Source of the DNA: Candidatus Moranbacteria bacterium GW2011_GWC2_40_12
Lineage (GTDB): Bacteria; Patescibacteriota; Minisyncoccia; Moranbacterales; UBA11712
DNA: 64,000 bases
Direction: 5' to 3'
Assembly (NCBI GenBank): GCA_000995965.1
Contig: LBYD01000001.1
Coordinates: 76,923-140,922 of the forward strand
The position numbers and the translations under genes were made by a program. This document shows, one piece after another, positions 1 through 64,000 of this stretch (positions within the stretch are counted from its first letter, which is position 1; each line of letters starts with the position of its first letter). The notes beneath the pieces were generated by a model. The model made no database searches. It saw only the letters and a list, made by a program, of their open reading frames with translations, and had not been told where the DNA came from.

Positions 1-1347
1 TTTCCAAAAGTGAATTTTGATGCTTTTGTTCCGGTTGTCACTTTTGCCTGCGTGGCAACGCGCCATGATGTTTTTGATCGGTTCAAATTAAGCGAGAATT
101 TCCTCGAGGAATGCCAGGATACGGATTTTTGCCTGCGGCTTCAAGAATCCGGATTTAAAGTCCTTTATAATCCGGAATGTGAAATATATCATCTGGAAAG
201 CTCTTCGCGCGACTTCCGAAAAGGGGAGGCGGACAGACAGCTTTTGAAAAAAAGATGGGGAAAAAGAATTAATGAAATAATCACCGCCGGTAATCAAAGA
301 GTGAAATTCGAACCGGAAGAATACAAAAATTCCGTCACAATTGTCCGCGACGACGGAATTGGCGATCTTTTGATGGGAGTGAGCGCTTTCAAGAATTTTC
401 GCGAAACCCGCCTTCGCCAAGGCCCGCCTGCAACGATGTTGCAACTTCGGGCAGGCTTCGGCGGGCAAGAATATCCGGAAAGAAAATTGATCCTCGCAAC
501 CTATGAGCGCAACATCGAAATGATGGCGGGCTTTGGCATTTTTGACGAATTTATTCCGATTCCAAATGGGAAAAAATATTCCCCGCTTCCGATCCCGACA
601 GGAGAAGGAGGGAAAATATATAATTTCATTGACCTTGAAATGAGCTTCGGGCCGATTTGGGGCAATGTGAAAAATGACAACAAGATAAACCGCCATTTCG
701 TTTATTCACGAAGAATGGGGCTGGATGAGAATTTCAAGTTAGTCTCGATGCCGGATTATCCGGAGGCGAGAAAAAGAGTGGAGAAACTAATTACTAAAAT
801 AGGTGTTGATATATCCGCCAAAGGCGGATCCGCCTCTGGCGGAAATCAAAAGTTTGTCGTGTTCAATCTTGGTGCCTCCAACCCCGCCCGGAGCTGGTGG
901 GGGCCGTATTATCCGAAATTGATCGAAGCGGTTGAAAAAATGGGATTCACGCCGCTTATCCTGGGAACGAAAGACAGCGAATATTATAAAGGCGAAAAAG
1001 TAGTAAATCTGGTCGGGAAAACAAAAACAATCACGGAATTTATCGAAGCCCTGAAACTTGGAAAATACGTGATTTCCGCTGACACTAGCGCAACCCACAT
1101 CGCGGCTCTCGCCGGAATTCCGTTTCTGGCCATTTTCACCGGCGGAATGACACCGGAATCTCGTCTCAATCTTTACGAAAAATACGAAGTGCTGGCTCCG
1201 CCCAAGAGCCTCAAATGCTATCCCTGCTGGGATGAAGGCTGCAAAGATTTGTCGGTCCGATGGAAAAAAGACCCCTGCCGGCTTCTGATCAAACCGGAAG
1301 AAGTGATTGATAAATTCAAGAAGCTTGTCGAAAAATATCCAAGATAA
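1..1347 (+). CDS. Glycosyltransferase fusion, 5'-truncated by the window edge: C-terminal part of a GT2 domain fused to a GT9 (ADP-heptose heptosyltransferase-like) domain
   Basis: The frame is open from base 1, so the GTG at 10 is probably internal. GT2 tail: DTDFCLRLQESGFKV..YHLESSSR. GT9 motifs: IVRDDGIGDLLMGVSAF, NLGASNPARSW and ADTSATHIAALAGIPFLAIFTGG. Stop TAA at 1345-1347. Confidence 0.75.
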   Translation, partial: FPKVNFDAFVPVVTFACVATRHDVFDRFKLSENFLEECQDTDFCLRLQESGFKVLYNPECEIYHLESSSRDFRKGEADRQLLKKRWGKRINEIITAGNQRVKFEPEEYKNSVTIVRDDGIGDLLMGVSAFKNFRETRLRQGPPATMLQLRAGFGGQEYPERKLILATYERNIEMMAGFGIFDEFIPIPNGKKYSPLPIPTGEGGKIYNFIDLEMSFGPIWGNVKNDNKINRHFVYSRRMGLDENFKLVSMPDYPEARKRVEKLITKIGVDISAKGGSASGGNQKFVVFNLGASNPARSWWGPYYPKLIEAVEKMGFTPLILGTKDSEYYKGEKVVNLVGKTKTITEFIEALKLGKYVISADTSATHIAALAGIPFLAIFTGGMTPESRLNLYEKYEVLAPPKSLKCYPCWDEGCKDLSVRWKKDPCRLLIKPEEVIDKFKKLVEKYPR

Positions 1348-1369
1348 TATAAAAATTAAAAAAATAAAA

Positions 1370-2275
1370 ATGTGTAACAAAAAAAAGTTGCTTATTCTTT
1401 TGGTAGCGGCTTTTTCTTTCGTGCTTTTCTCAAATAAATCATTTGCCGTCACATTTGCCGTTATGGGCGATACACAAAGTTTCGAAGCTGGAAATGCGAA
1501 TGGTGCTCTGCAAAAGGCGGCAAAAAAGATAAAAAGAAAGAAAATCCGGGCGGCAATTGTAATGGGGGATTTGAAAAGTGACTGCTATAATGACACTACT
1601 TGCCTTTCATATTTCAACAACTGGAAAAGCGCGATATCTCCGATTTATAGAAAAACATATCCGGTGATGGGGAATCATGACAGGACGTATTCCGGGGCTG
1701 ACGCCATTTGGCAATCCGTTTTCAAGCTCCCGACCAATGGTCCAGAAAACTACTCCGAATTGTCATATGCTTTCAACAAGGGCAATTCTCATTTCGTTGT
1801 TCTGAACAGCTCCAAACCGGATAGCTATATCATTGATTCAAATCAGCGCAATTGGCTGGAGCAAGATCTTTCAAGAAATAGAAAAAAGAATATATTTGTT
1901 TTTTATCACATGCCGGCATTCCCGGTAAGTTCGCATATTGGGAGCGCGCTCGATCTATATCCAGAAGAACGAGATGCGCTGTGGAAAATTTTAGACCGAC
2001 ATAAGGTAACAGCTGTTTTTTCCGGACACGAACATCTTTTTGTTAGAAAAAAAATTGATTCGTCCGTTTTTTTGAGCGCGTCAAATTCAATTTATCAGTT
2101 CACGGTTGGGAACACAGACACATCAGCCTATCCTCCGCCACAAGAGGGCTCAAGTGAATACTATTATCTCGACAAACATTTCTTGATCGTAAAAGCGAAA
2201 AACAAAAAAATAACTACCGAACTATATTCAGCGGTTACTGGAAAAAAAATCAACACTTTTTCGTTCAAGAGATGA
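1370..2275 (+). CDS. Secreted calcineurin-like metallophosphoesterase
   Basis: Motif series GDTQ / MGDL / GNHD / VLNS / HMPAFP / GHEH. N-terminal signal-like MCNKKKLLILLVAAFSFVLFSNKSFA. ATG 1370 was chosen because the track start at 1307 overlaps the upstream gene. Confidence 0.8.
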   Translation: MCNKKKLLILLVAAFSFVLFSNKSFAVTFAVMGDTQSFEAGNANGALQKAAKKIKRKKIRAAIVMGDLKSDCYNDTTCLSYFNNWKSAISPIYRKTYPVMGNHDRTYSGADAIWQSVFKLPTNGPENYSELSYAFNKGNSHFVVLNSSKPDSYIIDSNQRNWLEQDLSRNRKKNIFVFYHMPAFPVSSHIGSALDLYPEERDALWKILDRHKVTAVFSGHEHLFVRKKIDSSVFLSASNSIYQFTVGNTDTSAYPPPQEGSSEYYYLDKHFLIVKAKNKKITTELYSAVTGKKINTFSFKR

Positions 2276-2761
2276 TTATTTCTCTGCTTTTATTTTTTCT
2301 TCGATAAGCGAAGTCGAAAGGGGAATATCTTCTTTGGGAACGAGGAAAAGCTCTCCGCCATACTGGTCGAGGACTTCCGTTTCGACGCATTTTGTTCCGT
2401 ATTCGGCGCTGTTGGCGTGGACATCCGGGCGGATTTTTTCGAGCCACGAGTTGGGGATGAGGTCGTCGAAAAGAAAAACATAGTCCACATACATTATCGC
2501 CGCTAGAAGCTCTGCCCGGTATTTGTCGGGAATGATGGGCCGTCCCGGCTTTTTTTTGTATTCTTTCACGGACTTGTCGCTGTTCACGCCGACAATCAGA
2601 AGATCTCCTCTTTCTTTCGCTTTTTTGAGAAGGTCGATATGTCCGGCGTGAAAAAGGTCAAAAGAGCCGTTGGTTGTGACAATTTTTTTGCCTTCCTTTT
2701 TCGCTTCAGCGGCGATTTGCAGAATTTCGTCAAGCGATTTTATTTTTTCTTTGTGATTCAT
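2276..2761 (-). CDS. hldC: D-beta-D-heptose 1-phosphate adenylyltransferase (RfaE domain II type cytidylyltransferase fold)
   Basis: TTNGSFDLFHAGHIDLLKKAKERGDLLIVGVNSDKSV matches the HldE C-terminal domain (TNGxFDxxHxGH, VNSD). It sits in an operon with gmhB, hldA and gmhA. Confidence 0.8.
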   Translation of the reverse strand: MNHKEKIKSLDEILQIAAEAKKEGKKIVTTNGSFDLFHAGHIDLLKKAKERGDLLIVGVNSDKSVKEYKKKPGRPIIPDKYRAELLAAIMYVDYVFLFDDLIPNSWLEKIRPDVHANSAEYGTKCVETEVLDQYGGELFLVPKEDIPLSTSLIEEKIKAEK

Positions 2762-2767
2762 ATGCTT

Positions 2768-2804
2768 TTACGAATTACGAATCAATTACGAATATACGAA
2801 TTAT
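2768..2804. repeat. Four copies of TACGAAT (2769, 2776, 2787, 2795), read as ATTCGTA on the minus strand just upstream of the hldC start
   Basis: Direct reading: ttacgaattacgaatcaattacgaatatacgaatta fills the gmhB-hldC spacer. Confidence 0.9.
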
Positions 2805-3352
2805 TATTTTTGCACAATAAATTTGGCCGCGTCGAGCAGGTCTTCGGCGATATATTCTACGTCCGTCTTGTGCTTTTCATCCGAGCCGCCCTTACCCGTT
2901 TTGACGAGGATTGATCTGATCCCGAAATTTTTTCCGCACTTCACGTCGGCCCATTTGTCTCCGATCATCCAGGAATTCGCATTGTCAATTTCAAAATCTT
3001 TTTCGGCCTGTTCAAGCATTCCAGGAGCAGGCTTTCGGCAATTTGAAGTTTTCTTGTATTTTCCAATTCCTTCGGGATGGTAGGGGGAAAAGTATGTTTT
3101 CAGAATTTCTATTCCGTTTTTTTTGAGTTCTTTTTCAACGTGGTTGTTGAAATTCCAAAAATCTTTCTCCGCATAATAGCCCCGGCCGATGCCTGACTGG
3201 TTGGTGATGATAATGAAATGAAATCCGTTTTGTTCAAGAATTTTCAGGCCGGGAATCACGTTTTTTTCAAATTCAAAATCTTCTATTTTATAAACATAAT
3301 TATGGTCGACATTGATCACCCCGTCGCGGTCGAGGAAAATTATTTTTTTCAT
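2804..3352 (-). CDS. gmhB: D-glycero-D-manno-heptose 1,7-bisphosphate phosphatase (HAD superfamily)
   Basis: MKKIIFLDRDGVIN (DxD motif), ITNQSGIGRGY, CRKPAPGM and GDKWADV align along the full length with the GmhB pattern. Confidence 0.85.
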   Translation of the reverse strand: MKKIIFLDRDGVINVDHNYVYKIEDFEFEKNVIPGLKILEQNGFHFIIITNQSGIGRGYYAEKDFWNFNNHVEKELKKNGIEILKTYFSPYHPEGIGKYKKTSNCRKPAPGMLEQAEKDFEIDNANSWMIGDKWADVKCGKNFGIRSILVKTGKGGSDEKHKTDVEYIAEDLLDAAKFIVQK

Positions 3353-3397
3353 AAGTTATCTGAAATTCAATGCCGGGGGAACCCCAACATTGAAAGT

Positions 3398-4435
3398 TTA
3401 CTCTCCGATCCAATCCAGAAGTTCTTCTTTCGTCACCACTGAAGTCCCGAATTTGCGGATGGCGACCTGCGAAGCGGCAGTGGCAAGCTCCAATGCTTCG
3501 TGCATTTTCGCGCCGCCGGCATAGGAAGCGATGAGCAATGCGGCGACTGTGTCTCCGGCTCCGGCGATGTCGAATTGCTCTTCGACTTCCCGGGGCCGGA
3601 CGAAATAGGGTTCTTTTCGGGGTTCGAAATAAACCGTTCCTTTTTTTCCTCGGGTGATGAAAATATGGATCGGAATTTCTTTCTGAATTATGCTCGCGAT
3701 CTCGATGATTTCGCTGTCCGTGGTTCCGTCTTTGTCAAAACCACTCATTATTTTGGCCGTTTCAACTGATTCCACCCGGTTGGGTTTCAGGAAGAACAGT
3801 TCGGGATTTTTGATGAAGCTTTTGAATTTCACGAAGGTGTTTTGTTTGAGATCGGCGAAAATTGGAATATTTTTTTCGCTTGAAATGTCAATAATTTTCT
3901 TGAAAACTTTTTCCGTGAGAAATCCCTTTGCGTAATCATGGACGGAAATAACAGCCGGGTTCATTTCTTTGGCAAGGCTTTCGAGATATGCCGATATCTC
4001 ATTTTCTTTTTCCTTGTTCAAGGGGCGGGTATCCTCCATATCTACCCGGGCAACATGCTGGGTAGTGGTTTTTATCGCCTTCACCCTCAATTTGAGGGTT
4101 GTTTTGCGGTCCGCATCAAGGCTGAAATGGGTGATTATTCCGCATTTTTTGTATTCTTCTTCCATCACTTCTGTATATCTTATTCTTCCTTTTTCACCAA
4201 TGACACCAACGAGGTGCGGCGTGAGGCCAATCGCTGCCATGCAATTCGCCGCGTTTCCGGCGCCCCCCGGAAAAAATTGCTCATCCTCCACCGCGATCAC
4301 GGGAACAGGAGCTTCCTGGGAAAATCTTTCGACGGGGCCGGTGAGATAAGCGTCAAGCATCACGTCGCCGCAGGCCAATACTGGCGCGTCTTTAGCATTT
4401 TTCAGGATTTTTTTGGCTCTTTCTATTGTTAGCAT
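3398..4435 (-). CDS. hldA: D-beta-D-heptose 7-phosphate kinase (PfkB family, RfaE domain I type)
   Basis: PfkB signatures GGAGNAANC and DIAGAGDTVAALL. Length 345 aa. Located between gmhA and gmhB. Confidence 0.8.
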   Translation of the reverse strand: MLTIERAKKILKNAKDAPVLACGDVMLDAYLTGPVERFSQEAPVPVIAVEDEQFFPGGAGNAANCMAAIGLTPHLVGVIGEKGRIRYTEVMEEEYKKCGIITHFSLDADRKTTLKLRVKAIKTTTQHVARVDMEDTRPLNKEKENEISAYLESLAKEMNPAVISVHDYAKGFLTEKVFKKIIDISSEKNIPIFADLKQNTFVKFKSFIKNPELFFLKPNRVESVETAKIMSGFDKDGTTDSEIIEIASIIQKEIPIHIFITRGKKGTVYFEPRKEPYFVRPREVEEQFDIAGAGDTVAALLIASYAGGAKMHEALELATAASQVAIRKFGTSVVTKEELLDWIGE

Positions 4436-4447
4436 AAAAATGGAACG

Positions 4448-4480
4448 AAAATTCTAAACCCCAAGCTCAAAATTCTAAAC
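4448..4480. repeat. Direct repeat AAAATTCTAAAC x2 (4448-4459 and 4469-4480), 21 nt apart, in the gmhA-hldA spacer
   Basis: Exact 12-mers were read directly. A looser third copy, GAAATTCAAAA, lies near 4502. Confidence 0.85.
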
Positions 4481-4549
4481 AATTTCAAAATTAAAACGGA
4501 CGAAATTCAAAAGAGTATTGAAAACTTAGATTCTGGCATTTGGAGTTAT

Positions 4550-5125
4550 TTAGGATTTACTGAAGAAATATTTCTCAACTTCTTCGCAGATCCAGTGGAT
4601 TGCCATCAAGTGGATTTCCTGAATAAGGGGTATATCCCTTGACGGAATAATAATCGCGGCATCAGCCAAATTTTTCATTTTCCCCCCGTCATTTCCAAGG
4701 AGGGCTATGTTCTTGACCCCTTTCTTTTTAGCAGATTCCATGGCTTTTAGGCAATTGCCTGAATTTCCGCTGGTGCTGATAGAAAACAGGACATCATTTT
4801 CCCCTCCCAAACTTTCGACGAAGCGGAAAAATATGCCCTCGTAGCCGTAATCATTTCCGACGGCGGTCGTCGTTGCCAGATCGTACAAAGATATCGCGGG
4901 CAAAGCCGGCCGGTCAAAAGCAAAGCGTCCGACAAATTCTCCGACCATATGCGAGGCTTGTGTTGCGCTTCCTCCGTTCCCGCAGGTCATCAACTTTCCT
5001 CTGTTTTCTAGCGATTTGACAATAGTATTGCGCGCAGATTCGAGAGAATCCAGAAAAACTTTGTCTTTTGCCAGCAAATTTTGCAATTCGGCCGATTGCT
5101 TGAGCTTATTTTGCATTGATTTCAT
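4550..5125 (-). CDS. gmhA: Phosphoheptose (sedoheptulose-7-phosphate) isomerase, SIS domain
   Basis: CGNGGSATQASHMVGEFVGRF, VGNDYGYEGIF, ISTSGNSGN and QEIHLMAIH are colinear with the GmhA family. Confidence 0.88.
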   Translation of the reverse strand: MKSMQNKLKQSAELQNLLAKDKVFLDSLESARNTIVKSLENRGKLMTCGNGGSATQASHMVGEFVGRFAFDRPALPAISLYDLATTTAVGNDYGYEGIFFRFVESLGGENDVLFSISTSGNSGNCLKAMESAKKKGVKNIALLGNDGGKMKNLADAAIIIPSRDIPLIQEIHLMAIHWICEEVEKYFFSKS

Positions 5126-5139
5126 ATTTACTGTATAAT
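5111..5139 (+). promoter_or_regulatory. Sigma-70-like promoter TTGCAT-17-TATAAT upstream of the repeat-protein gene
   Basis: TTGCAT at 5111-5116, 17-nt spacer, TATAAT at 5134-5139. It lies about 37 nt before ATG 5176. Confidence 0.4.
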
Positions 5140-5175
5140 TATATCAGCCAAACATAGCTTTATTAAAACAAAAAA

Positions 5176-5925
5176 ATGGACAAAAGACAAATCAGCAGCG
5201 TGATTATTGTCGCGCTGGCGATCACTTTCATCGGAGCTTCAGTCGCGAGCTCGAAAATCAAGACGCTGAAGAAAATAAAGGCGGGAAGCATCACGAATCC
5301 CTATATTGCCGACGGTGCGGTGAATTCCGCCAAAATCCAGGATGGGACAGTTTCGAACGCCGATTATTCCGACAATTCCGTCACAACCGGGAAAATAGCG
5401 GATGGAGAGGTCAGCACGGACGATCTCGCGAATAATGCGGTAACAACAGGAAAAATTTCGGATGGGACGATCGCGGCAGGGGATTTGGCTGATAGCTCGG
5501 TGACTTCGGCAAAAATTTCGGACGGAGCTATTGTCAACACGGATATAAATTCCTCGGCGGCCATCGCCGGAACGAAAATTTCGCCAAATTTTGGAAGCCA
5601 GGATGTGACAACAACGGAAGATGTTAACGCGACAAACGGTGCCGGTAATTTCTTAAGAGTAACAGTCGGAGATACCCTTGCTGGAACAGGTGGCGGACTG
5701 TATGTCGATGACGAGCTTACCGCTAACGGACTTCAAATAAATCCTTCTGATGCGTCAACAGGTGACGCAGATTCAGCAACTACGCCAACCGATGAAACAT
5801 GCAATAGTAATAATTGGGGAACTTATGAATTTGTGGATGACACGGACAGTCCCGCTGGATGGCTGTGGATTTGCCAGCGATCCGGTCCCGATACCTATGC
5901 ATGGGTGAGAGTAAGCGGCCCTTGA
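5176..5925 (+). CDS. Membrane-anchored or secreted Ser/Thr/Asp-rich periodic repeat protein
   Basis: N-terminal hydrophobic segment ISSVIIVALAITFIGASVAS. About 5 alternating repeats follow the pattern xxAVxxxKIxDGxVxxxDLxxx (for example NSVTTGKIADGEVSTDDLANNAVTTGKISDGTIAAGDLADSSVTSAKISDGAIVNTDI). The C-terminal domain contains 2 Cys. Confidence 0.7.
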   Translation: MDKRQISSVIIVALAITFIGASVASSKIKTLKKIKAGSITNPYIADGAVNSAKIQDGTVSNADYSDNSVTTGKIADGEVSTDDLANNAVTTGKISDGTIAAGDLADSSVTSAKISDGAIVNTDINSSAAIAGTKISPNFGSQDVTTTEDVNATNGAGNFLRVTVGDTLAGTGGGLYVDDELTANGLQINPSDASTGDADSATTPTDETCNSNNWGTYEFVDDTDSPAGWLWICQRSGPDTYAWVRVSGP

Positions 5926-5965
5926 TTTGTTTGATTTAATTCGATTGGAATTGGCTTGGTTATTC

Positions 5966-6003
5966 AAAATAAAAAAGGCCCGATGCTTTATCGGGTCTTT
6001 TTT
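5966..6003. terminator. Bidirectional rho-independent terminator between converging genes
   Basis: Stem CCCGAT (5979-5984) / ATCGGG (5990-5995), loop GCTTT. An A-run lies upstream and a T-run downstream. Confidence 0.6.
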
Positions 6004-6005
6004 GA

Positions 6006-6938
6006 CTATTTGTTATTGTTTTTCTGAAACCACTCGTATGTTTTCCTAATTCCCGTTTTGAAGTCGGTTTTTGGCGTCCATCTAAAATTCTCTTTTATTT
6101 TCGCGTAGGAAAGGCAGCTGGTTTTTTGCTCGCCGATTTTGGCTGGTCCGTGAACTTCTTTGAATTTTTTTCCGAAATACTTGTTTATTTCTCGGAATAT
6201 GCCGTTTACACTCGTTTCTTTGCCGGTGCTGGCATTATATATTCCTACTTTGTCGAATTTTTCAAGCGCCTGCAGATTTGCCGAAGTTATATCGTCAATG
6301 AAAATGAAGTCCCTCGTTTGTTTTCCACTTCCGTTGATTACGGGTTGCTTTCCATTCATCATCATGTGGAGAAAAATCGCAATTACATTTACTTCTCCAT
6401 GGGGGTTTTGCCGCGGTCCATACACATTCGGATAGCGAAGAGCGGCAAATTTCAGCCCGTGGACCTTGTTGGCATAATGCAAGAATTTTTCAACGGAAAG
6501 CTTTCCAACTCCGTAGGGAGAGACGGGCCAAGGCTCGACGGTTTCCGGAGTGGGGAGGACGCGCGTGTCGCCGTAGAGGGCACCGCCGGTTGACGAAAAT
6601 ATGAATTTTTTGACTTTGTATCGGCAGGCGAGTTCAATAAGATTCATGCTTGCCAAAATATTATTATTCCCTTCGAAAAGGGGATCGGCGACGGATTTTC
6701 GAAGGTCTATTTGCGCCGCGAGATGGAAAATGACCTCCGGTTTTTCTTTTTTGACGGTAGCTTCAGTTTTTTTGTGATTGGTGAGGTCAGCTTTGAAAAA
6801 TTTTGCCTCGGGATTGATATTTTTCTCAAATCCGGTGGAAAGATTATCAATCACCAAAACCCGATGCTTCTTTTCAACAAGAGCATCGACCAGATGCGAA
6901 CCAATGAATCCCGCGCCTCCCGTGACCAAGATTTTCAT
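6006..6938 (-). CDS. NAD-dependent epimerase/dehydratase (extended SDR; GalE-like or HldD-like)
   Basis: MKILVTGGAGFIGSHLV Rossmann motif, DNLSTG, and the catalytic SPYGVGK (YxxxK). Length 310 aa. Substrate cannot be assigned by eye. Confidence 0.85.
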   Translation of the reverse strand: MKILVTGGAGFIGSHLVDALVEKKHRVLVIDNLSTGFEKNINPEAKFFKADLTNHKKTEATVKKEKPEVIFHLAAQIDLRKSVADPLFEGNNNILASMNLIELACRYKVKKFIFSSTGGALYGDTRVLPTPETVEPWPVSPYGVGKLSVEKFLHYANKVHGLKFAALRYPNVYGPRQNPHGEVNVIAIFLHMMMNGKQPVINGSGKQTRDFIFIDDITSANLQALEKFDKVGIYNASTGKETSVNGIFREINKYFGKKFKEVHGPAKIGEQKTSCLSYAKIKENFRWTPKTDFKTGIRKTYEWFQKNNNK

Positions 6939-6989
6939 AGTGTTTTTTCCAAAGCTAAGCTTTCGGATTTTCCTAAAGCTCAGCTTTTT

Positions 6990-8582
6990 TTATTTTATCT
7001 TCCAAATGATTGAAATGGTTTTCGACTCGATATTTTGCGCGAGACCCCATTTTTTTTCAGACGGTTCCAGAAAATTGTTATCTATTTCAATTACATCGAA
7101 AGTCCTGCTTTTGACCAGATCGGTATACCAAGTTTTTTCTTCAGCGACGGGTCCCAGGATAAAGATGTTCTCATAGCCATTCTGGTCGATGTATTTCAGG
7201 TCATCTGCGTTAAAAAAATAGACGGCTTTTTTGCCAAAAAGAGATGTCATGGGATCGCTAAGAAGCGAGAATCCGCTGCCAGTGGCCATTCGATCGACCA
7301 AAATCAGATCATTCGGGCCGAATTTTTCGGCTATTTTTTCAATTTGGGGCAAAAGATCTCTATTTTCCGAAAGAGTGAGAAAGCGCCAGCTCACGACGAC
7401 GTTTGCCGTGATAAGGGCCGCAAGGGTGATATAGAGAAATATTTTGTGATAGAAAAACCGGTTGAGAAAATATATCGAGTAAAAAATCAGGATTGGAAAA
7501 ACGGCAAAAACGAACCGGCGCAGCATCCACGGGTCATCAAGAGAAATCATCGGTGAAATAAGATAGAAAAAAGCCGGAAAAGTGAGGAGTATTGGAATAT
7601 ATTCCGGCTTTAGCCAGTTTTTTTTCACTTTTTTTGCGAGCCAGCCGATTCCAGCGAGACCAAGAATGAGATAAGCCAAAATGTTATAGCTCAAAAACAC
7701 AGTCGCGAGATGCGAATACAGGCCAGATGAGGGTGCGGAATCTTTGGTTGAGTCGGGCAGAAAAGCTTTTGTGAAATTTTTGGCGCTGTCAGTCAGATCA
7801 TGATAATTCAGAAAAATATAGAGGGCAGAGAGCAACAATGTGGAAATTAGCAGATATTTTATGAAATTTTTTGAAAGCGGGATTGTATTTTTTCTGTTAA
7901 GGAAATAAATATAGCCGGCGGCAAGGAGATAAAAAACTATTCCCTCGATTCTGGTGAGCGCCGAAAGAGCGAAAAAGAGCAAAGAAATTTGCAGAAAGCG
8001 GTTATCCATATTTTTAGACGTTGGACGTCTAAAAGAAAGCAGAAAATAAATTCCCGCCCAGACGAGAAAAAGCATGAAGATTTCCGTGAGCGCGTATTTG
8101 GCAAACCAAGGGAAAGGAAAAAAAGTCGCGGCGATGAGAAACCCGAGAAGGGAAACTTTCTCGGAAAAAAACTGGCGAAGTGCGAGCCAAAATAATACCA
8201 GAAACAAAGCCAGGTGGAGGAAGTTGGCATACTGGATTCCCTTCAATCCCAACGCGGCATAAAAAACGGCCAGATAGGCGATAAAAGCTTTTGGGAAGCG
8301 GGTTATCAGCTTTCCATCCTTGGTATAGTCAAAACCGGGGAAGTTGAGGGCTCTGCCTTGCCCGTATTTTTGAAATAAGTCGTTTGATGAGGGAGCGGAG
8401 AAAACAAATGATTTGTGTTTTACGAGATCGATCGCGGCGGTTGCGATGGCGCCCTGATCTCGCCCCCCGAAAACAGTTGGAGTCGCGAAATAGCAAGTCG
8501 TGAAAGAAATAGCAAGAGAAATTGCGATGACTACGAGAAAATAATTCCTGTTTCCCTTTTTTTTGGGAGATTGGTGTTCCAT
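6990..8582 (-). CDS. Polytopic membrane protein, GT-C-like (putative polyprenyl-phosphate-sugar dependent glycosyltransferase)
   Basis: More than 10 predicted hydrophobic helices, with a soluble C-terminal part. The start was moved to ATG 8582 (MEHQSPKKK), because the longer track ORF would run through a + strand promoter and has a non-protein-like N-terminus. Confidence 0.6.
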   Translation of the reverse strand: MEHQSPKKKGNRNYFLVVIAISLAISFTTCYFATPTVFGGRDQGAIATAAIDLVKHKSFVFSAPSSNDLFQKYGQGRALNFPGFDYTKDGKLITRFPKAFIAYLAVFYAALGLKGIQYANFLHLALFLVLFWLALRQFFSEKVSLLGFLIAATFFPFPWFAKYALTEIFMLFLVWAGIYFLLSFRRPTSKNMDNRFLQISLLFFALSALTRIEGIVFYLLAAGYIYFLNRKNTIPLSKNFIKYLLISTLLLSALYIFLNYHDLTDSAKNFTKAFLPDSTKDSAPSSGLYSHLATVFLSYNILAYLILGLAGIGWLAKKVKKNWLKPEYIPILLTFPAFFYLISPMISLDDPWMLRRFVFAVFPILIFYSIYFLNRFFYHKIFLYITLAALITANVVVSWRFLTLSENRDLLPQIEKIAEKFGPNDLILVDRMATGSGFSLLSDPMTSLFGKKAVYFFNADDLKYIDQNGYENIFILGPVAEEKTWYTDLVKSRTFDVIEIDNNFLEPSEKKWGLAQNIESKTISIIWKIK

Positions 8583-8593
8583 TGTATTTCTTA

Positions 8594-8622
8594 TTGACAA
8601 AAGTATAGTAATGTTATAGAAT
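8594..8622 (+). promoter_or_regulatory. Near-consensus sigma-70 promoter TTGACA-17-TAGAAT
   Basis: TTGACA at 8594-8599, 17-nt spacer, TAGAAT at 8617-8622. A GGGAGG Shine-Dalgarno sequence and ATG 8677 follow. Confidence 0.55.
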
Positions 8623-8676
8623 ATAGTTTCAAAATTAACAAAAAAACAATAAATGAAAAGGGAGGCAGGCCGGTCA

Positions 8677-9111
8677 ATGAAAATAAAATATTCAATGAAA
8701 AGTTTGAAAAAGTTTCTGGCCAACGCTTTTTCCGGGGGAAATCCGGAAAAAATCCTCGAGGATGTCCATTGCGAGCTCACCCGGAGAAATTTCGCGGTTG
8801 AGAGGTATGAGGACGTTTCCGGGATGGGGATTCGGGGCAGTTTGGACATCTACCCATCGGTTCAGGTCAATGTCTATATTCCCTTCACTTCCGCGTGGGA
8901 GCTGCAGGCGCTTCTCTTCTTCGAGGAGGATGACCAGCTCGAATTGGTGAGCCAGGTCCCCGATTTCAAGGAAAAAATCCTTTTGAGGCGCTATTCCCTG
9001 CCAATTAATCCCCGGGAAATCGCCAGAGCTTTGAGCACGGACGCCCTGCTTCTTGGCGCATTGCTGGCAACTATTCTCAAGCGCCAGGAAATTGAGGCAC
9101 GGCATGAATAG
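8677..9111 (+). CDS. Hypothetical cytoplasmic protein (144 aa), visibly G+C-richer than its neighbours
   Basis: Consensus promoter, a GGGAGG Shine-Dalgarno sequence 11 nt upstream of ATG 8677, and a globular-looking sequence (…IYPSVQVNVYIPFTSAWELQALLFFEEDDQLELV…). No family was recognised. Confidence 0.55.
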   Translation: MKIKYSMKSLKKFLANAFSGGNPEKILEDVHCELTRRNFAVERYEDVSGMGIRGSLDIYPSVQVNVYIPFTSAWELQALLFFEEDDQLELVSQVPDFKEKILLRRYSLPINPREIARALSTDALLLGALLATILKRQEIEARHE

Positions 9112-9202
9112 GGAGCGGGGCGGAGCGCCATTGGCGTCTTTGCCCCCCAATTTTCAATCAACATTTTTTGCTATAATCCTGACTTTACGTTAACATAAAT
9201 AC

Positions 9203-10150
9203 ATGAATGAATCCAGTCAGAAACCATATATATCCGTGATTGTTCCGCTTTATGACGAAGAGGGGAATGTGAGAGAATTGCACCAGAAAATAGTCGAAGC
9301 CTGCCGGGGACTTGGCAAGACTCTCGAAATTATTTTCATCGACGATGGAAGCACGGACAAGACGAATGAAATTTGCCGCGCATTGAGCCCCCTGAAGCTC
9401 ATCACCTTTCGAAAAAATTTCGGGCAGACAGCCGCCTTTGACGCGGGGATCAAAAATTCTTCGGGCGAAATCATTATCACAATGGACGGCGATCTTCAGA
9501 ATGATCCGGCGGACATCAAGCTGCTATTGGATAAATTAAGCGAAGGATACGACGTTGTTGCCGGCTGGCGGAAAAATAGGCAGGATTCCTTTATGAAGAA
9601 TCTTGCCTCGCGCGCGGCCAATATTGCCCGAAAATTTCTCATCAACGACGGAATTCATGACAGCGGGTGCAGTCTCAAGGCTTTCAAAAGGGAATGTTTT
9701 GACGATCTGGATTTGTATGGCGAGATGCACCGCTTTATCCCGGCACTCCTCAAGGTGCAGGGGTTCAAAGTGGCGGAAGTTCCAGTCAGCCATCATTCGC
9801 GCAAGAGCGGGGTGACGAAATACAACTGGAAGCGGGGAGTAAAGGGAATCGTTGATATGATCTCGGTCTGGTTCTGGAAAAAATACGCCAATCGGCCTTT
9901 GCATCTTTTTGGAGCGGGGGGTCTTGGGATATTTTTCCTGGGAATTTTGTCGGGAGCGGCGCTGGTCACGGCGCGCGTTTTCTATGCCGTCCCGATGTCG
10001 AACAAAATCTGGCCGCTCATCGCTGTTTTCCTGGTCCTGATGGGAATCCAACTCTTCATTTTCGGTCTTCTGGCTGATATCGCGGTCAAGAATTATTATA
10101 AAACGCAGGGGAAGATGAATTATAAAATAAGAGAGATTATCGAGAATTAA
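9203..10150 (+). CDS. GT2 polyprenyl-phosphate glycosyltransferase (GtrB/ArnC/CsbB-like) with two C-terminal TM helices
   Basis: ISVIVPLYDEEGNV, IFIDDGSTDKT, MDGDLQNDP (DxD) and GEMHRFIP, followed by two hydrophobic helices at the C-terminus. Confidence 0.8.
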   Translation: MNESSQKPYISVIVPLYDEEGNVRELHQKIVEACRGLGKTLEIIFIDDGSTDKTNEICRALSPLKLITFRKNFGQTAAFDAGIKNSSGEIIITMDGDLQNDPADIKLLLDKLSEGYDVVAGWRKNRQDSFMKNLASRAANIARKFLINDGIHDSGCSLKAFKRECFDDLDLYGEMHRFIPALLKVQGFKVAEVPVSHHSRKSGVTKYNWKRGVKGIVDMISVWFWKKYANRPLHLFGAGGLGIFFLGILSGAALVTARVFYAVPMSNKIWPLIAVFLVLMGIQLFIFGLLADIAVKNYYKTQGKMNYKIREIIEN

Positions 10151-11334
10151 TGAAAATTCTCACCATCGCCGCGACGCCTTTTTTTTCTGACCGGGGCGCT
10201 CATATGCGGATACTTAACGAAGCGAAATATCTCAAAAAATTGGGCGCCGAGGTGCGCCTTTGCGCTTATCATATTGGGGAAAATGTGCCGGGACTTGATA
10301 TCGAGCGTATCAAGGGCCCGAATAGCTACAAAAAAACATCTCCCGGTTTTTCCTGGGGAAAAATATGGCTGGACTGGAAACTCCTTTTTTTGGTTCGGCG
10401 GGAAATTAAAACATTTCAACCCGACGCGATCCACGCGCATCTTTGGGAGGGACTGGCTATCGGATATTTGGCGAAAAAATTGGCTTTTTGCGGAAAAATT
10501 CCGATAGTATTTGATTTGCAGGGGAATATCGATGAGGAATTTCAAAGTTACAGCCGAAAAAAATCAATCGCGCGGAAATTCTTTGTTTGGTTTTCAAAGA
10601 GAGTTATCAATTGGGCCGATAAAATTGTTGTCAGCAGTGAGAATGTCAAACTTCATCGTAGCGGTTTAATCGCTACGATCGTGCGGGATGGGATTGATTT
10701 GGATTTATTTCAAAATCTGCAAGACTTATCTAAAGTAGAATCGGATAAAATCGATAAAATTAAAAAGTGGGCTGGAGATAGTAAATTGCTGGTCTATATC
10801 GGAGGTTTGAGCGATAATAAGGGAGTCGGGGAGCTTTTGGAAGTTTTTGGAAAACTTGGCTTTGAGAAATTCCCCGACGAAAAGTCGGGGAAGGAAAAAG
10901 CCGAGCTTTGGGAAAAGAATAATTGGAAACTTCTATTGGGCGGATTTGGAAGTGACGAGGAAAAATACAAAAAATATATTACTGAAAAAAAACTGGAAAA
11001 ATCCGTGTATTTTGCCGGAAAAATTCCGTATTTTTCTTTGGCGCGCTATCTGGCATTGGCGGACGCTGGAATCGATCCCAAGAGCGGTTCGACCGAATCG
11101 AGCGGAAAGATAGCCAATCTTATGGCGGCGGGACTGCCAATAATTTGCTTCGGCACCAAATTTAATCGGGCGAGATTGGGCGAAAAGGGAATTTATTTGA
11201 AAAATATGAATGAATTGGCCGAAAAAATGAATACTTTTCAGGATACGGGAAAAATAGAATATGACATTGAAAATTTTAGCGAGGAAAAAGAAGCTCGGAA
11301 ATTGCTTGAAATTTTCCTATTACTTGTCAAATGA
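10150..11334 (+). CDS. GT4-type (GT-B) glycosyltransferase
   Basis: The N-terminus MKILTIAATPFFSDRGAHMR and the C-terminal nucleotide-sugar-binding half resemble group-1 GTs. The ATG overlaps the upstream TAA (TAATG). Confidence 0.72.
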   Translation: MKILTIAATPFFSDRGAHMRILNEAKYLKKLGAEVRLCAYHIGENVPGLDIERIKGPNSYKKTSPGFSWGKIWLDWKLLFLVRREIKTFQPDAIHAHLWEGLAIGYLAKKLAFCGKIPIVFDLQGNIDEEFQSYSRKKSIARKFFVWFSKRVINWADKIVVSSENVKLHRSGLIATIVRDGIDLDLFQNLQDLSKVESDKIDKIKKWAGDSKLLVYIGGLSDNKGVGELLEVFGKLGFEKFPDEKSGKEKAELWEKNNWKLLLGGFGSDEEKYKKYITEKKLEKSVYFAGKIPYFSLARYLALADAGIDPKSGSTESSGKIANLMAAGLPIICFGTKFNRARLGEKGIYLKNMNELAEKMNTFQDTGKIEYDIENFSEEKEARKLLEIFLLLVK

Positions 11335-12518
11335 AAACACTTCTCATAAAAACCGGAAAAGCGCTGAACGCCTTGAAGCAAGAAGGGCTGGTCCGCGGCG
11401 GAAAAAGGGTGGCAAAATCTTTTATAGCGCAATTTGGCCGGGTGCGGCCGGGGGATATTTTGTTTGTGACGCCGGGAGTGGGAGACAGCGCGATGTTTCG
11501 AGCGCATAACCAGGCTGAAGAGATGCGCCTTCATGAGTTCAAATGCAGTGTGACGATTCAGGATAATCCTTTTTTGCCGCGCTACGCGGATAAATTCAAA
11601 ATTTTCATTTTCCATCGGCCGGTTTGGACGAAAAATGTCGCAAAACTTTTTGAAAACGCCAAAAAACTTGGAAAGGAAATTATTTTCGAAACAGACGACC
11701 TGGTTTTCGACCCGAAACATGTTCAGGCGACGGAGCATTACAAAAAAATGAATATTTTTGAGCGTAAGCAATATGAAAAGGGAGCAGGAGAGGAGATCCT
11801 GAGGGATACGTATGTCAAGGCCTGCGCGACAACAACAAGCTTTCTCGCGAAAATTTTGGAAAAATACGGCAAAAAAGTCTTCATCTCGAAAAATAAGCTG
11901 TCGCTCAAAGATCTTGAAATCGCAGAAAATCTCTTGACGAAGGCTAAGCCTTCGTCAGATAATATTGGCTTGAGAATAGGATATTTTTCCGGAACCAAAG
12001 GGCATGATAAGAATTTTGCGACGATAGAAAATGCCCTGGTCAGGATTCTCGAAAAATACCCCGATATAAAATTATTTTTAGCCGGTCCGCTCAACATCAG
12101 TGAAAAATTCGGGAAGTTTCAAAGCCGGATCGAAAAATTTCCATTTGCGTTGCGCGAGGAGCACTTCAAAAATATCTCTGGAGTTGATATCAACATTATT
12201 CCTCTGGAAAAAAACAATGATTTTTGTGAGGCGAAATCGGAACTCAAATTTTTTGAAGCTGGGATTTTGGGAGTGCCCTCGGTGGCGGTAGACAATCAGA
12301 CTTATCGAGACGCGATTGATGATGGCGTTGACAGCTTTTTGGCCGGGAGTGAAAATGAGTGGGAAGAAAAAATTGAAAGGCTGATAGTTGACGGAGATCT
12401 TCGAAAAAATATGGGAAAAGAAGCGAGAGAAAAAACTATCCGCGAATATACGACAAAAAATAGCCACAGCAGCGAATATTATGATTATCTGCGGCTGAAA
12501 TTGAAAATGCAAAAGTAA
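11331..12518 (+). CDS. GT-B fold glycosyltransferase (group 1-like)
   Basis: IGYFSGTKGHDKNF…LFLAGPL…EAKSELKFFEAGILGVPSVAV. ATGA overlap with the upstream gene. Confidence 0.62.
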   Translation: MKTLLIKTGKALNALKQEGLVRGGKRVAKSFIAQFGRVRPGDILFVTPGVGDSAMFRAHNQAEEMRLHEFKCSVTIQDNPFLPRYADKFKIFIFHRPVWTKNVAKLFENAKKLGKEIIFETDDLVFDPKHVQATEHYKKMNIFERKQYEKGAGEEILRDTYVKACATTTSFLAKILEKYGKKVFISKNKLSLKDLEIAENLLTKAKPSSDNIGLRIGYFSGTKGHDKNFATIENALVRILEKYPDIKLFLAGPLNISEKFGKFQSRIEKFPFALREEHFKNISGVDINIIPLEKNNDFCEAKSELKFFEAGILGVPSVAVDNQTYRDAIDDGVDSFLAGSENEWEEKIERLIVDGDLRKNMGKEAREKTIREYTTKNSHSSEYYDYLRLKLKMQK

Positions 12519-12610
12519 AAATTGTTATTTTTCGAATAGTCTGTCTTCGCACGAATGTGCGGACAAACGCGATACCTGCTTAATCGCCTTACACTTTTCA
12601 GATCAGATTT

Positions 12611-13606
12611 ATGGAAAATACCGCCATTGTCATTGTCAACTGGAACGGAAAGAAGTATCTCAAGGACTGCTTCGATTCGCTCCAAAAACAAACCTATGAA
12701 AATTTCAGGGTTATTTTTGTGGACAACGGGTCAACAGACGATTCAGTCAATTTTGTAAAAAATAACTACTTGGAAACTAAGTTTCCAAGTGTAAAAATAG
12801 TTCGATTAGAAAGGAATACCGGTTTCTGTTTTGGATATAACGTGGGCATCAAGTCGGCGCTTGAAGATCCTAAGATAAAATACGTAATTGTTCTCAATAA
12901 TGACACCAGACTGGATGAAAAATACGTCGAAGAATTGGCAAGATGCGCGAAAAAATATCCGGGTACAGGTTCCGTCCAGCCGAAAGTTTTGAATTTTTTT
13001 GAAAGGGAAAAAATTGATTGCGCCGGAATTTATATCACTCGCGACGGGACGGCCCATAACAGGGGATACGGAAGAGATGCAAGAAGATATAGTGAAGAAA
13101 AAGAAATTTTCGGCGCGAACGGGACAGCCTCGCTTTTTACCCGGGAGGCGCTTGAGAAAACAGCCCTTCTGGAGCATAATTATTTCGACAATGACCATTT
13201 TGTTTTCTATGAAGACGTGGATCTGGCCTGGCGGATGAAAAACGCGGGATTTAAGTCGTATTTTTGCCCGCAGGCGGTCGTATATCACGTCCACAGCGGA
13301 ACTGCCGGAAAAGGTTCGCTGATGAAAGCATATTATCTCCACCGAAACTATTTCTTCACTGTCATAAAAAATTATCCTTTTGGAAAAATGGCAAAAACGT
13401 TTTTTTGGCGATTTTTCAGCTATCTGAAGCTGGTCGCGAATATATTCAATAAAAAGAAACGGGAGACGGAATTCGTAAAAGGGCGGAGCAAAGCTGAAGT
13501 CGCCCTTGTGATTCTCAAGGCATGGGGGAGCGTCTTATGCAATTTATCGAGAATGATGAGAAAAAGAATGTTTATCAGAAAAAAGATTCATGAAAATCAA
13601 ATTTGA
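12611..13606 (+). CDS. GT2 glycosyltransferase (rhamnosyltransferase-like)
   Basis: IVIVNWNGKKYLKDCFDSLQKQTY, VIFVDNGSTDDS, LNNDT and YEDVDLAWR. Confidence 0.8.
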   Translation: MENTAIVIVNWNGKKYLKDCFDSLQKQTYENFRVIFVDNGSTDDSVNFVKNNYLETKFPSVKIVRLERNTGFCFGYNVGIKSALEDPKIKYVIVLNNDTRLDEKYVEELARCAKKYPGTGSVQPKVLNFFEREKIDCAGIYITRDGTAHNRGYGRDARRYSEEKEIFGANGTASLFTREALEKTALLEHNYFDNDHFVFYEDVDLAWRMKNAGFKSYFCPQAVVYHVHSGTAGKGSLMKAYYLHRNYFFTVIKNYPFGKMAKTFFWRFFSYLKLVANIFNKKKRETEFVKGRSKAEVALVILKAWGSVLCNLSRMMRKRMFIRKKIHENQI

Positions 13607-15248
13607 CTGGAAAATAGTTTTGTTTTCGCTTGTCATCGCCCTCGCAATTTTTCTTCGCGTTTGGCATTTTTCGGACTGGCTTTTTTTCAAAATGGACCAG
13701 GCGCGGGATGCGTCAATTATAAAACAGGCCTTTGAGCTGGGCCCTGGCTGGCTTCCGCTTCTCGGTCCCAAAGCCGGCGGAACGGACCTGAACCTCGGGC
13801 CGGCCTTTTACTATTTCCAATATTTGGCGGCATCGCTTTTCCAAAGCGTCCATCCGGCAGTGCTGGCTTTTCCTGACCTCTTATTCGGAATACTTTCCAT
13901 ACCGCTTTTCTTCATATTTGCCAAAAAATATTTTTCCCGAAACTGGTCAATGATTCTGGCAAGCCTTTTTGCCGTTTCCTTTCTGGGAATCCAATATTCG
14001 CGTTTTTCCTGGAATCCAAACGGGCTCGTATTTTTCAATCTTCTGTTTTTTCTGTCGCTTCTAAATGTATTTGATAAAAATATAAAATACCATCTTCGCT
14101 GGGTGATTCTCGCCGGGATTTCCTTTGCAGTTTCGACCCAGCTTCACTTCCTTTCTTTTCTTACTTTGCCGGTGATTGCGGCGATATTTATAATATTCAA
14201 TTGGAAAGAGTCGAGAAAGGCGCTAAATTGGAGATACGTACTCTTTTTTTTGGCTATCATTCTTCTTATATATCTGCCGGTGATTCTGAATGAAATTGTT
14301 TCCAAGGGGGAAAATACCCATCAATTCATGTTGGCGCTCAAAGAAAAGCCGTCGGAGCACAGTTTTTGGAAAAACATAAAACGAGATATCCGCTATTGGG
14401 GTCAGAATTGGTTTTTGATTCTCACCAGTTGGATCAGCCGCAAGGGCGGAATAAACGGCGCGATTTTGTCATGGCTCGGCGCGATTTTTCCGGCCATTTA
14501 TCTCGGATACAAATCTTTTCGACGGGAGGAAAACGCCGTAAAGAAGAATTTTGTGCTGATTTCGCTTCTCTGGTTTTCTATATATTTTCTCGCTTATATC
14601 CCGATTGCCTATCAAATCCGGCCAAGATTTTTCCTGCCGCTTCTGGTGCTGCCTTTTATTTTCATCGGATATTTGGCGGTGTTTTTTTGGGAAAAAAAGC
14701 ATAAATTTTGGAAAATTTGCGTCTCTGCGGCCATTCTTTTGATTTTTTTGGGGAATTTGACCGGGACCTATTTTTGGTTTGAGGAAATAAGATCAGCCCA
14801 AAAAAAGGGGACTTACCCTTGGCGGACAATCATTCTAAAGGCCAAGGACGGAGTTGTGCTTTGGCACTTGGAGAAGGCGGCAAATTATATGAAAGAAAAT
14901 TGCCAGGCGAAGATAATATATTTTGACGCCCCTTCCGAATATAAAAGGCCGGTAAAATATTTGTTGAATCTGCGGGGAACAGAAGCCGCTTCGATTGAGA
15001 ATCTCAAAACAGGAGAACAAAAACAGTGTGTTTTCTCTTTGGGATTAACTCGGGCGAAAAAATTGTCCACGAGAGAGAAACTGGAAGCCGAATTCGATGT
15101 TGGCGAACAGCAAAAAATCGGCGCGCTGAGTGTCTATAAGCTTTCCCTCAAAGAAAATATTTCAGGCCAAACCTTGCCGTCTTACAAAGCAGGTGCGGAA
15201 GAGAATGAGAAATCGAATCGTATTTTTTGGAAAGATTTGTGGAAATAA
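13590..15248 (+). CDS. GT-C-like polytopic membrane glycosyltransferase (GT39/ArnT-like)
   Basis: The N-terminal helix is followed by a loop FFKMDQARDASII. There are about 11 or more hydrophobic helices and a soluble C-terminal domain. Confidence 0.62.
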   Translation: MKIKFDWKIVLFSLVIALAIFLRVWHFSDWLFFKMDQARDASIIKQAFELGPGWLPLLGPKAGGTDLNLGPAFYYFQYLAASLFQSVHPAVLAFPDLLFGILSIPLFFIFAKKYFSRNWSMILASLFAVSFLGIQYSRFSWNPNGLVFFNLLFFLSLLNVFDKNIKYHLRWVILAGISFAVSTQLHFLSFLTLPVIAAIFIIFNWKESRKALNWRYVLFFLAIILLIYLPVILNEIVSKGENTHQFMLALKEKPSEHSFWKNIKRDIRYWGQNWFLILTSWISRKGGINGAILSWLGAIFPAIYLGYKSFRREENAVKKNFVLISLLWFSIYFLAYIPIAYQIRPRFFLPLLVLPFIFIGYLAVFFWEKKHKFWKICVSAAILLIFLGNLTGTYFWFEEIRSAQKKGTYPWRTIILKAKDGVVLWHLEKAANYMKENCQAKIIYFDAPSEYKRPVKYLLNLRGTEAASIENLKTGEQKQCVFSLGLTRAKKLSTREKLEAEFDVGEQQKIGALSVYKLSLKENISGQTLPSYKAGAEENEKSNRIFWKDLWK

Positions 15249-15314
15249 AACGGATTTTGATGTAAAATTAATCAGCCTGGATTCAAGTCTGGAAATTTTG
15301 AATTCTTGTTTTTT

Positions 15315-16043
15315 ATGAAAAATAAAGCAATTTCAGTTGTCATTCCCTGTTACAACGAGGAAAAGACAATCCAAAAAAATTTGTTGAAGGTTCACAATTA
15401 TCTCAAGGACCGTTTTGGGGTTTTCGAGATAATTGTCGTAAACGATGGCAGCAATGACGGGACGCTCAAGGAAATAAAAAAAATGGAGGACGATCTGCAT
15501 CTTCGCATAATTGATAATCAGGAAAATAAAGGAAAAGGCAAAGTTGTCAAGCAGGGGATTTTGGAGAGTTCCTGTGATCTTGTTATGTTTTTGGATGCTG
15601 ATCTGGGAATTCCCATAGAAGAGCTTCAAAAGTTTGTGCCTGAATTTGATCGCGGATATGATATCATTATTGCCTCAAGATTTGTTCCCGGTCTTCGCGT
15701 CATAAGGCCGGTTCTTTGGCACCGGCAGACCATGGAAAAAATTTTTCGTTTGCTCCGGTTGGCGATAATATGTGACCGGAACGTCAAGGATACGCAGTGC
15801 GGATTCAAGGTTTTTCAGAGGAAGGCAGCTATGGATATTTTTTCCCGAGTGACGGTCGGAAGGTTTGCTTTTGACGCAGAGGTAATCTTCATTGCCAATA
15901 AATTGAAATATAAAATCAAAGAGCTTCCTATTTCGCTTCAAAATCCGCCTAACAGCCATATCAGACTTTTTCGCGATCCCCTGAATATGGCGCTGGACCT
16001 GCTCAAAATCCGCTTGAATGCCTGGAGGGGAAAATACAAATAA
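15315..16043 (+). CDS. GT2 polyprenyl-phosphate beta-glycosyltransferase (Alg5/DPG-synthase-like, soluble type)
   Basis: ISVVIPCYNEEKTI, IIVVNDGSNDGT, LDADLGIP and TQCGFKVF. ATG 15315 is preferred over TTG 15306. Confidence 0.8.
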   Translation: MKNKAISVVIPCYNEEKTIQKNLLKVHNYLKDRFGVFEIIVVNDGSNDGTLKEIKKMEDDLHLRIIDNQENKGKGKVVKQGILESSCDLVMFLDADLGIPIEELQKFVPEFDRGYDIIIASRFVPGLRVIRPVLWHRQTMEKIFRLLRLAIICDRNVKDTQCGFKVFQRKAAMDIFSRVTVGRFAFDAEVIFIANKLKYKIKELPISLQNPPNSHIRLFRDPLNMALDLLKIRLNAWRGKYK

Positions 16044-18281
16044 ATGACGAAGGGAAAAAATCAAATGAAAAAACTCTGGAGCAACGAAAAAATCAGAATT
16101 ATTTTCTTCTACGCGCTTTTGACGGTAATTTTAACCTGGCCCTTTGCCTGGAATTTTTTCTCTTCTGTTCCGAGTCTTGGATCTGATACGATGCAGGTGA
16201 TCGGTGTAGCCGGGGAAAGAATGAATGTTCTCAAAGATCTGGGTGTTTTCAAAGGATCTGTTGAGCTTATGAAGCGATCGGAATTCAATATAGTCACTCT
16301 TTATGCCTTTTTTCAGCTCATTTTCGGCCGGATTGCCGGATATAATCTACTATTTTTCGCATCGTTTGTCCTTTCTGGTTTTGGAATGTATCTTCTTGCC
16401 TATTATTTCACCAAAAGCAAGCCGGCCTCGCTCATTGCCGGAATTATTTTCGCTTTTTTGCCGTTCCATGTCCACAATTCTTTGAGCACCAATGTTGGAA
16501 CAATGCATCAGGAGTGGCTGCCGTTTTTTGCGTTGTATCTTTTCCGGTTTTTCGATAATCTCAAGGCGAAAAACTTTCTATTGGCCGGTCTTTTTCTGGG
16601 ACTGATTGCCTTTACCGAACACCAACTTTTTGCTTTCACACTTATTTTTGTGTCTTTTTTTGTCGTATTCAAAATTTTCACCCAGCCGAGGATATTTCTC
16701 AAAAGAAAATTCTGGCTGTATGCAGTTGTCAGTTTCGTGGTCCTTTCGGCTGTTTCTCTTTTTATGTTCCGTTCACTTTTTGAGATCGCTTTTTCGGGCA
16801 ATAACTATCTTGATCCCGGATTCAAAGCGGCCGTGAAATATTCAAATGACGCCCTGAGTGTTTTCGTTCCGCCGAATTTCCATTCCTTTTGGCCCGGAGC
16901 CTTTTCGGGCTTGCGGGAAACATTCGAGCGGCGGACAGACAGCTCATTTTCGGCTTATGTCGGATTTCTGGTTCTTCTCTTGTCTGCCGCCGCATTTTTC
17001 AGGGACAGAGTATCCAAGAAATGGTTTTGGCTGGCGGTGGCAATCGGTTTTTATGTCCTTTCGCTCGGTCCGCATCTGCATTTCAAAGGAGAACTAGACC
17101 CGCCAGTCAAAATGCCATATCTTCTCGCCTATGAATATCTGCCGTTTTTCAACAACATTCGGACAGTTGGCAGATTGTTTGTGTTTTCGGCAGTGGCATT
17201 TTCGGTTTTGGCGGCGTGGGGAAGCGCGTATGTGATATTAAAAATAAGAAATAAAAGGGAAGAAATAAAAAATGAATTATTAAACGGCGATATCTCAAAA
17301 AGCGAACAAGTCGATATTTTTGGATCTAATCGCGGGCAAAAAATTTTATTTTTTGCGGTCAGCGCAGTTATCATTCTTGAATTTCTCGCAATTCCTGTCA
17401 AAACAAACTCACTCTTGCACTCCTCATTTTATGAAAAACTCGGCCAGGAAAAAGAAGATTATAACATTCTGGAGGTTCCCGGGAGCACGGATTATGACTT
17501 TGCCTCGCGCGATTTGGTTTGGAAGAGCATCCATCGAAAAAACACTATCAATGGTTATGATTTTGCCCGGGTGATTGACGATCACTACACATTTCAACGC
17601 GGAACCCCTGTCATTCGGACGCTGCTTTATGATATTCCGGAAGGGAACGAGAAACAAAATGACCGTGACATCATGAAGGATTCATATTACAAAATTTCAA
17701 ATGAAATCTTGAATTATTATAATATCCGATACGTTGTCTTGGACAAAGAGGGCCTCAAGGGAAATCCGGAAAAGGGAGACGCGGACCAGTTTTATTCCGC
17801 AAGGGCATACGCGCAAAATGTCTTGAAATGCAAAAGTGAATTCGAGGATGACTTTTTATTCGCTTGCGAGGTGAGCCGGGACGCCGCACCAAGGCATATG
17901 TTTGTGGCAATGGACTATTCCAACAAGCATTGGGTTGGAAAAGACAAAGGAAAAGACGGAATCCGGCGCTGGGCCGAGTCCGGTGCGGGAGTGAAAATTG
18001 TGAACATGTCGCCGGAGCCCCAAGAGGGAAAATTTAATTTTAAAGTAAAACTATATAAGCCGATACGGGTGATTGCGCTTCTGAACGGCGCGCCTGTTTT
18101 CGACAAATATATCACTCAATTTTCTGAAAAAACATACGTATCGGTTGATATTTCCGGCATAAAGTCCGGAGAAAATGAAATTATTTTTGAAGTCCGCGCC
18201 GCAAACGGTTTGGAAATTCGCTCTGAAAAAAAGTCAGACGTAGCGACGATATATGACGTGGAAGTGGAAGCGAAGAAATAG
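16044..18281 (+). CDS. Large polytopic membrane protein with a C-terminal extracytoplasmic domain (GT-C/YfhO-like candidate)
   Basis: 745 aa. About 12 hydrophobic helices fall in the first ~400 aa, followed by a soluble ~330-aa domain. The ATG directly abuts the stop of the GT2 gene (TAAATG). Confidence 0.55.
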   Translation: MTKGKNQMKKLWSNEKIRIIFFYALLTVILTWPFAWNFFSSVPSLGSDTMQVIGVAGERMNVLKDLGVFKGSVELMKRSEFNIVTLYAFFQLIFGRIAGYNLLFFASFVLSGFGMYLLAYYFTKSKPASLIAGIIFAFLPFHVHNSLSTNVGTMHQEWLPFFALYLFRFFDNLKAKNFLLAGLFLGLIAFTEHQLFAFTLIFVSFFVVFKIFTQPRIFLKRKFWLYAVVSFVVLSAVSLFMFRSLFEIAFSGNNYLDPGFKAAVKYSNDALSVFVPPNFHSFWPGAFSGLRETFERRTDSSFSAYVGFLVLLLSAAAFFRDRVSKKWFWLAVAIGFYVLSLGPHLHFKGELDPPVKMPYLLAYEYLPFFNNIRTVGRLFVFSAVAFSVLAAWGSAYVILKIRNKREEIKNELLNGDISKSEQVDIFGSNRGQKILFFAVSAVIILEFLAIPVKTNSLLHSSFYEKLGQEKEDYNILEVPGSTDYDFASRDLVWKSIHRKNTINGYDFARVIDDHYTFQRGTPVIRTLLYDIPEGNEKQNDRDIMKDSYYKISNEILNYYNIRYVVLDKEGLKGNPEKGDADQFYSARAYAQNVLKCKSEFEDDFLFACEVSRDAAPRHMFVAMDYSNKHWVGKDKGKDGIRRWAESGAGVKIVNMSPEPQEGKFNFKVKLYKPIRVIALLNGAPVFDKYITQFSEKTYVSVDISGIKSGENEIIFEVRAANGLEIRSEKKSDVATIYDVEVEAKK

Positions 18282-18317
18282 CTTGAAAATTGGGTGAGAA
18301 AATGCTATACTTTATTC

Positions 18318-18863
18318 ATGCAAAAGCGCTTGTTTGTTGCAATAAGCCTTCCCGAGGATATAAGAAAGCGCCTGTTTCGGTTTGCCGAAAAAGAATACAA
18401 AAACTTGCCCGTAAAGTGGATCCGGCAGGAAAATATTCATCTGACGCTGAACTTTTTGGGATACATCCTGGATGAAAATGTCTTGGATATCTGCCAGTCC
18501 GTTCAAAATGCCGCTGAAAATATCAACTCTTTTGAGATGCGATTTACTGGCGCAGAATTGGGGCCAAACAGCAAGTCAAAAAAAATGATCTGGGTAACGG
18601 GAGAGAAAAGCAGAGAACTTTCGAAGCTCAAAAATGAATTGGACAAGTCATTGGGATTTTTCGAGAGAGAAATGAAAGATTTCAAGCCTCATATTACGAT
18701 TGGAAGAGTCCGGAAAAAGGAGTGGAAAAAAATCCATCCCGAGCCTTCGGTGGACAGGAACTTCAGGTTTTCAATTCCGGTTTCATCGGTTGAAATTTTT
18801 GAAAGCAGATTTGAAAAGGGAAAAAGAGTTTATTATAAATTGGAATCGTTTTCGCTAAGGTGA
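18318..18863 (+). CDS. thpR: RNA 2',3'-cyclic phosphodiesterase (2H phosphoesterase, ThpR/LigT)
   Basis: Two HxTx motifs are present: HLTLNFLG and HITIGRV. Start chosen at MQKRLFVAI. Confidence 0.8.
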   Translation: MQKRLFVAISLPEDIRKRLFRFAEKEYKNLPVKWIRQENIHLTLNFLGYILDENVLDICQSVQNAAENINSFEMRFTGAELGPNSKSKKMIWVTGEKSRELSKLKNELDKSLGFFEREMKDFKPHITIGRVRKKEWKKIHPEPSVDRNFRFSIPVSSVEIFESRFEKGKRVYYKLESFSLR

Positions 18864-18881
18864 AAATGCGAATTATCCCGA

Positions 18882-19619
18882 ATGCAAAAAAGAATGAGCG
18901 CGACAGCAAAATTATTAGGCATGAAGATTAGCAATCTTTCAGCGGCTGAAATAAACGATTGGATAAAAATTATCCTGAGTAATCCGCCTGAACAGCGATT
19001 CGTGGTTTCGCTCAATCCGGAAATCATTCTGAAGGGGCATTGCGACGAAGGTTATAAAAAAATACTAAGCAGCGCCGATTTGGCGCTTTGCGACGGATTC
19101 GGAGTGAAGTGCGCGGCTTGGCTCAAGGGCGAAAAAATTAAAACAAGGTACACCGGAGTTGATCTGGTCGAACGCTCTCTGAAATTGGCAAAAGAAAACA
19201 ATATCAGCGCGCTGGTTGTTGTTTCGAAAAACAGTCTGAGCAGTCCCGAAGAGATAGAGAAGGGGATAAGAGACAAATATGATTTCGGGGCGCGGGCAAA
19301 ATATTGGGATGACGAAAGGTTTTTTGAATGCGAAGACGCGAAGAAAGCAGAAATAGTTTTTGTGAATTTTGGCGCTCCCCATCAGGAAAAATTCATTTTT
19401 GAAAATAAAAGGAATTTTCCGAAAGCAAAATTTTTGGCGGGAGTGGGAGGGACGTTTGATTTTCTCACAGGAAAAATCAGGCGGGCTCCACAGTGGATGA
19501 GAAAGGCGGGTCTGGAATGGTTTTGGCGAATGCTCCAGGAGCCCAAGAGACTAAAGCGCATTATAAATGCAGTCGTTGTGTTTCCTTGGGTTGTTCTAAT
19601 AAATAAAAAAAATAAATGA
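18882..19619 (+). CDS. WecB/TagA/CpsF family (GT26) glycosyltransferase
   Basis: FVNFGAPHQEKFI and GVGGTFDFLTGKIRRAPQWMRKAGLEWFWRMLQEPKRLKR are characteristic of GT26. Confidence 0.8.
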   Translation: MQKRMSATAKLLGMKISNLSAAEINDWIKIILSNPPEQRFVVSLNPEIILKGHCDEGYKKILSSADLALCDGFGVKCAAWLKGEKIKTRYTGVDLVERSLKLAKENNISALVVVSKNSLSSPEEIEKGIRDKYDFGARAKYWDDERFFECEDAKKAEIVFVNFGAPHQEKFIFENKRNFPKAKFLAGVGGTFDFLTGKIRRAPQWMRKAGLEWFWRMLQEPKRLKRIINAVVVFPWVVLINKKNK

Positions 19620-20137
19620 CGAGACAGAGAATATTTTCATTATCCATTTCCACGTTCCTTTGCATAATTTTGGGTTTTTTTGTGATGAGAGGAGGCGTCG
19701 ATTGGGATGAAAAACTGGCTTATTTTTTGCATACCGCCTTATTTGTATATTTTTTGGCGGTTCTCATCTCTAATCAGCAGTATGAGGAAGATACAATGGC
19801 CAAAATCGAAAGGATTTTCAGCTCGGCGCTCGTTTCTTTCACTTTTTTTTTCCAGATGATATATGCTCCGATGGCCCGATATTTTTTTGGAAATATGATC
19901 CATAAGGCGGCTTTTTTTTCCGACACCCTGGCGCTTTTCCTGTTTCTTTTTTTCGCTTTCATATTTGTTATAGCGGCGGCGGCGGCGAGCAGTTTTTCGA
20001 GCACCGGATTCCTCTCCGGCTGGAAATTTTTCAACAATCCAACAGCCTATTTCGTCCTTCGCAATCTCTGGCTGGCAGCTGTTTTGATGGCGGTTTTCCT
20101 GTATTGGAAAAATCCTTTCCTAATTATAACAGTCTGA
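19616..20137 (+). CDS. Hypothetical integral membrane protein (about 5 helices)
   Basis: Hydrophobic segments run throughout. ATGA overlap with the GT26 gene. Confidence 0.5.
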   Translation: MTRQRIFSLSISTFLCIILGFFVMRGGVDWDEKLAYFLHTALFVYFLAVLISNQQYEEDTMAKIERIFSSALVSFTFFFQMIYAPMARYFFGNMIHKAAFFSDTLALFLFLFFAFIFVIAAAAASSFSSTGFLSGWKFFNNPTAYFVLRNLWLAAVLMAVFLYWKNPFLIITV

Positions 20138-20144
20138 ATTATAT

Positions 20145-21650
20145 ATGAGTAAAAAACCCCGGGTGCGGTTTGCGCCCAGTCCAACCGGATATTTGCATAT
20201 CGGAGGCCTGCGGACGGCTCTCTATAATTTTCTTTATGCCAAAAAATACAAGGGTGATTATTTTTTGCGGATTGAGGATACGGACCAAAAAAGAATTGTA
20301 TCAGACGCTATCGGAAAATTAATAGAATCGCTTGAATGGGCAAATATAATGCACAGCGAAGGTGTATATTTGGGCGAAGAGGGCGAAATCATCGAGAGAG
20401 GGAAATACGGGCCGTATGTCCAGTCAAGGAGACTCGATATATACCAAAAATACGCCCACGAACTTGTCGAGAAGGGGAAAGCCTATTATTGCTTCTGCAC
20501 TCCCGAGCGGCTTGACACATTGCGGGCCGTCCAAGAAAAAGCGAAACTGGCTCCCGCGTATGATAAATTGTGTCTCAAGGAGCTTTCGATGGAAGACGCA
20601 AAAAAAAGAATCGCGTCCGGGGAGAAATATGTCATCCGCTTCGATGTTCCCGAAACAGGGGAGACCGAATTTCACGACGCGGTGCGCGGGAAAATAAAAT
20701 TCGTGAACAAAAATCTTGACGACTTTGTTATTTTGAAATCGGACGGATATCCGACATACCATCTGGCACACGTCGTGGACGACCATCTTATGAAAACAAC
20801 ACTTGTTTTCAGGGGAGAGGAGTGGCTGCCGAGCACCCCAAAACATATTTTGATGTTCCGGGCTTTTGGATGGGAGGCGCCGGAATACGCACATCTGTGC
20901 GTCATTCTCAACAAAAATACGAAAAAGAAACTGTCAAAGAGGGACGGAGACGCAAGTGTCGAAGACTTTATGAAAAAAGGGTATCTTCCCGAAGCAGTCG
21001 TGAATTTCATCGCGCTTTTGGGATGGAATCCGAAAACGGAGCAGGAAATATTTTCGCTTTCCGATCTCGCAAAAGAATTTGATGTGGCAAAACTGAACCG
21101 GGCTGGAGCGATTTTAGACACGGAAAAACTCGACTGGATGAACGGGATGTATATTCGCCAGAAAAATATCAAGGACTTGGCCCAACTGTGCCGGCCTTAT
21201 CTCGAAATCGTCTCATCGGCGATCCGCCGAAAAGGCGGAAACCAAATATTATCAGATGAATATCTTGAAAAAATCGTTACAGTTGAGAGGGAGAGAATGT
21301 GTAAACTCTCGGACATCGCGGACGGGTCGGAAATATATTTTGAGAGGCCCGAATACAAAAAACAACTGCTGGCCTGGAAAAAAATGCTCGAAAAAGAAAT
21401 TCTGGATTCGCTTCAAAAATCTCTTGAGATAGTGGGGGAGATAGAAGAAAAAAAATGGGAACTGGGGAATTTGAAAAATAAATTGCTGGGAGAAGCGGAT
21501 CCGAAGAACAGGGGAATACTTTTCTGGCCGCTCCGGGTGGCGCTGACCGGAAAAGAAAAAAGCCCGTCACCTTGGGAAGTGGCGTGGGTGATAGGACGCG
21601 GTGAGAGCATGGAGAGGATTCACGCAGCCATAAAGCTGATAAAAAATTAG
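20145..21650 (+). CDS. gltX: Glutamate--tRNA ligase
   Basis: RVRFAPSPTGYLHIGGLRTALYN (HIGH motif), KLSKRDG (KMSKS) and a full-length class I GluRS pattern. Confidence 0.92.
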   Translation: MSKKPRVRFAPSPTGYLHIGGLRTALYNFLYAKKYKGDYFLRIEDTDQKRIVSDAIGKLIESLEWANIMHSEGVYLGEEGEIIERGKYGPYVQSRRLDIYQKYAHELVEKGKAYYCFCTPERLDTLRAVQEKAKLAPAYDKLCLKELSMEDAKKRIASGEKYVIRFDVPETGETEFHDAVRGKIKFVNKNLDDFVILKSDGYPTYHLAHVVDDHLMKTTLVFRGEEWLPSTPKHILMFRAFGWEAPEYAHLCVILNKNTKKKLSKRDGDASVEDFMKKGYLPEAVVNFIALLGWNPKTEQEIFSLSDLAKEFDVAKLNRAGAILDTEKLDWMNGMYIRQKNIKDLAQLCRPYLEIVSSAIRRKGGNQILSDEYLEKIVTVERERMCKLSDIADGSEIYFERPEYKKQLLAWKKMLEKEILDSLQKSLEIVGEIEEKKWELGNLKNKLLGEADPKNRGILFWPLRVALTGKEKSPSPWEVAWVIGRGESMERIHAAIKLIKN

Positions 21651-21674
21651 ATCCTTACGTTCATATAATTCAAA

Positions 21675-23003
21675 ATGCAAAAATCAAAATTAAAAATAAC
21701 AATTCAAAATGCAAAAATATTTCTTTTTTCTCTGGGATTATTTTTTGCTGTTGGAATGGCCAATAAGATAATTGCCCAAAACACGATAAACAGCACGAAC
21801 AGCGAAAACCAGGAACTTATTGAGGATAAACAGCAACAAATCGAGGATCTCCAAAAAAAGGCTGAGAGCTACCGCCAGATGATTGAAATGAAGCAGAGCA
21901 AGGCTCAGACACTCCAAAATCAGATTACCCTTATGGAGAGCCAAATCGCTAGCCTTTCGGGTGATATAGCTCTGCTTCAGCGGGATATTGACAAAACAGG
22001 CGGTGAAATTGGCAGCCTTTCGCTTCAAATCGAAGGAAAAGAAAAAGATATTGAAAACAAAAAGAAAATACTGGCTGGCGTTATCCAGTCTTATTATGAA
22101 ACAAACCATGATTCCTTGGTGGAATTTTTCCTTCGAAACACCAACCTTTCCGATTTCCTAAGCCAGTCGGACTACGCGGCACAAACAAGCGCGAAAGTTG
22201 ATGAAGTTCTCACCACAGTGATCATAGCGAGGGATGAACTCAGCAGTGACAGGAAGGATCTTCAAAAAAAGAATGACGAGCAAAGGGAAAGGCAAGGCAA
22301 GATAATGGAAAAGAAGCGCAGCCTTGACAATGAGCAAGTTTCAAAGGAAGATCTCTTGAGCCAAACGCAGGGAGAGGAACAGAAATACCAGGATCTTCTG
22401 GTGAGGGTAGAGGAGCAAAAGCAGGAACTTTTGGGAGACATTTCGGAGCTGTCGCAGGAGAGAAGCTCGGAGCTGGCTGCTGTTGAAGCGACTCTTGAAA
22501 AACCGAAATCGGGGCTCGCCTCGACAAGCTGGTATTTTTCGCAGAGAGACTCGCGCTGGGGTGACCAGCACATTGGTTTTTCAAATACGCTTATGAAGAG
22601 CTACGGATGCGCGGTTACGGCAGTGTCGATGGTTTTCCGTTTTCATGGAATAGACATCAATCCAGGCTCTCTTGCCCAGCAGCCAATTTTTTATCATGAC
22701 CTAATTGTTTGGCCGCAATCTTGGAAAGGCGTGAATCTGGTTTCTTCGACCGGGCACGGCAACATAGATTGGGATGTTATCGATAAAGAATTGAAAGATG
22801 AAAACCCGGTCATCGTTTTCGTGAAATCAGCCAAGAGGGGAGCGGGGCATTATGTGGTTATACATGGAAAGGATAAAAAGGGAGAGTACGTTGTGCATGA
22901 TCCTTATTGGGGAAGCAATATTTTCTTGAGTTCGACGAAAGCCTATGTAGGCGCGCTGTACGGAAGCGGGACGGTTGTCGACCAGATGATAATTTATCAT
23001 TAA
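21675..23003 (+). CDS. Secreted coiled-coil protein with a C-terminal C39-like (papain-fold) cysteine peptidase domain; putative cell-wall hydrolase
   Basis: A signal/TM segment is followed by ~250 aa of heptad-rich Q/E/K/L sequence. The C-terminus then has SYGCAVTAVSMVF…GAGHYVVIHG (Cys/His pair). Confidence 0.7.
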   Translation: MQKSKLKITIQNAKIFLFSLGLFFAVGMANKIIAQNTINSTNSENQELIEDKQQQIEDLQKKAESYRQMIEMKQSKAQTLQNQITLMESQIASLSGDIALLQRDIDKTGGEIGSLSLQIEGKEKDIENKKKILAGVIQSYYETNHDSLVEFFLRNTNLSDFLSQSDYAAQTSAKVDEVLTTVIIARDELSSDRKDLQKKNDEQRERQGKIMEKKRSLDNEQVSKEDLLSQTQGEEQKYQDLLVRVEEQKQELLGDISELSQERSSELAAVEATLEKPKSGLASTSWYFSQRDSRWGDQHIGFSNTLMKSYGCAVTAVSMVFRFHGIDINPGSLAQQPIFYHDLIVWPQSWKGVNLVSSTGHGNIDWDVIDKELKDENPVIVFVKSAKRGAGHYVVIHGKDKKGEYVVHDPYWGSNIFLSSTKAYVGALYGSGTVVDQMIIYH

Positions 23004-23036
23004 TTTTATTTATATTAAACATTAACCCCAAATATT

Positions 23037-23312
23037 ATGGCGAATTTTATAGAAAAAATTTTCGGAGGAAAAATGATAGCTGAAGAAGCATCGACAATAA
23101 AGGATTCAACCTTTGATGAATTGTGCAATTCTTTGCCGGAAGATCTAAGAAAGGAGCTGTGCGAGCTGGCAAAGGAAGTAAGCGGAGAAGCAGGACCGCC
23201 GACAAAGTATTTTGAGGGTAACAATGACGATCTATCACCGAAGCAGCGGAGGTTTAATGAGTTACTGTCACAAGCAAAACACGCGCACTCAGAATCAGGC
23301 GAAAGAATGTAA
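23037..23312 (+). CDS. Small acidic hypothetical protein (91 aa)
   Basis: The sequence looks more protein-like than the overlapping 141-aa antisense ORF. A hairpin lies at 23314-23341 and a terminator at 23424-23461. No clear Shine-Dalgarno sequence. Confidence 0.4.
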   Translation: MANFIEKIFGGKMIAEEASTIKDSTFDELCNSLPEDLRKELCELAKEVSGEAGPPTKYFEGNNDDLSPKQRRFNELLSQAKHAHSESGERM

Positions 23313-23423
23313 GATGTCGCATAAGCTACATTGTGCGACATAGTATACCAATCCCGGCTGCCACTTCCCCGCTGTTTTATTGAAAAAAATACATTTAAGA
23401 ATATAACATTTTTTCTTATAGCA

Positions 23424-23461
23424 AAGCCCCCGATCTTCAAATGCGGGGGCTTATCTTTTTT
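23424..23461 (+). terminator. Rho-independent terminator
   Basis: Stem AAGCCCCCG (23424-23432) / CGGGGGCTT (23444-23452), followed by TATCTTTTTT. Confidence 0.6.
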
Positions 23462-23483
23462 AAGTCACTATATAAGGAAAAAA

Positions 23484-23927
23484 TCATTTCTTTCTTCTGG
23501 TCCGCCGAAGCTTTCGCGGCGGCAGATTCTTCTTTTCTGTCTGCTTCCCTGATTTGGATATATAATCTTCAATAGCCCGCCTCAAGGCGTCGGCGGCCAG
23601 ATTAGAGCAATGCATTTTTGCCGGCGGCAGGCCAGAAAGGTTGTCGGCGATATCGCCGCGCGTGATTTTGAACGCGTCATTCAAAATCTTTCCCTTGGCT
23701 AATTGTGTCACCATGGACGATGTCGCGATCGCGGCGGCGCATCCCAAGGTCTCGAATTTGATGTCGGAAATGACATCTTTATTTCTTGAACGCTTCACTT
23801 TTATATAAACCGTCATAATATCACCGCAAGCCGGATTTCCGACCATGCCGACACCGTCCGGATTTTTGAGCCGTCCTTGGTTTTTCGGGTTCGTGAAATG
23901 TTTCAAAACCAGTTTTGAATATTGCAT
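23484..23927 (-). CDS. nifU: Fe-S cluster scaffold protein (IscU/NifU N-terminal type)
   Basis: Three conserved Cys occur in context: NPACGD, LGCAAAIATS and MHCSNLA. A basic C-terminal tail is present. Confidence 0.85.
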   Translation of the reverse strand: MQYSKLVLKHFTNPKNQGRLKNPDGVGMVGNPACGDIMTVYIKVKRSRNKDVISDIKFETLGCAAAIATSSMVTQLAKGKILNDAFKITRGDIADNLSGLPPAKMHCSNLAADALRRAIEDYISKSGKQTEKKNLPPRKLRRTRRKK

Positions 23928-23992
23928 ATGAAAAAAATTTAATTATTAATAGATTTTCCTGGTGCAATTGAAAAGATTCCGACAAGAAAGAA

Positions 23993-25192
23993 TTATTTCC
24001 CCGCTATTTTTCGAAGCCTGGCTATCGCTTCTTTGAAAGAGTTGAAAAAATAATCAATTTCCTGTTTCGTAGTAAATTTGCCGAGTGTAACTCGAAGGCT
24101 GCCGTGGCTTTCTTCCTCGCTGATGCCAATCGCCGTGAGGACATGCGACGGGCGAAGATCACCGGCGGAACATGCGCTTCCAGTGGAAACAGCTATCCCT
24201 TTCATGTCAAGCTCCAGAAGCATTCCCTCTCCCTCAACGTCCTTGACAGTGAGATTTGTGTTGTTTGGAACTCTTTTAATTTTCGATCCGTTGAGTTTCA
24301 CTCCTTGAATCTCTTTTAGTATCCTTGCGATCAGATAATCACGCATCTTTTCGACTATTTTATAATTTCTCTTCCTCTCTTTTTCGGCGATCTCGAGGGC
24401 GGTTCCGAATCCCACAATGCCAGGAACGTTCAATGTTCCCGCCCGAAAGCCAAATTCATGGCTGCCCCCGTCCTGAATGCTAAGAATAGGCGTATTTTTG
24501 CGAATGTAGAGGCATCCAATGCCCTTGGGGCCGTATATCTTGTGGCCCGAGGCCGTGAGGAGGTCAATTCCGAGATTTTGCACATTGCAGTCAAGATAAT
24601 TCACAGCCTGCACGGCGTCAGTATGGAATAAAATTTTTGGAAGATTTTTCCTTTCCCTGGCAGCATTGACTGTCCCAACAAGCTTCCCGATTTCTTTTAT
24701 GGGCTGGATTGTTCCGATTTCATTATTCACATACATCACCGAAACAAGAATTGTGTTGTTCCTTATTTCTTTCAAAACATCCGCTGCCGAAACAATCCCT
24801 TCTTTGGAAACAGGGACATAGGAAACATCGGCCATCCCCCGCTCTTCCAATTTTTTTGAAGCCTCAAGAACGCAGGAATGCTCAAATTGCGTAGTAATGA
24901 TGTGGGGCTTGGTTTTTCTTCCCGAACGCGAGGCGAGGGCAACTCCTTTGATGGCGAAATTATTGCTTTCTGTTGCTCCGGACGTAAAAATTATTTCGCC
25001 GGAATCACACCCAAAAAAATCACCCGCGATTTTCCGCGACTTTTCAACCGCCTCTTTGGCTTCTTTTCCAAAAGAGTGAAGAGACATCGGATTTCCAAAT
25101 TTTTGCGAAAAATACGGTTTCATCGCAGAAAAAACCCGCGGATCAAGCGGAGTGGTCGAAGCGTAGTCAAGATAAACTTTTTTCTTTGTCAT
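23993..25192 (-). CDS. nifS: Cysteine desulfurase (class V aminotransferase, NifS/IscS)
   Basis: SGHKIYGPKGIG (PLP lysine), SSGSACS-like STGSACSAG (active Cys loop) and YLDYASTTPL. Confidence 0.9.
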   Translation of the reverse strand: MTKKKVYLDYASTTPLDPRVFSAMKPYFSQKFGNPMSLHSFGKEAKEAVEKSRKIAGDFFGCDSGEIIFTSGATESNNFAIKGVALASRSGRKTKPHIITTQFEHSCVLEASKKLEERGMADVSYVPVSKEGIVSAADVLKEIRNNTILVSVMYVNNEIGTIQPIKEIGKLVGTVNAARERKNLPKILFHTDAVQAVNYLDCNVQNLGIDLLTASGHKIYGPKGIGCLYIRKNTPILSIQDGGSHEFGFRAGTLNVPGIVGFGTALEIAEKERKRNYKIVEKMRDYLIARILKEIQGVKLNGSKIKRVPNNTNLTVKDVEGEGMLLELDMKGIAVSTGSACSAGDLRPSHVLTAIGISEEESHGSLRVTLGKFTTKQEIDYFFNSFKEAIARLRKIAGK

Positions 25193-25295
25193 GCAATATT
25201 ATACTATATCTTGTGGCATTTTCTTGCAAGAAAGGCAGCTTTGTTTACGATTTGCGAATTTTGAACTATGATTCAATTGTTCAAACCCGTGAATC

Positions 25296-25311
25296 ATGAA
25301 TAATTATTCAT
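25296..25311. promoter_or_regulatory. Perfect 16-bp palindrome ATGAATAATTATTCAT inside a Fur-box-like AT-rich tract
   Basis: Read directly. Context: gaatcATGAATAATTATTCATaatcatttc, ending 11 nt before ATG 25323, in the divergent nifS/nuclease spacer. Confidence 0.35.
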
Positions 25312-25322
25312 AATCATTTCTG

Positions 25323-26444
25323 ATGAACACATCTTATTCCGCTCTCGATACGTTTCTTACGTGTCCGCGGAAATACAAATATTCCCAGATTGATCGAATC
25401 AAAACTCCCAAATCAAAAGAGCAGTTTTTCGGAACTTTGCTTCACAGCACTTTGAAGATTGTTCATACCCCGGGAATACTTTCCCCTACTCTTGAGCAGG
25501 CGCTGGATTTTTATTCAAAAAACTGGAACGCGGAAGTTTTTGCGGACGAAACGGAGGAGCGGGCGGCTTTTGCCCAGGGAGTGGCAATGCTTCAAGACTA
25601 TTACAAAAAAAACGACCCGGCGAAAACAAACATCATTGATCTCGAATCCCGCTTTCAGGTTGAAATTGGGGAAAATGCGGAGAAACATATAGTAAGCGGA
25701 ATTATCGATCGAATTGACAAAACCGAAGACGGATATGAAATTATTGACTACAAAACCACCCGAAAGCTTCCGAGCCAGGAAAAAGTGGACAATGACCTTC
25801 AGCTTTCGATATACCTCGCCGGATTCTTGAAGCGTTATCCCAAGGAAAAGGAAAATCTAGACAAGATAAAAGTGAGTCTTTATTACCTCAAGCACGGAGT
25901 GAAACTTTCTTCTCGCAGGACGCTTGATCAAGTGAAACAAAGCGAAGAATTGATGCTCGACCTCATCGATCAGATAAGTCGGTCAAAATTCGAGCCGACA
26001 ATCTCTGGGCTGTGCGACTGGTGCGGATACCAGAACATCTGTCCGATGTGGAAGCATAAGTTCAAAGAAAAAGGACAAAAGGATATTGATACGGCAAAGA
26101 TTATTGAAGAATATATCTCTCTCAAAGACGAAGTGAAATCAAAAACGGACCGAATCGGCGAGCTGCAGGAAATATTATCCGGTTATATGGACCAGGAAAA
26201 CATCGACCAAGTTTTTTCGGACGCCGGGCGAATTTTGCGGACGCTTCGGAAGACGTATAAATACGACAAAGAGAAATTGCGCGCGATATTGGAACCGCTT
26301 GATAAATGGGAAGAAGTTCTCAAAGTTGACGGTGTCTCACTGAGAAATATTCTCGGCGTCCTGCCCTTCGAGACAAAAAATGAAGTTGAAAAAGCCAAAG
26401 TTTTGGATAAAGAATCAAAAAGCTATATTGTCAAAAAAGGGTAG
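25323..26444 (+). CDS. PD-(D/E)XK nuclease (RecB/AddB/Cas4-like) with a Cys cluster
   Basis: GIIDRIDKTEDGYEIIDYKT (D…ExK core). An N-terminal Cys (LTCPRKY) and the C-terminal CDWCGYQNIC are typical of a 4Fe-4S nuclease domain. Confidence 0.75.
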   Translation: MNTSYSALDTFLTCPRKYKYSQIDRIKTPKSKEQFFGTLLHSTLKIVHTPGILSPTLEQALDFYSKNWNAEVFADETEERAAFAQGVAMLQDYYKKNDPAKTNIIDLESRFQVEIGENAEKHIVSGIIDRIDKTEDGYEIIDYKTTRKLPSQEKVDNDLQLSIYLAGFLKRYPKEKENLDKIKVSLYYLKHGVKLSSRRTLDQVKQSEELMLDLIDQISRSKFEPTISGLCDWCGYQNICPMWKHKFKEKGQKDIDTAKIIEEYISLKDEVKSKTDRIGELQEILSGYMDQENIDQVFSDAGRILRTLRKTYKYDKEKLRAILEPLDKWEEVLKVDGVSLRNILGVLPFETKNEVEKAKVLDKESKSYIVKKG

Positions 26445-26466
26445 CCTATGCGGATTGCGAATCTCA

Positions 26467-26985
26467 ATGAATACAGGAATTGATTCCATCTATTTTTTTA
26501 TGAGACGTAAAATAAAAAACTATATAAAACGATTCTTTTTGATTGACGATACGCCGCACAAAGTCGCGGCAGGGGCGGCGATGGGAATTTTTCTTGGAAT
26601 TGTTCCGGGAGAAGGAGTTCTCGCGACGCTTTTTCTTTCTTCTCTTTTTCGCTTCAATCGCTTGGCGGCATTGGCGGGTGTTCTGGCCGTCAATATGTGG
26701 ACTACTTTTTTGGTTTTGCCGCTCGCGGCTGCCGCCGGCGCTCTTATTTTCGAAAAGAATTATGCCGATTTGGTCACTCAATTTCATGGAGCTGGCGCTG
26801 GCTATTCAAAAATGTTTTTCAGCAAAATATTTTTCTTCGATGTTACGCTGCCTATTTTTGCTGGTTTTTTTATTACAGCCGGAATAATCTCATCCGCCAT
26901 TTATTTCATTTTGCTGTTGCTCCTCAATTTCAAAAAGGGAAAAAAGAAGATTCATTTGCTGCACAAGGAAGATTTGGGTGATTGA
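26467..26985 (+). CDS. DUF2062-like membrane protein
   Basis: DTPHKVAAGAAMGIFLGIVPGEG followed by 3 further hydrophobic helices. Start uncertain (26467 or 26500). Confidence 0.6.
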   Translation: MNTGIDSIYFFMRRKIKNYIKRFFLIDDTPHKVAAGAAMGIFLGIVPGEGVLATLFLSSLFRFNRLAALAGVLAVNMWTTFLVLPLAAAAGALIFEKNYADLVTQFHGAGAGYSKMFFSKIFFFDVTLPIFAGFFITAGIISSAIYFILLLLLNFKKGKKKIHLLHKEDLGD

Positions 26986-27005
26986 TGTTTCAATTTGTCA
27001 GAGAA

Positions 27006-27473
27006 CTACTTTACACAGCATTTGGCGGCTTGGTATCCCCTGCCAAGCGCCTCTTCGGCGGAAGAAAAGCAAATTTTGTTTTCCGGTTTTATTTTCGCTG
27101 CCAACTGGCAAGTTGAGAGGTGGTATTTGTTTGAGTTTTTGCTCGCGACGAACGCGCATTTTTGATTTTCCAAATTTGGCTGGTCGGTAGCGGTTTTATA
27201 CTGATTATTTTGCTCGAGATTCTGATTTGCGCCGGTAGTGCTGCTTTCGCCTCTTGGGCATGGCGCGCAGGCAAGCTGGTTCACCTCAACCGGTGTTTTT
27301 TGATTTTTCTGCCCTTTCAGGAATCCTGCTTCGAAAGAAAACAGCGCGATCAAGACAATGGCGACGGCAAGAATGACTTTTTCCCCATACTTTAGCCAAA
27401 AATGCCTCATTTTCTGGAGAAAAGACGGTTTCCCCGGGTTTTGGCTTTGGCTTAGGTGTTCAAATGTTGACAT
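27006..27473 (-). CDS. Membrane-anchored protein with a C-terminal Cys-containing Ada-Zn-like motif
   Basis: One TM helix ([15 protein letters not shown]). The C-terminus [38 protein letters not shown] resembles the YHxxxC…PEN…F…EEA…GY…C pattern. Start ambiguous (27509, 27473 or 27410). Confidence 0.5.
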
Positions 27474-27495
27474 TTGCCATATTATAATATAAAAT
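27467..27495 (+). promoter_or_regulatory. Promoter TTGACA-17-TAAAAT for rpmA
   Basis: TTGACA at 27467-27472 and TAAAAT at 27490-27495, about 55 nt upstream of ATG 27549. Confidence 0.5.
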
Positions 27496-27548
27496 CCAAT
27501 AGTCTTCAAAATATCTCGTATCTTATATTTTATTCGTTATCTAACTTT

Positions 27549-27821
27549 ATGGCACATCGTAAAGCCGGAGGAAGCACTCAATTGGGCCGAGACTCAATTT
27601 CAAAGCGCCTGGGCGTCAAAAAATTCGGCGGAGAAAAAGTCCGGACCGGAAATATCATCATCCGCCAGCGCGGAACAAAATTCCGGGCCGGAAAAAACGT
27701 GAAGCGCGGCTCGGACGATACTCTTTTCGCAATGGCTGACGGCGCCGTCAAATTCACCGCCAAAAAAATCCGAAAATTCACAGGAAAGCTTGAAAGAGTT
27801 CAGTTTGTGAACGTGGAATAA
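27549..27821 (+). CDS. rpmA: 50S ribosomal protein L27
   Basis: [29 protein letters not shown]…[13 protein letters not shown] is the canonical L27 sequence. Confidence 0.93.
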
Positions 27822-27838
27822 TATATTTTCAGAAATAT

Positions 27839-27871
27839 AAAAAAATGGAGGCGCTAGCGCTTCCATTTTTT
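27839..27871. terminator. Bidirectional terminator hairpin overlapping the pyrG stop codon
   Basis: ATGGAGGCGC TA GCGCTTCCAT (one G-T pair), flanked by an A-run and a T-run. The pyrG TAG sits at the palindrome centre. Confidence 0.55.
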
Positions 27872-29494
27872 GTTTATCGCGCTTTTGATAAATTCTTTGA
27901 AAAGCGGATGCGGGTGAAGCGGAGAAGATTTGAATTCGGGGTGGAATTGGGTTCCGAGGTGGAAAGGATGCGATTTTTTGGGAAGTTCGGCGATTTCCAT
28001 GAGGCGGCCGTTGGGCGAAGTGCCGGAAAATGCGAGGCCGGATTTTTCGAGCCGCGCGATGTATTCCGGATTCACCTCCCAGCGGTGGCGGTGGCGTTCG
28101 GAAATAGTTTGGCTTTTGTAAGCTCCAAAAGCGATGGTATTTTTCTTGAGCGTTGCCGGATAAGCTCCGAGCCGCATGGTCGCGCCAAAATTTTTGTCGG
28201 CGAGATTCTTTTTTTGCTCGGGCATAATATCAATCACAGGATATTTTGTATCGCGGTTTATTTCTGTGGTATTCGCGCCCTTGAGGCCAAGGACATTTCT
28301 CGCGAATTCAATCACAAGAAGCTGCATGCCATAGCAAAGGCCAAAATAAGGTATCCGGTTTTTGCGGCAAAATTCGATCGCTTTTATTTTTCCTTCCACT
28401 CCCCGCTCTCCGAATCCACCGGGGACGATTATTCCCGCGTATTTTTTTAGTTCACGGACTTTGGCTGGATTTCTTTGATATTCTTCCGAGTTGAGCCAGT
28501 CGATTACCGGTTTTCTTTTAAATGAATAGCAAGCGTGTTTTATTGCTTCGATGACAGAAATATATGCATCAGAAAGCACAAAATCACCTGTCCCGAAATA
28601 TTTTCCGACAATGCCGATCCTAAGCGGCTTTTTTGAAATGCGGATGTTTCTCGCCATGGCCCGCCACTTAACCAAATCCTTTTTCTTGGGCCGGAGCCCC
28701 ATTTTTTTGAGAATTGTCCGGCTCAGGCCGTCATTTTCAAAATTGACCGGAACCTCATATACAGAATCAATGTCCGGCGCGCTAATAACATCCTCTTCCC
28801 GAAGATTGCAATGATCGGCTAATTTTTCTTTTCTTTTCTTGTCGAGAGATATTTCGGAGCGGGCAATGATAATGTCGGGCTGGATGCCGGCGGCATTCAA
28901 GGACCGGACGGCATATTGGGTCGGTTTCGTTTTCATCTCTCCGATTTTGTTCGGTACGGGAAGATAGCTGACAAGGACAAAAAGCACATCGCCGCGGCTG
29001 GCAAGCCGGAGCATTCTGCCTGCCTCGAGAAACAAAAGCCCCTGATATTCGCCAAGCGTTCCGCCGATTTCAATGAGCATAATATCGGCTTTCGATTTTT
29101 TTTGCGCCTTTTGGATGCGGCGGATGATTTCTTTCGGAACATCCGGCACGACGTCGACGCAGCGGCCGCCATAGCCCATCGAGCGCTCACGGTCGATGAT
29201 CGTTTTATATACCATGCCGTTGGTCATATAGTTTTCTCTCGAGAGCTTCAGATTCAAAAATCTCTCATAATGGCCCATGTCCTGGTCTGTCTCGAGTCCA
29301 TCGTCCAAAACAAACACTTCTCCATGCTCGGTCGGGTTCATAGTTCCCGCGTCAACATTGAGATACGGGTCAATTTTCATGACGGTCACGCGAAAGCCTT
29401 TTGATTGCAAAATGTTCCCGATTGAAGCAGTAGCAATCCCCTTTCCGACTCCGCTCATCACTCCTCCAACGACAAAGATGTATTTTGGTTTCAT
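27854..29494 (-). CDS. pyrG: CTP synthase
   Basis: MKPKYIFVVGGVMSGVGKGI, and a GATase domain GLCYGMQ…HRHRWEVN. 546 aa. Confidence 0.95.
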   Translation of the reverse strand: MKPKYIFVVGGVMSGVGKGIATASIGNILQSKGFRVTVMKIDPYLNVDAGTMNPTEHGEVFVLDDGLETDQDMGHYERFLNLKLSRENYMTNGMVYKTIIDRERSMGYGGRCVDVVPDVPKEIIRRIQKAQKKSKADIMLIEIGGTLGEYQGLLFLEAGRMLRLASRGDVLFVLVSYLPVPNKIGEMKTKPTQYAVRSLNAAGIQPDIIIARSEISLDKKRKEKLADHCNLREEDVISAPDIDSVYEVPVNFENDGLSRTILKKMGLRPKKKDLVKWRAMARNIRISKKPLRIGIVGKYFGTGDFVLSDAYISVIEAIKHACYSFKRKPVIDWLNSEEYQRNPAKVRELKKYAGIIVPGGFGERGVEGKIKAIEFCRKNRIPYFGLCYGMQLLVIEFARNVLGLKGANTTEINRDTKYPVIDIMPEQKKNLADKNFGATMRLGAYPATLKKNTIAFGAYKSQTISERHRHRWEVNPEYIARLEKSGLAFSGTSPNGRLMEIAELPKKSHPFHLGTQFHPEFKSSPLHPHPLFKEFIKSAINKKWKR

Positions 29495-29502
29495 GTTTTC
29501 TT

Positions 29503-29527
29503 TACGAACTACGAATTAATTACGAAT
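29503..29527. repeat. TACGAAC/TACGAAT x3 (29503, 29510, 29521), read as ATTCGTA on the minus strand 9 nt upstream of the pyrG ATG
   Basis: Direct reading: tacgaactacgaattaattacgaat. Confidence 0.9.
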
Positions 29528-29554
29528 GCGACAATGTCTATAAAAAAGAAATTA

Positions 29555-29586
29555 TTTCAAGAAAATAAGGGTGATAAATTCACCCC
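29555..29586 (-). terminator. Candidate terminator downstream of rplI
   Basis: On the minus strand: GGGTGA aattta TCACCC followed by TTATTTTCTT. Confidence 0.45.
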
Positions 29587-29619
29587 TGCCAAAAATTATT
29601 AAAAAAGCGAAACGAAACA

Positions 29620-30072
29620 TTATTTCGTCTTCTCTTCTCCGACCAAAATTATCCTTATATTTGCCTCGAGACCGTGGTTCAGGCTGATCTGCGCGTCATA
29701 TTCTCCCATTTCCTTTATCGGTTCAAGCAGTTTAATATTTTCTGAATTAATCTCAATCCCCTCGTCTTTGAAGGTCTTTGCGATAGTTTTTTCGTTGACG
29801 GATCCGAAAAGTTTTCCTTCCGTTTCTTTCACTTTGACATAGAGTTCGCGTCCTTCGAGTTGTTCAGCCAGTTTCTGGGCTTCTTCAAGCTCGAGTTTCG
29901 CACTTTCAGCTTTTTTCTTCGTTTTATCCTCGGCATTTTTTATCGCTGCGTCTGTTGCCGGTTCGGCCATCTTTTTGGGAAACAAAAAATTTCTCGCAAA
30001 TCCGTCTGCCACTTCTTTTACTTCTCCCTCCTTGCCGAGATTATCGACATTTCTTGTTAGTATGACTTTCAT
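29620..30072 (-). CDS. rplI: 50S ribosomal protein L9
   Basis: MKVILTRNVDNLGKEGEVKEVADGFARNFLFPKKMA is the canonical L9 N-domain. An AAGGGGG Shine-Dalgarno sequence lies upstream. Confidence 0.92.
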   Translation of the reverse strand: MKVILTRNVDNLGKEGEVKEVADGFARNFLFPKKMAEPATDAAIKNAEDKTKKKAESAKLELEEAQKLAEQLEGRELYVKVKETEGKLFGSVNEKTIAKTFKDEGIEINSENIKLLEPIKEMGEYDAQISLNHGLEANIRIILVGEEKTK

Positions 30073-30095
30073 ATTATTTCTGCCCCCTTGCGATG

Positions 30096-30124
30096 ATTAT
30101 ATAGAAAATTTTGACAACTGCCAA
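30096..30124 (-). promoter_or_regulatory. Promoter TTGGCA-17-TATAAT for rplI (minus strand)
   Basis: The reverse complement of 30119-30124 is TTGGCA and that of 30096-30101 is TATAAT, with a 17-nt spacer. Confidence 0.45.
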
Positions 30125-30137
30125 TAGCCGAAATCGA

Positions 30138-31409
30138 TTAAATTTCTCCTTTCAAAATTTCGAGCGCCTTGTCCATCTGCGGATCGCGGCTGTTGTTGTA
30201 GTCATCATCGCTGATATCGATTATAACATCCGGTTCAATGCCTTTTTCCATTATATAATCTCCCTTTGGAGTAAGCCAGCGGGCAATGGTGATTCGCAGA
30301 TTTGATCCGCCTGTCATTTTTTCGAGTTGCTGGACAGAACCTTTTCCAAACGTCTTATTGCCGACCAGCTTGGCTCCGAGATCATCTCTCAAAGCTCCGG
30401 CCAATATTTCTGAAGCGCTGGCGCTGCCGCTGTTTACGAGGACGGTCACGGGGATTCCTCTGAGAATATCGCCTCCCTCGGCTTTATACTCATTCCGTTT
30501 CCCGCCCCGATCCTCTTCAGAAACCACCAAAACGTCCTTTGGAATGAATTTGGAAGCAGTCTTGACAGCTGTCTCCAGGTATCCCCCGGGATTATTTCGC
30601 AAGTCGAGTATAATGCCCGAAGACCCTCGGCCGATGACTTCATTCGCGGCTTTGCTGAATTCAAAACTTGTGTCGTCCCCGAATTTTGAAATTTTGATGA
30701 CCGCGATATTGTTTTCTTTGAATTCTACCTTAACGCTCTTGACGTTTATGGTGTCGCGGGTGATGGTTATTTCTATCGGACTTCCGTTTTTATCCCGAAG
30801 GACCGTCAGTTTCACCTCCGTGCCTTTCGGGCCGCGAATTTTTGATACTGCCTCGTCAACGGACATTTCAGTTGTCACCGTGTCGCCAATTTTCAAGATC
30901 ATATCTCCGGCTTTGAGTCCCGCCTGATCGGCCGGAGTCCCATCAATTGGGGCAATAACGGTCAGTATATCATTTTTTAGGCCGATTTCCGTTCCAATTC
31001 CTTCAAATGTTCCCTGCATATCGTTTGAAAATTGCTGGCTTTCATCCGGATTCATGAAGCTTGAAAACGGGTCGCCAAGCGATTTGACCATTCCGGAAAT
31101 AGCGCCATAAAGCATCTTATTTTTGTCAATCTTTGAGGGATCAACATATTTCTCATTGATAAGGTTCCAGGCCTCCCAAAAGAGATCAGAATCCACATCC
31201 TGCGGCTGGCTTTTGTCGTGGTTTTCAAGAAGAAGATTTTGAATCAAGTCAGTCTTGTTGGCTTTTGCGGATTTGTATTGGGAATAAAAAACTCCGCCAT
31301 AAAAACTGGCGCATACAAGCACGATGATCAGGAAAAAACGGAAATGTTTTCGGAAAGAATTCCTGGGCGGCTGGATATTTGCTTCTTCAGACGAGTTTGT
31401 TTCGTTCAT
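30138..31409 (-). CDS. ctp: S41 carboxyl-terminal processing peptidase with PDZ domain
   Basis: PDZ domain GLKAGDMILKIGD. Catalytic region VLVNSGSASASEILAGAL…KTFGKGSVQ. N-terminal TM anchor. Confidence 0.87.
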   Translation of the reverse strand: MNETNSSEEANIQPPRNSFRKHFRFFLIIVLVCASFYGGVFYSQYKSAKANKTDLIQNLLLENHDKSQPQDVDSDLFWEAWNLINEKYVDPSKIDKNKMLYGAISGMVKSLGDPFSSFMNPDESQQFSNDMQGTFEGIGTEIGLKNDILTVIAPIDGTPADQAGLKAGDMILKIGDTVTTEMSVDEAVSKIRGPKGTEVKLTVLRDKNGSPIEITITRDTINVKSVKVEFKENNIAVIKISKFGDDTSFEFSKAANEVIGRGSSGIILDLRNNPGGYLETAVKTASKFIPKDVLVVSEEDRGGKRNEYKAEGGDILRGIPVTVLVNSGSASASEILAGALRDDLGAKLVGNKTFGKGSVQQLEKMTGGSNLRITIARWLTPKGDYIMEKGIEPDVIIDISDDDYNNSRDPQMDKALEILKGEI

Positions 31410-31416
31410 TGGTTTT

Positions 31417-32238
31417 TTATTTATCTATGTGCGGGTTTGGCATTCCGATGTACTTCCAAAAATATTTGAGAGCGCTTCTGATGTGTTCCCGAGTCAGTTT
31501 GTTCAAGAAAACGGCCCTGAGCGCGCTTTGGCTTGCTGATCCTTTTCCGTGATAATGGAACATTTTCGCGTGAGGATAGTAAACGACTCTGAGTCTTTTC
31601 TCCCAAAACCGGCGGCACCAATCTACGTCTTCAAAATACATAAAGCCAAAATTTTCTTCCATCAAACCGACTTTTTCGAAAGCTCTTCGGGTGGTCATCA
31701 TGGCGGATCCCATTACCCAGTCAACATCTTGCGGTTTTCCGAGGTCCTTGTCTTTATACAAGAATTTGTCAATTTTTCTTTTGGCGAAACGGAATTTCCC
31801 AAGAAAAGTCCGTCGATAGACGATAATAGGCGGCGTATAAAACCGGAAACAGGAAGGTTGCACCTTTCCGTCAAAATTCATGAGTTTTGGCCCGATAATT
31901 CCTATTTGAGGATCTTTTTTCAGTTCCTGAAGCAGTATGTCAGCGGATTTTTTTTCGATTATTATATCCGCGTTTAGTATGAGAATAAAATTACCTTTTG
32001 ATTTTCTTAGCCCGTTGTTCACTAGCCTGGCAAAACCCAAATTGTCCTTATGCGGAAAGAAACGGATATCCGGGAAATCTTCCCGCATCATCATTTCTGT
32101 CTCTTCTTCTGTGGCGCTGTCAAAAACAAGGATTTCGCGGTTTTCATTGAGTATATTCTTTCTAAGTGATTCCAGGCAAAGCCGAAGAACCGAGGGGTTT
32201 TTGTAGCTTGAAACGATAATGGATAACTCTTTTTTCAT
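31417..32238 (-). CDS. GT2 glycosyltransferase
   Basis: LSIIVSSYKNPSVLRLCLESL, ILVFDSATEEE, LNADIII and YFEDVDWC. Confidence 0.8.
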   Translation of the reverse strand: MKKELSIIVSSYKNPSVLRLCLESLRKNILNENREILVFDSATEEETEMMMREDFPDIRFFPHKDNLGFARLVNNGLRKSKGNFILILNADIIIEKKSADILLQELKKDPQIGIIGPKLMNFDGKVQPSCFRFYTPPIIVYRRTFLGKFRFAKRKIDKFLYKDKDLGKPQDVDWVMGSAMMTTRRAFEKVGLMEENFGFMYFEDVDWCRRFWEKRLRVVYYPHAKMFHYHGKGSASQSALRAVFLNKLTREHIRSALKYFWKYIGMPNPHIDK

Positions 32239-32301
32239 CTCTCACATATTAATTTCCCATTTTCAGCTTCCAGCGCGTTTAGCCAGATTAACCGATTTCT
32301 T

Positions 32302-33360
32302 CTACTGGAAAATATTTCGGCATACTTCTCGAATCTTCTCATAATTTCCTCCGGTTGGCAAAAGCACGTAGGTTTTTCCTTCTGGCGTATCGGCGCGGGT
32401 CGAATAAAGCAATCCTTCATCTGATGTGTCGAATACTTTTTGGCTTATTTGCGGGTTCTGCGTCGTATTTGCCAGATTGAAAAACTTTTTCATTTCCGAA
32501 ATATCCATATCAGTGCGGACGTCTTCTCCGAGAACATTGAGGATATTGTTCACTTTTCCGAAATCGGCAAGTGTTCCGAGGCTCATCAGCTTATCCTTGA
32601 GGGCAAGCAAAACCTGCTGCTGCCGCCGAGCCCGTTCAAAGTCCGAAGAAGCGTATCGGGCACGGACAAAAAACAGGGCCTTTGAACCGTCGATGTGGTT
32701 TTTTCCGGATGGTAATGTGAAATTGAGTGCGTTTTCTCCTTCAAATTGAGTCGGCTCGGAAAAAGGGCTGTCAAGGTAGATATCAACTCCTCCGACCGTG
32801 TCAACCAACTCCTTAAAGCCGTTAAAATCTATCCGGACAGCGTAATGGATAGGAATGCCCGTTATGTCGCCGACAATTTGCTTCATGGCCTCCATGCCTT
32901 TTCCCTCTCCTTTTTCCTCATAAAGGGCATGGACAGAGTTGATTTTTCCTTGATTTGAGGTTCCGGGATAGTTTACCCAAATATCGCGGGGAATGGACAC
33001 AATCGCAACTTTGTTTTCTTTCGGCCTTGCCATCACTACCATGATGGAATCAGCCAAAAGTCCTCCGCCGAGCATGTTGTTTCCTCGCATGCCAAGCAGA
33101 AGGATATTGATTTGGCCCTCTTCTTCTCCCTGAAGCTGGTCAGAACCAATGCCCGGAATTGATTTCCAAAGCGATTTTATAAACCCGTCCCTGGTTGAAA
33201 TTTTGCTTAGGGTCGTTCCGGTCCGATACATCGCATATCCGCCAGTCGCGATCAAAAGAAGAAGAATGACCGCCAAAATCCTAAACCATCTTTTTTTCCA
33301 GAATCTTTTTTTTCTTGGCTTCGTGATTCCGTCTTCGTGTCTTGATCCGAAAATTCCCAT
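32302..33360 (-). CDS. LytR-CpsA-Psr (LCP) family cell-wall polymer ligase
   Basis: TM anchor, then INILLLGMRG…ADSIMVVMARP…SIPRDIWV…KINSVH… the LCP core pattern. Confidence 0.85.
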   Translation of the reverse strand: MGIFGSRHEDGITKPRKKRFWKKRWFRILAVILLLLIATGGYAMYRTGTTLSKISTRDGFIKSLWKSIPGIGSDQLQGEEEGQINILLLGMRGNNMLGGGLLADSIMVVMARPKENKVAIVSIPRDIWVNYPGTSNQGKINSVHALYEEKGEGKGMEAMKQIVGDITGIPIHYAVRIDFNGFKELVDTVGGVDIYLDSPFSEPTQFEGENALNFTLPSGKNHIDGSKALFFVRARYASSDFERARRQQQVLLALKDKLMSLGTLADFGKVNNILNVLGEDVRTDMDISEMKKFFNLANTTQNPQISQKVFDTSDEGLLYSTRADTPEGKTYVLLPTGGNYEKIREVCRNIFQ

Positions 33361-33467
33361 ATGTTTTTAATGCTGGTTAATTTGCGCACAAAATAAAAAT
33401 AATTAGCCTTGGAGGCATCATTCACGAGTATACTATAAAAAAATATTTATGGCAAAACAAATCGAGA

Positions 33468-33507
33468 CATAAAATAATACGCGCCCAGGGAGATGTCCTT
33501 GGGCGCG
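33468..33507 (-). terminator. Terminator downstream of rpoD
   Basis: On the minus strand: CGCGCCCA aggacatctccc TGGGCGCG followed by TATTATTTTAT. The stem is at 33480-33487 / 33500-33507. Confidence 0.55.
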
Positions 33508-33508
33508 G

Positions 33509-36091
33509 TTACGGCCTGGCTTGCAGGCTGTTGATTTTTTGGATTAAGTCCTGAATTTCGCTAAGAAGCACGGCAGGCGTTGTGTTCAATCTTTTGGCCG
33601 CTGCTATGCCAATTTTTAATTTTTCAAATCCGAGTATTGCAAGCAGTCTTATCTCAGATGGCTTTAGACGCTTGATCACTCCAGCGATTTCCGGTCTGAC
33701 GCCGTTCTTTTTCGGGTCTTTTTTTTCAAGCCTAAATTGAACAGCTCCAGAAAACTCGGGATCAAGGATTAAAGTATTGTCGTCTGCGAGCAACATAGGT
33801 TGCCACTTCTTGTTAATGCTCGGCGACCTTTCCGGTGGGACGCGAGGAATCGGCATTTCGGCTGCCGGAATAACCGGAGGCTCAATCGGGAAAATCGGCG
33901 TGCCGATCTCCGAAAAAAGCATCACAATCACTTGAGGCGGTTGGCCAAAAATAAACCTCCTTTCGCCGTCATTCCTTGTGTATGAGGTGCGAAGCGGCGG
34001 AACGCGCGGAACACGTATTTTGTCTTTCAGGATAACCGGAGGCTCAATCGGAAAAATCGGCGTGCCGATCTCCGAAAAAAGCATCTCGGTTATTCTTGGA
34101 GGATCACCGAAGACAAACCTTTTTTCTCCGATAATTTCCGTATCAGGAGATTTAGGCTTTTTGGATATGGCATTCTCCGAAACGACTTCCTTATCCTCAA
34201 AGGGTGGGTAATACCTTGGATAGCAAGCCGGCGGGCGCCGCGGCCTCGGACGATGATCCTGCGGATGCTCGCAGAGCGGAATTACAACATCCTCCACTTT
34301 TCCCGAACGCCAGTGTTTGGCGTTAAAAATTATTTCGAAATGTTGACGGTCAGGAAACGCGGGATAGTACGGATTTGAGCCCTTTTTCCTGCGATTTCCG
34401 TTAGCCGAACCCTCATCATAAAAGGATTTCAATCTTGTGACACGGGACGGATGCCGAAGTTTGCGCAGGGCTTTGGCTTCAATCTGCCGGATGCGTTCGC
34501 GCGTGACTTCGAAATCTTTATCATGCCCGACCTCCTCCAAAGTCATATCTTTTGCTTCCCCGATGCCGAAGCGCTTGCGAAGGACTTTTTCCTCGCGCGG
34601 CGTCAATGTGGTCAGCATCTTGCGGGTTTGGTCTGCCAGATTGAGACTGGCGACTGCCTCAAATGGAGTGGAAACTTTCTCATCTTTTATGAAATCGCCC
34701 AGAAAATCATTCTCATCTTCACCGACAGGAGTTTCGAAGGATATTGGTTCCTTCGCGATTTTGAGGACTTTCAGCACTTTCTCCAAAGGAAATTCCATCT
34801 TGTCGGCGATTTCTTCGGCAGTTGGCTCTCGCCCCATTTCCTGGACCAGATACCGCGAGGTCCGGATAAGCTTATTGATGGTTTCGATCATATGGACCGG
34901 TATGCGGATGGTGCGAGCTTGATCGGCGATGGCGCGGGTAATGGCCTGCCTGATCCACCAGGTGGCATATGTGCTGAATTTGTAGCCGCGCTCGTATTCG
35001 AACTTTTCCACGGCTTTCATGAGACCGACATTGCCTTCCTGGATGAGATCCAGGAATTGAAGCCCGCGGTTGGCGTATTTCTTGGCGATGCTCACCACCA
35101 GCCGCAGATTGGCTTCTACCATTTCCCGTTTGGCCTTGTGAGCTTTATACTCGCATTTTTCCAGTTTTTCCACAGTGGCCAGCAACTGGCCAGAAGGGAG
35201 ACCGATAATCTGTTCGTATCTTCGCAGTTCGTTGCGGGTTTTATTTTGCAGGTATTTCAGCTCTTCGAATCTCTCCGGTGCTAAGCCGGCCGGCAGCAGA
35301 ATTTCTGCTTCCTGTTTGGACTTCCGGACAATGTCCCTGAGCTTTGTTTCAGATATTTTGGCACAGGCGAACGCCGCATTTTTCTTGCGGATGAGATCGC
35401 GCGCCGCGGAGGCGATCACGCGCAAATCCTCGGCGATTGCCTGAAAATAAATCGGCTCGAGACGCAGTGCTTCGAAGCGATCAGCCAGACGCCGACGGGC
35501 CGCGACAATGGACCGCTGAATTTGATCAACTTCATCGCTGTCCGGCGGAAGGACTGCCAATCTTTCGCCCAGCAGGTTAATTTTTTGATATTCCGCCAAA
35601 AATCCGGAAATAATCCAAGAATTCCTGGATTTTCGATCTGCCGGATCCGTGTTCAGGTCTTCTTCGCCGAAGTCGTCGATTTTTTCTTCAGCCTTCGACA
35701 TTTTATAATTCGTTCCGTGTTTCAAGCCTTTGACGAAGTCGGCGACATTTCTCAATGAGTAAGGAATCTCAAAGAGGGTCGAAAAAAATTCTCTCTCGCC
35801 AGCTTCAATCCGTTTGGCAATCGCGACTTCCTGCTCGCGGGTAAGAAGAAGAGGAATTTCACACATATCTTTGAGATACAGGCGAACAGGATCGTCGAAT
35901 TTCATCGAAGCTTCTGTTTCAGCGTCTTTTTCTTGAAGTAGCGGACGTTCGTTAATCTCCCCTTCCTCGTTTGTTTCGTCGGCAAGATCCGATTCATAAG
36001 ATGATGAAAGCGTCCCGAAGTCTTCTACGGGTTCTCCGTTTGACAGTTGGTCAATCATAATATCCGTGACAGAATCGTCGTCGTAAGACAT
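33509..36091 (-). CDS. rpoD: Primary-type RNA polymerase sigma factor (sigma-70/RpoD) with a ~301-aa C-terminal extension
   Basis: Region 1.2 is [14 protein letters not shown]. Region 2 is [59 protein letters not shown]. Region 4.2 is TLEEVG…[20 protein letters not shown]. The canonical end …RLKSFYD is at codon ~559, and the ORF continues to 860 aa. GGAGG lies 9 nt upstream of the ATG. Confidence 0.9.
33870..34085 (-). repeat. Intragenic tandem duplication: two 54-bp cores (33870-33923 and 34032-34085), 53/54 identical and offset by 162 bp
   Basis: ATAACCGGAGGCTCAATCGG(G/A)AAAATCGGCGTGCCGATCTCCGAAAAAAGCATC was read twice. It encodes [18 protein letters not shown] in both copies. Confidence 0.92.
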
Positions 36092-36221
36092 TCGGGATCA
36101 CCTCCTTTCCCTTTCGGGATATTTTTTTGTCAAAGGGCAGTTGCCTGTTTAAAAAACAGAGCCCTCCTGCTCCTTTGTATAAACTAAAATATTATGCGTT
36201 TTTTGGCAAATTTACGGCTGA

Positions 36222-36250
36222 AAATAAAAAAGGCGGCCAGTAGGCCGCCC
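36222..36250 (-). terminator. Rho-independent terminator of the small upstream gene
   Basis: Minus strand: GGCGGCC tact GGCCGCC followed by TTTTTTATTTT. Confidence 0.6.
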
Positions 36251-36269
36251 GAGTCCGGGATAAAATTGA

Positions 36270-36455
36270 TTAACACGGGGATTGTTTCCCGGTCGAGGAA
36301 CAATCGGCGGTAGCGGTCGGTCTTATTCCGTTCAAAAAGTCCTTGGCTTCCTTAAGCGCCTGTTCGCTAATCACAGGCGGGCCGACTTTTTTGACTTGAG
36401 GACGACCGAACGGATGGTGTTTTTCGTGGACGTAATTTTTTCCGCTCCTTGACAT
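36270..36455 (-). CDS. Small hypothetical protein (61 aa) ending …TATADCSSTGKQSPC
   Basis: A strong GGGAGGAGGG Shine-Dalgarno sequence lies 5 nt upstream of ATG 36455. The gene has its own terminator and is G+C-richer than its surroundings. Confidence 0.55.
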   Translation of the reverse strand: MSRSGKNYVHEKHHPFGRPQVKKVGPPVISEQALKEAKDFLNGIRPTATADCSSTGKQSPC

Positions 36456-36527
36456 GGTTTCCCTCCTCCCAAAAAATATTGAAATCATGAAACTTTAGCA
36501 CACTCCAATTGATAAGTCAATGACCGT

Positions 36528-37679
36528 TCAACCCAGTAAAGATGAGTATATGTGAAGCGTTTTTTGCGCGGTTTTTTGCCAGGTGAATTTTTGGGCGGTA
36601 TTTCGTCCTTTTTCGATCAAATTGTTCCTTAGGTTTGCATTATCCAATATTTTTTGAATATTTTCAGCGAATGCGGCGCTGTTTTTCGGGTCGCAAAAAA
36701 GTGCTGAATCTTCACCTATTTCACGAAAAACTGGAATGTCCGAGCAGACAACCGGCGTGCCGGCGGCCATGGATTCGATAGCTGGAATTCCAAAGCCTTC
36801 ATAAAGTGAAGGAAAAACGAGGCACTCGGCCGTTTGAATCAAGGCGGGCTTGTCTTCTTCTTCAATCCAGCCCGGGAAAATCACTTTATCTTTAAGGTTA
36901 TTTTTGTCAATTGACTCATCAATTTTTTTGTCGAAATTATGGGCTTCCCTGTTTCCGGCCAGGATCAATTTTATGTCAAGATTTTTTATCGATTCAATAA
37001 GAACCGGAATATTTTTTCTTGGCTGCAAAGTGCCGATATGGAGGATGAATTTAGCGCCAGGTATCTGATATTTGGCCTTTACGCCATCAATTTCTCCAAG
37101 AGAAAATTTTTGGCTGAATTTTTCAAAATCAACGCCGTTATGCGTAAATTCCATTTTTTCCAGAGGGATTTTATAAAAATCAATGATATTTTTTTTCTCA
37201 CTTTCGGAAACAGTGATTATTTTGTCCGCCCGTTGAATGCTTCGCGGGAGGAGCGTTTTTAGGAAAAACAAATCGGATTTTTTGATATGCTGCGGGAAAA
37301 AATTGAATGAAATATCGTGAATCGTAAGGACTAATTTTATATTTTTCGGCAGCCAAAAGGGCGCGATATATTGGGTATGAAAAATATCCACCGGATTTTT
37401 TTTGAGATAATTCGGCAGATCCCAAAAATTCCACCAAAAGCGATTTAGCGAGTTTATGAAGATAACTCTGAAACTATCATCCAATTTTAGTTTATCAATC
37501 TCTATTTTCAGAGTACTGTCTTTTTCCGGATCGCGATCAGTGAAAAGAACATACTTGTTATCCGCAGCGGTCGAACCGCTACGATTGATTTTCGCGAGAT
37601 TTTTCACCAAATTTAAAAAATATACTTCATCACCAGTGCGTTTTTTGCCTATTGTCCGTATATCTATGCCAATTTTCAT
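36528..37679 (-). CDS. GT4 glycosyltransferase
   Basis: PSLYEGFGIPAIESMAAGTPVV (EX7E motif) and group-1 GT architecture. Confidence 0.82.
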   Translation of the reverse strand: MKIGIDIRTIGKKRTGDEVYFLNLVKNLAKINRSGSTAADNKYVLFTDRDPEKDSTLKIEIDKLKLDDSFRVIFINSLNRFWWNFWDLPNYLKKNPVDIFHTQYIAPFWLPKNIKLVLTIHDISFNFFPQHIKKSDLFFLKTLLPRSIQRADKIITVSESEKKNIIDFYKIPLEKMEFTHNGVDFEKFSQKFSLGEIDGVKAKYQIPGAKFILHIGTLQPRKNIPVLIESIKNLDIKLILAGNREAHNFDKKIDESIDKNNLKDKVIFPGWIEEEDKPALIQTAECLVFPSLYEGFGIPAIESMAAGTPVVCSDIPVFREIGEDSALFCDPKNSAAFAENIQKILDNANLRNNLIEKGRNTAQKFTWQKTAQKTLHIYSSLLG

Positions 37680-37701
37680 AAACTCGCGAATTTAGAACGA
37701 A

Positions 37702-39360
37702 TTAAAACGAATCAGAACGGATGTTTCTTGTGCTTACAATTATTGCCAGTCCAAACCAAAATATTCCCATAAAAAGTCCCGCGTTAAATAAATTCGGGAC
37801 GATCAAAGAAGTGATTCCTAAAACCGTGAAGACACTCATCGCTTTTTCGAAATCATCTTTCACTACTGGACAGCCGAAAAACCGGTTCATCGGACAAATC
37901 GGCGAGATGCGCCGGAAAGCATAAATAAAAAGGTAGCCAAAAACAGCTATAAACGCCATCAATCCCAAAATCCCGCTTCCCGCCCAAATCTGAAGAAAAA
38001 CGTTGCTTTCGTTGAGGCCGGCTCCCCGCTGGTCAACGCCTATTTTTTCGGTAATCGTTCCGTATCCTATGCCCAAGAGCGGCGATTTTTTGAGGATATT
38101 CCATGACTCTCGATAAATTTCGCTTCGAGTTCTCACGTTCGGGTCTTTTCGGAAAGTTTCGGCGACAATTTTTCCCCGCAATTTATAGAAATTTATTTCT
38201 TCCAGATTGATATGCCGGCAATTATATTTTGGAAGTTCGCCAATATCTTCAATTGAATCGGGAATATCCGCGCTGTTTTCGCAAGCAATCGTGATTTTCT
38301 GCTCGCTGGTGGCGGTTGAGCGCGCCCGGTCAAAAATATCGAATTTTGAAAGTTTGCCGAAATGAACCGCCAATAAGGATGCAATTATAATCGAAAATAT
38401 TATCGCCGATTCCCTCAAGAATCCTTTCCAGCCGCCGACATATTTGCTGACGGCGCCTGTCTTGCGCGACGGCGCTAGCGCGAGAAAATAAAAAGTTATG
38501 ACAACGGCCGCTCCGATCCAAGCTGAACGCGAAAGGGTCAATATGAGCAGCGTTATATCGAAAAAAATAAAAACATCCAAAAACAAAACAATGTATTGTC
38601 TCGAAATAAGCAGCATCCTCTTTGACCGGAGGAAATAAAATATCAACGCGAGAAAAACCGCCAGCGCGAAAACAAGATATATTCCCAGCCAGTCTGGTTC
38701 GGCAAATGTGGAATTTGGCCGTCCGAACATTATCTCGAAAGATTTCGCGCCCAATTTGTCGGAAAAAACCTGATAAAATCCGAATAATATTGTCGTCAGG
38801 AATGAGATCATCAAAAAAGCGGATGTTTTCGCGAGGTCTTCGCAGTTTCTCAAGAAATTGCGGACCAAAAAATATAAAGCGATAAAAGAAATCAAAATAA
38901 GATTATTTTTGAGGGAAATAGATTTGTTCGAAGCGCCTATCAGCGCCAAAAAACTGAGAGGAACCAATGTCAAAATCAGCCAATCGATCCAGTTTGGCTT
39001 CAAGAATTTGAAACCTATCCGTTTGGAGATAAAAAGGATTATCATTGCCAAAATCAATATTCCTGCCAAAAATTGATATGGCCGCAGTTGAAACGGAATA
39101 TAGTTTCCGGTCAGGATCACATTTTCAAGAGAAATGCTGCCCACGAAAAGAAAAAATATCCAGCGGGGGCGGTAGAGCGCGATTAGGAGAGCCACCAGAG
39201 ACAAAAAAACAAAGTCCCCTTTTCCGAGCGGCAATTTGTTTCCTGCCGAAAGGGCTGCGGCAACCAGGCTCAAGACAAAACCAAAAACCCAAACCCAGGC
39301 GAGTTCTCTTTTGAATATATTTTTTAAAATTTTTACTGTATTTTTCGTGTTAACCATCAT
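37702..39360 (-). CDS. O-antigen ligase/polymerase-like (Wzy_C family) polytopic membrane protein
   Basis: More than 10 helices. LTLSRSAWIGAAVV is the characteristic Wzy_C/WaaL loop motif. A large extracytoplasmic insert is present. Confidence 0.7.
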   Translation of the reverse strand: MMVNTKNTVKILKNIFKRELAWVWVFGFVLSLVAAALSAGNKLPLGKGDFVFLSLVALLIALYRPRWIFFLFVGSISLENVILTGNYIPFQLRPYQFLAGILILAMIILFISKRIGFKFLKPNWIDWLILTLVPLSFLALIGASNKSISLKNNLILISFIALYFLVRNFLRNCEDLAKTSAFLMISFLTTILFGFYQVFSDKLGAKSFEIMFGRPNSTFAEPDWLGIYLVFALAVFLALIFYFLRSKRMLLISRQYIVLFLDVFIFFDITLLILTLSRSAWIGAAVVITFYFLALAPSRKTGAVSKYVGGWKGFLRESAIIFSIIIASLLAVHFGKLSKFDIFDRARSTATSEQKITIACENSADIPDSIEDIGELPKYNCRHINLEEINFYKLRGKIVAETFRKDPNVRTRSEIYRESWNILKKSPLLGIGYGTITEKIGVDQRGAGLNESNVFLQIWAGSGILGLMAFIAVFGYLFIYAFRRISPICPMNRFFGCPVVKDDFEKAMSVFTVLGITSLIVPNLFNAGLFMGIFWFGLAIIVSTRNIRSDSF

Positions 39361-39673
39361 TTTTTGAAATTCTCATTTCTAATCCTTCCATATTCTTCAG
39401 AAATGATTTCTCCAAGTCAATACCATAATTATTAGCTAGAACAAGAATACTCCACAAACAATCAGCTAACTCGTGTTCTAATTTTTCGTTTATATTTTTA
39501 ATATCTCGAATCCCCTCTTTAGCCATAACTAATTTCATGAGATCGCCAATGTCGCCCACGAATCCTTGGGCTATCTGGGCATTTGTCCATTTCTTGCCGT
39601 ATTTTTTCATTTCTAATTCTCCGTATTTTTCTCGAACTTCGACAGCTTTTTGAATAAGATCATTAAGTTCCAT
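39350..39673 (-). CDS. MazG-like nucleotide pyrophosphohydrolase (single domain)
   Basis: …GDIGDLMKLVMAKEG… and EHELADCLWSILVLANNYGIDLEKSF match the MazG/YpjD pattern. Confidence 0.75.
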   Translation of the reverse strand: MELNDLIQKAVEVREKYGELEMKKYGKKWTNAQIAQGFVGDIGDLMKLVMAKEGIRDIKNINEKLEHELADCLWSILVLANNYGIDLEKSFLKNMEGLEMRISKNDG

Positions 39674-39684
39674 AAATTTCTAAA

Positions 39685-40845
39685 TCATTTCAAAATTATA
39701 TTCATAAATTTTTTCCAGCTGAATTTTTTGGACCGCTTTTTTCCTTTTTCCGAAAGATGGTGCTTGAGTTTGGGATTTTGGAGGATTTTTCCCATCACCC
39801 GGGCCATCTCTTCTTCGTCATACGGATTGAAATAGAGAACGGCGTCGCCTCCCACTTCCGGAAGTGATGACGTTTTGGAAACGGCTGCCGGTGTGCCCGA
39901 AGCCATCGCTTCAAGCGCCATAAGGCCGAAGCCTTCATAAAGGGACGGCAGGACGAACAATTCGCTTTGGCGATACAGCGCCGGCAGATCTTTTTGCTCG
40001 CAAAAACCGGTCAATACCGCGTCATTTTCAAGCCCCAGATCCTCGATTTCTTTTTTGACGTTTGTGAAAAGGGGGCTGTATTTTGATTTATCTTCTCCTC
40101 CCAGCACCATTTTCACGTCGTTTATTTCATATCTTTCTGTCAGCCTTTTATATGCTTTCAAAAGTCCGGAAACATTTTTCCGAAAATCAAATCCGCCGAC
40201 ATAGAAAATATAGCGGCCGAAAATTCCGTATTTTTCAAGAATTTTGTTGTCTTCGTCATGGTTTCCAGTCTGGAAAAATTCTTCATTGACGCTTGGGTGT
40301 GCTACTTTTATCTTTTTCTCCGGAACTTCAAGATATTTGTGAATATCTTTCTTCGACCACTCAGAAACAGTAAGTACTTCATCGGCGTGCCGAATAGATT
40401 GGTTTGAAAGATAAAAATATAATTTCTTGCGCCAGTTGTTGAGATATTCCGGGAAGACTTTCAAAATGAGATCGTGAACCAGCATTTTGTGGCGGATATT
40501 TTTCGAGAAATTCGTTGGGCATTGATAAAGCGAAATGAAGACATCACATCCGTCTTTTTTGGCCTTCCGAGGCAGAAGAAATTTTTCCCACCATATTTTT
40601 CGGAACAGATCGTCACGCCGCCAAAGCATCGGCAGAAAAACCCGCTTATGGAAATTTTTTGGAAGCTTCAAATCAATATCCTTTTCGAGATACAAAAAAT
40701 ACTCGTTTTTTTTCGAGCGGGATTTCAAAAGTTCTTGGATAAATCCATCGGTCACTTGACCAATACCGGTATCAATTTTTCTCAAAAATGAGGCGTTTAT
40801 CCCAATTTTCATACCATAATTATCATACGACAAATATGGCATCAA
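39685..40845 (-). CDS. GT4 glycosyltransferase
   Basis: PSLYEGFGLMALEAMASGTPAA and group-1 GT architecture. Confidence 0.82.
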   Translation of the reverse strand: MMPYLSYDNYGMKIGINASFLRKIDTGIGQVTDGFIQELLKSRSKKNEYFLYLEKDIDLKLPKNFHKRVFLPMLWRRDDLFRKIWWEKFLLPRKAKKDGCDVFISLYQCPTNFSKNIRHKMLVHDLILKVFPEYLNNWRKKLYFYLSNQSIRHADEVLTVSEWSKKDIHKYLEVPEKKIKVAHPSVNEEFFQTGNHDEDNKILEKYGIFGRYIFYVGGFDFRKNVSGLLKAYKRLTERYEINDVKMVLGGEDKSKYSPLFTNVKKEIEDLGLENDAVLTGFCEQKDLPALYRQSELFVLPSLYEGFGLMALEAMASGTPAAVSKTSSLPEVGGDAVLYFNPYDEEEMARVMGKILQNPKLKHHLSEKGKKRSKKFSWKKFMNIILK

Positions 40846-40905
40846 GGCAAACTAAAAGCTCGATTTTTTCGGCCGGCTGTGGTATAGTGATTTTGTGGTT
40901 TTTTT

Positions 40906-42018
40906 ATGAAAATACTCTTTATTTCCCGGGCCTATCCCCCAATTCTAGGCGGGATAGAAAACCAGAATTTTGGAATCGGCAAAGCGCTTTCCGAAATTGC
41001 GACAACCAGGACAATTGCCAATAAATCAGGCAAAAAGAACCTGCCGTTTTTTTTGCCTTGGGTGGCTTTGAAAGTCCTTTTCATTCTTCCGGGGCACGAG
41101 GTTGTTCTTCTCGGAGACGGAGTTCTTTCGCCGCTGGCAGTTTTTTGGAAAATGTTTCACCGAAAAAAAAAATATATTTCGATTGTGCACGGGCTTGATA
41201 TCACTTTTGCGCACAAAAAATCGATTCTCGGAAGAATATACAGGGCGGTCAATATCCCCGCGCTCAAGAAACTCGATAGGCTAATCATGGTCGGCCAGGA
41301 AACGATTGCTGAAGCGCAGAAATTGGGAATCCCAGAGGAAAAATGCAAGTTTATTCCGAATGGATTCGATGCGGATGAAATAATCGCAAAAAAAACCAAA
41401 GAAGATTTGGAGAGATTGCTTGGGATGAATCTCAGCGGGAAAAAAGTAATATTTCGCGGCGGAAGATTCACGAAACATAAAGGCGTGGAATGGTTTATCC
41501 GGAATGTAATGCCGAAATTGCCGGAAAATTGTCTTTTTGTCGCAGCGGGCGGCGGAATCGCGAAAAAAACCGCGGGCGATGAAAATTATTTTCCAAAATG
41601 CGAAAAAGCCGTTCAGGATCTGGGACTGGAAAATCGGGTGAAACTGATGCTTAATCTGCCAAGGCCGCAAATAAAAATTCTTTTTAACGCGTGCGATTTG
41701 TATATTTCCCCGAATATAAAAGTCCCGGGATCTCTCGAAGGCTTTGGCATTACCGCCATTGAAGCGGCTGCTTGCGGAAGAGTCGTATTGGCGGCTGATC
41801 TTGAGGGACTCAAAGACGCCATAAAAAATGAGCAAAACGGATTTCTTCTCGAATCCGGGAAGGCCGATATGTGGGCGGATAAAATAAAAGATATTCTAGC
41901 AGATGATGATTTTCGCAATGATTTTGGGAAAAAAGCCAGCCAATTCACGATTGAAAATTATAGCTGGAACAAAATTGCTAAAAAATATCTGGAGGTTATT
42001 GAAAATACTTTTTCCTAA
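40906..42018 (+). CDS. GT4 glycosyltransferase
   Basis: MKILFISRAYPPILGGIENQ and GSLEGFGITAIEAAACGRVVL. Confidence 0.8.
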   Translation: MKILFISRAYPPILGGIENQNFGIGKALSEIATTRTIANKSGKKNLPFFLPWVALKVLFILPGHEVVLLGDGVLSPLAVFWKMFHRKKKYISIVHGLDITFAHKKSILGRIYRAVNIPALKKLDRLIMVGQETIAEAQKLGIPEEKCKFIPNGFDADEIIAKKTKEDLERLLGMNLSGKKVIFRGGRFTKHKGVEWFIRNVMPKLPENCLFVAAGGGIAKKTAGDENYFPKCEKAVQDLGLENRVKLMLNLPRPQIKILFNACDLYISPNIKVPGSLEGFGITAIEAAACGRVVLAADLEGLKDAIKNEQNGFLLESGKADMWADKIKDILADDDFRNDFGKKASQFTIENYSWNKIAKKYLEVIENTFS

Positions 42019-42044
42019 TCTTCGAGATTAGGAATCGCCAACGT

Positions 42045-43928
42045 ATGATTTTAGACTTGACAAAACTTGTTCTGACTTTGCCGTTTGTCTTCGTTCTGCC
42101 CGGCTTTTTCCTTTTGCTGGCGATTTTTGGCTGGAAGTCAGCCTCTGGCGGATCAAAAATTTCCTTCTTCGAAAAAGCCGCTTTGGCAGTCCCAATGAGC
42201 GTGATCGCGGTTGATTTTCTGGTTCTGGCGCTCAACAGGCTGCGTATTTTTTTGAACGGGCCGGTGCTGATTGGGGCTATCATTGCTTTTTCGCTTCTTT
42301 GTTATATTGTTTTCCAATGGCGATTCGGGAAAAAAGCAAAAGCAAAGGATAAAAAGGAAGAAGATGCGGCCCAGAATTTTTTTGATTTTTCTTATTGGCA
42401 AGCCATATTCATCCTTCTTTCTCTTTTTTTGGCAATATTCATGCGGACGACTTATCTCTCCGACACGATTGTTCCGTCGTCGACTGACCTTGGCCATCAT
42501 ATGTTTTGGGTCCAGAAAATTGTTGACGCGGGAAGCCTTCCCGACTACGGGATGCCCGACTTTATTATTGGTGAGCATATTATTTTCGCGGTGATAAATC
42601 TCTTGAGCGGCGCGAGCCCGATGGGAGCCATGCCCGCCATTGTTCTTCTGCTTTTGAACATCATTGGAATTTTCACTTTGTCAATATTGGCCGGAAGAGT
42701 TTTTCGAAACCCGAAAACGGCGGCGATGATTTTCTTTGTCACGGGCGTTCTCTACGCAATCAATGCTCCCCAAGGGAAATACGTGAGCGGCGGCGTGGTT
42801 GGGAACATTATCGGCAATATGCTGATTCCGGTTGCTTTGTATTTTTTATATCGGGCGCTTTCCGAGAAAGATTCCGTCTTTGCCGGACTATTTCTTTTTT
42901 CGGCGGCCGGGCTTCTTTTCACCCATCATTTGTCCGCTTTTATCCTGATTTATTCGGTTGCCGCGATTGTTTTGGCATATCTCGCGCTCAATTTCACCAA
43001 ATCTTTCAAAATTGTTGGCGGCTGGTTCAGGATATTCCTGAAACCTTTTCCCATAGCGGTTTTTCTGCTGGTTATTTTTTATTTCCTGTTTGTTTTTACC
43101 CCTTCTTATTTCAACCCGGAGGCAGTTGCTCAAGCAACCGGCGAGCCGACAAAAATCACGAGATTCGGTCTCGGACTCGACCAATTGGAAACCAACGCTG
43201 GAAGCGCAAGGCTGATTCTCGGGACATTTGGCTTCGCACTTTTTTTTCTGGCGGCCAGGAGAAAAGAATACAAATTTAGCTTCGCTCTGTCTTGGGCCAT
43301 TGTGTTGCTTCTTATGAGCTGGAAGCCGGGGTGGCTTTATGTAAATATTCCGAGCGACCGGATCGGAAACTATCTTTTCCTTCCTTTCTCCCTGCTTGCG
43401 GCTTTTGGCATAGTCGAGCTGATGAAGCTCTTCAGAAAATCATCGACAAATTTTTTCTCAACCGCCTTGCTCTTTATTTTGCTGTTTTTCGCAATTACTG
43501 ACGGGCTCTCAGACAGCGCTGAGGCTTTCAAGTCGCGGCCTCAATTTCAGGAAGCGATGCAGACTTTTCATTCGGCCGACTATCTCGCCGAAAAATTAGA
43601 TTCTTCGCAGGATATATTGCTCAAGGATCATGTGAACATATACGGCGATTCGTGGTATAAATTATTCTTTATGAAAGATTATAAATACCCCTTGAGCCGC
43701 GGGAATTTGTCACGCTATGCTGATCCAACGAAGCCTAGGGAAACCTGTACGCGGGATATGATTTCCGAACCAGACTCCCTGGAAGGCCAGGCTTGTTTTT
43801 CCGAAACCGGAGTGAACTATGTCGCCCTCAACGCCCAGCTTGAAGGAAACAGTTTTGAAAAATATCCGGATTTTTCGAAAATATACAGTTCAAATTATTT
43901 ATCTATATTCAAAAGAAATATTCAATGA
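42045..43928 (+). CDS. Large polytopic membrane protein (GT-C-like candidate)
   Basis: 627 aa with about 13 hydrophobic helices. It has a loop STDLGHHMFWVQKIVDAGSLPDYG and a soluble C-terminal ~130 aa. Confidence 0.5.
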   Translation: MILDLTKLVLTLPFVFVLPGFFLLLAIFGWKSASGGSKISFFEKAALAVPMSVIAVDFLVLALNRLRIFLNGPVLIGAIIAFSLLCYIVFQWRFGKKAKAKDKKEEDAAQNFFDFSYWQAIFILLSLFLAIFMRTTYLSDTIVPSSTDLGHHMFWVQKIVDAGSLPDYGMPDFIIGEHIIFAVINLLSGASPMGAMPAIVLLLLNIIGIFTLSILAGRVFRNPKTAAMIFFVTGVLYAINAPQGKYVSGGVVGNIIGNMLIPVALYFLYRALSEKDSVFAGLFLFSAAGLLFTHHLSAFILIYSVAAIVLAYLALNFTKSFKIVGGWFRIFLKPFPIAVFLLVIFYFLFVFTPSYFNPEAVAQATGEPTKITRFGLGLDQLETNAGSARLILGTFGFALFFLAARRKEYKFSFALSWAIVLLLMSWKPGWLYVNIPSDRIGNYLFLPFSLLAAFGIVELMKLFRKSSTNFFSTALLFILLFFAITDGLSDSAEAFKSRPQFQEAMQTFHSADYLAEKLDSSQDILLKDHVNIYGDSWYKLFFMKDYKYPLSRGNLSRYADPTKPRETCTRDMISEPDSLEGQACFSETGVNYVALNAQLEGNSFEKYPDFSKIYSSNYLSIFKRNIQ

Positions 43929-43944
43929 GCGAAGCGAATACCAA

Positions 43945-43978
43945 ATTTTTGATTTTTGATTTTTGATTTTTGATTTTT
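43945..43978 (+). repeat. Heptanucleotide tandem repeat (GATTTTT) x4 plus a partial copy
   Basis: aTTTTT GATTTTT GATTTTT GATTTTT GATTTTT gc was read directly, between stop 43928 and ATG 43991. Confidence 0.92.
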
Positions 43979-43990
43979 GCATTTATTATA

Positions 43991-44353
43991 ATGTCCAGCA
44001 AAATAATCATCATCGCCACAATTATATTTCTCATCGTCAGTTTCTCGGTGCTTTTTGTCATCGAAACGAAAAATCACGACTATGATTACAAAAAATCGTG
44101 GAGCGTGGTTTATTTCGAAAATCCGCGGGATAATTCGCTTGATTTCACGATTGAAAACCACGAAGGCGAAAAATCAGAATATAACTATGAAATATCGATT
44201 GACGAAAAAAAAATATCCGACAACAAAATTGAAATTGAAAAGGGCGCCGTGCAGAAAATCTATCCGATTATAGATTTAGAAAAATCCGCTAGAGTCACAA
44301 TCGAAGTAACCGCGGATGATTTGAAGTATAGGATATATAAGAATATTCAATGA
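43991..44353 (+). CDS. Small single-pass membrane protein with an extracytoplasmic beta-rich domain
   Basis: MSSKIIIIATIIFLIVSFSVLFVI anchor. ATGA overlap with the downstream GT4 gene. ATG 43991 is preferred over TTG 43970, which lies inside the repeat. Confidence 0.55.
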   Translation: MSSKIIIIATIIFLIVSFSVLFVIETKNHDYDYKKSWSVVYFENPRDNSLDFTIENHEGEKSEYNYEISIDEKKISDNKIEIEKGAVQKIYPIIDLEKSARVTIEVTADDLKYRIYKNIQ

Positions 44354-45486
44354 AACGAATTCTACTCCTCACCCGCCCGATTTGCCCGCCGTGGGACGAG
44401 GGCTCCAAAGATTTTGCCTACACTCTGGCGAAGCACGCCCGTGATTTTGAAGTGCACCTTTTGACTTTTGGGAAAGTAGCGGATCTTCCAGAAAGTGTGG
44501 TCCAACATTCGATTTATACGTCACCGAAGTGGGATTTTGGGCAAAAAGTGCGGGCGTACCTGTTTCTTGTCAGGGAATTTCTGATCAAGGGCGGAAAGGA
44601 CTATGATATTCTCCATTCTTTTTTCACGCCGACAAAACTGAATGTTTTCGCGCTGAAACTATGCCTTCGGAATAAAAAATTGAAAACCATCCAGACTCTG
44701 GCCACGCTTCGAGACGATATTTATAGCGACGAGCAAATAAAGAAAATTATCCACGCCGATCTTATCATCGCCTACTCCGACTACGCCAAAGAAAAGCTGG
44801 AAAAAATGGGATTCGGAAATGTGAAGCGAATCTATCCGGGAATTGACATCAATTTATTTTCCCCCGCTCCGAAAAATCCGGAACTGATGAAAAAATATGA
44901 GACAAGTGAAAGCGATTTTGTGATAAACTACACGGGAGAATACTTGCGGCTCGGGGATATGGACGACATCGCTCCCGTTTTTTCAGAGTTGTCGAAAGAA
45001 AACAAAAATTTCAAACTGCATCTGGCTGTCCGGGTGAAGAATCAGGCTGACGCGGAAAAAAAGGAAGAGGTGAAAAAAGAATTCAAAAAAGAAGGCGTGC
45101 TGGACAGGGTGGCTTTTCTGGATGACGGCGGATACACGATGGAGCAAATATATAATCTCTGCGACATTTCAATTTTTCCCGCCCGGACGATGGCCGGAAA
45201 ATTTGACATTCCTCTGGTTGTTCCGGAGGCGATGGCATGCGGGAAACCGGTGATCACCAGCAATATCCCAAGGCTCCGATATTTTTTGAATGATGAAAAC
45301 AGCCTTTTGATTGAACCGGGCGACCGAAGAGCGCTCAAAGACAATATCTTGTACCTTCATTCAAGTCCTGAAGCGCGCCGCGAGCTGGGCGACAAGGGAA
45401 TGGAATTTGCAAGGGAAAATTTTGACATAAAAAAAATAGTGAAAGAATACGAAGAAGTTTATGAAAATGTAATTAGTAATTCGTAA
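44350..45486 (+). CDS. GT4-type glycosyltransferase
   Basis: C-terminal half …FDIPLVVPEAMACGKPVITSN…. The last five codons (VISNS*) are supplied by the dispersed motif. Confidence 0.75.
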   Translation: MKRILLLTRPICPPWDEGSKDFAYTLAKHARDFEVHLLTFGKVADLPESVVQHSIYTSPKWDFGQKVRAYLFLVREFLIKGGKDYDILHSFFTPTKLNVFALKLCLRNKKLKTIQTLATLRDDIYSDEQIKKIIHADLIIAYSDYAKEKLEKMGFGNVKRIYPGIDINLFSPAPKNPELMKKYETSESDFVINYTGEYLRLGDMDDIAPVFSELSKENKNFKLHLAVRVKNQADAEKKEEVKKEFKKEGVLDRVAFLDDGGYTMEQIYNLCDISIFPARTMAGKFDIPLVVPEAMACGKPVITSNIPRLRYFLNDENSLLIEPGDRRALKDNILYLHSSPEARRELGDKGMEFARENFDIKKIVKEYEEVYENVISNS

Positions 45487-45490
45487 TTTG
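45469..45490 (+). repeat. Dispersed motif copy GTAATTAGTAATTCGTAATTTG
   Basis: The 17-mer AATTAGTAATTCGTAAT at 45471-45487 is identical to 53357-53373. Confidence 0.9.
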
Positions 45491-45544
45491 AAATGCGGAT
45501 ATTTGCGTTGTCTTGGTCACAGACTTATAATTGTTAATTGCTTT

Positions 45545-46996
45545 ATGCAGGGTATCGAATCGCTATCAAAACACAAGAAAAAATTCCAGACGGACAAAAT
45601 GAAGGTCCCGGCGATTTTGCATTGTTCAGACGACCTTTTGCCAAATGAAAAAACTTTGCGGCAGCTTGAGAATACAGCTTCTCAAGAATATGTTTTTCAC
45701 CATGTCGCGGCCCTTTCCGACGTGCACGATAAAAAAGGACGCAAAAATCCGACCGGGACAGTCGTAGCCAGCGAAAAATACCTTTTACCGCAAATCAACG
45801 ATACGGCGCCCAATTGCGGTATGAGGCTTCTGAAAACCAATCTTACAGACTCGGATCTTTCGCCCGAAAATATTGATAAGTTGTTTAATGGCTTAATAAA
45901 AACAATCCCGACAAAGGCGTATGTCGGTACTCCAGTTCCCTATTCCCTTGTGGTCGACATTTGCCGAAACGGGCTTAGGTCAGTCACAAAATATTTCAAA
46001 ACACGAACAAAAAATGAAATTGAAAATACGTTCAAAAACGGAAATTTTTTCGACCAGGAAATAAGCAAAAAAGAAATAACCGACGCGATTCCGGAGCTAT
46101 TTTTGTGGATTGGGAAATTTCGTCTTGGAATTTTGGGAGCGGCGGGAAACCATTTTTTGGATCTCATGAAAATAACAGACATTATCGATAGTGACGTGGC
46201 GAGAAGATTCGGGCTTCAAAATGGACAATATATTTTCATGATGCACACGGGTTCGGGTCTTCTCGGGCAATATGCCTCATATCTCTATACTCCCAAAAAA
46301 AAGGAACATCTGAGCCAGCGAATTATTCTTGAACTTGGAAAATTATTTTGGCGTTCGGAGAAGAAAAAAATATATCGCGAGATTGCGAAAAAAATCTCTG
46401 CTTACAAAAATAAGGATGAATTTTTCGCCTATGATGCGGAAACTCCCGAAGGAAAAATGTTTTTGACGGCGCATCAAGCGGCGGGAAATCAGGGATTTGC
46501 AAATCGCAGCATTCTTACCCACAATCTTGACCAAACCATTGAAAAAGTTTTGGGGAAAAATCCAGAATTCGAACTCCTTTATGATTCCCCTCATATTTTT
46601 ATAAACCGGGAAAATCATTTTGGAAAAGATGTCAGGGTCCATCGCAACGGTGCTGTTCGGGCAATCGCCGGTGAGCCCGTTTTCATCCCTTCCTCAATGA
46701 GTACGCCGATGTATCTTGGCGTCGGCACAAACGAGAACGAATCAACTTTTTTTTCCGCGGGTCACGGCACCGGACGGCGCAAGAATCCCGAAAACGACAA
46801 GGCTGGCACAAAAGAAGAATTGTTTGCGAAAATGCAGAAGAGAAAAGTGAAATTGTATAACGCAAAATCAAAAGGTGTGGTTTTCCAGGACGCAAGTTAT
46901 TATAAGGATGTTGAGGAAGTGATCGCCGGCATGGAAGAAAACAAAATCGTGAAAAAAGTGGCGAAGATGGAGCCGGTGGCGGTGTTGATGTATTGA
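45545..46996 (+). CDS. rtcB: RtcB-family RNA ligase (divergent)
   Basis: Metal/GMP-site motifs occur in order: SDVHDKKG, PNCGMRLL, AAGNHFLDL, MHTGSGLLG and SAGHGTGRR. The N-terminus KFQTDKMKVPAIL resembles archaeal RtcB. Start uncertain (45488 TTG or 45545 ATG). Confidence 0.78.
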   Translation: MQGIESLSKHKKKFQTDKMKVPAILHCSDDLLPNEKTLRQLENTASQEYVFHHVAALSDVHDKKGRKNPTGTVVASEKYLLPQINDTAPNCGMRLLKTNLTDSDLSPENIDKLFNGLIKTIPTKAYVGTPVPYSLVVDICRNGLRSVTKYFKTRTKNEIENTFKNGNFFDQEISKKEITDAIPELFLWIGKFRLGILGAAGNHFLDLMKITDIIDSDVARRFGLQNGQYIFMMHTGSGLLGQYASYLYTPKKKEHLSQRIILELGKLFWRSEKKKIYREIAKKISAYKNKDEFFAYDAETPEGKMFLTAHQAAGNQGFANRSILTHNLDQTIEKVLGKNPEFELLYDSPHIFINRENHFGKDVRVHRNGAVRAIAGEPVFIPSSMSTPMYLGVGTNENESTFFSAGHGTGRRKNPENDKAGTKEELFAKMQKRKVKLYNAKSKGVVFQDASYYKDVEEVIAGMEENKIVKKVAKMEPVAVLMY

Positions 46997-47023
46997 AAAA
47001 TGTCTTGTATCCGGTTTTAGTAT

Positions 47024-47070
47024 TTTTAAAAAAAGAGCCATGCAGACGGATTTATGCGCGTGGCATGGCT
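47024..47070 (-). terminator. Terminator of the small minus-strand gene
   Basis: Stem AGCCATGC (47036-47043) / GCATGGCT (47063-47070). A T-run follows on the minus strand. Confidence 0.55.
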
Positions 47071-47088
47071 TCTAGGCGAAAGATGACA

Positions 47089-47322
47089 TTAAAATAATTG
47101 TGTCTGTTTGTGGGCTGCACGCGTCAGACTCTTGTGCAGATCCGGATGATATTCAAGCCTTCGGGCTAATTTAGCCGCTGCTTTCAGCTTGCAGATGCTT
47201 GGATGGTCGACGGCTTCCTTGATTTGCCTGAGAATGGCAAGTCTTGCCATATTATCCTCATGTTGTATGGCACCCTCGATAAACCGATTGATATTCTCAC
47301 TCAGACATTCAACAATTTTCAC
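47089..47322 (-). CDS. Small hypothetical helical protein (77 aa), GTG start
   Basis: An AGGAGGG Shine-Dalgarno sequence lies 7 nt upstream of GTG 47322. A terminator hairpin lies downstream. Confidence 0.55.
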   Translation of the reverse strand: MKIVECLSENINRFIEGAIQHEDNMARLAILRQIKEAVDHPSICKLKAAAKLARRLEYHPDLHKSLTRAAHKQTQLF

Positions 47323-47393
47323 TTGATGTCCCTCCTGAATTATTTGATGTTATCTTTGATTAACAAGAATAAAATAATTTATTTTATTTGTCA

Positions 47394-47972
47394 ATGCCAA
47401 AATTCATCACCTTCTCCGGACTTGACGGCTCCGGGAAATCGACCCAAATTGAACTTTTGAAGAAATATCTTGAAGAACAAGGCAAGACTTTTTTCTATTT
47501 CCACGCGGTGGAGTTTTCAATCGGCAAAGTAACCTGTCGAGGTTTCACCTCGACAAAAAATAAAAGTGTGATAAAGGCCAATTGGCTGCAAATTCAGTTG
47601 CGCAAAATCGCGCTTTTGATTGATATGTTTAGGTTTTTTAGGTTGCTTAAGATACTCAGGGTTGATTATATCATTTCCGACCGGTATTTTTTTGACAGCG
47701 TAGTGAATATTCTGTTTTTAGAAAAGCGTAGACATCCGACGTCTAAGAATTTATGCGCGGAAAAATATATTCCCAAACCCGATTTCGCTTTCTATATCGA
47801 GGTTAAACCGGAAGCGATCATGCAGCGCGAGCGAAAACCGGATCAGGGAATTGAATATTTGGTAGCGAAAGAGAAAATATTTGCTGATAAAATCAAAGAC
47901 TGGAATTTGATTGTAATCAACGGGGAGAAAGATAAAGAAGAAATCCATCAGCAAGTAATTAGTAATTTGTAA
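47394..47972 (+). CDS. P-loop nucleoside monophosphate kinase, thymidylate-kinase-like
   Basis: FITFSGLDGSGKSTQIELLKKYL (Tmk-type P-loop) and DRYFFDS. The region between them is divergent, and the canonical REPGG motif was not seen. Confidence 0.6.
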   Translation: MPKFITFSGLDGSGKSTQIELLKKYLEEQGKTFFYFHAVEFSIGKVTCRGFTSTKNKSVIKANWLQIQLRKIALLIDMFRFFRLLKILRVDYIISDRYFFDSVVNILFLEKRRHPTSKNLCAEKYIPKPDFAFYIEVKPEAIMQRERKPDQGIEYLVAKEKIFADKIKDWNLIVINGEKDKEEIHQQVISNL

Positions 47973-48029
47973 TTGGTAATTAGGATTTTATTTTTTTATC
48001 CCAATTACTAATTGCTAGTTACAAATTAC
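47955..48029 (+). repeat. Long imperfect inverted repeat (about 32 pairing positions, 11-nt U-rich loop) filling the tmk-like/wzx spacer
   Basis: Hand pairing of 47955-47986 with 47998-48029 gives 26 Watson-Crick pairs, 3 G-U pairs and 3 mismatches. The left arm is a copy of the dispersed motif (1 mismatch). Confidence 0.7.
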
Positions 48030-48033
48030 AAAA

Positions 48034-49530
48034 ATGTCAAAATTTCTCGTAAAATCTTTTTTTTGGGTCGCTCTTAGCGAGGTGATTTACAATCTCTCCG
48101 CATACGTCATTCATTCCGGGATGGGGCGGATTTTGGGACCGGCGGAATACGGGCGTTTTGGAATTGTTGTCACTCTCACGACAATGATTGTGGTCCTCAT
48201 CGGACAGGGAGTGCCGACGGCCATGGCAAAATATTTGGGGGAAATATACGACACGAATCTGGGTCTGATTCCGACCATCAAGCGGCAAACGGCGAAAATT
48301 CAATTTGCGCTCATCGGCAGCGTCACGGTTATATTTTTTTTGTTATCCCCGGTCATTTCCAACATTTTAGGCGATCCGTCGCTAACGAACTTATTCAGGC
48401 TATCTTCGCTCGTGATCCCCGCCTTTGCGCTCGCGTCTTTTTATTTCTACTATTACACCGGTCTTCACGAGTTCAGCACTCAAGCCTGGCTCAAGACTAT
48501 CCGGTCGGTGGCACGGCTTGGTTTTATATTGGGGCTGGCCTATTATTTGAAATCCAAAGGCCTGGCTCTTGAAGGAGCGATTGTCGGCTATGTCTTTGCT
48601 CCTTTTTTCGTGTTTCTCGCGGCGACACTTTTTGATCCGTATAGAAAACTCAAGCCCGAAGGATCTTTCGACTGGCGAAAACTCTTGCATTACGCCTGGC
48701 CGATGACGCTTTTTCTCATCGCCTATGAATTTTTGATTACGATCGATCTCTATCTCGTGAAAGGGATCTTGCGCGACGACGCTTTGACGGGGCTATACAA
48801 CGGCGCGATCACTGTCGGACGGATCCCCTATTTCTTGTTTTATGCCCTGACAATTATTATCCTCCCCGCAGTTTCGAAATCCACGTCAAGCGAAAATCAC
48901 AGTGAAACAAAGAAGTTGATCAGCCAGTCTTTGCGCTTGATGACGATGTTTCTTCTCCCTATCGCGATTTTGATGTCCGTCTATTCCGAGCCGATTCTCG
49001 AGATTTTCTACGGCCAAAAATTTCTGGGAGCGGCCGGACCGATGTCGATTCTCATGAGCGGTGTCACTTTTCTGACTATTTTCTATGTCATGGCCTTTGC
49101 CTTGAACGGCGCGGGGAAAGTGAAAGCGCCGATGATGATTGCTTTTGCGGGACTTGCGACAAATATAGCCCTTAGCTATTTTTTTATCCATCAGTACGGC
49201 ATCACGGGCGCGGCCGTAGCCACATCAATCACCTCTTTTGTTTCAATGGCGTTGGTTCTTGCATATTCTTACCGATTTTTCGGCTATCTGTTCAAGTTTT
49301 CGAGTTTTTTGAAAATCTTGCTTGCTTCGGCGATCATGTATTTTGCCTCAATATTTTTCCCGGAAGGGAAATACGTTTTCATTCTCTGGTCGGCGATTTT
49401 GTTCGCCGTCTATATCTTTATTTTATATATCTTTCGCGAATTCGGCGCGTCAGATCTCGAGATTCTGAAGCAGCTTATCGCCAAAAAGAAGCTGAAAACC
49501 GCATCCGACGTGGAAGAAGAGGTTTTATAG
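48034..49530 (+). CDS. wzx: Polysaccharide/oligosaccharide flippase (MOP superfamily, Wzx-like)
   Basis: 498 aa with about 14 helices and a typical Wzx N-terminus (…GRILGPAEYGRFGIV…). Confidence 0.78.
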   Translation: MSKFLVKSFFWVALSEVIYNLSAYVIHSGMGRILGPAEYGRFGIVVTLTTMIVVLIGQGVPTAMAKYLGEIYDTNLGLIPTIKRQTAKIQFALIGSVTVIFFLLSPVISNILGDPSLTNLFRLSSLVIPAFALASFYFYYYTGLHEFSTQAWLKTIRSVARLGFILGLAYYLKSKGLALEGAIVGYVFAPFFVFLAATLFDPYRKLKPEGSFDWRKLLHYAWPMTLFLIAYEFLITIDLYLVKGILRDDALTGLYNGAITVGRIPYFLFYALTIIILPAVSKSTSSENHSETKKLISQSLRLMTMFLLPIAILMSVYSEPILEIFYGQKFLGAAGPMSILMSGVTFLTIFYVMAFALNGAGKVKAPMMIAFAGLATNIALSYFFIHQYGITGAAVATSITSFVSMALVLAYSYRFFGYLFKFSSFLKILLASAIMYFASIFFPEGKYVFILWSAILFAVYIFILYIFREFGASDLEILKQLIAKKKLKTASDVEEEVL

Positions 49531-49581
49531 AAAACACAAAAAACTATCCGAAGAGGAGTTGCTATATCAAAACATTTTTGA

Positions 49582-50415
49582 TTATTTCTGCGCCAATCTC
49601 ACTGTGTTCCAAAGCAACATCGCAATCGTGATCGGGCCGACGCCGCCGGGGACGGGGGTGATGAAGGAGGCTTTTTTGGAAACTGACGCGAAATCCACAT
49701 CACCAAATATTCTTTTACCTTTGCGGTTCACTCCGACGTCAATCACGACAACCCCCTTTTGCACCATATCAGCCTTGATCAAATTCATTTTTCCAACAGC
49801 CACGACCAGAATGTCGGCCTTCTGGGTATAGCTTTTGAGGTTTTTAGTATGCCGATGGCAGACTGTGACCGTCGCACCTCGATTCAAAAGAAACTGGGCC
49901 ATCGGTTTTCCCACGATATTCGAGCGGCCGACAACAACCGCGTTTTTGCCTTCGATTTTTATTTTATTTTCCTTCAGCAATTTGATTATTCCCAGAGGTG
50001 TAGCGGGCGCGACAATGGAATATTCTTCGCCGTTCTGGACGAACCTTCCAAAATTTAGCGGGTGAAGGCAATCAGCGTCTTTTTGGGGATCAATCGCTTC
50101 AATAATCTTATTCTTATCCATATGCTTCGGCAGAGGCAGTTGGACCATTATCGCCGAAATATTCCCGTTTGCATTTAGACTAGAAATGATTTCAAGAATT
50201 TCTCTCTCCGAAGTTTTTTCAGGAAAAGTGAATACTCGTGACCCGATTCCCGCTTTCGCGCAAAATATTTTTTTTCGGTCCACGTATATCTTTGAAGCCG
50301 GATCATTGCCGACCAGGATCATCGCCAAAACAGGCTTCTTTTTCCGGCGAGAAACCTGTTTCTTCAGGTCAAGAATAATTTTTCCGGACAATTTTTTTCC
50401 GTCGAGGAGCTGCAT
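49582..50415 (-). CDS. folD: Bifunctional methylenetetrahydrofolate dehydrogenase/cyclohydrolase
   Basis: LAMILVGNDPASKIYV, VQLPLP, VVGRSNIVGKP and TPVPGGVGPITIAML. Confidence 0.92.
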   Translation of the reverse strand: MQLLDGKKLSGKIILDLKKQVSRRKKKPVLAMILVGNDPASKIYVDRKKIFCAKAGIGSRVFTFPEKTSEREILEIISSLNANGNISAIMVQLPLPKHMDKNKIIEAIDPQKDADCLHPLNFGRFVQNGEEYSIVAPATPLGIIKLLKENKIKIEGKNAVVVGRSNIVGKPMAQFLLNRGATVTVCHRHTKNLKSYTQKADILVVAVGKMNLIKADMVQKGVVVIDVGVNRKGKRIFGDVDFASVSKKASFITPVPGGVGPITIAMLLWNTVRLAQK

Positions 50416-50473
50416 TTCTTCGGAATGATTTCTTATGCTAGAATTGTAATAGAGAATTGAGCGAAAGGCAACT

Positions 50474-51271
50474 ATGATACGCTTTGCCGCGATTACTCCT
50501 CATCCGCCAATTATTATTCCGACTATCGGTCGGAGTAATTTGAATTTGAGCAGAAAAACCGTGAATGCGATGAAGGCGGCTGGAGAAAAATTCCGTTCCG
50601 TAAAAGCGAATACGATTGTTCTGATTTCACCCCATGGTCCGGTGCAATACGATAAATTCATTATCAACTATTCTCCCACTCTTCGCGGAGATTTGTCCTC
50701 TTTCGGCGATCATCGCCGGTTTATTTTCGAAAATGACCGCGAACTCATTGACGAGATTATGGAAAGTAGCCGGATGGCCCGATTGCCGATTGGCCTAGCG
50801 AGGGAACTCGAACTTGATCATGGAGCCCTGGTGCCTCTTTATTATTTGATGAATGAAAAGGATTTGGGCTATAATCCGCGGCTGATCCATATGTCATATT
50901 CAATGCTGCCTTTGGATTATCATTTCCGATTTGGAGAAATTTTGGGGAGTGTCTTGCAAGGCAGCCCAAAACTGATCTCTTTCATTGCGAGTGGAGATTT
51001 GTCGCACCGGGTTTCGCTTGATGCTCCGGCCGGATACTCCCCCCAAGGAAGAGTGTTTGACAGGATGCTCATTGATTTAATCCAGCAAAAAAACACCAAA
51101 GGCGTTCTGAATATCGACCCATATCTCATTGAAGAATCCGGAGAATGCGGTTTGCGTTCGATTATCATGCTCTTGGGTGCTCTCAAGAACACGAGATGGG
51201 AAGTGAAGAATTTGAGTTATGAAGCTCCTTTCGGAGTGGGATACATGGTGGCGAGCCTTAATATCAAATAA
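50474..51271 (+). CDS. LigB-family (class III extradiol dioxygenase subunit B-like) protein
   Basis: AAITPHPPIIIP, LISPHGP, ELDHGALVPL and SGDLSHR. Confidence 0.6.
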   Translation: MIRFAAITPHPPIIIPTIGRSNLNLSRKTVNAMKAAGEKFRSVKANTIVLISPHGPVQYDKFIINYSPTLRGDLSSFGDHRRFIFENDRELIDEIMESSRMARLPIGLARELELDHGALVPLYYLMNEKDLGYNPRLIHMSYSMLPLDYHFRFGEILGSVLQGSPKLISFIASGDLSHRVSLDAPAGYSPQGRVFDRMLIDLIQQKNTKGVLNIDPYLIEESGECGLRSIIMLLGALKNTRWEVKNLSYEAPFGVGYMVASLNIK

Positions 51272-51355
51272 TTAGATAATCAAAAAACGCAAAGCGAGGA
51301 ACGAAAATCATTAGTATCGCTTCGCAATTAATCACTATTCTTTCCCCGAAAAAAA

Positions 51356-53290
51356 ATGAAAGGCAATTATATAATAAAAATCGCTCCGCTCATTCGCTTG
51401 CCAATCGCGAGAACGCAGGTTTTCTCGTATTTATTCCGGAAGCCGATAAAAAGCGGGAGCCTGGTGGAAATACCTTTCTATAATCGCGTCATTTCAGGGA
51501 TCGCATTGGACAGCCGAGAGGATTTTCCCCGAAAAGGAAATTTTGAACTGAAGAATGTGAAAAACATCGTGGAAGAAGAAATGCTTACCGAAAAACAAAT
51601 CAAATTTGCAAAAAAAATGGCGGATTTCTATCTTTCTCCGCTTGGGATAATTTTGAAGATGATGGTTCCGAAAATCTCGGAAATGAAGAAAAAAAAACGA
51701 ATGAATGCGGCGAAGATTGAGATAATAAAAAAAAGCGGTCGGACGAAGGAAATAACAGGCGCAAAAAGCAAAGAAGTCGTCTTGGTCGGTCCCGAAGATG
51801 AAAGAGATAAGGATATATTTTCAGCCATGAAGCAGGCAATTGCAGAAAATAAGCAATTATTGTATCTTATTTCTGAGATATTTCCTGCAGCTGCTTTTTT
51901 TGAAAATCTCAAAAAACATTTTCAAACAGAAGAAATTGCCCTGATTCACGGATCGGTCTCAAAAGGAAATTTCTTTGACGTTTGGGAAAAAATCAAAAAT
52001 GGAGAAATCAAGATAGTCGTCGCTACGAAAACGGGCCTATTTCTCCCCTTTTGCGGGCTTGGGACGATCGCGGTCGAGGAATCCGGTGAAATTTCACACA
52101 AGCAATGGGACATGAACCCGAGATACAACGCGGCTCGAGCCGCCAAGTTGCTGGCCGATATCCATGGTGCGAAAATAATATATTCAAATTCCGTTCCAAC
52201 TGTTGAAATGTGGAAAAGAAAAAAAGAGAAGTTTGTTCAAGCATCGGATTTGGGTGAAGATAATTCAAACCGGAGCGAAATCAGAATATCGAACATCTTC
52301 AGAGAAAAAAAGAGCGCTGACTTTCCGATTGCAAAGGAGCTTTACAAGTCGCTCTCAAGCATAATAGACAGAAAAGAAAAGGCGCTGCTGGTCGTGAACC
52401 GAAAAGGATTTTCAAGTTATTCGATTTGCCGAAGCTGCAAAACAGTTTTGCGCTGTCCAGAATGCAACCGGGCGCTGGTCTATTTTGAAGAAAAAGAAAA
52501 ATACAGATGCCTTCATTGCAGCCATAAAATGGATCTTTTTTGCGCCTGTCCTTCTTGCGGGGCATGCCAATTTTCACATCAGGGAATAGGTATCCAGCTG
52601 GTCGAGAAAAAAATCAGAAGGCTTTTCCCGTCAGCGCGAATACTGCGTCTTGAAGCTGACGCTTCGAAATCGAAAAAGAAAAGCGAAAAAATGTTGAAAG
52701 ATTTGTCGGATGAAAATTTCGACATTCTCATCGGCACGCAAGTCGCCTTGAAAATTGGCAGACTTTGCAAATTCAACCTAGTTGCTTTTCCCAGCTTTGA
52801 CGATTTGGGAAGCATTCCCGATTTCAACTCGAGAGAAATGGTCTTTGCGATTCTTGGCCAAGCTGAGGGCCTTCTGAAAAAAAGCGGCATTTTGATCGTT
52901 CAAACGGTTTATCCCGACAGTTTTTTGCTGGGCTCGTTCAAAAACCGAAATTGGGCTGAGTTTTTCGAAAAAGAGCTGAAGGAAAGAAAAAAAACCATGA
53001 ATCCCCCGTTTTCAAGGATAATCAAAATTATTTTTAGAGATAAAAACAAAATAAAAGCGAAAAATGAGGCTAACAAGGTATATGGCTTGCTCGAAGCGCT
53101 TGCGGATAGTAATATTGATATAGGCGAACCATACGATCCCTTTGCGGCCAAAAGAAGAGGATACTATCATAAAAATATACTGATCAAAGCCGTGCCAGGA
53201 ACCGAAATGCGCAAATTACCTTTTTTTTCCGTGATTAGCGGCCTGCGAAAGGGCTGGGTGGTTGATGTTGATCCGATAAGCACGCTTTAG
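51356..53290 (+). CDS. priA: Primosomal protein N' (PriA) homolog with degenerate helicase motifs
   Basis: Colinear with PriA. The 4x Cys-pair zinc region is intact: CRSC…CPEC…CLHC…CPSC. Walker A GxGKT is GPEDERDK, DEEH is VEESGE, and motif VI GRAGR is GLLKK. Synteny is priA-def-fmt. Confidence 0.8.
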   Translation: MKGNYIIKIAPLIRLPIARTQVFSYLFRKPIKSGSLVEIPFYNRVISGIALDSREDFPRKGNFELKNVKNIVEEEMLTEKQIKFAKKMADFYLSPLGIILKMMVPKISEMKKKKRMNAAKIEIIKKSGRTKEITGAKSKEVVLVGPEDERDKDIFSAMKQAIAENKQLLYLISEIFPAAAFFENLKKHFQTEEIALIHGSVSKGNFFDVWEKIKNGEIKIVVATKTGLFLPFCGLGTIAVEESGEISHKQWDMNPRYNAARAAKLLADIHGAKIIYSNSVPTVEMWKRKKEKFVQASDLGEDNSNRSEIRISNIFREKKSADFPIAKELYKSLSSIIDRKEKALLVVNRKGFSSYSICRSCKTVLRCPECNRALVYFEEKEKYRCLHCSHKMDLFCACPSCGACQFSHQGIGIQLVEKKIRRLFPSARILRLEADASKSKKKSEKMLKDLSDENFDILIGTQVALKIGRLCKFNLVAFPSFDDLGSIPDFNSREMVFAILGQAEGLLKKSGILIVQTVYPDSFLLGSFKNRNWAEFFEKELKERKKTMNPPFSRIIKIIFRDKNKIKAKNEANKVYGLLEALADSNIDIGEPYDPFAAKRRGYYHKNILIKAVPGTEMRKLPFFSVISGLRKGWVVDVDPISTL

Positions 53291-53356
53291 CTGTACGAAT
53301 CTCTCTCGAATCCGAAAAAATGAAGTTCGAAATTCGTATAAGCATGCAACGTCGCG

Positions 53357-53373
53357 AATTAGTAATTCGTAAT
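53357..53373 (+). repeat. Dispersed motif copy AATTAGTAATTCGTAAT, 3 nt upstream of the def ATG
   Basis: Identical 17-mer to 45471-45487. Confidence 0.9.
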
Positions 53374-53376
53374 GTT

Positions 53377-53817
53377 ATGCTGAAGATTATAAAATATCCT
53401 GATGATTTTCTCCGCAAAAAGTCGGAAGAAGTGAAAGATTTCAAAGACCCGCAGATCGCGAAGCTGGTTTCAGATATGTTGAAAACAATGGAAGCGGAAA
53501 AAGGAATTGGACTTGCCGCGCCGCAGGTCAATTCCAGCCTTCGAATTTGCGTCGTCCGGGTTGACAACACAGCGCATATATTAATCAATCCAAAAATAAA
53601 ATCTTTTTCCCGAAAAAAAGAAGTTTTCGAAGAGGGGTGCCTGAGCTTTCCGGGAAAGTTTTTTCCGGTTGAACGGCCGGTAAAGGTGAAAATAAAAGCA
53701 AAAGATCTTGATGGCAGGAAAATAAAGATCAAAGCTGAAGGGCTTTTGGCGCGCGTGCTTCAGCATGAAATAGATCATCTTGACGGAGTTTTGATAATTG
53801 ACAGAATTGTAAAATGA
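53377..53817 (+). CDS. def: Peptide deformylase
   Basis: GIGLAAPQV, EGCLSFPG and QHEIDHLDG. Start chosen at MLKIIKYPD. Confidence 0.92.
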   Translation: MLKIIKYPDDFLRKKSEEVKDFKDPQIAKLVSDMLKTMEAEKGIGLAAPQVNSSLRICVVRVDNTAHILINPKIKSFSRKKEVFEEGCLSFPGKFFPVERPVKVKIKAKDLDGRKIKIKAEGLLARVLQHEIDHLDGVLIIDRIVK

Positions 53818-54812
53818 TGATTGGGATTTCTCCCAAGATCCGATCTTGGGAAAGTTTGAGGAAAGAGAATATCAAGATTATTTTTTTTGGAACTCCGCAT
53901 TTTGCGGAAAAAATTCTCAAGGAAATAATCACGGCTGGCTATAGTGTCGTGGCCGTCTTCACCCAGCCGGATAAAAAATTTGGGAGGTCGCGGATGATGA
54001 AAAAATCAGCTGTCAAAGAACTGGCCGAAAAAAAAACCATTCCCGTTTTTGAGTCGCAGAATCTCAGGCAAGAAAAGGCAGTCAAGGAAATTATGAAACT
54101 GCGCCCGGATCTTATCGTCGTCGCCGCGTATGGAAAGATTCTTCCCAAATCAATTCTTGAAATTCCGAAATACGGGGCAATAAATATTCATGCTTCGCTT
54201 CTTCCAAAATTCCGCGGCGCCTCCCCCGTTCAAGAGGCCATACTTTCAGGGGAAAATAAAACGGGGATCACTTTGATGCTGATGAACGAAAAATTAGATG
54301 CCGGAGAGATCATAAACCAGGAATCGATTTCAATCAAAAAAAAAGACACCACTCACAGTTTGAGCGAAAAATTGGCTGACGTCGGAGGAAGAGCTTTGCT
54401 CGAAACCATTCCCCTTTGGATTAGCGGATCAATCAAGCCAACTTTGCAAAATGAAAAAGAAGCCACTTTTTGCCGAACAGTAAAAAAAGAAGATGGAAAA
54501 ATCGATTGGAATGATCCGGCGGAAACAATTTTTAGGAAATGGAGAGCATATAAAGTTTGGCCGGGAATATTTGCTTATTTTACCTTAAGAATGGGGAAAA
54601 AAAGGCTGAAGCTGGCGGAGATAGAGATGGAAGAAAAGGAGGATATTGGAGAATTGCCCGGAAAAGTGATAAAATATAAAGACAAGATAGCCGTTCAAGC
54701 AAAAAAAGGATTAATAGTGCTGGAGAGAGTCCAACTCGAGGGGAAAAAAGAAATGACAGTCGAGGAGTTTTTGAAAGGACACAAAGATTTTTTAGGCAAT
54801 GTCTTGGTTTAA
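53814..54812 (+). CDS. fmt: Methionyl-tRNA formyltransferase
   Basis: IIFFGTPHFA, HASLLPKFRGASPVQEAIL, and an ATGA overlap with def. Confidence 0.9.
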   Translation: MMIGISPKIRSWESLRKENIKIIFFGTPHFAEKILKEIITAGYSVVAVFTQPDKKFGRSRMMKKSAVKELAEKKTIPVFESQNLRQEKAVKEIMKLRPDLIVVAAYGKILPKSILEIPKYGAINIHASLLPKFRGASPVQEAILSGENKTGITLMLMNEKLDAGEIINQESISIKKKDTTHSLSEKLADVGGRALLETIPLWISGSIKPTLQNEKEATFCRTVKKEDGKIDWNDPAETIFRKWRAYKVWPGIFAYFTLRMGKKRLKLAEIEMEEKEDIGELPGKVIKYKDKIAVQAKKGLIVLERVQLEGKKEMTVEEFLKGHKDFLGNVLV

Positions 54813-54824
54813 TAAAACAAAAAA

Positions 54825-55664
54825 ATGCAAAAAGAAAATCCGGAATTTTATCGGAAAAATCAAAACAAAATTTTTATTCTGGGGTTTGTCCTGATTTTAG
54901 CCGTGATCAGCTGGTCTTTAGTCCGGCCGATTATCTTCAAAAATACCCAAAAAGAAGAAAAAGATTCAAAAATAAATGAAGAGATTCTCAAAGCTCCATT
55001 GATTACTTTGAAAGAATTTTCCGAAAAAATTAGGGACAACGAAAAACTGTTCATCGTCGATCTCCGAAACGCCGGTGATTTTTCCGCGGGGCATATAGCC
55101 GGTGCAATAAATTTTCTGCCCGGAACAGGCCTGGCAGATCAAATCAAAAAGGCCGGTGCTGAAAATACGACCAACATTGTTATCGTGAATAAAGGCGAAA
55201 ATGTTTTTGAGGCTGCCGAAGCGGCTAATGATATCATTGCCGCGGGTTTCGTGAATGCGAAATATCTTCGCGGGGGAATAACGGACTGGCGCAATGAAGG
55301 TTATACTTTGGTTTCAGGAGGAAATTCTCCAGGCGATCAAAGCAAAATAAAAAAAATAACAGTTGAAAAATTAGCCAGTGAACTTTCAGGCGGAGACGAA
55401 CTTGTCCAATTTATTGATATAAGAGACAAAGAAAAATTCAATCAAGGCCACATACCAAGGTCAATCAATCTTCCGCTTCCCCATCTTGAATCAAACCAGA
55501 AAGCCATTTCTCCCGTAAAAAAAGCAGTTGTTTATGGTGAAAACGAGGAAGAAGCGAGCAAGGCGGCAGTGATTCTATTCGACCTGAATTTTTTCAATGT
55601 CTATGTTCTTGACGGCGGATTGGCATCCTGGAAAAACAATAACGGAAAAATAGTGAGCGACTGA
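54825..55664 (+). CDS. Membrane-anchored protein with two rhodanese-homology domains (no catalytic Cys visible)
   Basis: A TM helix is followed by two domains: FIVDLRNAGDFSAGHIAGAINF and FIDIRDKEKFNQGHIPRSINLP. The active-site loop positions read VNKGENV and VYGENEE. Confidence 0.72.
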   Translation: MQKENPEFYRKNQNKIFILGFVLILAVISWSLVRPIIFKNTQKEEKDSKINEEILKAPLITLKEFSEKIRDNEKLFIVDLRNAGDFSAGHIAGAINFLPGTGLADQIKKAGAENTTNIVIVNKGENVFEAAEAANDIIAAGFVNAKYLRGGITDWRNEGYTLVSGGNSPGDQSKIKKITVEKLASELSGGDELVQFIDIRDKEKFNQGHIPRSINLPLPHLESNQKAISPVKKAVVYGENEEEASKAAVILFDLNFFNVYVLDGGLASWKNNNGKIVSD

Positions 55665-55683
55665 CAGTTTAAAGCCGAGCCTT

Positions 55684-55712
55684 AAAAAAAATCCCGCGGA
55701 AAGCGGGATTTC
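55684..55712. terminator. Bidirectional terminator (strong for groES on the minus strand)
   Basis: ATCCCGC ggaaa GCGGGAT, with A7 upstream (T-run on the minus strand) and TTTCAAAAT downstream. Confidence 0.7.
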
Positions 55713-55735
55713 AAAATGCTTGGCTTTTGTTGTCT

Positions 55736-56011
55736 CTATTTTACTATTGCCAAAATGTCCTCGTTCTTGACCAAAAGATATTCAGCTTCCCCGATCTTGA
55801 TTTCATTTCCGGAATATTTCGAATAGATCACCTTTTGTCCGGCCTTCACTTTGATTTTTTTATCCATTCCGACGGCGATAACAACACCTTCCTGCGGCTT
55901 TTCTTCACTTGTGTCGGGAAGGACGATGCCGGAAGCGGTTTTCGAGTTTGATTTCGCGGGTTCAATCAGGACGTTCTCGCCTAGAGGTTCAATATTGGGT
56001 TTTTTTGCCAT
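55736..56011 (-). CDS. groES: Co-chaperonin GroES
   Basis: LGENVLIEP…KTASGIVLPDTSEEKPQEGVVIAVG…KVIYSKYSGNEI. Confidence 0.92.
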   Translation of the reverse strand: MAKKPNIEPLGENVLIEPAKSNSKTASGIVLPDTSEEKPQEGVVIAVGMDKKIKVKAGQKVIYSKYSGNEIKIGEAEYLLVKNEDILAIVK

Positions 56012-56051
56012 GGCTTTGAAAAATTATGATTAGCTGTTTTGGAAAAATTAT

Positions 56052-56303
56052 TTAAACCATTCTTTTTTTCGTGAATTCTTCAATTTTCGCGTCGGGCTGG
56101 ATACCAACTGTTTTTTTTCTCTCAATAATGAATATATATATTATTTCAAGGATTCCGAGGGTGTTTAGGAGCAAAAGTGCTATAAACCAAATCATTTCGC
56201 CTTGTCTGGCCGATTTCCACAGTGCAATTCCTTTCCAGACAAGGGTCCAGATGATGAGCGGAATCAGAATCAAATAATTGTTGAGCAGCGATGTTAGATC
56301 CAC
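56052..56303 (-). CDS. Small two-helix membrane protein (DUF5652-like), GTG start
   Basis: LVWKGIALWKSARQGEMIWFIALLLLNTLGILEIIYI is a pattern I recall from small CPR membrane proteins. No Shine-Dalgarno sequence was seen. Confidence 0.6.
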   Translation of the reverse strand: MDLTSLLNNYLILIPLIIWTLVWKGIALWKSARQGEMIWFIALLLLNTLGILEIIYIFIIERKKTVGIQPDAKIEEFTKKRMV

Positions 56304-56367
56304 AGAAAAAAATTAAACACGAGGGTTATATCTATTGCACCCCATTAGAGTACTTTTTGGATTCACT

Positions 56368-56625
56368 TTAGGCTTCTTTGACTTTAAAAACAGTGGCTCC
56401 TTCTTTTGTCGGACTTGGCACCTTGATCGCAATCTCTTCGCCCTTTTTTCCTTTGCTGACGGGCTCATGGTTGAGCTGGATCGAATCAGCTTTGAGCTCA
56501 AATTCATTGTCTCCTTTCACGAATTTGAGCGGATCCCCCGCCTTGACGACTTTCGACAGTTTCACGACAGCTACCATCGCCTTGTCAAAATAATGAACCA
56601 CTTTTCCGATTTCTTGATCGGCCAT
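56368..56625 (-). CDS. Small beta-rich hypothetical protein (85 aa)
   Basis: MADQEIGKVVHYFDKAMVAVVKLSKVVKAGDPLKFVKGD… looks like a beta-barrel. Family not confidently recognised. Confidence 0.5.
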   Translation of the reverse strand: MADQEIGKVVHYFDKAMVAVVKLSKVVKAGDPLKFVKGDNEFELKADSIQLNHEPVSKGKKGEEIAIKVPSPTKEGATVFKVKEA

Positions 56626-56681
56626 ATTTTTGTGGTTAACGTATTCCTAATACTAGCAAACTTTCATTTTTTTTTCAACCC

Positions 56682-56710
56682 TTGAAAAATTGGGCGAATT
56701 TCAGTAGAAT
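56682..56710 (+). promoter_or_regulatory. Promoter TTGAAA-17-TAGAAT, 16 nt upstream of the truncated tRNA-Gln copy
   Basis: TTGAAA at 56682-56687, 17-nt spacer, TAGAAT at 56705-56710. Confidence 0.6.
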
Positions 56711-56726
56711 ATGAAGGTTGATATAT

Positions 56727-56781
56727 TCCGGGATCGTCTAATGGTAGGACGCCTGACTCTGGATCAGGTAATTGGGGTTCG
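56727..56781 (+). pseudogene. Truncated tRNA-Gln(CUG) copy: acceptor 5' strand, D arm, anticodon arm and the start of the T arm only
   Basis: Identical to the intact gene for 46 nt. It diverges in the T stem (TGGGG vs CTTGG), and GGTTCG is retained. No complementary 3' acceptor strand follows. Confidence 0.75.
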
Positions 56782-56820
56782 CCCGATCATCCGATCGGGC
56801 GGCCGGTCGTATGACCGGCC
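56781..56820 (+). other. Two abutting perfect 8-bp GC-rich hairpins with tetraloops
   Basis: GCCCGATC atcc GATCGGGC (56781-56800) and GGCCGGTC gtat GACCGGCC (56801-56820). They are inserted between TTC and GAATCC of a T-loop-like sequence. Confidence 0.85.
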
Positions 56821-56837
56821 GAATCCCTCAAACATGA

Positions 56838-57098
56838 ATGCATTACATTTATATTCTTTCACTAGGAAATAATAGCTTGTATAAAGGCAGGACTGATAAT
56901 ATTAAAAGGAGAGTATCAGAGCATCAGGCCGGGAAAGTGGAAGCAACCAAATATAAACTTCCAGCCAGATTAATTCACTTTGAATGCTACGTTGTAAAGA
57001 GTGATTGTATACGGCGGGAGAAATATTTAAAAACTACTGAAGGCAGAAGATTTTTAAAACAACAGTTGAGAGATTTATTTAAAAAAATTGTTGGTTAA
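56838..57098 (+). CDS. Small GIY-YIG nuclease-domain protein (86 aa)
   Basis: MHYIYIL…NSLYKGRTDNIKRRVSEH…IRREKYLK matches the GIY / YxG / R / E catalytic pattern. Its stop lies 5 nt before the intact tRNA-Gln. Confidence 0.8.
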   Translation: MHYIYILSLGNNSLYKGRTDNIKRRVSEHQAGKVEATKYKLPARLIHFECYVVKSDCIRREKYLKTTEGRRFLKQQLRDLFKKIVG

Positions 57099-57103
57099 CA
57101 TAT

Positions 57104-57177
57104 TCCGGGATCGTCTAATGGTAGGACGCCTGACTCTGGATCAGGTAATCTTGGTTCGAATCCAAGTCCCGGAGCCA
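57104..57177 (+). tRNA. tRNA-Gln (anticodon CUG), CCA encoded
   Basis: Hand fold: acceptor TCCGGGA/TCCCGGA, D arm GTCT/GGAC, anticodon arm CCTGA-CTCTGGA-TCAGG, T arm CTTGG-TTCGAAT-CCAAG, discriminator G, CCA. Confidence 0.9.
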
Positions 57178-57269
57178 CATTGTATGTTCAGCGTTTTCCA
57201 CTATGCCATTAAAGAGTGTTTAACCTCAAATAAAAGGTTATTGACTTGTAAAGAAAAATTCTGAAGTAA

Positions 57270-57294
57270 GAAACCCATCAGTTGGGTTTTTTTG
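57270..57294 (+). terminator. Rho-independent terminator after tRNA-Gln
   Basis: AACCCA tcagt TGGGTT followed by TTTTT. Confidence 0.65.
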
Positions 57295-57354
57295 GTTCGA
57301 AAATTTGGAATAAGTCCCAAGACTGTAGAACAATATTCTGGTATACTCATATAT

Positions 57355-58170
57355 ATGAAAAAAAACATTCTCATTGTCCTTGTTTTGGTTATTTTCATTG
57401 CTTTTGCATGGTGGCACTTCACTGCCACTGAAGACGAAAGAACTGGCTCGCAAAAAAACAATCAGCCAACGCTTTCCGACTATTCAACCGCGCCTGCCGA
57501 CAATGTCACTGCACCTGCAAAAAAAGTCAGGTGGAACTTTGATGGCGAAGAGTATGCTCCTTCCGGGACGCCCCGGGCATGCCCTGATCCGCTTGAGATC
57601 GAATCGCCCGTTGATGTTTCAAAAGCGTCTTCGATCCTGTATCCGGGCCAATACCGCGGTGATGATTTTAAGGCGCACGGCGGATTTAGGTTTGATGGGT
57701 ATCGGAGCGACGCCATAACCGTCACAGTGCCTCTGGATGCCCGGCTGCAAGACGCGAGCCGGTATATTGAGGATGGGCAGGTTCAATATTTATTTGATTT
57801 TATCCATGACTGCGGCATCATGTACCGATTTGATCATCTGGCAACCCTAACTCCGCGATTTGAGGCGTATGCCCGGCAATTGCCTGAAGCGAAAGTGAAT
57901 GATTCACGAACGACCCTGTTTCCCGATGATGTGTACGTCACGACGGGCGATGTCATCGCAACCAGCGTCAATCGGGAGGGTAATGTATTTGTCGATTTCG
58001 GCGTGTATGATCTGCGCCAAAAAAATGGCATAACCATTGATGAAAAAAATTCGTTGGCGAGACATGGCATCTGTTGGTTTGACCTGCTGCCCGCTTCAGA
58101 CGCGCAGAGAGTAAAATCATTACCTGCCAGCGATGAACGGTCAGGCGCGAAGAGTGAGTATTGCAGGTAA
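57355..58170 (+). CDS. Secreted/membrane-anchored hypothetical protein, G+C-richer than the genome background
   Basis: MKKNILIVLVLVIFIAFAWW anchor. The segment TTGDVIATSVNREGNVFVDFGVYD weakly recalls the LytM/M23 fold, but no HxH motif is present. Confidence 0.62.
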   Translation: MKKNILIVLVLVIFIAFAWWHFTATEDERTGSQKNNQPTLSDYSTAPADNVTAPAKKVRWNFDGEEYAPSGTPRACPDPLEIESPVDVSKASSILYPGQYRGDDFKAHGGFRFDGYRSDAITVTVPLDARLQDASRYIEDGQVQYLFDFIHDCGIMYRFDHLATLTPRFEAYARQLPEAKVNDSRTTLFPDDVYVTTGDVIATSVNREGNVFVDFGVYDLRQKNGITIDEKNSLARHGICWFDLLPASDAQRVKSLPASDERSGAKSEYCR

Positions 58171-58190
58171 ACCACCGTAACATTCGATTT

Positions 58191-59027
58191 ATGAAAAAAA
58201 CAAAACAACCAAAAATCGGTCTGGCTTTGGGTAGCGGAGCGGCGAGGGGTCTCGCCCACATTGGCGTGATAAAAGTCTTGGAAGAGAATAACATTCCAAT
58301 CGACTGCGTTGCCGGCTCCAGTATCGGCGCCGTGATTGGCGGCCTTTGGGCGTCAGGGCTGGGCATAGCAGAAATTGAAAAAATTGTTTTGGATATGACC
58401 AATCGGGATGTGTTCTCTTTGGTCGATCCTCGCATGGGGAAAGGATTTATAAAGGGAGAAAGGATAAAATCTTTCATTGAAAGCAACTTGGTGGCCAAAA
58501 ACTTCGAGGATTGCCGGGTGCCGTTTGCGGCCACCGCGACTGACATAAAAACAGGCGAAATCGTGGTTCTTCGCAGCGGGAATATAGCCGATGCCATTCG
58601 AGCCAGCATTTCCATGCCATTGGTTTTTCAACCGGTGGAAAAGGACGGAAAAACATTGGTTGATGGAGGAGTGGGAGCGCCGGTTCCGGTTGAAATTGTG
58701 CGAAAAATGGGCGCGGATATTGTTATTGCCGTCAATTTAGACAAACACTATGTGGATGATAATTGGCGATCCGGCCTGTTGGACATCGCCCATGATTCGA
58801 TGAATATCATGCGCCATTATTTATCCTTTTATCAATCAAAAGAAGCGGATATCGTCATAAATTTAGATTTGGGATCCAACAAATGGTATGATTTTGTGAA
58901 CGGACAAAATAAAATTCTGGCCGGTGAAAAAATGATGAAAAAAGAAATACCTTCTCTCAAAGAACTTATTCGCTCGAAAAGGAAAAGCAATCTCGGAAAA
59001 TTGTTTGATTTTTTTAAGAATGTTTAA
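58191..59027 (+). CDS. Patatin-like phospholipase (RssA-like)
   Basis: GLALGSGAARGLAHIGV (oxyanion Gly-rich loop), AGSSIGA (GxSxG) and LVDGGV (catalytic Asp). Confidence 0.85.
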   Translation: MKKTKQPKIGLALGSGAARGLAHIGVIKVLEENNIPIDCVAGSSIGAVIGGLWASGLGIAEIEKIVLDMTNRDVFSLVDPRMGKGFIKGERIKSFIESNLVAKNFEDCRVPFAATATDIKTGEIVVLRSGNIADAIRASISMPLVFQPVEKDGKTLVDGGVGAPVPVEIVRKMGADIVIAVNLDKHYVDDNWRSGLLDIAHDSMNIMRHYLSFYQSKEADIVINLDLGSNKWYDFVNGQNKILAGEKMMKKEIPSLKELIRSKRKSNLGKLFDFFKNV

Positions 59028-59198
59028 ATTTAAACAATTTTCCGTAAGGATACTTTTTGGAAATTGATTAAAAATTCAGACGGCGCGCCAGCTCCGCTGG
59101 CACGAAATTCGGCGACGGCGGAAAAGCGAAAGCAGGCAAAAATTCCTTCCCCCAACCCCTTTTCTTTTTGCCCGCCCGAGCGTAAAAGTTTTTCAAAA

Positions 59199-59251
59199 TT
59201 CAGCGTTCGGATTTTCGCTAAAAAAAGTTCGGATTTCGTTCAGCGTTCGGA
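59199..59251 (+). repeat. Direct repeats TTCAGCGTTCGG (59199 and 59239), interleaved with GTTCGGATTT(T)CG copies
   Basis: Read directly in the spacer upstream of the Nudix gene. The 10-mer GTTCAGCGTT also occurs at 57186-57195. Confidence 0.8.
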
Positions 59252-59260
59252 GCCAAATTT

Positions 59261-59818
59261 ATGAAATATAAATTCTGCCCAAAATGTGGAGGAAGATTGA
59301 AAATAAAGAAAGCTGCTTTTCCAAGGTTTTGGTGTTTGGATTGCGAATTTGTTTTCTACCAAAATTCGAAACCAACAGCAAGCGCCTTAATAATCGATGG
59401 AGATAAAGTGTTGCTTGGAAAAAGAAGGATCAATCCTTCAAAGGGAAAATGGGATATTATCGGCGGATTTTTGGAAGATGGAGAACATCCCGAAGCTGGA
59501 ATGAAAAGAGAAGTCCTGGAGGAAAGCGGTCTCAGAGTCCGTGTTATCGACAGACTTGATTTTATAATGGATACCTACGGAGCAGAAAAAGAATCAACTC
59601 TTAATATTACATACATTGTGAAAATTAGGAGCGGCAAAATGAAACCGGGCGACGATATTTCAGAACTGCGATGGTTCAGTATTGGAAAATATCCTAAAAA
59701 TATTGCATTCAAAAATGGGAAGCAAATGCTTCGGGATTTGAAAAGGTGGTATTCGAAAAGAAATATATATGTTCGAAGTTTTCCTCACAGCCCCAGAATA
59801 AAAAAATTACGTAACTAG
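59261..59818 (+). CDS. Nudix hydrolase with an N-terminal C4 zinc ribbon
   Basis: CPKCGG…CLDCEF, and the Nudix box GGFLEDGEHPEAGMKREVLEESGL. Confidence 0.85.
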   Translation: MKYKFCPKCGGRLKIKKAAFPRFWCLDCEFVFYQNSKPTASALIIDGDKVLLGKRRINPSKGKWDIIGGFLEDGEHPEAGMKREVLEESGLRVRVIDRLDFIMDTYGAEKESTLNITYIVKIRSGKMKPGDDISELRWFSIGKYPKNIAFKNGKQMLRDLKRWYSKRNIYVRSFPHSPRIKKLRN

Positions 59819-59828
59819 TTACGTAATT
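59805..59828. repeat. Perfect 24-bp palindrome AATTACGTAACTAGTTACGTAATT between converging genes
   Basis: Read directly. The Nudix TAG stop (59816-59818) lies at the dyad centre. Confidence 0.9.
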
Positions 59829-59853
59829 GGTGCTGCACGGCAAGATAATTTAT

Positions 59854-60765
59854 TTACACCTTCAAATATCTCCTGATCGCGAGGATACTGCTGATGATAC
59901 CCAAAAAAACACCCACAAAAAGCTGGGCAATGAAGATCAAAACGAAATATCTGATGAAATCAGCCTGAATGATCTGAACATACGCCGAACCGACGACGTA
60001 GGGAGTGACAACTTTCATGATCGGATAAAGAAGAATAATCGAAATAACAGCCGCGAAAATTCCATAAATTACGCCCTCGAAAACAAAGGGCAGGCGAATG
60101 AAATTGTTTGAAGCCCCGACGAGCCGCATTATTTCAATTTCCGTTCCGTGGTTGAAAATTGTCATCCGGATGACGTTGAAAGTGATGAGAATCGCGATAA
60201 GGGAAAATAAAACGAAAAGAAACGCCCCGGTCTTTCGGATCGTTTTGATGGTCGTATTGAAGCGGTCAATAACAAGCTTATATTGCTGGTAGTTGATGCT
60301 GGCTATATTGTCCCGATAGCTTGAATTCTCAACCGATTTGGCAATAATATCATATTGCTCCGGGTTTGCGGCTTTGATGTTCACGGAGGCAAGAAGCGGA
60401 TTTTCTTCGACGGCCTCGACAGCTTTCAGGATGTCGGGTTTTCCGGCATTGGCAGCCTTGAAATCATCGAGGGCTTTGTTCTTCGAAATATATTCGGCGG
60501 CCTTGACTTCCTTGTATTTTTGAATTTCGGAACGAAAAGCCATTATGTCCTGCTCCTCAACATTGCCTTTGAAATAAACTCGAATATCAATCTTATCCTG
60601 GACATACTTGAGTCCCATATTAGCACTGATAGAAATAACCAGGATAACGCTGATGATGAGAAGCGCCAGCGTCAGAATACTGACCGCCGCCACAGTCAAA
60701 GACCCATTTCGAAAGAAATTTTGAAAACCGGACTTGAAAGTTCTGGTGAGAGTCAAAATTATCAT
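59854..60765 (-). CDS. ftsX: Cell division permease FtsX
   Basis: Four TM helices with a large first extracytoplasmic loop. It overlaps ftsE by 4 nt, and the family pattern …RLVGASNNFIRLPF… is present. Confidence 0.85.
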   Translation of the reverse strand: MIILTLTRTFKSGFQNFFRNGSLTVAAVSILTLALLIISVILVISISANMGLKYVQDKIDIRVYFKGNVEEQDIMAFRSEIQKYKEVKAAEYISKNKALDDFKAANAGKPDILKAVEAVEENPLLASVNIKAANPEQYDIIAKSVENSSYRDNIASINYQQYKLVIDRFNTTIKTIRKTGAFLFVLFSLIAILITFNVIRMTIFNHGTEIEIMRLVGASNNFIRLPFVFEGVIYGIFAAVISIILLYPIMKVVTPYVVGSAYVQIIQADFIRYFVLIFIAQLFVGVFLGIISSILAIRRYLKV

Positions 60766-61457
60766 ATGGCGTAGCGTCCTTTGCTATGATCCCTGATTAT
60801 TCTTCCTTGATCAAGGGTAATGACGCGTCTTTTGATATTATTGACGACTTCCTTGTCATGAGTGGCTAGAACCACTGTTGTTCCCAGTTTATTAATTTTC
60901 ATAAGCAGCTGGATAATTCCCCAAGCGCTGATCGGGTCAAGATTTCCAGTCGGCTCATCGGCGATAATGAGGGCCGGACGGTGAACAAGCGCCCGGGCGA
61001 TCGCCACCCGTTGCTTCTCACCGCCGGAAATTTCATGGGGATAGTTTTCCGCCTTGTTTGATAATCCCACAATTTCAAGAATTTGGGGAACGCTTTTCCG
61101 GATTTCGCTGTTTGGATAACCCGAAACTTCGAGTGCAAAAGCAACATTTTCAAAGACTGTCTTTTTTTGGAGGAGCTTATAATCCTGAAATACCGTTCCG
61201 ATACGGCGGCGATGGAGAGGCATCCCTTTCGGTTTTATGTGTGTTATGTCCTCCCCGTTGAACAATACTTCTCCCGACGAAGGTTTTTCTTCGGCATATA
61301 TCATTTTCAATATTGTTGACTTTCCCGCTCCGCTGTGGCCGACAAAAGAAACAAACTCTTTCTCATCAATGGAAAAACTGACATCATCAAGAGCGCAAGT
61401 GTTCATTATGCCGCCTGTGTATATTTTTTTTACGCTTTTAAATTCAATCATTGACAT
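60762..61457 (-). CDS. ftsE: Cell division ATP-binding protein FtsE
   Basis: GHSGAGKST, LSGGEKQRVAIARAL and IIADEPTGNLD. Confidence 0.9.
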   Translation of the reverse strand: MSMIEFKSVKKIYTGGIMNTCALDDVSFSIDEKEFVSFVGHSGAGKSTILKMIYAEEKPSSGEVLFNGEDITHIKPKGMPLHRRRIGTVFQDYKLLQKKTVFENVAFALEVSGYPNSEIRKSVPQILEIVGLSNKAENYPHEISGGEKQRVAIARALVHRPALIIADEPTGNLDPISAWGIIQLLMKINKLGTTVVLATHDKEVVNNIKRRVITLDQGRIIRDHSKGRYAI

Positions 61458-62533
61458 TTTTCAGGTATGCTTCAATGAAATCTTCAATTTTCCCCTCAAG
61501 CACCTCGTTTGGATTTTTTGATTCGAATTTTGTGCGGTGGTCTTTGACGAGCTTGTAGGGATGCAGAATATAGGAACGAATCTGACTTCCCCACTGGACT
61601 TCGGCGTGTTTTCCTTTCAGTTTTTTTTCTTTGTCTTCTTGCTCTTTGAGATTTTTTTGATTCAGCTTGGCCTTGAGTATTTTCATCGCCTGCTCTCTGT
61701 TTTGCAGCTGGCTGCGTTCGCTTTGAGAACTGGAAGAGAGGCCAGTTGGAATATGGGTAATGCGAACCGCGCTTGAAGTTTTGTTCACATGCTGGCCACC
61801 GGCTCCTCCCGCTCTGAATGTGTCGATTCTCAAATCAGCGGGATTGATTTCGACATTTTCTATTTTATCAATTTCGGGCAAAATTTCAACTAGCGCAAAC
61901 GAAGTTTGCCGGAGATTATTGGAATTAAATGGCGACAAACGCACCAATCGGTGCACGCCCGCTTCTGCCTTGAGGTGTCCGTAGGCCGATATGCCGTCAA
62001 TCTCTATTGTCGCGCTTTTTATTCCCGCTTCCTGGCCTCGCGTTGAGGAAACAATCTTTGCTTTCCATTTTTTTCTTTCGGCGTAACGGAGATACATCCG
62101 AAGAAGCATCTCTGCCCAGTCCTGAGCGTCTGTCCCTCCTGTTCCGCTGTGGATAAATAGTATGGCATTGCGGCGATCATATTTGCCTTGAAACAGCTTT
62201 CTAATTTCGATTTTTTCAACTTTATTTTTGATTTCCGGCAGTTTTTTCAATATTTCTTCCTTAAGCTCGTCATCATCGCCGGCGATTTGGGCCATTTCCC
62301 AAAGATTGGTTATTTCCGCTTCCAGTTCATTTGCCTCGCGGGATTCATTTCGCAGAGTTTCGAGTTCCTGCATTATTTTTTTGGCTGTTTCGGCATCCTG
62401 CCAGAAATTTTTCCGCTTTGTTTGTTTTTCAAGCTCTTGAATTCTTTTGTTCTTTTCCAGCAAGTCAAAGACGGTCACCCGCGAGGATGATTTTATTTTT
62501 CAAATCTTCGATTATCGCAATAATTTCTTTCAT
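61444..62533 (-). CDS. prfB: Peptide chain release factor 2, expressed via a programmed +1 frameshift
   Basis: ORF0 MKEIIAIIEDLKNKIILAGDRL (62533-62468) ends at an in-frame TGA inside CTT TGA C. The +1 frame continues DLLEKNKRIQ…. SPF and GGQ motifs are present (RLSPFNS, GGAGGQHVNKT). Confidence 0.9.
62464..62470 (-). promoter_or_regulatory. RF2 autoregulatory +1 frameshift site CTTTGAC
   Basis: The reverse complement of 62464-62470 reads CTT TGA C. A GGGTGA lies a few nt upstream as a weak internal Shine-Dalgarno-like element. Confidence 0.85.
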
Positions 62534-62563
62534 TGAAGTTATTTTAACACAATTGATATTATG

Positions 62564-62591
62564 TTGCCAGATTCACAATAGTTGGTATAAT
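62564..62591 (+). promoter_or_regulatory. Promoter TTGCCA-16-TATAAT for the tRNA-Gly/tRNA-Thr unit
   Basis: TTGCCA at 62564-62569 and TATAAT at 62586-62591, 12 nt before the tRNA-Gly 5' end. Confidence 0.55.
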
Positions 62592-62603
62592 TTGTTTGTG
62601 CGC

Positions 62604-62674
62604 GCGGGTGTAGTATAGTGGTAATACACGACCTTCCCAAGGTTGAGTTGTGGGTTCGATTCCCATCACCCGCT
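62604..62674 (+). tRNA. tRNA-Gly (anticodon CCC), no encoded CCA
   Basis: Hand fold: acceptor GCGGGTG/CACCCGC, D arm GTAT/ATAC, anticodon arm CGACC-TTCCCAA-GGTTG, T arm GTGGG-TTCGATT-CCCAT. Confidence 0.88.
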
Positions 62675-62709
62675 TAATATTTTATACAAGCCGATGTAGC
62701 TCCCGCCGA

Positions 62710-62884
62710 CGCTAAAGCTTTGGCGGGCAAGGCAGTTGGCGGAAAAATAAAATAAGCCGGAATAGCTCAGTGGTAGAGCAGCGCTTTCGTAAAGCGAAGG
62801 TCGCGAGTTCGACTCTCGCTTCCGGCTCAAATGATGTGGGGGGTAAACTCTGGTCCGCGTTTTTTGCCTGCCGAAGCTTTAGCG
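62710..62884 (+). repeat. 21-nt inverted repeat arms (62710-62730 and 62864-62884) bracketing tRNA-Thr
   Basis: CGCTAAAGCTTTGGCGGGCAA versus the reverse complement CGCTAAAGCTTCGGCAGGCAA. Both differences give G-U pairs on the + strand transcript. Confidence 0.8.
62756..62827 (+). tRNA. tRNA-Thr (anticodon CGU), no encoded CCA
   Basis: Hand fold: acceptor GCCGGAA/TTCCGGC, D arm GCTC/GAGC, anticodon loop TTCGTAA, T arm GCGAG-TTCGACT-CTCGC. Confidence 0.88.
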
Positions 62885-62911
62885 GAGGAGGGCGATCCCG
62901 CGCATCGGCTC

Positions 62912-62947
62912 TAAAAAACTCGGTCGCGCAAAAACCGAGTTTTTTTG
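62912..62947. terminator. Bidirectional rho-independent terminator
   Basis: ACTCGGT cgcgcaaaa ACCGAGT, flanked by an A-run and a T-run. It serves the tRNA unit (+) and the PPIase gene (-). Confidence 0.7.
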
Positions 62948-62966
62948 ACTTATTTTCACCAAGTGA

Positions 62967-64000
62967 TTAGAAGAAAACGGACGGATCCCCTTGCGAATTG
63001 ACATCCAAATTGCTTTCAAAATCAATCATATCTTTGTTTTTGAATTCAATTCTGGCCTTTTCCGCGTTCCATTGATAGTCCTTCAAAAAAACCGCCACGT
63101 CGTATTTTTTCATCTGATCCAGAAGCCAATCACCGAAAGTGACTGTTTTCACGAAAATTTGGCGTATGCGGACGAGATTTTCTCCTTCTTCAATTTTCTT
63201 TTCTTCCAGTTTTATAATGTGAAATCCGAGAGAACTTCTTATTACCGGACTAATCTCACCGACTTGCATAGAAAAAGCTTTCTCGGAAATTTCGGGAACA
63301 AGCTGGCTCTCAGTCGACCAACCAAGATCCCCGCCGTTTTTCGCGCTTTCTCCCTCTGAAGTTTCCGTTGCGACTTTGGCAAAATCTTCTTTTTTCGAGG
63401 CAACTCTTTCGCGGAGCGAATTTGCCTTCGCCTCTTGTTCGGCAATATCTATTTCATTTTTATAAATTTCGGACAGCTTGCCGGCATATAGTTCCGGCTT
63501 CACGACTTTTTTCTTGAAATCATCTAAGCTCCAGCCATAAAGACGGGCCAAATCACTCATCAGGTTCTGGCGGTTGCCGAATTCATCTATGCTTGAGTTT
63601 ACCTGCTGATCTACGATCGCATCTGTTATACTAATGTCCCTTTTTTCCGCCAAAGCAATAACAATCTTGTTTTCTACCAGCTTATTGATAATTCCCTTTT
63701 CCGTCACCTTAAGCCTTTTTTCGCCCTGTTCGGTGCTGAAATCAACGCGCATTCCGACTTTGTCAAAGTCTTGAGATTCATAGAATTTCCTTATCGCCTG
63801 ATTATCTTCCTTGATTTCATCAATATTTATAAAGCCAGCTCCCTTTATATATAAGGCTGGGAAAGGAATGGCGTTTTCCGCGGTTTTTAGGAGACGATTA
63901 TCCCAATCAGAGCGGTATACCCCAAAAATAAGAGCGGCTAAGGTCAAAAAAATAAGGAGTGCGGCGAGGAATATCCAAATCGCCAAATTTTTTGATTTTT
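62967..64000 (-). CDS. Membrane-anchored parvulin-type peptidyl-prolyl isomerase (PrsA/SurA-like), probably 5'-truncated by the window edge
   Basis: GGDLGWSTESQLVPEISEKAFSMQVGEISPVIRSSLGFHIIKL (PpiC domain). The frame stays open to base 64000, and the TTG at 63986 may not be the true start. Confidence 0.8.
   Translation of the reverse strand, partial: KSKNLAIWIFLAALLIFLTLAALIFGVYRSDWDNRLLKTAENAIPFPALYIKGAGFINIDEIKEDNQAIRKFYESQDFDKVGMRVDFSTEQGEKRLKVTEKGIINKLVENKIVIALAEKRDISITDAIVDQQVNSSIDEFGNRQNLMSDLARLYGWSLDDFKKKVVKPELYAGKLSEIYKNEIDIAEQEAKANSLRERVASKKEDFAKVATETSEGESAKNGGDLGWSTESQLVPEISEKAFSMQVGEISPVIRSSLGFHIIKLEEKKIEEGENLVRIRQIFVKTVTFGDWLLDQMKKYDVAVFLKDYQWNAEKARIEFKNKDMIDFESNLDVNSQGDPSVFF

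Follow-up and report, generated by a model that had tools for sequence, protein, structure and literature searches.

A previously undescribed family of TTCGTA inverted repeats at gene junctions of Moranbacteria-type bacteria resembles inserted foldback elements

Arrays of short repeats are well known as operators, such as the heptads of the omega repressor, the 8-bp met boxes of MetJ and the hexamer-N5-hexamer sites of OmpR, PhoB and WalR. The mycobacterial MIRUs lie in intercistronic spacers and overlap the neighbouring stop and start codons. In the foldback elements of Drosophila, the terminal repeats are built of short sub-repeats. REP doublets form hairpins and are mobilised by RAYT transposases (PMC3116915, PMC3733652). 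Short insertions of the intervening-sequence (IVS) type are known in the 23S rRNA genes of CPR bacteria, at a kind of site known for RNase III cleavage of intervening sequences (PMC11270868). The literature searched contained no report of CPR repeats of the kind analyzed here, short inverted-repeat elements that form a hitherto undescribed family at stop-to-start junctions in Moranbacteria-type ultra-small (CPR) bacteria.

The window, a stretch of 64,000 nt, derives from a contig of Candidatus Moranbacteria (Patescibacteria/CPR). The TTCGTA/GTAATT repeats in it are real and exceed chance. Excluding AT-only words, TACGAA/ATTCGTA is the most intergenic-enriched 6/7-mer of the window, with 9 of 20 copies in the 6.9% that is non-coding (p about 3e-6; these copies are grouped at about 4-5 loci). 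The 17-mer AATTAGTAATTCGTAAT is identical at 45471-45487 and 53357-53373 and has a one-mismatch copy at 47957-47973, as the original prediction had it; allowing up to three mismatches there are eight matches in the window against 0.46 expected, a number reached in 0/100 shuffles. In 1.40 Mb of Patescibacteria pyrG loci we counted 26 arrays of at least three units, vs. 0-2 in local shuffles. A scan with a 24-base gapped pattern placed perfect arms on, at least, >118 metagenome contigs and gave no match among 2.9 million viral contigs. The sampled genomes were read as fragments, to which the arm counts refer rather than to whole genomes, and genes in the sampled loci are crude ORF calls.

The motif in the window is the visible portion of a composite inverted-repeat element. 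Its 31-nt arm consists of four TTCGTA hexamers with spacings of 8, 11, and 7 nt, usually followed by a G (consensus W-TTCGTA-N1-2-TTCGTA-N4-5-TTCGTA-N1-TTCGTA-G, hexamer class TTnGTA), and is a series of direct repeats, not a palindrome. Most arms are organized in divergent doublets, i.e., a reverse arm, a gap of 0-126 nt and a forward arm. By strict matching, an inverted partner is located 5' of the arm in 56 of 128 cases and 3' of it in none, leaving 72 arms without a partner; by relaxed detection, (-,+) makes up 40 of 67 transitions between neighbouring arms, with gaps mostly of 0-126 nt. The outer end reads TTCGTA+G in 76 of 98 arms, and a purine follows the arm (+1) in 93 of 98. Arms on the start side and the stop side are equally well kept (88% and 85% perfect units) and show the same spectrum of variants, in which position 3 varies freely and wobble changes are not favoured. 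Doublets of ~70 nt, near-identical including their spacers and an AACGTT loop, precede unrelated genes (a response regulator, L36 and S10), and arms on one contig are often identical.

Like REP/REPIN, these are short conserved extragenic sequences that mostly form inverted doublets around a less conserved spacer, besides singlets, are spread regardless of their neighbours, can form hairpins when single-stranded or transcribed, and carry GTAG at the outer end. In contrast to REP/REPIN, the arm is made of four direct hexamer repeats instead of an imperfect palindrome, GTAG is found at the 3' outer end and does not head a stem-loop, no RAYT was found, and the host is a CPR lineage. Similar to MITEs and foldback elements (Correia, RUP, ERIC, Drosophila foldback), the elements have terminal inverted repeats around a short interior, filled and empty sites among relatives, insertions at gene junctions that affect the neighbouring ORFs, and subfamilies. 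They differ in their arms of only 31 nt, in the abundance of solo arms, in having no known parent insertion sequence, and in that no target-site duplication is visible when filled and empty sites are compared. The sampled DNA yielded no transposase or other cognate gene for the arms; its sole IS200/IS605-type TnpA (L191) is not flanked by arms. The lack of a visible target-site duplication and of a cognate gene, together with arms built of direct repeats and not of palindromes, speaks against a mobile repeat.

The spacer between priA and def is 4-17 nt in five syntenic relatives (L205-L209) vs. 86 nt in the window. In several relatives the genes of the pairs GT4/rtcB and tmk/wzx overlap or almost abut, the former by ATGA in L206 and L208 (the GT4 protein of L206 ends in ...YENL*), the latter in L208 and L209 according to the gene calls. 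None of the compared syntenic relatives has arms at these three junctions. At pyrG, the window, L006, L009, and L011 have a filled junction, whereas it is empty in L008, L010, and L014; the four-unit arm is complete in L006 and L011, and L009 carries a rearranged form of five TTCGTA-like units at irregular spacing. Overall, the elements look like inserted repeats more than ribosome-binding, promoter or regulator sites, and we lean towards reading the window motifs as mostly eroded members of a clade-specific, REPIN/MITE-like family of short dispersed foldback repeats. Among the functions originally considered, a small selfish repeat fits best, given the empty sites, the ~70-nt copies at unrelated genes, an insertion in 23S rRNA and the absence of a spacer-type preference; promoter and regulator roles fare less well, without conserved flanking promoter elements and without orthologous conservation among close relatives. 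The implied substitute for a Shine-Dalgarno sequence was rejected, as the motif is not complementary to the 16S tail.

As foldback repeats, copies would insert into very short intergenic spacers, so that both outer ends come to abut stop and start codons; permissive sites elsewhere are occupied as well, an apical loop of 23S rRNA among them. In this they behave like REPIN/MITE-type non-autonomous elements: close relatives differ in having a copy at a given junction, copies at unrelated junctions are near-identical, and neither gene function nor spacer type makes a difference. The invariant hexamers may be recognized by a candidate sequence-specific protein responsible for copying or maintaining the elements.

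The outer end of the arm adjoins a gene boundary, with an ATG after 4-10 nt (52 of 69 arms, peak at 5 nt), a stop codon at 1-8 nt (29 of 36), or, for one arm, the mature 16S 5' end after 5 nt. The median distance to the boundary is 7 nt 3' of the arm vs. 73 nt 5' of it (p = 1.6e-10), and doublets reach exactly from stop to start. The bias towards start codons noted earlier is real but broader than claimed, as arm 3' ends face any boundary, be it start, stop or 16S 5' end; boundary-hugging ends are the expected outcome of insertion into a spacer of ~5-20 nt. It is very improbable that the arm is a portable promoter for leaderless or very short-leader transcripts, starting a few nt after the last TTCGTA, even though the 5-nt peak coincides with the spacing from TATAAT to ATG in apparently leaderless window genes, the arm-to-16S distance is the same, +1 is nearly always a purine, and some arms come after terminator-like hairpins with no other promoter between. 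Bacteroidetes-type promoters have the layout TTTG/TAnnTTTG, to which TTCG-N19-TAwTTCG may be loosely likened. However, neither a -35 nor a -10 is conserved outside the arm, the best alignment within it (TTCGTA-N17-TAWTTC) lacks the -7 T, and the equally conserved stop-side arms would fire antisense into gene ends. Moreover, arms also occur in convergent spacers, ribosomal-protein operons and 23S rRNA, canonical TATAAT boxes lie immediately 5' of arms in L177, L096, and L079, and rtcB in the window has its own TTGCGT-N17-TATAAT 3' of the repeats.

Arms are distributed over co-directional, divergent and convergent spacers at 73/15/12%, compared to a background of 73/13/13%, and doublets are also found in divergent spacers. 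The genes downstream are functionally diverse, yet arms recur at pyrG, GT4, dnaE, L24, and L36 in different lineages, and at apparently orthologous sites (upstream of dnaE, L24, L36, and pyrG) the hexamer cores are perfect while the spacers are wholly different. Both observations count against a foldback repeat, as perfect hexamers with drifting spacers are also expected from purifying selection on a host binding site, and the recurrence could reflect function rather than permissive hot spots. The TTnGTA arrays might then be cis-regulatory or architectural sites kept by selection at each locus, as operators for a clade-specific DNA-binding protein, for instance a small ribbon-helix-helix-type or response-regulator-type factor on tandem short repeats, or a roadblock factor at gene boundaries. 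The shared variants of both arms and the lack of wobble bias point to recognition of double-stranded DNA rather than pairing, and arrays of 6-7-bp units, direct and inverted, near gene starts, with spacings of 7-8 and 10-11 bp, resemble the known tandem-repeat operators. Nevertheless, we regard a regulatory site as unlikely: close syntenic relatives lack arms at the same junctions, arms lie at stop codons, in ribosomal-protein operons, in convergent spacers at background frequency and inside a 23S rRNA gene, the gap between arms ranges from 0 to 126 nt, the downstream genes share no function, and no regulator is known for the arms or was seen encoded beside them.

The 23S doublet (L094) lies within an apical helix/loop at a classical IVS site and has a predicted fold of -67.9 kcal/mol (z = -11.4). 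It lengthens the helix as a long stem-loop at a site of the helix 25/45 kind known for intervening sequences (PMC11270868), whereas the present family is mostly intergenic. Once transcribed, doublets could fold into a hairpin whose base would juxtapose stop and start codons. That such a hairpin is itself the selected entity, acting in RNase III-type processing, as an mRNA stabilizer or, in organisms with little Shine-Dalgarno use, in re-initiation from stop to start, seems distinctly unlikely. The stop-to-start extent of doublets, strong folds (also z = -6.2 at tmk-wzx and z = -3.2 at priA-def), the arm next to 16S, the RNase III-cleaved type of 23S site (PMC11270868) and the -10 boxes directly 5' of some arms, implying arm transcription, would agree with it. 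On the other hand, complementarity is not higher between partner arms than between non-partners (p = 0.09), neither compensatory nor wobble-biased changes were observed, over half of the arms are partnerless by strict matching and a solo arm is unstructured, the two arms in divergent spacers cannot share one transcript, and pairing alone does not explain hexamer fixation across lineages.

Within the window, the best-preserved copy is the canonical four-unit arm TTCGTAtaTTCGTAattgaTTCGTAaTTCGTA (2769-2800, minus strand; spacings 8, 11, and 7), which matches the 24-base pattern. It occupies the 42-nt spacer between a HAD-phosphatase gene (stop 2804-2806) and a cytidylyltransferase-like gene (ATG 2761), and the four predicted ATTCGTA copies (2769-2801, minus strand) indeed end 7 nt before this ATG. 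The arm is solo, lacks an inverted partner and is unstructured as RNA (z = -0.4). A three-unit arm, TTCGTAattaaTTCGTAgTTCGTA (29503-29526, minus strand), precedes the pyrG ATG (29494) by 8 nt; the three proposed copies are present as TTCGTA units, the first of them degraded from ATTCGTA to GTTCGTA as a heptamer, and the first unit of the arm has decayed to ttgtcgca (29527-29534).

Eroded copies precede GT4 and def. The looser CGAAT series before the GT4 glycosyltransferase ATG (37679) was recovered as ATTCGT/ATTCGT/ATTCGC in the eroded arm ATTCGTtttaATTCGTtctaaATTCGCgagttt (37680-37712, minus strand), which contains the stop of the Wzy-like gene (37702-37704); orthologous MKIGIDI... GT4 genes of L076 and L079 are preceded, at 4 and 10 nt from the ATG, by arms or doublets. 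An eroded divergent doublet (53291-53376, plus strand) fills the priA-def spacer, with reverse units TACGAA (53294-53299) and TCGAAT (53306-53311) and forward units TTCGAA (53326-53331), TTCGTA (53333-53338), and TTAGTA-a-TTCGTA (53359-53371, within the 17-mer). The def ATG is at 53377, 5 nt past the last forward unit, a start supported by the length of def homologues (146-155 aa).

Two further elements are lineage-specific derivatives made of heptads, and their membership in the family is less certain, as the arm orientation is opposite to that of canonical doublets. A 30-nt inverted repeat between tmk and wzx (47954-48032, plus strand; hairpin -27.7 kcal/mol) runs forward then reverse: the stop of tmk (47970-47972) falls in the left arm (AGTAATT AGTAATT TGTAATT GGTAATT), and the wzx ATG (48034) closely follows the right arm (AATTACT AATTGCT AGTTACA AATTACA). 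Between GT4 and rtcB, a lineage-specific insertion (45469-45544, plus strand) starts with GTAATTA GTAATTC GTAATTT (45469-45488), continues with promoter-like TTGCGT (45503-45508)-N17-TATAAT (45526-45531), and closes with AATTGTTAATTGC, a weak inverted heptad copy, before the rtcB ATG (45545). The 17-mer is not directly before rtcB as had been thought: in L206, L208, and L209 a conserved I(E/K)SL...HKK motif lies within a few residues of the start, and the window sequence aligns to this N-terminus from ATG 45545, 58 nt downstream of the 17-mer and beyond the promoter-like site. Likewise, the motif is not always on the coding strand, since the arm beside wzx (48003-48032) is a reverse complement and the priA-def spacer opens with reverse copies (TACGAAT, 53294-53300). 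The motif does supply the last codons and stops of the upstream genes, with ...VISNS* for GT4 and ...VISNL* for tmk. On the insertion reading, gene pairs that once overlapped or lay close together were pushed apart here, and upstream proteins received short tails.

The palindrome at 59805-59828, once considered related, is present and perfect, but contains no TTnGTA unit, has a weak fold (z = -1.9), and was not counted. With cyanobacterial STRR heptamer repeats and MIRUs, the elements share a 7-nt intergenic periodicity and, for MIRUs, the intercistronic position and overlap with neighbouring stop and start codons; canonical arms differ in their irregular 8/11/7 spacing and inverted doublets, and in taxon and sequence. 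Heptads seen in the window are GTAATTN and (ATTTTTG)n, and relatives contain other heptads.

The motifs that precede start codons in the window are copies of a repeat built from TTnGTA hexamers. In its complete form, here called an arm, four TTCGTA hexamers are spaced 8, 11 and 7 nt apart (TTCGTA-N1-2-TTCGTA-N4-5-TTCGTA-N-TTCGTA), and two divergent arms, a reverse and a forward one separated by a gap, make up a doublet. The window holds an intact arm (2769-2800), a three-unit arm (29503-29526), eroded copies at 37680-37712 and in the priA-def spacer (53291-53376), and two derivatives with reversed arm order made of GTAATTN heptads (45469-45544 and 47954-48032), the second of which folds at -27.7 kcal/mol (z = -6.2). 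The sequence statements of the original prediction are true where it placed them: exact copies of the 17-mer stand at 45471 and 53357, and one with a single mismatch at 47957 (8 matches with at most three mismatches, against 0.46 expected), clusters of ATTCGTA lie 7 nt from the ATG of a cytidylyltransferase-like gene (2276-2761) and 8 nt from the pyrG ATG, and a degenerate series precedes the GT4 gene. Among words that are not purely A/T, TACGAA/ATTCGTA is the most intergenic-enriched in the window; this enrichment and shuffled sequences reject chance or AT-rich background, which the prediction had named as its possible undoing.

Some of its further claims did not stand up. The 17-mer copy said to precede rtcB does not do so, since the true rtcB start is the ATG at 45545, where the N-terminus aligns with those of five relatives. 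The 3' end of the upstream GT4 gene is thus formed by the heptads at 45469-45488, which lie upstream of a TTGCGT-N17-TATAAT site and adjoin no start codon. Nor is the motif always in sense with the downstream gene: the copy at the wzx ATG is reverse-complemented and forms the second arm of a 30-nt inverted repeat, and the priA-def spacer opens with reverse copies. The 24-nt perfect palindrome AATTACGTAACTAGTTACGTAATT (59805-59828), at the end of a NUDIX gene and between convergent genes, exists as described, but the kinship proposed for it is doubtful: it folds weakly (z = -1.9), has zero TTnGTA units and is probably unrelated to the arm family.

The window sequence recurs without differences within a 178-kb JGI metagenome contig and in contigs of several other samples, and its pyrG is 83-91% identical to that of MAGs named Candidatus Moranbacteria or Moraniibacteriota, which belong to the Parcubacteria group of Patescibacteria/CPR. 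Among loci of relatives, four TTCGTA units stand right before the pyrG ATG in L006 and L011, a rearranged set is found in L009 and inverted arrangements in L005 and L007; no array was found upstream of pyrG in L008, L010 and L014. The full layout, with a reverse array, a short gap and a forward array ending a few nt before an ATG, is present in more distant Moranbacteria (L043, L079, L076, L084). Arrays of at least three units number 26 in 1.40 Mb of such loci, compared with 0-2 in local shuffles. The 24-base arm pattern occurs in more than 118 contigs among the JGI metagenome matches listed. A phage origin was rejected on the zero matches to this pattern in the viral collection scanned.

The arms are short, conserved sequences that occur in many copies and are confined to extragenic sites. 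In an alignment of about 98 arms, where hexamer invariance is by construction because perfect arms were selected, A or T precedes each unit, C never occurs at the position scored before unit 1, and the base right after the last unit is G in 76 and A in 17; no further conserved flank was seen around these arms. Partner arms, which were free to be imperfect, still have 85-88% of their units exact. The commonest variants differ at position 3 alone (TTAGTA, TTTGTA, TTGGTA), and these are exactly the units of the window 17-mer and the GTAATTN heptads. Covariance models of known RNA families (Rfam) gave no match at arms in 20 loci.

Of 128 arms, 56 have a partner array 5' of them and none has one 3' of them, and with relaxed detection the majority of arms fall in divergent doublets with gaps of 0-126 nt. 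An ATG that opens a real ORF is found 4-10 nt past the outer (3') arm end in 52 of 69 cases (mode 5), and among 36 other arms the reverse-complement stop codon of the neighboring gene stands at 1-8 nt in 29. The median distance from arm to gene boundary is 7 nt on the 3' side vs 73 nt on the 5' side (78/95; p = 1.6e-10). From these distances and the side of the partner it follows that the usual layout is stop codon, reverse arm, gap, forward arm, start codon. The adjoining genes are diverse housekeeping genes, encoding ribosomal proteins L6, L16, L17, L24, L36, S10 and S17, GroES, GAPDH, TPI, Adk, SSB, TopA, DnaE, UvrA, MreB, RuvC, PyrG and response-regulator receivers; in L152 the distance from an arm end to the 16S rRNA 5' end is 5 nt, the arm lying upstream. 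By crude ORF calls, arm-bearing spacers are co-directional, divergent or convergent in 73/15/12% of cases vs 73/13/13% for all spacers, and arms occur within ribosomal-protein operons.

Other 7-nt periodic arrays also stand directly before start codons, such as (ATTTTTG)5.6 at window 43945-43984 and, in two relatives (L205 about 2880-2986; L207 about 3345-3412), CATTTTG-like and GATTTTG-like arrays between tmk and wzx. These genomes may have a general tendency to carry heptad repeats where genes meet.

Comparison of orthologous junctions shows that sites filled in the window are empty in relatives. The priA-def spacing is 4-17 nt in five syntenic relatives (L205-L209, Def 70-82% identical) vs 86 nt in the window. 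The GT4 gene and rtcB overlap or lie 19-37 nt apart in relatives and 58 nt apart in the window, where GT4 gains the tail VISNS at the point where L206 ends in L*; in two relatives tmk overlaps wzx. No arm of at least three units was found in the L205-L209 loci. The three window sites that share the 17-mer, all within 8 kb, are therefore lineage-specific insertions of one short repeat. The tmk-wzx junction bears different heptad repeats in other lineages, so some junctions are permissive hot spots, which makes recurrence at pyrG or GT4 weaker as proof of function. In different contigs, a response regulator, L36 and S10 are each preceded by a doublet of about 70 nt with shared spacers and an AACGTT loop, and arms are often identical within a single contig (L144, L167, L204, L166). 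Among the near-identical contigs L001-L004, L085 and L086, arms showed no strain-level slippage differences.

Insertion also reaches into rRNA. The 23S gene of L094 (2183-5990, - strand) carries a complete doublet at 4475-4585, in an apical helix loop at about Rfam LSU position 1218. The doublet extends the 23S helix as a near-perfect 100-nt hairpin (-67.9 kcal/mol, z = -11.4) and so has the marks of an intervening sequence, namely an apical loop, a known site and an extended stem. In a survey of CPR rRNA insertions, short inserts other than introns are noted at the classical sites of RNase III intervening sequences (PMC11270868). A doublet at this place makes sense as an inserted hairpin-forming repeat, whereas nothing would call for a regulator site or a promoter in such a loop.

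Of the possible readings we lean, with confidence only a little above even, to a foldback repeat family of TTnGTA sub-repeats that behaves like the REPIN/MITE class. The family, whose structure, distribution and insertions are directly observed, consists of inverted doublets and singlets confined to extragenic or otherwise permissive sites and indifferent to neighboring genes; its sites are filled in some relatives and empty in others, and near-identical copies make up subfamilies. That arms sit so close to stop and start codons would follow from insertion into spacers only a few nt long. Counted against the foldback-repeat reading are the lack of target-site duplications and of a transposase in the sampled loci, arms that are not palindromic, and cores that are perfect while spacers diverge. 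At doublet flanks and at filled vs empty junctions we found no direct repeat, and the flanks show just continued inverted symmetry (C...G, GC...GC).

Among known elements, the family most resembles REP/REPIN elements, MITEs and foldback elements, and 23S intervening sequences. Like REP/REPIN elements (PMC3116915, PMC3733652), the arms are short, conserved, multicopy and extragenic, and form mostly inverted doublets with a variable spacer that are capable of hairpin formation. However, a REP unit is an imperfect palindrome headed by GT[AG]G, whereas the arms are direct repeats, a solo arm is unstructured, and GTAG occurs in arms only as TTCGTA+G at the 3' outer end. Doublets share terminal inverted repeats and filled/empty orthologous sites with MITEs, but lack their target-site duplication, and the genome fragments showed no autonomous parent element with matching ends. 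As the unit structure fails the REP definition and there are no target duplications for a MITE, we file the element in neither class. No paper found mentions TTCGTAATTCGTA, and the top-ranked literature on Patescibacteria/Parcubacteria does not mention REP or MITE elements; by this search, the family is undescribed so far.

The hexamers are presumably recognized by a protein that spreads or maintains the elements. Searching all ORFs in about 2.3 Mb of loci (small genome fragments) by phmmer with IS608 TnpA and E. coli RayT queries gave one match, an IS200/IS605-type TnpA with an in-frame stop at L191 9410-9860, whose flanks bear GC-rich hairpins instead of TTCGTA arms. This sole TnpA being unrelated to arms, the sampled loci lend no support to a RAYT/IS200 association. 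Clustering of neighbor genes revealed no candidate DNA-binding partner, the recurring families all being housekeeping, and an ORF resembling 23S-IVS proteins lies near arms in two independent loci only.

Partner arms are no more alike than arms of unrelated contigs (p = 0.09), variant units in one arm are accompanied by no compensating change in the partner, and the variant spectrum is equal in start-side and stop-side arms, with wobble bias absent. It is therefore the hexamer sequence that is kept, not base pairing. A selected RNA hairpin acting in processing, stability or re-initiation would account for the stop-to-start span and the rRNA case, but leaves solo arms, divergent spacers and the missing covariation unexplained; given partners with neither excess complementarity nor compensatory changes, we consider it improbable. 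Bracketing of single genes by panhandles, for cistron processing, was likewise rejected: none of the 58 genes with a start-side arm bears a stop-side arm at its own 3' end.

A host operator or boundary-factor site, which we regard as unlikely though worth keeping in view, accounts for the hexamer conservation and the DNA-like variant spectrum. Arms recur at some genes in more distant lineages, but the conservation at orthologous sites that an operator calls for is wanting, arms being absent in L205-L209 and in L008, L010 and L014. The rRNA insertion, this absence in close relatives and the background-like distribution are unexplained by such a site. In a further reading, to which we tentatively give about one chance in five, the arms would be more than selfish, being host-selected recognition arrays for a clade-specific factor marking gene boundaries in minimal genomes, serving as outward start signals for leaderless transcripts, or as boundary, roadblock or processing signals at the starts and ends of genes and rRNAs. 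Host selection of recognition arrays would keep hexamers perfect while their surroundings drift.

The G+C content of the window is about 43% and only about 7% is non-coding; for most genes the upstream region is A-rich and has no Shine-Dalgarno sequence, and GGAGG-type sites are rare. TATAAT is found exactly 5 nt before the ATG in several genes (25198-25203, 21664-21669 and others), a placement that suggests that leaderless mRNAs are common. Arms most often end 5 nt before the ATG, and the arm at the 16S gene likewise ends 5 nt before its 5' end; both distances are compatible with a fixed distance to the transcription start and, together with a purine at +1, fit a portable leaderless promoter. 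Against it, stop-side arms are equally conserved, arms lie inside operons and rRNA, and canonical TATAAT boxes stand directly upstream of arms. The flanks are unconserved and the -10 match is poor: no -35/-10 hexamers at 17+/-1 nt with conserved key positions and no conserved position outside the arm were detected, and the best in-arm alignment, TTCGTA-N17-TAWTTC, misses the -7 T. The arms also show no promoter-like depletion in convergent spacers or operons, their distribution equaling background, with copies in operons and 23S rRNA. We consider a portable promoter very improbable.

The original prediction read function from the position where a Shine-Dalgarno sequence would be expected, and the 16S 3' tail comparison it suggested gave no complementarity to the motif. 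The TTCGTA arrays pair neither with the canonical tail (L039), nor with the tail that the window rpoD leader (GGAAAGGAGGTGATCC) implies, nor with the CCUCC-less tail of L169, an arm-bearing metagenome contig, and a Shine-Dalgarno-like role was rejected for canonical and variant tails alike. G-rich bases past the arms are in many cases 0-3 nt from the ATG. The L169 16S rRNA (12350-12679) ends in GGAUCAAUUAUUUU, with the CCUCC anti-Shine-Dalgarno replaced, so this organism may do without Shine-Dalgarno-dependent initiation altogether. The several readings of the arms are compatible, since a repeat, once inserted, can also come to function as a hairpin or supply a promoter, and the rtcB insertion may be such a case.

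The inserted repeats have a direct effect on annotation. ORFs read through them into def (53320-53376) and rtcB (45488-45544), and automatic gene callers therefore extend both genes, giving def 157 or 165 aa vs 146 aa in relatives and rtcB 465-502 aa. Besides causing wrong start-codon calls, the family parts formerly overlapping genes, lengthens proteins and is found inserted in a 23S rRNA.

The genomes of CPR/Patescibacteria are seen as extremely streamlined and repeat-poor, and to our knowledge almost nothing is known of their gene-expression signals. The arms described here form a widespread and sharply defined repeat family that fills the spacers of housekeeping genes exactly from stop to start codon. 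If mobile, it would be a new kind of miniature element, and some enzyme must recognize TTnGTA arrays; if the host maintains it, this large uncultured group would have its first candidate for a gene-boundary or expression signal.

Several other features were observed in the window. The sigma-70 gene (33509-36111, -) is unusually long (860 aa) and holds a 136-nt tandem duplication at 33833-34130. Its leader (36092-36111), GGAAAGGAGGTGATCCCGA, is an approximately 15-nt complement of the canonical 16S 3' tail and much stronger than all other ribosome-binding sites in the window. Antisense within its coding region lies TTCGTAtcTTCGCAgTTCGTT (35213-35233, +), three units with spacing 8 and 7, which may be a chance array or an intragenic relic. 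Rfam matches in the window are to tRNAs only. A degenerate second copy of tRNA-Gln (pair at 56716-56794 and 57093-57177; 92% identical over 66 nt, only 30.9 bits in Rfam) lies 377 nt upstream of the intact gene, and tRNA-Thr (62756-62828) is bracketed by a 29-nt inverted repeat, 83% complementary, at 62702-62730 and 62864-62892.

Follow-up and report, generated by a model that had tools for sequence, protein, structure and literature searches.

A candidate surface fibre of a Moranbacteria bacterium, with a phage tail-fibre-type shaft, encoded beside an ADP-heptose operon

A gene for a Ser/Thr-rich, periodic protein (hereafter the fibre gene) lies back to back with a gmhA-like gene in a 64-kb stretch of Moranbacteria DNA; the whole of this stretch is referred to as the window. 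The arrangement raises the question of whether the protein is a target of ADP-heptose-dependent glycosylation, as the original prediction held by comparison with AIDA-I/TibA-type autotransporter adhesins, or a fibrous surface protein that owes its position to inherited gene order. The locus consisted of the following features.

2276..5125, minus strand: ADP-heptose operon (gmhA 4550..5125, hldA-like kinase 3398..4435, gmhB 2804..3352, hldC-like adenylyltransferase 2276..2761)
5110..5139, plus strand: sigma-70-like promoter of the fibre gene, TTTGCA-18-TATAAT, a consensus match only
5166..5138, minus strand: gmhA promoter-like site, a consensus match only
5176..5925, plus strand: fibre gene
5970..6004, unstranded: hairpin resembling a bidirectional intrinsic terminator, between the fibre gene and the epimerase gene that converges on it
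6006..6938, minus strand: convergent NAD-dependent sugar epimerase gene, best match GalE-like, the neighbour kept most consistently beside the fibre gene in close relatives

The fibre ORF is a complete CDS of 249 aa with an ATG start, which was backed by the alignment of 13 homologs, and its product showed a 100% match to the NCBI hypothetical protein A2374_01580 of Candidatus Moranbacteria bacterium RIFOXYB1_FULL_44_23. The spacer between the fibre gene and the gmhA-like gene covers 5126..5175, which bears out the divergent spacing of exactly 50 bp described earlier. The -10 boxes of the two promoter-like sites overlap on opposite strands inside the palindrome TATAATTATA, and an AT-rich leader, ATTAAAACAAAAAAATGGACAA, similar to the promoter region of the fibre gene, was kept in the related loci L087 and L088. 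The promoter-like site upstream together with the terminator-like hairpin downstream suggests, from sequence features, a monocistronic fibre gene. Its G+C content was the same as that of its flanks, and no paralog of it was present in the 64-kb window. The four genes of the operon matched their family models with E-values of 5.8e-59 (gmhA), 6e-68 (rfaE_dom_I), 5e-51 (GmhB), and 5e-40 (rfaE_dom_II); the curated score cutoff was passed by gmhB only, for the GmhB_yaeD subfamily model only, while the other three fell below it. The operon is described here as the context of the fibre gene, and an action of its products on the fibre is not implied.

Searches of Pfam and NCBIfam returned no family for the fibre protein. 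The following modules could be distinguished, all on the plus strand.

5176..5247: predicted Sec-type signal peptide or signal anchor, aa 1-24 (MDKRQ, 15-19 hydrophobic residues, then ASVA/SS)
5248..5304: family-specific conserved module SSKIKTLKKIKAGSITNPY, aa 25-43, following the membrane segment and preceding the shaft (alignment A1)
5305..5550: shaft, aa 44-125, about eight decapeptide units (four 20-mers), delimited by periodicity, pentad count, and PHROG matches
5551..5610: shaft-end cap motif SSAAIAGTKISPNFGSQDVT, aa 126-145, with A128, I130, G132, T133, K134, and P137 invariant
5611..5730: variable Gly/Thr/Asp-rich connector, aa 146-185 (alignment A1; AF2 pLDDT 35-45)
5731..5922: C-terminal domain, aa 186-249, with two invariant Cys, C209 and C233

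The proposed N-terminal anchor was confirmed as a hydrophobic segment at aa 6-24, ISSVIIVALAITFIGASVA, which would act as a signal peptide or a signal anchor. In the alignment of the 13 homologs, S22, A24, S25, and S26 were invariant or almost so, and the best-conserved stretch of alignment A1 was the adjoining module at aa 25-43, in which K29, T30, L31, G37, I39, N41, and Y43 were invariant. The sequence of the fibre protein lacks a lipobox Cys, a prepilin G/FTLIE motif, and LPXTG; readings of the protein as a pilin, a sortase substrate, or a lipoprotein were discarded on this ground.

Self-similarity analysis of the repeat region against 500 shuffles revealed peaks at lags 5 (z = 4.0), 10 (z = 7.2), 20 (z = 10.8), and 40 (z = 8.2), whereas lags 19 (z = -1.0) and 21 were at chance level. 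The period is therefore exactly 20, equal to two 10-mers or four pentads, and the true repeat unit is a pentad with a hydrophobic residue at each fifth position and super-periods of 10 and 20. Counted from aa 44, I, V, L, or Y begins 17 of 19 consecutive pentads. About five repeats of 20-21 aa had been reported; in that register, four clean 20-mers could be recognized, DGAVNSAKIQDGTVSNADYS, DNSVTTGKIADGEVSTDDLA, NNAVTTGKISDGTIAAGDLA, and DSSVTSAKISDGAIVNTDIN, followed by a degenerate fifth, SSAAIAGTKISPNFGSQDVT, so that the count stands while the length of 21 does not. The described Ser/Thr-richness was evident, S+T making up 22.5% of the fibre protein compared to 10.1 +/- 2.3% for 36 further proteins encoded in the window (highest value 15.5%); values of 15-24% were seen wherever this repeat class occurs. 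No tandem repeat could be detected at the DNA level using Tandem Repeats Finder, which indicates that the repeats are old and diverged. Among the 13 homologs, the repeat copy number changes in steps of about 10 aa.

The resemblance of the repeats to phage tail fibres, also part of the original prediction, proved well founded. Three PHROG tail-fibre families matched the repeat region, namely 13518 (2.7e-19), 28766 (1e-16), and 892 (4e-15), and among 2.9 million viral contigs and 50,697 phage records the repeat was found in 47 IMG/VR viral contigs and in 145 phage GenBank records bearing the annotation tail fibre, minor tail protein, or host specificity protein. An adhesin or fibre role, put forward earlier as plausible, is reasonable in view of these matches. 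The tail fibres and minor tail proteins of phages share with the window protein a decapeptide, (I/L)xDGxV(T/S)xxK, which alternates with (I/L)AxxxV(T/S)xx(D/K), as well as a terminal cap, AAIAGTKISPNFG, with profile E-values reaching 1e-19. Examples besides the three PHROGs include, from T7-like cyanophages, gp28 of P-SCSP1u and the 'tail fiber' of S-CBP3, and, in addition, the minor tail protein of Gordonia phage Mariokart.

The phage-matching stretch is the shaft (aa ~35-145); the N-terminal module and the two-Cys C-terminal domain had no phage match and occurred in non-viral sequences only. Neither a full-length family member nor the C-terminal domain was found in the 2.9 million viral contigs or the 50,697 phage records, the contig scan having included the C-terminal pattern. 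Unlike phage fibres, the window protein has neither a virion-attachment N-terminal domain such as Phage_T7_tail nor, at its C-terminus, a phage-type domain for receptor binding or chaperone function (Peptidase_S74, Collar, Mtd_N, C1q); in their place stand the Sec signal or anchor and, at the other end, a domain that the viral collections searched did not contain, and its gene stands singly in a cellular glycan region, outside any phage structural module. The best sequence matches in the PDB were the fibre gp28 of cyanophage P-SCSP1u (8I4M), which is trimer-forming (PMC10575957), and orf16 of Legionella phage LME-1 (9EG4), and the shaft regions are unresolved in the structures of both proteins. 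No PDB entry matched the repeat region better than LME-1 orf16 (chain H of 9EG4; PMC12407071; E 0.037; IQDGAVTANKLATDSVTTVKILDDNVTSDKIA), which, unlike the window protein, is a virion protein. It appears to be a trimeric, outward-projecting head decoration protein, although the name orf16 is absent from the text of the paper; 9EG4 is one of two LME-1 models, and its assignment to the capsid follows the listing order in that paper (PMC12407071).

Caps nearly identical to that of the window protein close the repeats of unrelated fibre-like proteins, including P0021 (Ekhidna, 'tail fiber domain-containing protein') and P0017. The connector behind the cap carries insertions of 14-30 aa in relatives of 38-50% identity. 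The C-terminal domain follows the motif T-x-P-x2-3-E-x-C-x5-G-x2-E-x-VDDT-x5-W-x-W-x-C-x3-G-x3-Y-x-W. The AF2 model of its 64 residues was confident (pLDDT 89.4) and predicted a three-stranded antiparallel sheet onto which an extended S/T/A/D-rich segment packs; no fold match for the modelled domain was found. An exhaustive search of representative proteins placed the domain at the extreme C-terminus in about 16 of 25 profile matches, in proteins that begin with a signal sequence and contain fibrous repeats rich in T, G, and A. Uncharacterised secreted fibrous proteins of 253-616 aa (P0121-P0132, P0136, P0137) share the N-terminal signal sequence and the terminal domain, '...TxPTxxTCxxxxxGxxxxVDDTDxxGAWLWxCExxGxxxYxW', but their shafts are built of other T/G/A-rich repeats (DUF5649 in one) without the phage decapeptide. 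P0016 and P0026 have the N-terminal module and the first repeats but different two-Cys C-terminal heads.

Taken as a whole, the gene product is, with confidence somewhat above even, an exported fibrous surface protein of the Moranbacteria (CPR/Patescibacteria) cell, composed of three modules, for which the pairing with gmhA is inherited gene order. The N-terminal Sec signal or anchor and the family-specific segment behind it would bring about its export from the cytoplasm and may keep the protein membrane-bound. The decapeptide shaft, homologous to phage tail-fibre and minor tail repeats and closed by the AIAGTKISPNFGSQ cap that those fibres also have, is probably a beta-structured rod of three identical chains; the trimer is proposed by analogy with phage fibres, because the AF2 model is that of a monomer in which the shaft has a pLDDT below 50. 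Gain and loss of 10-residue units would set the length of the rod among relatives. The compact two-Cys beta domain lies at the C-terminus, where fibrous proteins usually carry a trimerisation or registration nucleus and a distal binding knob. The protein would thus be exported and displayed at the cell surface, and its likely role is that of a short surface fibre, adhesive or structural.

The distribution of the family and its gene contexts bear on whether this fibre is tied to glycans. The fibre family comprised 13 protein clusters only, at 38-77% identity, with reading frames intact and N- and C-terminal motifs invariant; a scan of GTDB genomes returned repeat-sharing proteins only and no full-length family member. 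gmhA lies upstream of the fibre gene only in the window and L095, both from one population, and, probably, also at L088 (72% identical). At L003 (76% identical), gmhA, hldA, gmhB, and a metallophosphoesterase gene are gone and hldC is split, while the GT9, fibre, and epimerase genes were kept. No heptose genes were present in any distinct context of the 38-50% relatives (L001, L004, L005, L089-L093, L096-L098, and the P0007 contig), and gmhA, hldA, hldC, or GT9 genes lay within 10 kb of the same repeat in none of 80 unrelated genome loci. Conserved linkage between fibre homologs and heptose genes, which the original prediction had proposed to survey, therefore mostly fails, and the 50-bp pairing with gmhA is a gene order inherited among a few close relatives, without family-wide functional coupling. 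Most 38-50% relatives occur in a co-directional cassette of an M4 metalloprotease, a small ORF, and the fibre. The thermolysin-like M4 protease bears a signal peptide and the small ORF product is secreted and Lys/Glu-rich; all three cassette products would be extracellular, in keeping with an exported fibre. The 64-kb window contains neither an M4 protease nor a small ORF of the cassette type, and none of the M4 proteases beside the distant homologs carries the C-terminal domain of the fibre. An integrase or resolvase was also observed 5-8 kb from the fibre homolog in L004 and L005.

The fibre gene borders a large glycan cluster in four related genomes, so the protein may have a glycan-related role, as a substrate or as a glycan-binding anchor. 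One form of this idea, in which the protein is glycosylated outside the cytoplasm or binds wall glycan by way of the neighbouring GT-C, polyprenol-phosphate GT2, or Wzy_C machinery, or is anchored by its C-terminal domain to a wall glycopolymer that the adjacent cluster produces, the glycan link not being specifically heptose, is considered rather unlikely. The gene order fibre, epimerase, GT-C-like 619-aa protein, GT2, GT4, GT1, GT2 was kept in L087 and partly in L003, and the epimerase was kept in L003, L087, and L088 at 67-80% identity. A PMT_2 gene lies two genes downstream of P0007, and the window itself carries three GT-C-like proteins together with Wzy_C and LCP. Aromatic residues (W, Y) abound in the C-terminal domain, in front of which lies the conserved S/T/A/D-rich segment. 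However, the syntenic genomes are close relatives (55-83% protein identity), so that the synteny is explained by shared descent, and glycan genes are not near the 38-50% relatives. Moreover, the S/T/A/D segment was modelled confidently inside the folded domain and not as a disordered linker, and the domain did not resemble SLH, CWB, or lectin folds.

The shaft of the proposed surface fibre could also be read, in place of a trimeric fibre, as a monomer folded into a right-handed quadrilateral beta-helix like that of pentapeptide-repeat proteins, each super-repeat making one coil of 20 residues; this is quite unlikely. A hydrophobic residue at each fifth position (17 of 19 pentads) and a dominant 20-residue super-period are shared with pentapeptide-repeat proteins (Rfr fold), and the same repeat in the related protein P0014 weakly matched designed pentapeptide solenoids (5dra at 6.9e-4, 4yei, 4yc5) and Np275/276. 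Unlike in pentapeptide-repeat proteins, position i-2 of the window repeat is mostly Gly, Asn, Asp, or Ser and not Ala. The window protein had no Pfam Pentapeptide match at E <= 10, its repeat region reached 5dra only at E 4.4, and homologous repeats sit in known trimeric fibre proteins. AF2 usually builds solenoids readily for pentapeptide-type repeats. Structure prediction had been proposed to tell a beta-helix from a fibre, and it gave a partial answer: the full-length AF2 monomer (mean pLDDT 54.8, from a shallow alignment of 13 sequences) had a shaft below 50 with no solenoid, and only the C-terminal domain was confident. A Foldseek search of the full-length model against the PDB gave a best E of 0.5, which is meaningless at that pLDDT.

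The idea that gave rise to the question was that the repeat Ser/Thr residues are heptosylated in the cytoplasm by a nearby glycosyltransferase using the ADP-heptose of the operon, as AAH/TibC act on AIDA-I/TibA, and that the protein is then exported. CPR cells are believed to be without LPS, and heptose would consequently require another acceptor. The enzyme in question lies at the beginning of the window.

10..1347, plus strand: GT2-GT9 fusion glycosyltransferase, C-terminal 445 aa (full-length 661 aa, P0143)
1216..1278, plus strand: 4-Cys motif CYPCWDEGC-x11-C of the GT2-GT9 enzyme

This model is very unlikely. The likeness to the AIDA-I/TibA and AAH/TibC systems lies in an exported protein whose Ser/Thr-rich repeats measure about 20 residues, and in a complete ADP-heptose pathway and a GT9-related enzyme, here within 5 kb. 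The S+T content of 22.5%, the distance of 50 bp to gmhA, the overlapping divergent promoter-like sites, and an adjacency probably retained in L088 also speak for the model. The GT9 profile searched against the PDB also reached TibC weakly (E 4.5e-3) through a CYxCWD motif: 'CYPCWDEG', part of a C-x2-C-x4-C-x11-C motif, aligns to the iron-finger 'CYGCWDD' of TibC, which contains Cys339/342 (PMC4358343). The same profile, however, is closer to WaaF (3.7e-5). The GT9 single sequence matched nothing in the PDB by phmmer, the matches coming from profiles only, and the 4-Cys tail by itself was uninformative against the PDB. A similar 4-Cys motif is present in an ordinary GT9 of L019, a Lewinellaceae genome, and a search of plasmids with the GT9 domain matched a Serratia GT9 without the Cys motif. 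The BAHT heptosyltransferases AAH/TibC consist of an N-terminal beta-barrel, a GT-B core, a thumb formed by a beta-hairpin, and a 4-Cys iron finger (PMC4358343), whereas the window enzyme has no BAHT barrel because its N-terminus is the GT2 domain. Unlike AAH/TibC, it lies 3.8 kb from the fibre gene, beyond the operon. Its family has at least 100 clusters compared to 13 for the fibre.

The differences extend to the fibre protein itself. No Pfam match to a C-terminal beta-barrel translocator was obtained at E <= 10, the 249-aa protein ending in the three-stranded domain, and an AIDA-type 19-residue repeat was also lacking, with lag 19 at chance and no AIDA or pertactin-type Pfam match. An autotransporter reading was rejected on these two grounds. 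The organism, moreover, is a CPR bacterium presumably without an outer membrane, the Ser/Thr-richness of the fibre is generic to the repeat class, and the linkage to heptose genes is missing from all contexts of the 38-50% relatives and from the 80 repeat-sharing loci and partly lost at L003, where the fibre was kept. The window's genes for TagA/WecG, LCP, Wzy_C, and a flippase are consistent with a lipid-linked glycopolymer of the wall as the heptose sink, which is at least as good a candidate heptose acceptor as the fibre. An AIDA-I/TibA-style substrate role is thus unsupported, and the unconserved gmhA adjacency is a useful negative on the glycosylation idea. Its fullest version, in which a CPR bacterium presumably without outer membrane or LPS heptosylates a domesticated phage-fibre-type surface protein through a TibC-like (CYxCWD, 4-Cys) GT2-GT9 enzyme and ADP-heptose, has a smaller chance still; if true, it would place protein heptosylation outside Proteobacteria and autotransporters, on a cell-surface fibre mediating episymbiotic attachment.

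A leftover phage tail-fibre gene, that is, a prophage remnant without a cellular role, is scarcely credible and was rejected, since, against the shaft homology and the integrase or resolvase near two homologs, there are no phage genes in the 64-kb window, a signal peptide stands where the virion-attachment domain would be, the G+C content is that of the flanks, and the conserved family with intact frames is absent from the viral collections.

The preferred reading, a short exported surface fibre, would mean that a cellular, signal-peptide-bearing protein reuses the shaft repeat of phage tail fibres. The unannotated two-Cys terminal domain, which also ends other secreted fibrous proteins, is a new domain that deserves a family model of its own. 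P0016, with its different head, occupies the syntenic locus L087, and such a change of head at the same locus would be expected of a surface protein that mediates contact or is targeted by phages. A life attached to other cells is assumed for CPR/Patescibacteria, and to our knowledge few of their surface structures have been described; the fibre family provides a concrete candidate for such a structure.

The product of the ORF under study, a 249-amino-acid (AA) protein (the fibre), was located among the following features:

4550–5125, reverse strand: gmhA, best NCBIfam match TIGR00441 (5.8e-59)
5126–5175: divergent spacer between gmhA and the fibre gene, exactly 50 bp
5176–5925, forward strand: fibre ORF, ATG start, 249 AA
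5970–6004, both strands: bidirectional terminator-like hairpin, 3' of the fibre gene

The 50-bp divergent spacer and the N-terminal hydrophobic segment (6–24 AA) of the original prediction were both borne out. The gmhA product scored 198.6 bits against TIGR00441, slightly below the curated cutoff of 209.45, and the genes behind it in the heptose operon (2276–5125, reverse strand) had best matches to rfaE domain I kinase (6e-68), GmhB (5e-51), and rfaE domain II adenylyltransferase (5e-40). Among the four heptose genes, gmhB alone passed a curated cutoff, and for the subfamily model only. Two promoter-like sites on opposite strands were found within the spacer, with -10 boxes overlapping in the palindrome TATAATTATA (5134–5143). 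With only some 12 nt between the -10 box of gmhA and its ATG, the gmhA mRNA may be nearly leaderless.

The fibre has exactly the sequence of A2374_01580, a hypothetical protein from Candidatus Moranbacteria bacterium RIFOXYB1_FULL_44_23, and matched no family in Pfam or NCBIfam. Full-length relatives (38–76% identity, at least 90% coverage) formed only 13 clusters among 5.8 billion clustered proteins, while the remaining 230-odd matches shared only approximately 35–145 AA of the fibre; some of these bear PF13884 (Peptidase_S74), PF07484 (Collar), PF03906 (Phage_T7_tail), or PF18454 (Mtd_N), which are C-terminal domains of phage fibres. Three parts stood out as conserved when 13 family proteins were aligned: an N-terminal module (M-x-K-K-Q, a hydrophobic stretch, and ASVASSKIKTLKKI(K/G)AGSITNPY), a repeat region or shaft, which varies in length by steps of approximately 10 residues and terminates in AAIAGTKISPNFGSQ, and a C-terminal domain or head with two invariant cysteines (C209 and C233) and the motif E-x-C-x5-G-x2-E-x-VDDT...W-x-W-x-C...Y-x-W.

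The repeat motif proposed originally fits the shaft, giving four clean 20-mers and a degenerate fifth, but 20–21 AA did not stand as the unit. Self-similarity against 500 shuffles reached z-scores of 4.0, 7.2, 10.8, and 8.2 at lags 5, 10, 20, and 40, respectively, with chance level at neighbouring lags, and 17 of 19 consecutive pentads counted from AA 44 start with I/V/L/Y; therefore, the basic unit is a pentad, arranged in decapeptides and 20-mers. The product is indeed Ser/Thr-rich, with an S+T content of 22.5% compared to 10.1 ± 2.3% (maximum 15.5%) in 36 other proteins of the window. Since unrelated proteins carrying the same repeat reach 15–24%, this richness is a property of the repeat and no mark of glycosylation.

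PHROGs tail-fibre families matched the fibre at 2.7e-19, 1e-16, 4e-15, and 8e-12. By tblastn, 145 of 50,697 phage records contained the shaft repeat; the annotations were minor tail protein in Gordonia and Mycobacterium phages, tail fibre in T7-like cyanophages, and otherwise host specificity protein J or distal tail fibre. Scanning of 2.9 million viral contigs revealed 47 matching loci, all inside approximately 1–197 AA of the fibre, and the C-terminal domain was present in none of them, even though one of the two patterns used in the scan represented it. These results sustain the suggested likeness to phage tail fibres. The repeat is not confined to phages; large surface proteins of cells have it too, as two very large secreted proteins (874–957 AA) of a metagenomic bacterium (L105, 5191–8064 and 9098–11722) carry the decapeptide repeat interleaved with 'LPPGGxAGGDLTGTYPNP' units.

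One of the two best PDB sequence matches was gp28, the trimer-forming fibre of cyanophage P-SCSP1u (8I4M, E 0.0016), in which the matching region falls in the unresolved distal part (PMC10575957). The other was orf16 in the Legionella phage LME-1 entry 9EG4; we infer that orf16, a name absent from the paper's text, is the head decoration protein described there, a trimer modelled except for its distal regions (PMC12407071). No experimental fold for the shaft repeat was found among the PDB matches, so the reading of the shaft as a trimeric rod is one of analogy. A monomeric solenoid of the pentapeptide-repeat kind was kept as the structural rival, given that the related repeat protein P0014 weakly matched designed pentapeptide-repeat solenoids (6.9e-4), whereas the window fibre reached only E 4.4 against them and had no match to Pfam Pentapeptide.

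Apart from the last 60 or so residues, the AF2 monomer of the full-length fibre was poor (pLDDT 54.8). A profile of the last 64 residues matched 25 of 1.84 billion representative proteins, reaching the extreme C-terminus in about 16, three of which were family members. Those whose sequences were read had N-terminal signal sequences and fibrous T/G/A-rich repeats of other kinds than the shaft's, and Pfam found nothing but one DUF5649 on these proteins. The domain modelled from a 20-sequence alignment (pLDDT 89.4, pTM 0.74) is a predicted three-stranded antiparallel sheet on which a conserved S/T/A/D-rich extended segment packs. In fibrous proteins such as T4 fibritin, adenovirus fibre, and collagen NC1, the terminal domain is typically a trimerisation nucleus, a binding knob, or both. 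The head appears to be a replaceable part of the fibre, since P0016 and P0026, which match it in the N-terminal module and the first repeats, have different, shorter two-Cys heads. P0016 (L087, 174–668) occupies the syntenic position beside the epimerase/glycosyltransferase cluster, suggesting that heads have been exchanged while the locus stayed the same.

Linkage of the fibre with heptose genes, on which its proposed role as a heptosylation substrate leaned, mostly did not extend beyond close relatives. The L003 contig, from a sister genome with 75% protein identity (fibre 76% identical), is syntenic for GT9 (75%), hldC, fibre, epimerase (75%), and a 619-AA membrane protein (66%). Compared with 1–5125 of the window, its positions 1–2300 contain one additional gene, for a cytidylyltransferase, but no gmhA, hldA, gmhB, or metallophosphoesterase gene, and its hldC is broken into two frames. 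GT9 and the fibre have thus been kept despite degradation of the heptose operon at this locus; the gap represents either presence/absence polymorphism of the operon or an assembly error in the Logan contig. In L088 (fibre 72%, downstream epimerase 80% identical), the first gmhA codons were recognisable upstream. L087 keeps the epimerase, GT-C-like, GT2, GT4, GT1, and GT2 genes, and its contig stops just upstream of the fibre gene; P0004 and P0005 have the divergent/convergent geometry of the window. L095 belongs to the same population as the window. This second assembly (2699–5400) is 100% identical in most genes, while tblastn alignments were broken in hldC and hldA and gmhA identity was only 91%, a pattern suggesting that variation between strains or differences in assembly cluster in the heptose operon.

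Heptose genes were absent from the loci of relatives with 38–50% identity (L001/L002, L004, L005, L089–L093, and L096–L098). Most of these relatives have a conserved co-directional cassette of a secreted M4 metalloprotease, a small secreted Lys/Glu-rich ORF (78–95 AA), and the fibre. The protease (approximately 745–770 AA) contains FTP, PepSY, and Peptidase_M4_C domains and HExxH; it is thermolysin-like, with FTP/PepSY as propeptide domains and a C-terminal extension of about 200 AA. The cassette was found at:

L001, 5396–8690: complete
L005, 5389–8858: complete
L089, 405–3719 (and the L089 group): complete
L093, 46–3422: complete
L096 and L098: also cassette loci
L004 and L097: at least the small ORF and fibre

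P0007 lies between a PPDK gene on one side and desulfoferrodoxin/PMT_2 genes on the other. Among 80 genome loci carrying the same repeat, none had gmhA, hldA, hldC, or GT9 within 10 kb. The protease cassette is a far more consistent fibre neighbourhood than the heptose genes, and the pairing with gmhA appears to be a matter of synteny limited to a few close relatives.

The glycan genes of the window included:

10–1347: GT2-GT9 fusion of 661 AA, C-terminal 445 AA only, Cys motif at 1216–1278
6990–8849, reverse strand: multi-pass membrane protein, weak GT-C-type signal
9203–10150: polyprenol-phosphate-type GT2, same glycan region as the GT-C-like proteins
13590–15248, forward strand: multi-pass membrane protein, weak GT-C-type signal
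16044–18281, forward strand: multi-pass membrane protein, weak GT-C-type signal
18882–19619: TagA/WecG glycosyltransferase
32302–33360: LCP (LytR-CpsA-Psr) ligase
37702–39360: Wzy_C/O-antigen-ligase-like protein
48034–49530: Wzx/MurJ-like flippase

Clustered at 90% identity, the GT2-GT9 fusion family of Moranbacteria and other Patescibacteria numbers at least 100 clusters, compared to 13 for the fibre; hence, the enzyme's normal acceptor cannot be the fibre family alone. The GT9 domain profile matched E. coli WaaF (1PSW) at 3.7e-5, followed by TibC (4RB4) at 4.5e-3, in an alignment covering 'CYPCWDEG' against 'CYGCWDD' of TibC, which includes Cys339 and Cys342 of the iron finger (PMC4358343). 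The cysteine spacing is C-x2-C-x4-C-x11-C in the window GT9, where the motif is conserved and CYPCWDE makes up its first knuckle, whereas it is C-x2-C-x15-C-x11-C in TibC. An ordinary GT9 of about 330 AA at a Lewinellaceae locus (L019) likewise has a four-Cys tail, LPCRPCSKIGFSECPKGHFQC, so the motif is not specific to protein heptosyltransferases; the metal finger may be common among GT9 enzymes in general rather than confined to the heptosyltransferases of autotransporters.

With at least ten glycosyltransferases, the three GT-C-like membrane proteins, TagA/WecG, the LCP ligase, the Wzy_C protein, and the flippase, the predicted gene content of the window would suffice to make a lipid-linked wall glycopolymer, and this polymer may be where the heptose actually goes. 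The weak GT-C signals were to the LA_3751/LA_3752 family (7e-17), TMEM260-like (0.005), and PMT_2 (0.001), and the three proteins are possible extracytoplasmic glycosyltransferases. The ADP-heptose pathway was noted earlier in Paceibacteria CPR genomes (PMC9166423). The window also encodes an 860-AA sigma-70 family protein (33509–36091, reverse strand), in which regions 1.2 to 4 end near residue 547, leaving some 310 AA at the C-terminus as an extension with no annotation.

The analogy with AIDA-I/TibA failed in the tests that could be run, as the fibre, unlike those adhesins, has no barrel, no 19-mer, and no conserved heptose linkage; a heptosylated fibre is left with low probability. The best-supported reading is an exported, short surface fibre, probably trimeric by analogy with the phage proteins. 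Its parts would be an N-terminal module specific to CPR, a shaft of the phage type whose length varies, and a terminal domain with no annotation; its role is likely adhesive or structural. The finding gives no evidence for a new glycosylation system; its modest interest lies in a small uncharacterised family that carries a new terminal domain and clearly exemplifies phage-fibre repeats in a probable cell-surface protein of CPR bacteria.

Follow-up and report, generated by a model that had tools for sequence, protein, structure and literature searches.

A PriA orthologue of Candidatus Moranbacteria with eroded ATP-site motifs and retained DNA-contact and putative zinc-binding residues

Candidatus Moranbacteria bacterium GW2011_GWC2_40_12 carries, on a 64,000-nucleotide stretch of contig LBYD01000001.1 (the window), a priA-like gene whose product appears to be without the motifs for using ATP, which raises the question of what such a PriA could still do. 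The gene (51356-53290, forward strand) is an ATG-to-stop open reading frame of 644 amino acids, and its product is 100% identical to KKU00094.1 (Candidatus Moranbacteria GW2011_GWC1_45_18). That the protein is a PriA homologue, as proposed in a preliminary description of this DNA, is borne out by the NCBIfam priA profile TIGR00595 (312.9 bits, cut-off 230), by Pfam matches above cut-off to PriA_3primeBD (residues 15-105; PF17764, 50.4 bits, cut-off 22.7) and PriA_C (residues 551-640), by a HMMER match (E ~1e-52) to the PDB PriA structures of E. coli and Klebsiella, and by the modelled fold. The AlphaFold model (pLDDT 89, pTM 0.89) aligns with E. coli PriA (8fak_H) at a TMq of 0.85, the next non-PriA fold reaching 0.43 or less, and the fold is thus predicted to be intact. 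The HMMER alignment to the PDB proteins begins at residue 154, just past the Walker A position, and the Pfam scan returned no DEAD or ResIII match and left Helicase_C under its cut-off. Canonical PriA (TIGR00595; 4NL4, 6DGD, 8FAK) and the window PriA share the domain order of 3'-DNA-binding domain, lobe 1, lobe 2 and C-terminal domain, with a cysteine-rich region inserted in lobe 2 in both; canonical PriA has the ATP-binding motifs, whereas the window PriA is without them. Proteins of this kind are now annotated as "replication restart helicase PriA".

Motifs were compared in a 121-sequence alignment with E. coli PriA, in which the 120 relatives comprise 36 members of a clade lacking the motor motifs and 84 intact PriAs; per-residue counts for the clade mostly refer to its 34 full-length proteins, which share the motif losses down to 41% identity. 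The preliminary description had placed the gene in a priA-def-fmt arrangement, and def and then fmt do lie directly downstream of it:

51356..53290, forward strand, priA orthologue without ATPase motifs, a putative pseudohelicase (Pfam, NCBIfam TIGR00595 and PDB PriA match)
53320..53817, forward strand, def, peptide deformylase (PF01327, E 1e-53)
53814..54812, forward strand, fmt, methionyl-tRNA formyltransferase (PF00551, PF02911)
54825..55664, forward strand, rhodanese-domain gene, fourth in the array (tblastn synteny; PF00581 in locus L083)

The first 4 nt of fmt are also the last 4 nt of def, and among the matches listed the priA-def-fmt-rhodanese array occurs at 11 of 11 clade loci and at most intact Moranbacteria loci. 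Because the intact Moranbacteria PriAs hold the same operon slot, the window PriA is an orthologue and not a paralogue; an origin as an extra paralogue is ruled out, the gene sitting in the ancestral priA-def-fmt slot of the intact sister-lineage PriAs.

As judged by alignment, the ATP-contacting elements of the window PriA, namely the Q motif and motifs I, II, III and VI, are all gone:

51788..51808, forward strand, dead motif I (Walker A), GPEDE-RD (residues 145-151), against GVTGSGKT in E. coli PriA
52070..52090, forward strand, degenerate motif II (Walker B), AVEESGE (residues 239-245), against IDEEHD in E. coli PriA
52184..52198, forward strand, degenerate motif III, SNSVP (residues 277-281), GSATP in intact relatives and variable in the clade
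52853..52882, forward strand, dead motif VI, LGQAEGLLKK (residues 500-509), with QAEGLLKK against QVAGRAGR in E. coli PriA

In Walker A, G229 is deleted and K230 is replaced by Arg in 34 of 34 clade members, compared with Lys in 84 of 84 intact relatives. The motif II residue D320 is Asp in all 84 intact relatives, whereas the clade has Glu in 24 members and Asp in only 4, and E322 has become Ser in 16. Both motif VI arginines are absent from the window PriA and are followed by a two-residue deletion; R584 and R587 are each present in 83 of the 84 intact relatives, while in the clade R584 is Leu in 25 members and R587 is Lys, Glu or Asn. The Q motif (LT.EQ) is erased in the window PriA, and its Q203, found in 84/84 intact relatives, is Ala in 25/34 clade members. 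Overall, retention of ATP-site residues is 0.19 in the clade and 0.99 in the intact relatives, and the four substitutions first reported for motifs I, II, III and VI all proved correct in the alignment. An alignment-independent regular-expression search of the 36 clade members found no Walker A anywhere in them and few DExH-like or GRxxR-like strings, which were confined to three members, lay nowhere at the motif VI position and coincided with motif II only once (DEEQ in P0028); shifted motifs are ruled out by this search. Since the GK[ST] frame, the Walker B Asp, SAT, the motif VI arginines and the Q-motif Gln are lost, the window PriA would be unable to hydrolyse ATP, translocate or unwind DNA. 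The loss of ATP hydrolysis had been predicted before, and the missing ATP-site residues together with Lys-to-Arg precedents (below) support that prediction.

The accompanying statement that every recognisable helicase motif had been lost holds for the Q motif and motifs I, II, III and VI and is overstated for the remainder, because motifs Ia, Ib, IV and V and the aromatic-rich loop can still be recognised among the following elements:

51398..51670, forward strand, 3'-DNA-binding domain (residues 15-105; PF17764, E 2e-13)
51671..51775, forward strand, short low-confidence linker (residues 106-140; pLDDT 50-71) at the position of the E. coli winged helix
51869..51889, forward strand, motif Ia, kept (ISEIFPA), with E174, the E254 equivalent, in 34/34 clade members
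52022..52036, forward strand, motif Ib, kept (ATKTG; T224-K225), with T/S-K in 34/34 clade members and a conservative R-to-K change
52091..52126, forward strand, aromatic-rich loop, kept, ISHKQWDMNPRY (residues 246-257), by clade conservation
52391..52414, forward strand, motif IV, kept (VVNRKGFS), with R, G and S each in 34/34 clade members
52427..52558, forward strand, cysteine-rich region of four CxxC pairs (C358, 361, 367, 370, 385, 388, 398 and 401)
52727..52765, forward strand, motif V, partly kept, LIGTQVALKIGRL, with GTQ and K present and the downstream G-W-D gone
53006..53275, forward strand, PriA C-terminal domain (residues 551-640; PF18074, E 4e-9)

The 3'-end pocket residues Y25 and K66 (Y18 and K61 in E. 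coli) are kept, with Tyr and Lys in 34/34 clade members and 84/84 intact relatives. Within the aromatic-rich loop, which in PriA contacts the fork junction (PMC5778457), K, Q, P and R are invariant in the clade and W and Y are present in at least 32 of 34 members, and the motif V residues G and T occur in 34/34 members and Q and K in 33/34. The cysteine pairs CRSC (358-361), CPEC (367-370), CLHC (385-388) and CPSC (398-401) form the region, known in PriA to bind two zinc ions, that was earlier described as an intact Cys4-Cys4 cluster, and rightly so, with all eight cysteines there and invariant in the 120 relatives (36/36 in the clade and 84/84 intact), as well as essentially invariant across 148 cluster representatives. 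Retention of DNA-contact residues is 1.00 in the clade and 0.93 in the intact relatives, and that of the cysteines is 1.00 in both. The linker stretch measures 40-55 residues in Moranbacteria PriAs versus 123 in E. coli, whose PriA has a winged-helix domain; this domain is absent from the window PriA and also from the intact Moranbacteria PriAs, and its absence is therefore a lineage trait.

A multiple alignment had been proposed as a check on whether the degeneration is lineage-wide, and it showed that the losses are common to the clade, which is monophyletic with a bootstrap of 100/100 with or without the motif columns and is nested in the tree inside the intact Moranbacteria PriAs. Grouping as an artefact of the motif columns is ruled out, given the bootstrap of 100/100 after masking all motif regions. 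Full-length open reading frames without internal stops are found in 11 genomic relatives, and dN/dS ranges from 0.12 to 0.18 for the whole gene and from 0.08 to 0.18 for lobe 1, the lobe with the dead site. The window PriA gene is under purifying selection and is no pseudogene, that candidate being ruled out by dN/dS and the intact reading frames. The window PriA model is closer to fork-bound 8FAK (TMq 0.85) than to the apo and ADP forms (0.68-0.71), and when an intact Moranbacteria PriA was modelled as a control, the values were 0.82 to the fork-bound form versus 0.66-0.71 for full-length chains. Because the intact control shows the same preference, it is unspecific to motor-less PriA, and a locked fork-bound conformation was dropped as a candidate.

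Helicase-dead PriAs have been described before. In E. coli priA300 (K230R), replacing this one Lys by Arg is enough to eliminate both ATPase and helicase activity, yet restart is still supported (PMC5778457), and E. coli K230A PriA loads DnaB in vitro (PMC10175261). These engineered proteins are changed at the same P-loop Lys as the window PriA and keep primosome assembly and PriA-PriB restart (PMC5778457, PMC10175261), but each carries a single change, in a PriA equipped with a winged helix and working with PriB and DnaT, whereas the window PriA combines natural losses in several motifs with a lineage without the winged-helix domain. PriA of D. radiodurans (Walker A K-to-R) has no ATPase or helicase activity and binds ssDNA, forks and DnaB (Lopper et al., 2015; PMC4504706), and reviews name Deinococcus as the only exception among PriAs. 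Like the window PriA, Deinococcus-Thermus PriA is full-length, has Arg in place of the Walker A Lys and shows a degenerate Walker B. Erosion in the window clade goes further than in D. radiodurans PriA as described in PMC4504706, which highlights motifs I and II, because the Q motif and motifs III and VI are also hit and motifs I and VI carry indels. That the clade nests among Moranbacteria PriAs that are intact and share its synteny argues for an origin of its motor loss independent of Deinococcus-Thermus PriA.

Taken with these precedents, the window PriA is probably a natural pseudohelicase that recognises forks and serves as a scaffold for reloading the replicative helicase without ATP. 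With the nucleotide pocket dismantled (Q motif, P-loop, Walker B Asp, motif III and both arginine fingers), the two RecA-like lobes would persist as a rigid DNA-binding scaffold, abandoned forks and D-loops would be recognised by their structure, and the single-stranded lagging-strand template would be clamped between the cysteine-rich region, lobe 2 and the C-terminal domain. The protein could then offer a platform for reloading the replicative helicase, the part that the ATPase-dead K230R and K230A forms of E. coli PriA play in the PriA-PriB pathway. A motor-less PriA would be unable to prepare forks in which the lagging arm is duplex at the junction, and such forks must be rare or be removed by some other enzyme. 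The earlier suggestion of retained fork and D-loop recognition and primosome recruitment fits the retained DNA-contact and zinc residues, the purifying selection and the predicted fold, so that DNA binding and helicase reloading may both be expected of this protein.

It is unlikely that the PriA fold and zinc region were instead kept to bind DNA structures for some purpose besides replisome reloading, such as protecting forks, preventing restart or recombination where these are unwanted, or a new function that depends on a partner. At matched divergence, PriA identity is 44-50% in the clade versus 57-62% in the intact lineages; measured against def and fmt, PriA thus changes more quickly in the clade than in those lineages, and some function is therefore relaxed. 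Seven sites are conserved in both clades with different residues (e.g. H408 versus N, K419 versus E, M103 versus F and N607 versus Q), and the tip of the hairpin in the cysteine-rich region has turned from a conserved Gly to a Glu-rich sequence. A changed role for the clade PriA is possible on such evidence, against which stand the gene's persistence in the ancestral priA-def-fmt slot, the retention of exactly those residues with which PriA reads forks, the sufficiency of helicase-dead PriA for restart in E. coli and its being the natural state in Deinococcus, and the fact that the window PriA has gained no domain.

We also think it rather improbable that labour is divided, with the window PriA acting as a fork-recognition subunit only, while a second intact PriA, or else a different helicase or nuclease (Rep/PcrA/UvrD-, RecG- or AddAB-like), provides the motor in trans. 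As the genomes concerned are small, paralogues are a priori unlikely, and no second intact PriA was found for the 11 clade assemblies among the best 80 of 230 genome matches. A Pfam scan of 30 further proteins of the 64-kb window found no helicase, DnaB, loader, PriB, DnaT or DnaD. The window does hold a stand-alone PD-(D/E)XK nuclease (25323-26444), another motif-less PriA (L082) lies near a UvrD/PD-(D/E)XK gene, and Rep is thought to cover for priA300 in E. coli (PMC5778457), all of which would suit such a division.

Very improbable is a non-canonical ATPase in which nucleotide is bound or hydrolysed through Arg150 and Glu241-Glu242 instead of Lys and Asp. R150 is indeed invariant (34/34), acidic residues persist at motif II, and for E. 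coli PriA a second, poorly defined nucleotide site has been put forward (PMC5778457). However, K230R alone kills the E. coli ATPase, and the window PriA in addition has a P-loop shortened by one residue, with neither the GxGK frame nor the Thr, and is without SAT, the Q-motif Gln and the two arginine fingers, while the residues that stand in their place are free to differ from one clade member to the next.

A decaying relic (a pseudogene in progress) or an assembly artefact, to which the many lost catalytic residues and the somewhat faster evolution might point, is effectively refuted by the low dN/dS in every domain, the intact reading frames in 11 divergent genomes, the 34 full-length clade proteins, 55 alignment columns invariant within the clade, the confident predicted fold and the recurrence of the identical sequence in independent assemblies. 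The identical protein is recorded under at least 4 NCBI accessions (MAG records) and on 29 contigs; sequencing or assembly error is ruled out because the same protein recurs across independent assemblies, and the losses are clade-wide.

Loss of the motor reaches beyond the window clade. Catalytic residues are missing from 79 of the 148 nearest 50%-identity clusters, a set gathered with the degenerate-clade profile, and a Fitch count on a neighbour-joining tree gave at least 16 state changes for motor loss, a rough figure prone to long-branch artefacts. Named motif-less relatives come from Moranbacteria, Azambacteria and other Patescibacteria, and include the Azambacteria-related P0175 group, a second Moranbacteria lineage (P0138/P0402), L049, L075 and P0159. 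Like the window PriA, these proteins have lost the ATP residues, often with the K-to-R change, and keep the DNA-contact residues and all eight cysteines, and several occupy the same priA-def-fmt slot; they differ in forming separate groups in the tree and in their replacement sequences, and some are only partly degraded (e.g. ITNxSDKF with DEAH and SAT still there). Literature searches that combined PriA with Patescibacteria or the candidate phyla radiation brought up no relevant report. The chances seem about even that motor loss is a recurrent, convergent outcome across Patescibacteria, in which many lineages arrive at an ATP-independent fork scaffold, often by way of a K-to-R gateway, after which motifs II, III and VI erode step by step.

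These data suggest that a natural pseudohelicase within the PriA family, the second after that of Deinococcus, is represented by the window protein, and that this state is common and recurrent in Patescibacteria. The annotation of the family is affected, as the name "helicase" is applied to PriAs without a motor. If motor loss is indeed recurrent and convergent across Patescibacteria, the universally required function of PriA would be structure-specific recognition and loading, not unwinding, and ultra-small, probably host-dependent bacteria would restart replication by a minimal pathway. Motor loss of this kind is mutagenesis performed by nature, and the residues that outlast dozens of independent losses (3'-end pocket, aromatic-rich loop, motifs Ia, Ib, IV and V, and zinc region) would mark the minimal PriA for fork recognition and helicase reloading. 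Why most bacteria keep the PriA motor becomes testable, since genomes with and without it can be compared for their helper helicases, lagging-strand processing enzymes and lifestyle.

The priA open reading frame in the window encodes a 644-aa protein (hereafter the window protein) whose sequence matches "primosomal protein N'" of Candidatus Moranbacteria bacterium GW2011_GWC1_45_18 at 100% identity. PriA_3primeBD (aa 15-105) and PriA_C (aa 551-640) were above the Pfam cut-offs, NCBIfam TIGR00595 "replication restart helicase PriA" scored 312.9 bits (cut-off 230), and sequence matches to PriA of known structure from E. coli and Klebsiella had E ~1e-52. The Pfam scan gave no DEAD or ResIII domain and Helicase_C only under the cut-off, and the HMMER alignment to the PriA structures begins at residue 154, just past the Walker A position. 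The def and fmt genes lie directly downstream, confirming the priA-def-fmt arrangement of the preliminary description:

50474-51271, forward strand: LigB/Memo-like gene, directly upstream of priA
51356-53290, forward strand: priA, ATG to stop, 644 aa (ORF call)
53320-53817, forward strand: peptide deformylase (def), directly downstream of priA
53814-54812, forward strand: methionyl-tRNA formyltransferase (fmt), after def

Elsewhere in the window, a sigma-70 factor (33509-36091, reverse strand, 860 aa) has regions 1.2, 2, 3 and 4 ending at about aa 547, followed by a C-terminal stretch of some 310 residues that matches no Pfam family. Three large ORFs, at 16044-18281 (forward), 6990-8849 (reverse) and 13590-15248 (forward), encode 745, 619 and 552 aa, respectively; none has a Pfam match at E <=1e-3, and glycosyltransferase and cell-envelope genes surround them. 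A gene for an RtcB RNA ligase (45488-46996, forward, PF01139) adjoins a long glycosyltransferase run (36528-45486) and a Wzy_C-type O-antigen-ligase-like gene (37702-39360).

The window protein was aligned with E. coli K-12 PriA (from NC_000913) and 120 database relatives, with the following result for four helicase motifs:

Motif I (Walker A): GPEDE-RD in the window protein, GVTGSGKT in E. coli
Motif II (Walker B): VEESGE in the window protein, IDEEHD in E. coli
Motif III: SNSVP in the window protein, GSATP in E. coli
Motif VI: QAEGLLKK in the window protein, QVAGRAGR in E. coli

All four substitutions had been read correctly from the sequence, as had the intact cysteine cluster (CxxC pairs C358/361, 367/370, 385/388 and 398/401). 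The broader claim that every helicase motif is lost stands for motifs I, II, III and VI but not for motifs Ia (Glu174), Ib (Thr-Lys), IV (NRKGFS) and V (GTQ...K) or the aromatic-rich loop, which are plainly recognisable.

Database matches split into 34 full-length proteins (41-73% identity), here called the motif-less clade, and 84 intact relatives (<=37% identity), likewise from Moranbacteria or Patescibacteria. The losses are common to all 34 proteins, which form one monophyletic group (neighbour-joining bootstrap 100/100, and the same with every motif region masked), so that the degeneration is lineage-wide, as the preliminary description had proposed checking.

State of catalytic residues (E. 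coli numbering) in the motif-less clade and intact relatives
G229: deleted in 34/34 clade; Gly in 83/84 intact
K230: Arg in 34/34 clade; Lys in 84/84 intact
D320: Asp in only 4/34 clade; Asp in 84/84 intact
R584 and R587: largely lost in clade (R584 to Leu in 25/34; Arg at R587 in 3/34); Arg in 83/84 intact at each

The clade carries a further deletion after motif VI; its deep branches retain VEEEQD and GSxxP, and the subgroup of the window protein has VEESGD and SNSVP. An alignment-independent regex search found Walker A nowhere in any clade member, and a few DExH-like or GRxxR-like strings all outside motif VI, with DEEQ at motif II in one clade protein (P0028) only; a simple displacement of the motifs thus does not explain their absence.

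Sites that intact relatives conserve to at least 95% and that are free to vary in the clade are concentrated at the nucleotide pocket, namely the Q-motif LT.EQ and motifs I, II, III and VI, with the Q-motif Gln present in 84/84 intact relatives and replaced by Ala in 25/34 of the clade. Among DNA-contact residues (taken from PMC5778457), Tyr18 and Lys61 of the 3'-end pocket are present in 34/34 clade proteins, the aromatic-rich loop K-Q-W...P-R-Y is (near-)invariant, and motif Ia Glu, Ib T-K, IV R-x-G-x-S and V G-T-Q...K are kept in 33-34/34.

Residue retention among 148 cluster representatives
12 ATP-site residues: intact 0.99, clade 0.19
14 DNA-contact residues: intact 0.93, clade 1.00
8 cysteines: intact 1.00, clade 1.00

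The hairpin that separates CxxC pairs two and three (aa 376-385), whose E. coli counterpart is a proposed unwinding wedge (PMC10175261), has a tip Gly in at least 95% of intact relatives and a Glu-rich tip in the clade (YFEEKEKYRC; E in 20/34).

The AlphaFold2 model of the window protein (mean pLDDT 89.0, pTM 0.89) is poorly defined only at linker 111-135 and matches E. coli PriA (8FAK chain H) with a TM of 0.85, the next non-PriA folds reaching <=0.43. The winged-helix domain of E. coli PriA is absent, as it is from intact Moranbacteria PriAs. A fork-bound-like conformation is not special to the window protein, since a control model of an intact PriA behaves alike.

Sequencing error, raised in the preliminary description, is contradicted by the occurrence of the identical protein under four NCBI accessions (separate MAG records) on 29 contigs. 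GTDB species-representative genomes were scanned as well; of 230 genome hits, the best 80 comprised 11 clade loci and 69 others. A pseudogene is ruled out by full-length ORFs without internal stop in 11/11 clade loci and by low dN/dS (Nei-Gojobori, least saturated pairs), which was 0.12-0.18 overall, 0.08-0.18 in lobe 1, bearing the dead site, and 0.04-0.14 in the cysteine-rich region; the gene is thus kept by selection along its whole length. A paralogue is ruled out by synteny: clade loci share the array flippase - folD - LigB/Memo-like - priA - def - fmt - rhodanese - groES, and most intact Moranbacteria priA genes also stand in priA-def-fmt-rhodanese. The window gene is therefore an orthologue of intact Moranbacteria priA whose motor was lost in place. 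The 11 clade assemblies yielded no second, intact PriA locus among these best 80 of 230 hits. When loci are matched for def+fmt divergence (55-70% identity), clade PriAs share 44-50% identity and those of intact lineages 57-62%; constraint on the clade PriA is partly relaxed.

The LigB/Memo-like gene is syntenic in all clade loci and was detected upstream of no intact priA gene. Four loci with Moranbacteria-type synteny and PriA are titled 'uncultured Bdellovibrionales bacterium' (L005, L011, L012) or 'Candidatus Bathyarchaeia archaeon' (L009) and probably represent mislabelled or contaminated MAGs; several intact loci likewise carry other record titles and are probably of the same kind. MAG JAJYKZ01 (isolate DBS2-1.bin57) has two different intact priA-def loci (L016 and L018) on two contigs, most likely a mixed-strain bin and not a true duplication.

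A PriA pseudohelicase is already described for Deinococcus-Thermus (PMC4504706), the sole listed exception to conserved PriA helicase activity in a 2018 review (PMC5778457); full-text literature searches on this point returned no paper linking PriA to Patescibacteria or the candidate phyla radiation. D. radiodurans PriA has Arg at the P-loop lysine and no ATPase or helicase activity, and binds ssDNA, forks and DnaB (PMC4504706). E. coli PriA K230R (priA300) lacks ATPase, helicase and translocase activities and still supports restart via the PriA-PriB pathway in vivo and in vitro (PMC5778457). Judged by sequence, the window protein fits this class and would be an independent further case, with a more complete erosion of the ATP site than in Deinococcus-Thermus PriA (as published) and with no winged-helix domain.

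The analysis shows an orthologous gene under selection, motifs lost next to selectively kept residues, and a preserved predicted fold; we infer that the window protein lacks ATPase activity and retains DNA binding and partner recruitment. On a fork, the cysteine-rich region of PriA swings round, so that lagging-strand ssDNA runs through a pore and a partner-docking surface is uncovered, and a duplex lagging arm needs prior unwinding (PMC10175261; PMC13594977). The window protein would recognise forks and D-loops through its retained DNA-binding surfaces, clamp lagging-strand ssDNA and scaffold replicative-helicase reloading without using ATP; a duplex lagging arm it could not clear itself. Within the 64-kb window there is no DnaB, loader, PriB, DnaT, DnaD or other helicase. 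A stand-alone PD-(D/E)XK nuclease (25323-26444, forward strand, PF12705, 373 aa), with no helicase domain attached, may be relevant to fork processing without a PriA motor.

A clade profile searched against 1.84 billion cluster representatives recovered the clade as five 50%-identity clusters (>=850 bits; next match 619 bits). One or more of K230, D320, R584 and R587 is missing from 79 of the 148 closest full-length representatives, in most cases several of them; all degenerate representatives keep the cysteines and most DNA contacts (retention 0.33 for ATP sites vs 0.90 for DNA contacts). They fall into about 20 separate groups in a motif-masked neighbour-joining tree, with at least 16 state changes by Fitch parsimony, a rough figure given likely long-branch effects and a query profile biased towards degenerate sequences. 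One group is Azambacteria-related (members named Candidatus Azambacteria and Patescibacteria group bacterium). A second Moranbacteria lineage is graded, some members having lost Walker A only (ITNxSDKF; DEAH, SAT and one arginine stay) and others everything. Degenerate PriA occurs in 13/80 GTDB loci (best 80 of 230 genome hits), including two Moranbacteria-type loci outside the window's clade (L049, L075) that lack Walker A and motifs III and VI, keep VDEEQ, and share the synteny priA-def-fmt-rhodanese-groES, a slot also occupied by degenerate protein P0159. At L082:1-2528 (reverse strand, GCA_942490825.1), a 993-aa UvrD-helicase/PD-(D/E)XK (AddA-like) gene and IS1 and mutator-family transposase genes closely precede another lineage's priA, which encodes motif-less P0138 and has no def-fmt after it. 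Arginine at the P-loop lysine in the whole clade and in 25/73 other degenerate representatives suggests K-to-R as a common first step, with the remaining motifs decaying later. Graded decay is visible inside the clade as well, between its deep branches and the subgroup of the window protein. Loss of the PriA motor is apparently recurrent in Patescibacteria, a more interesting result than the window protein itself.
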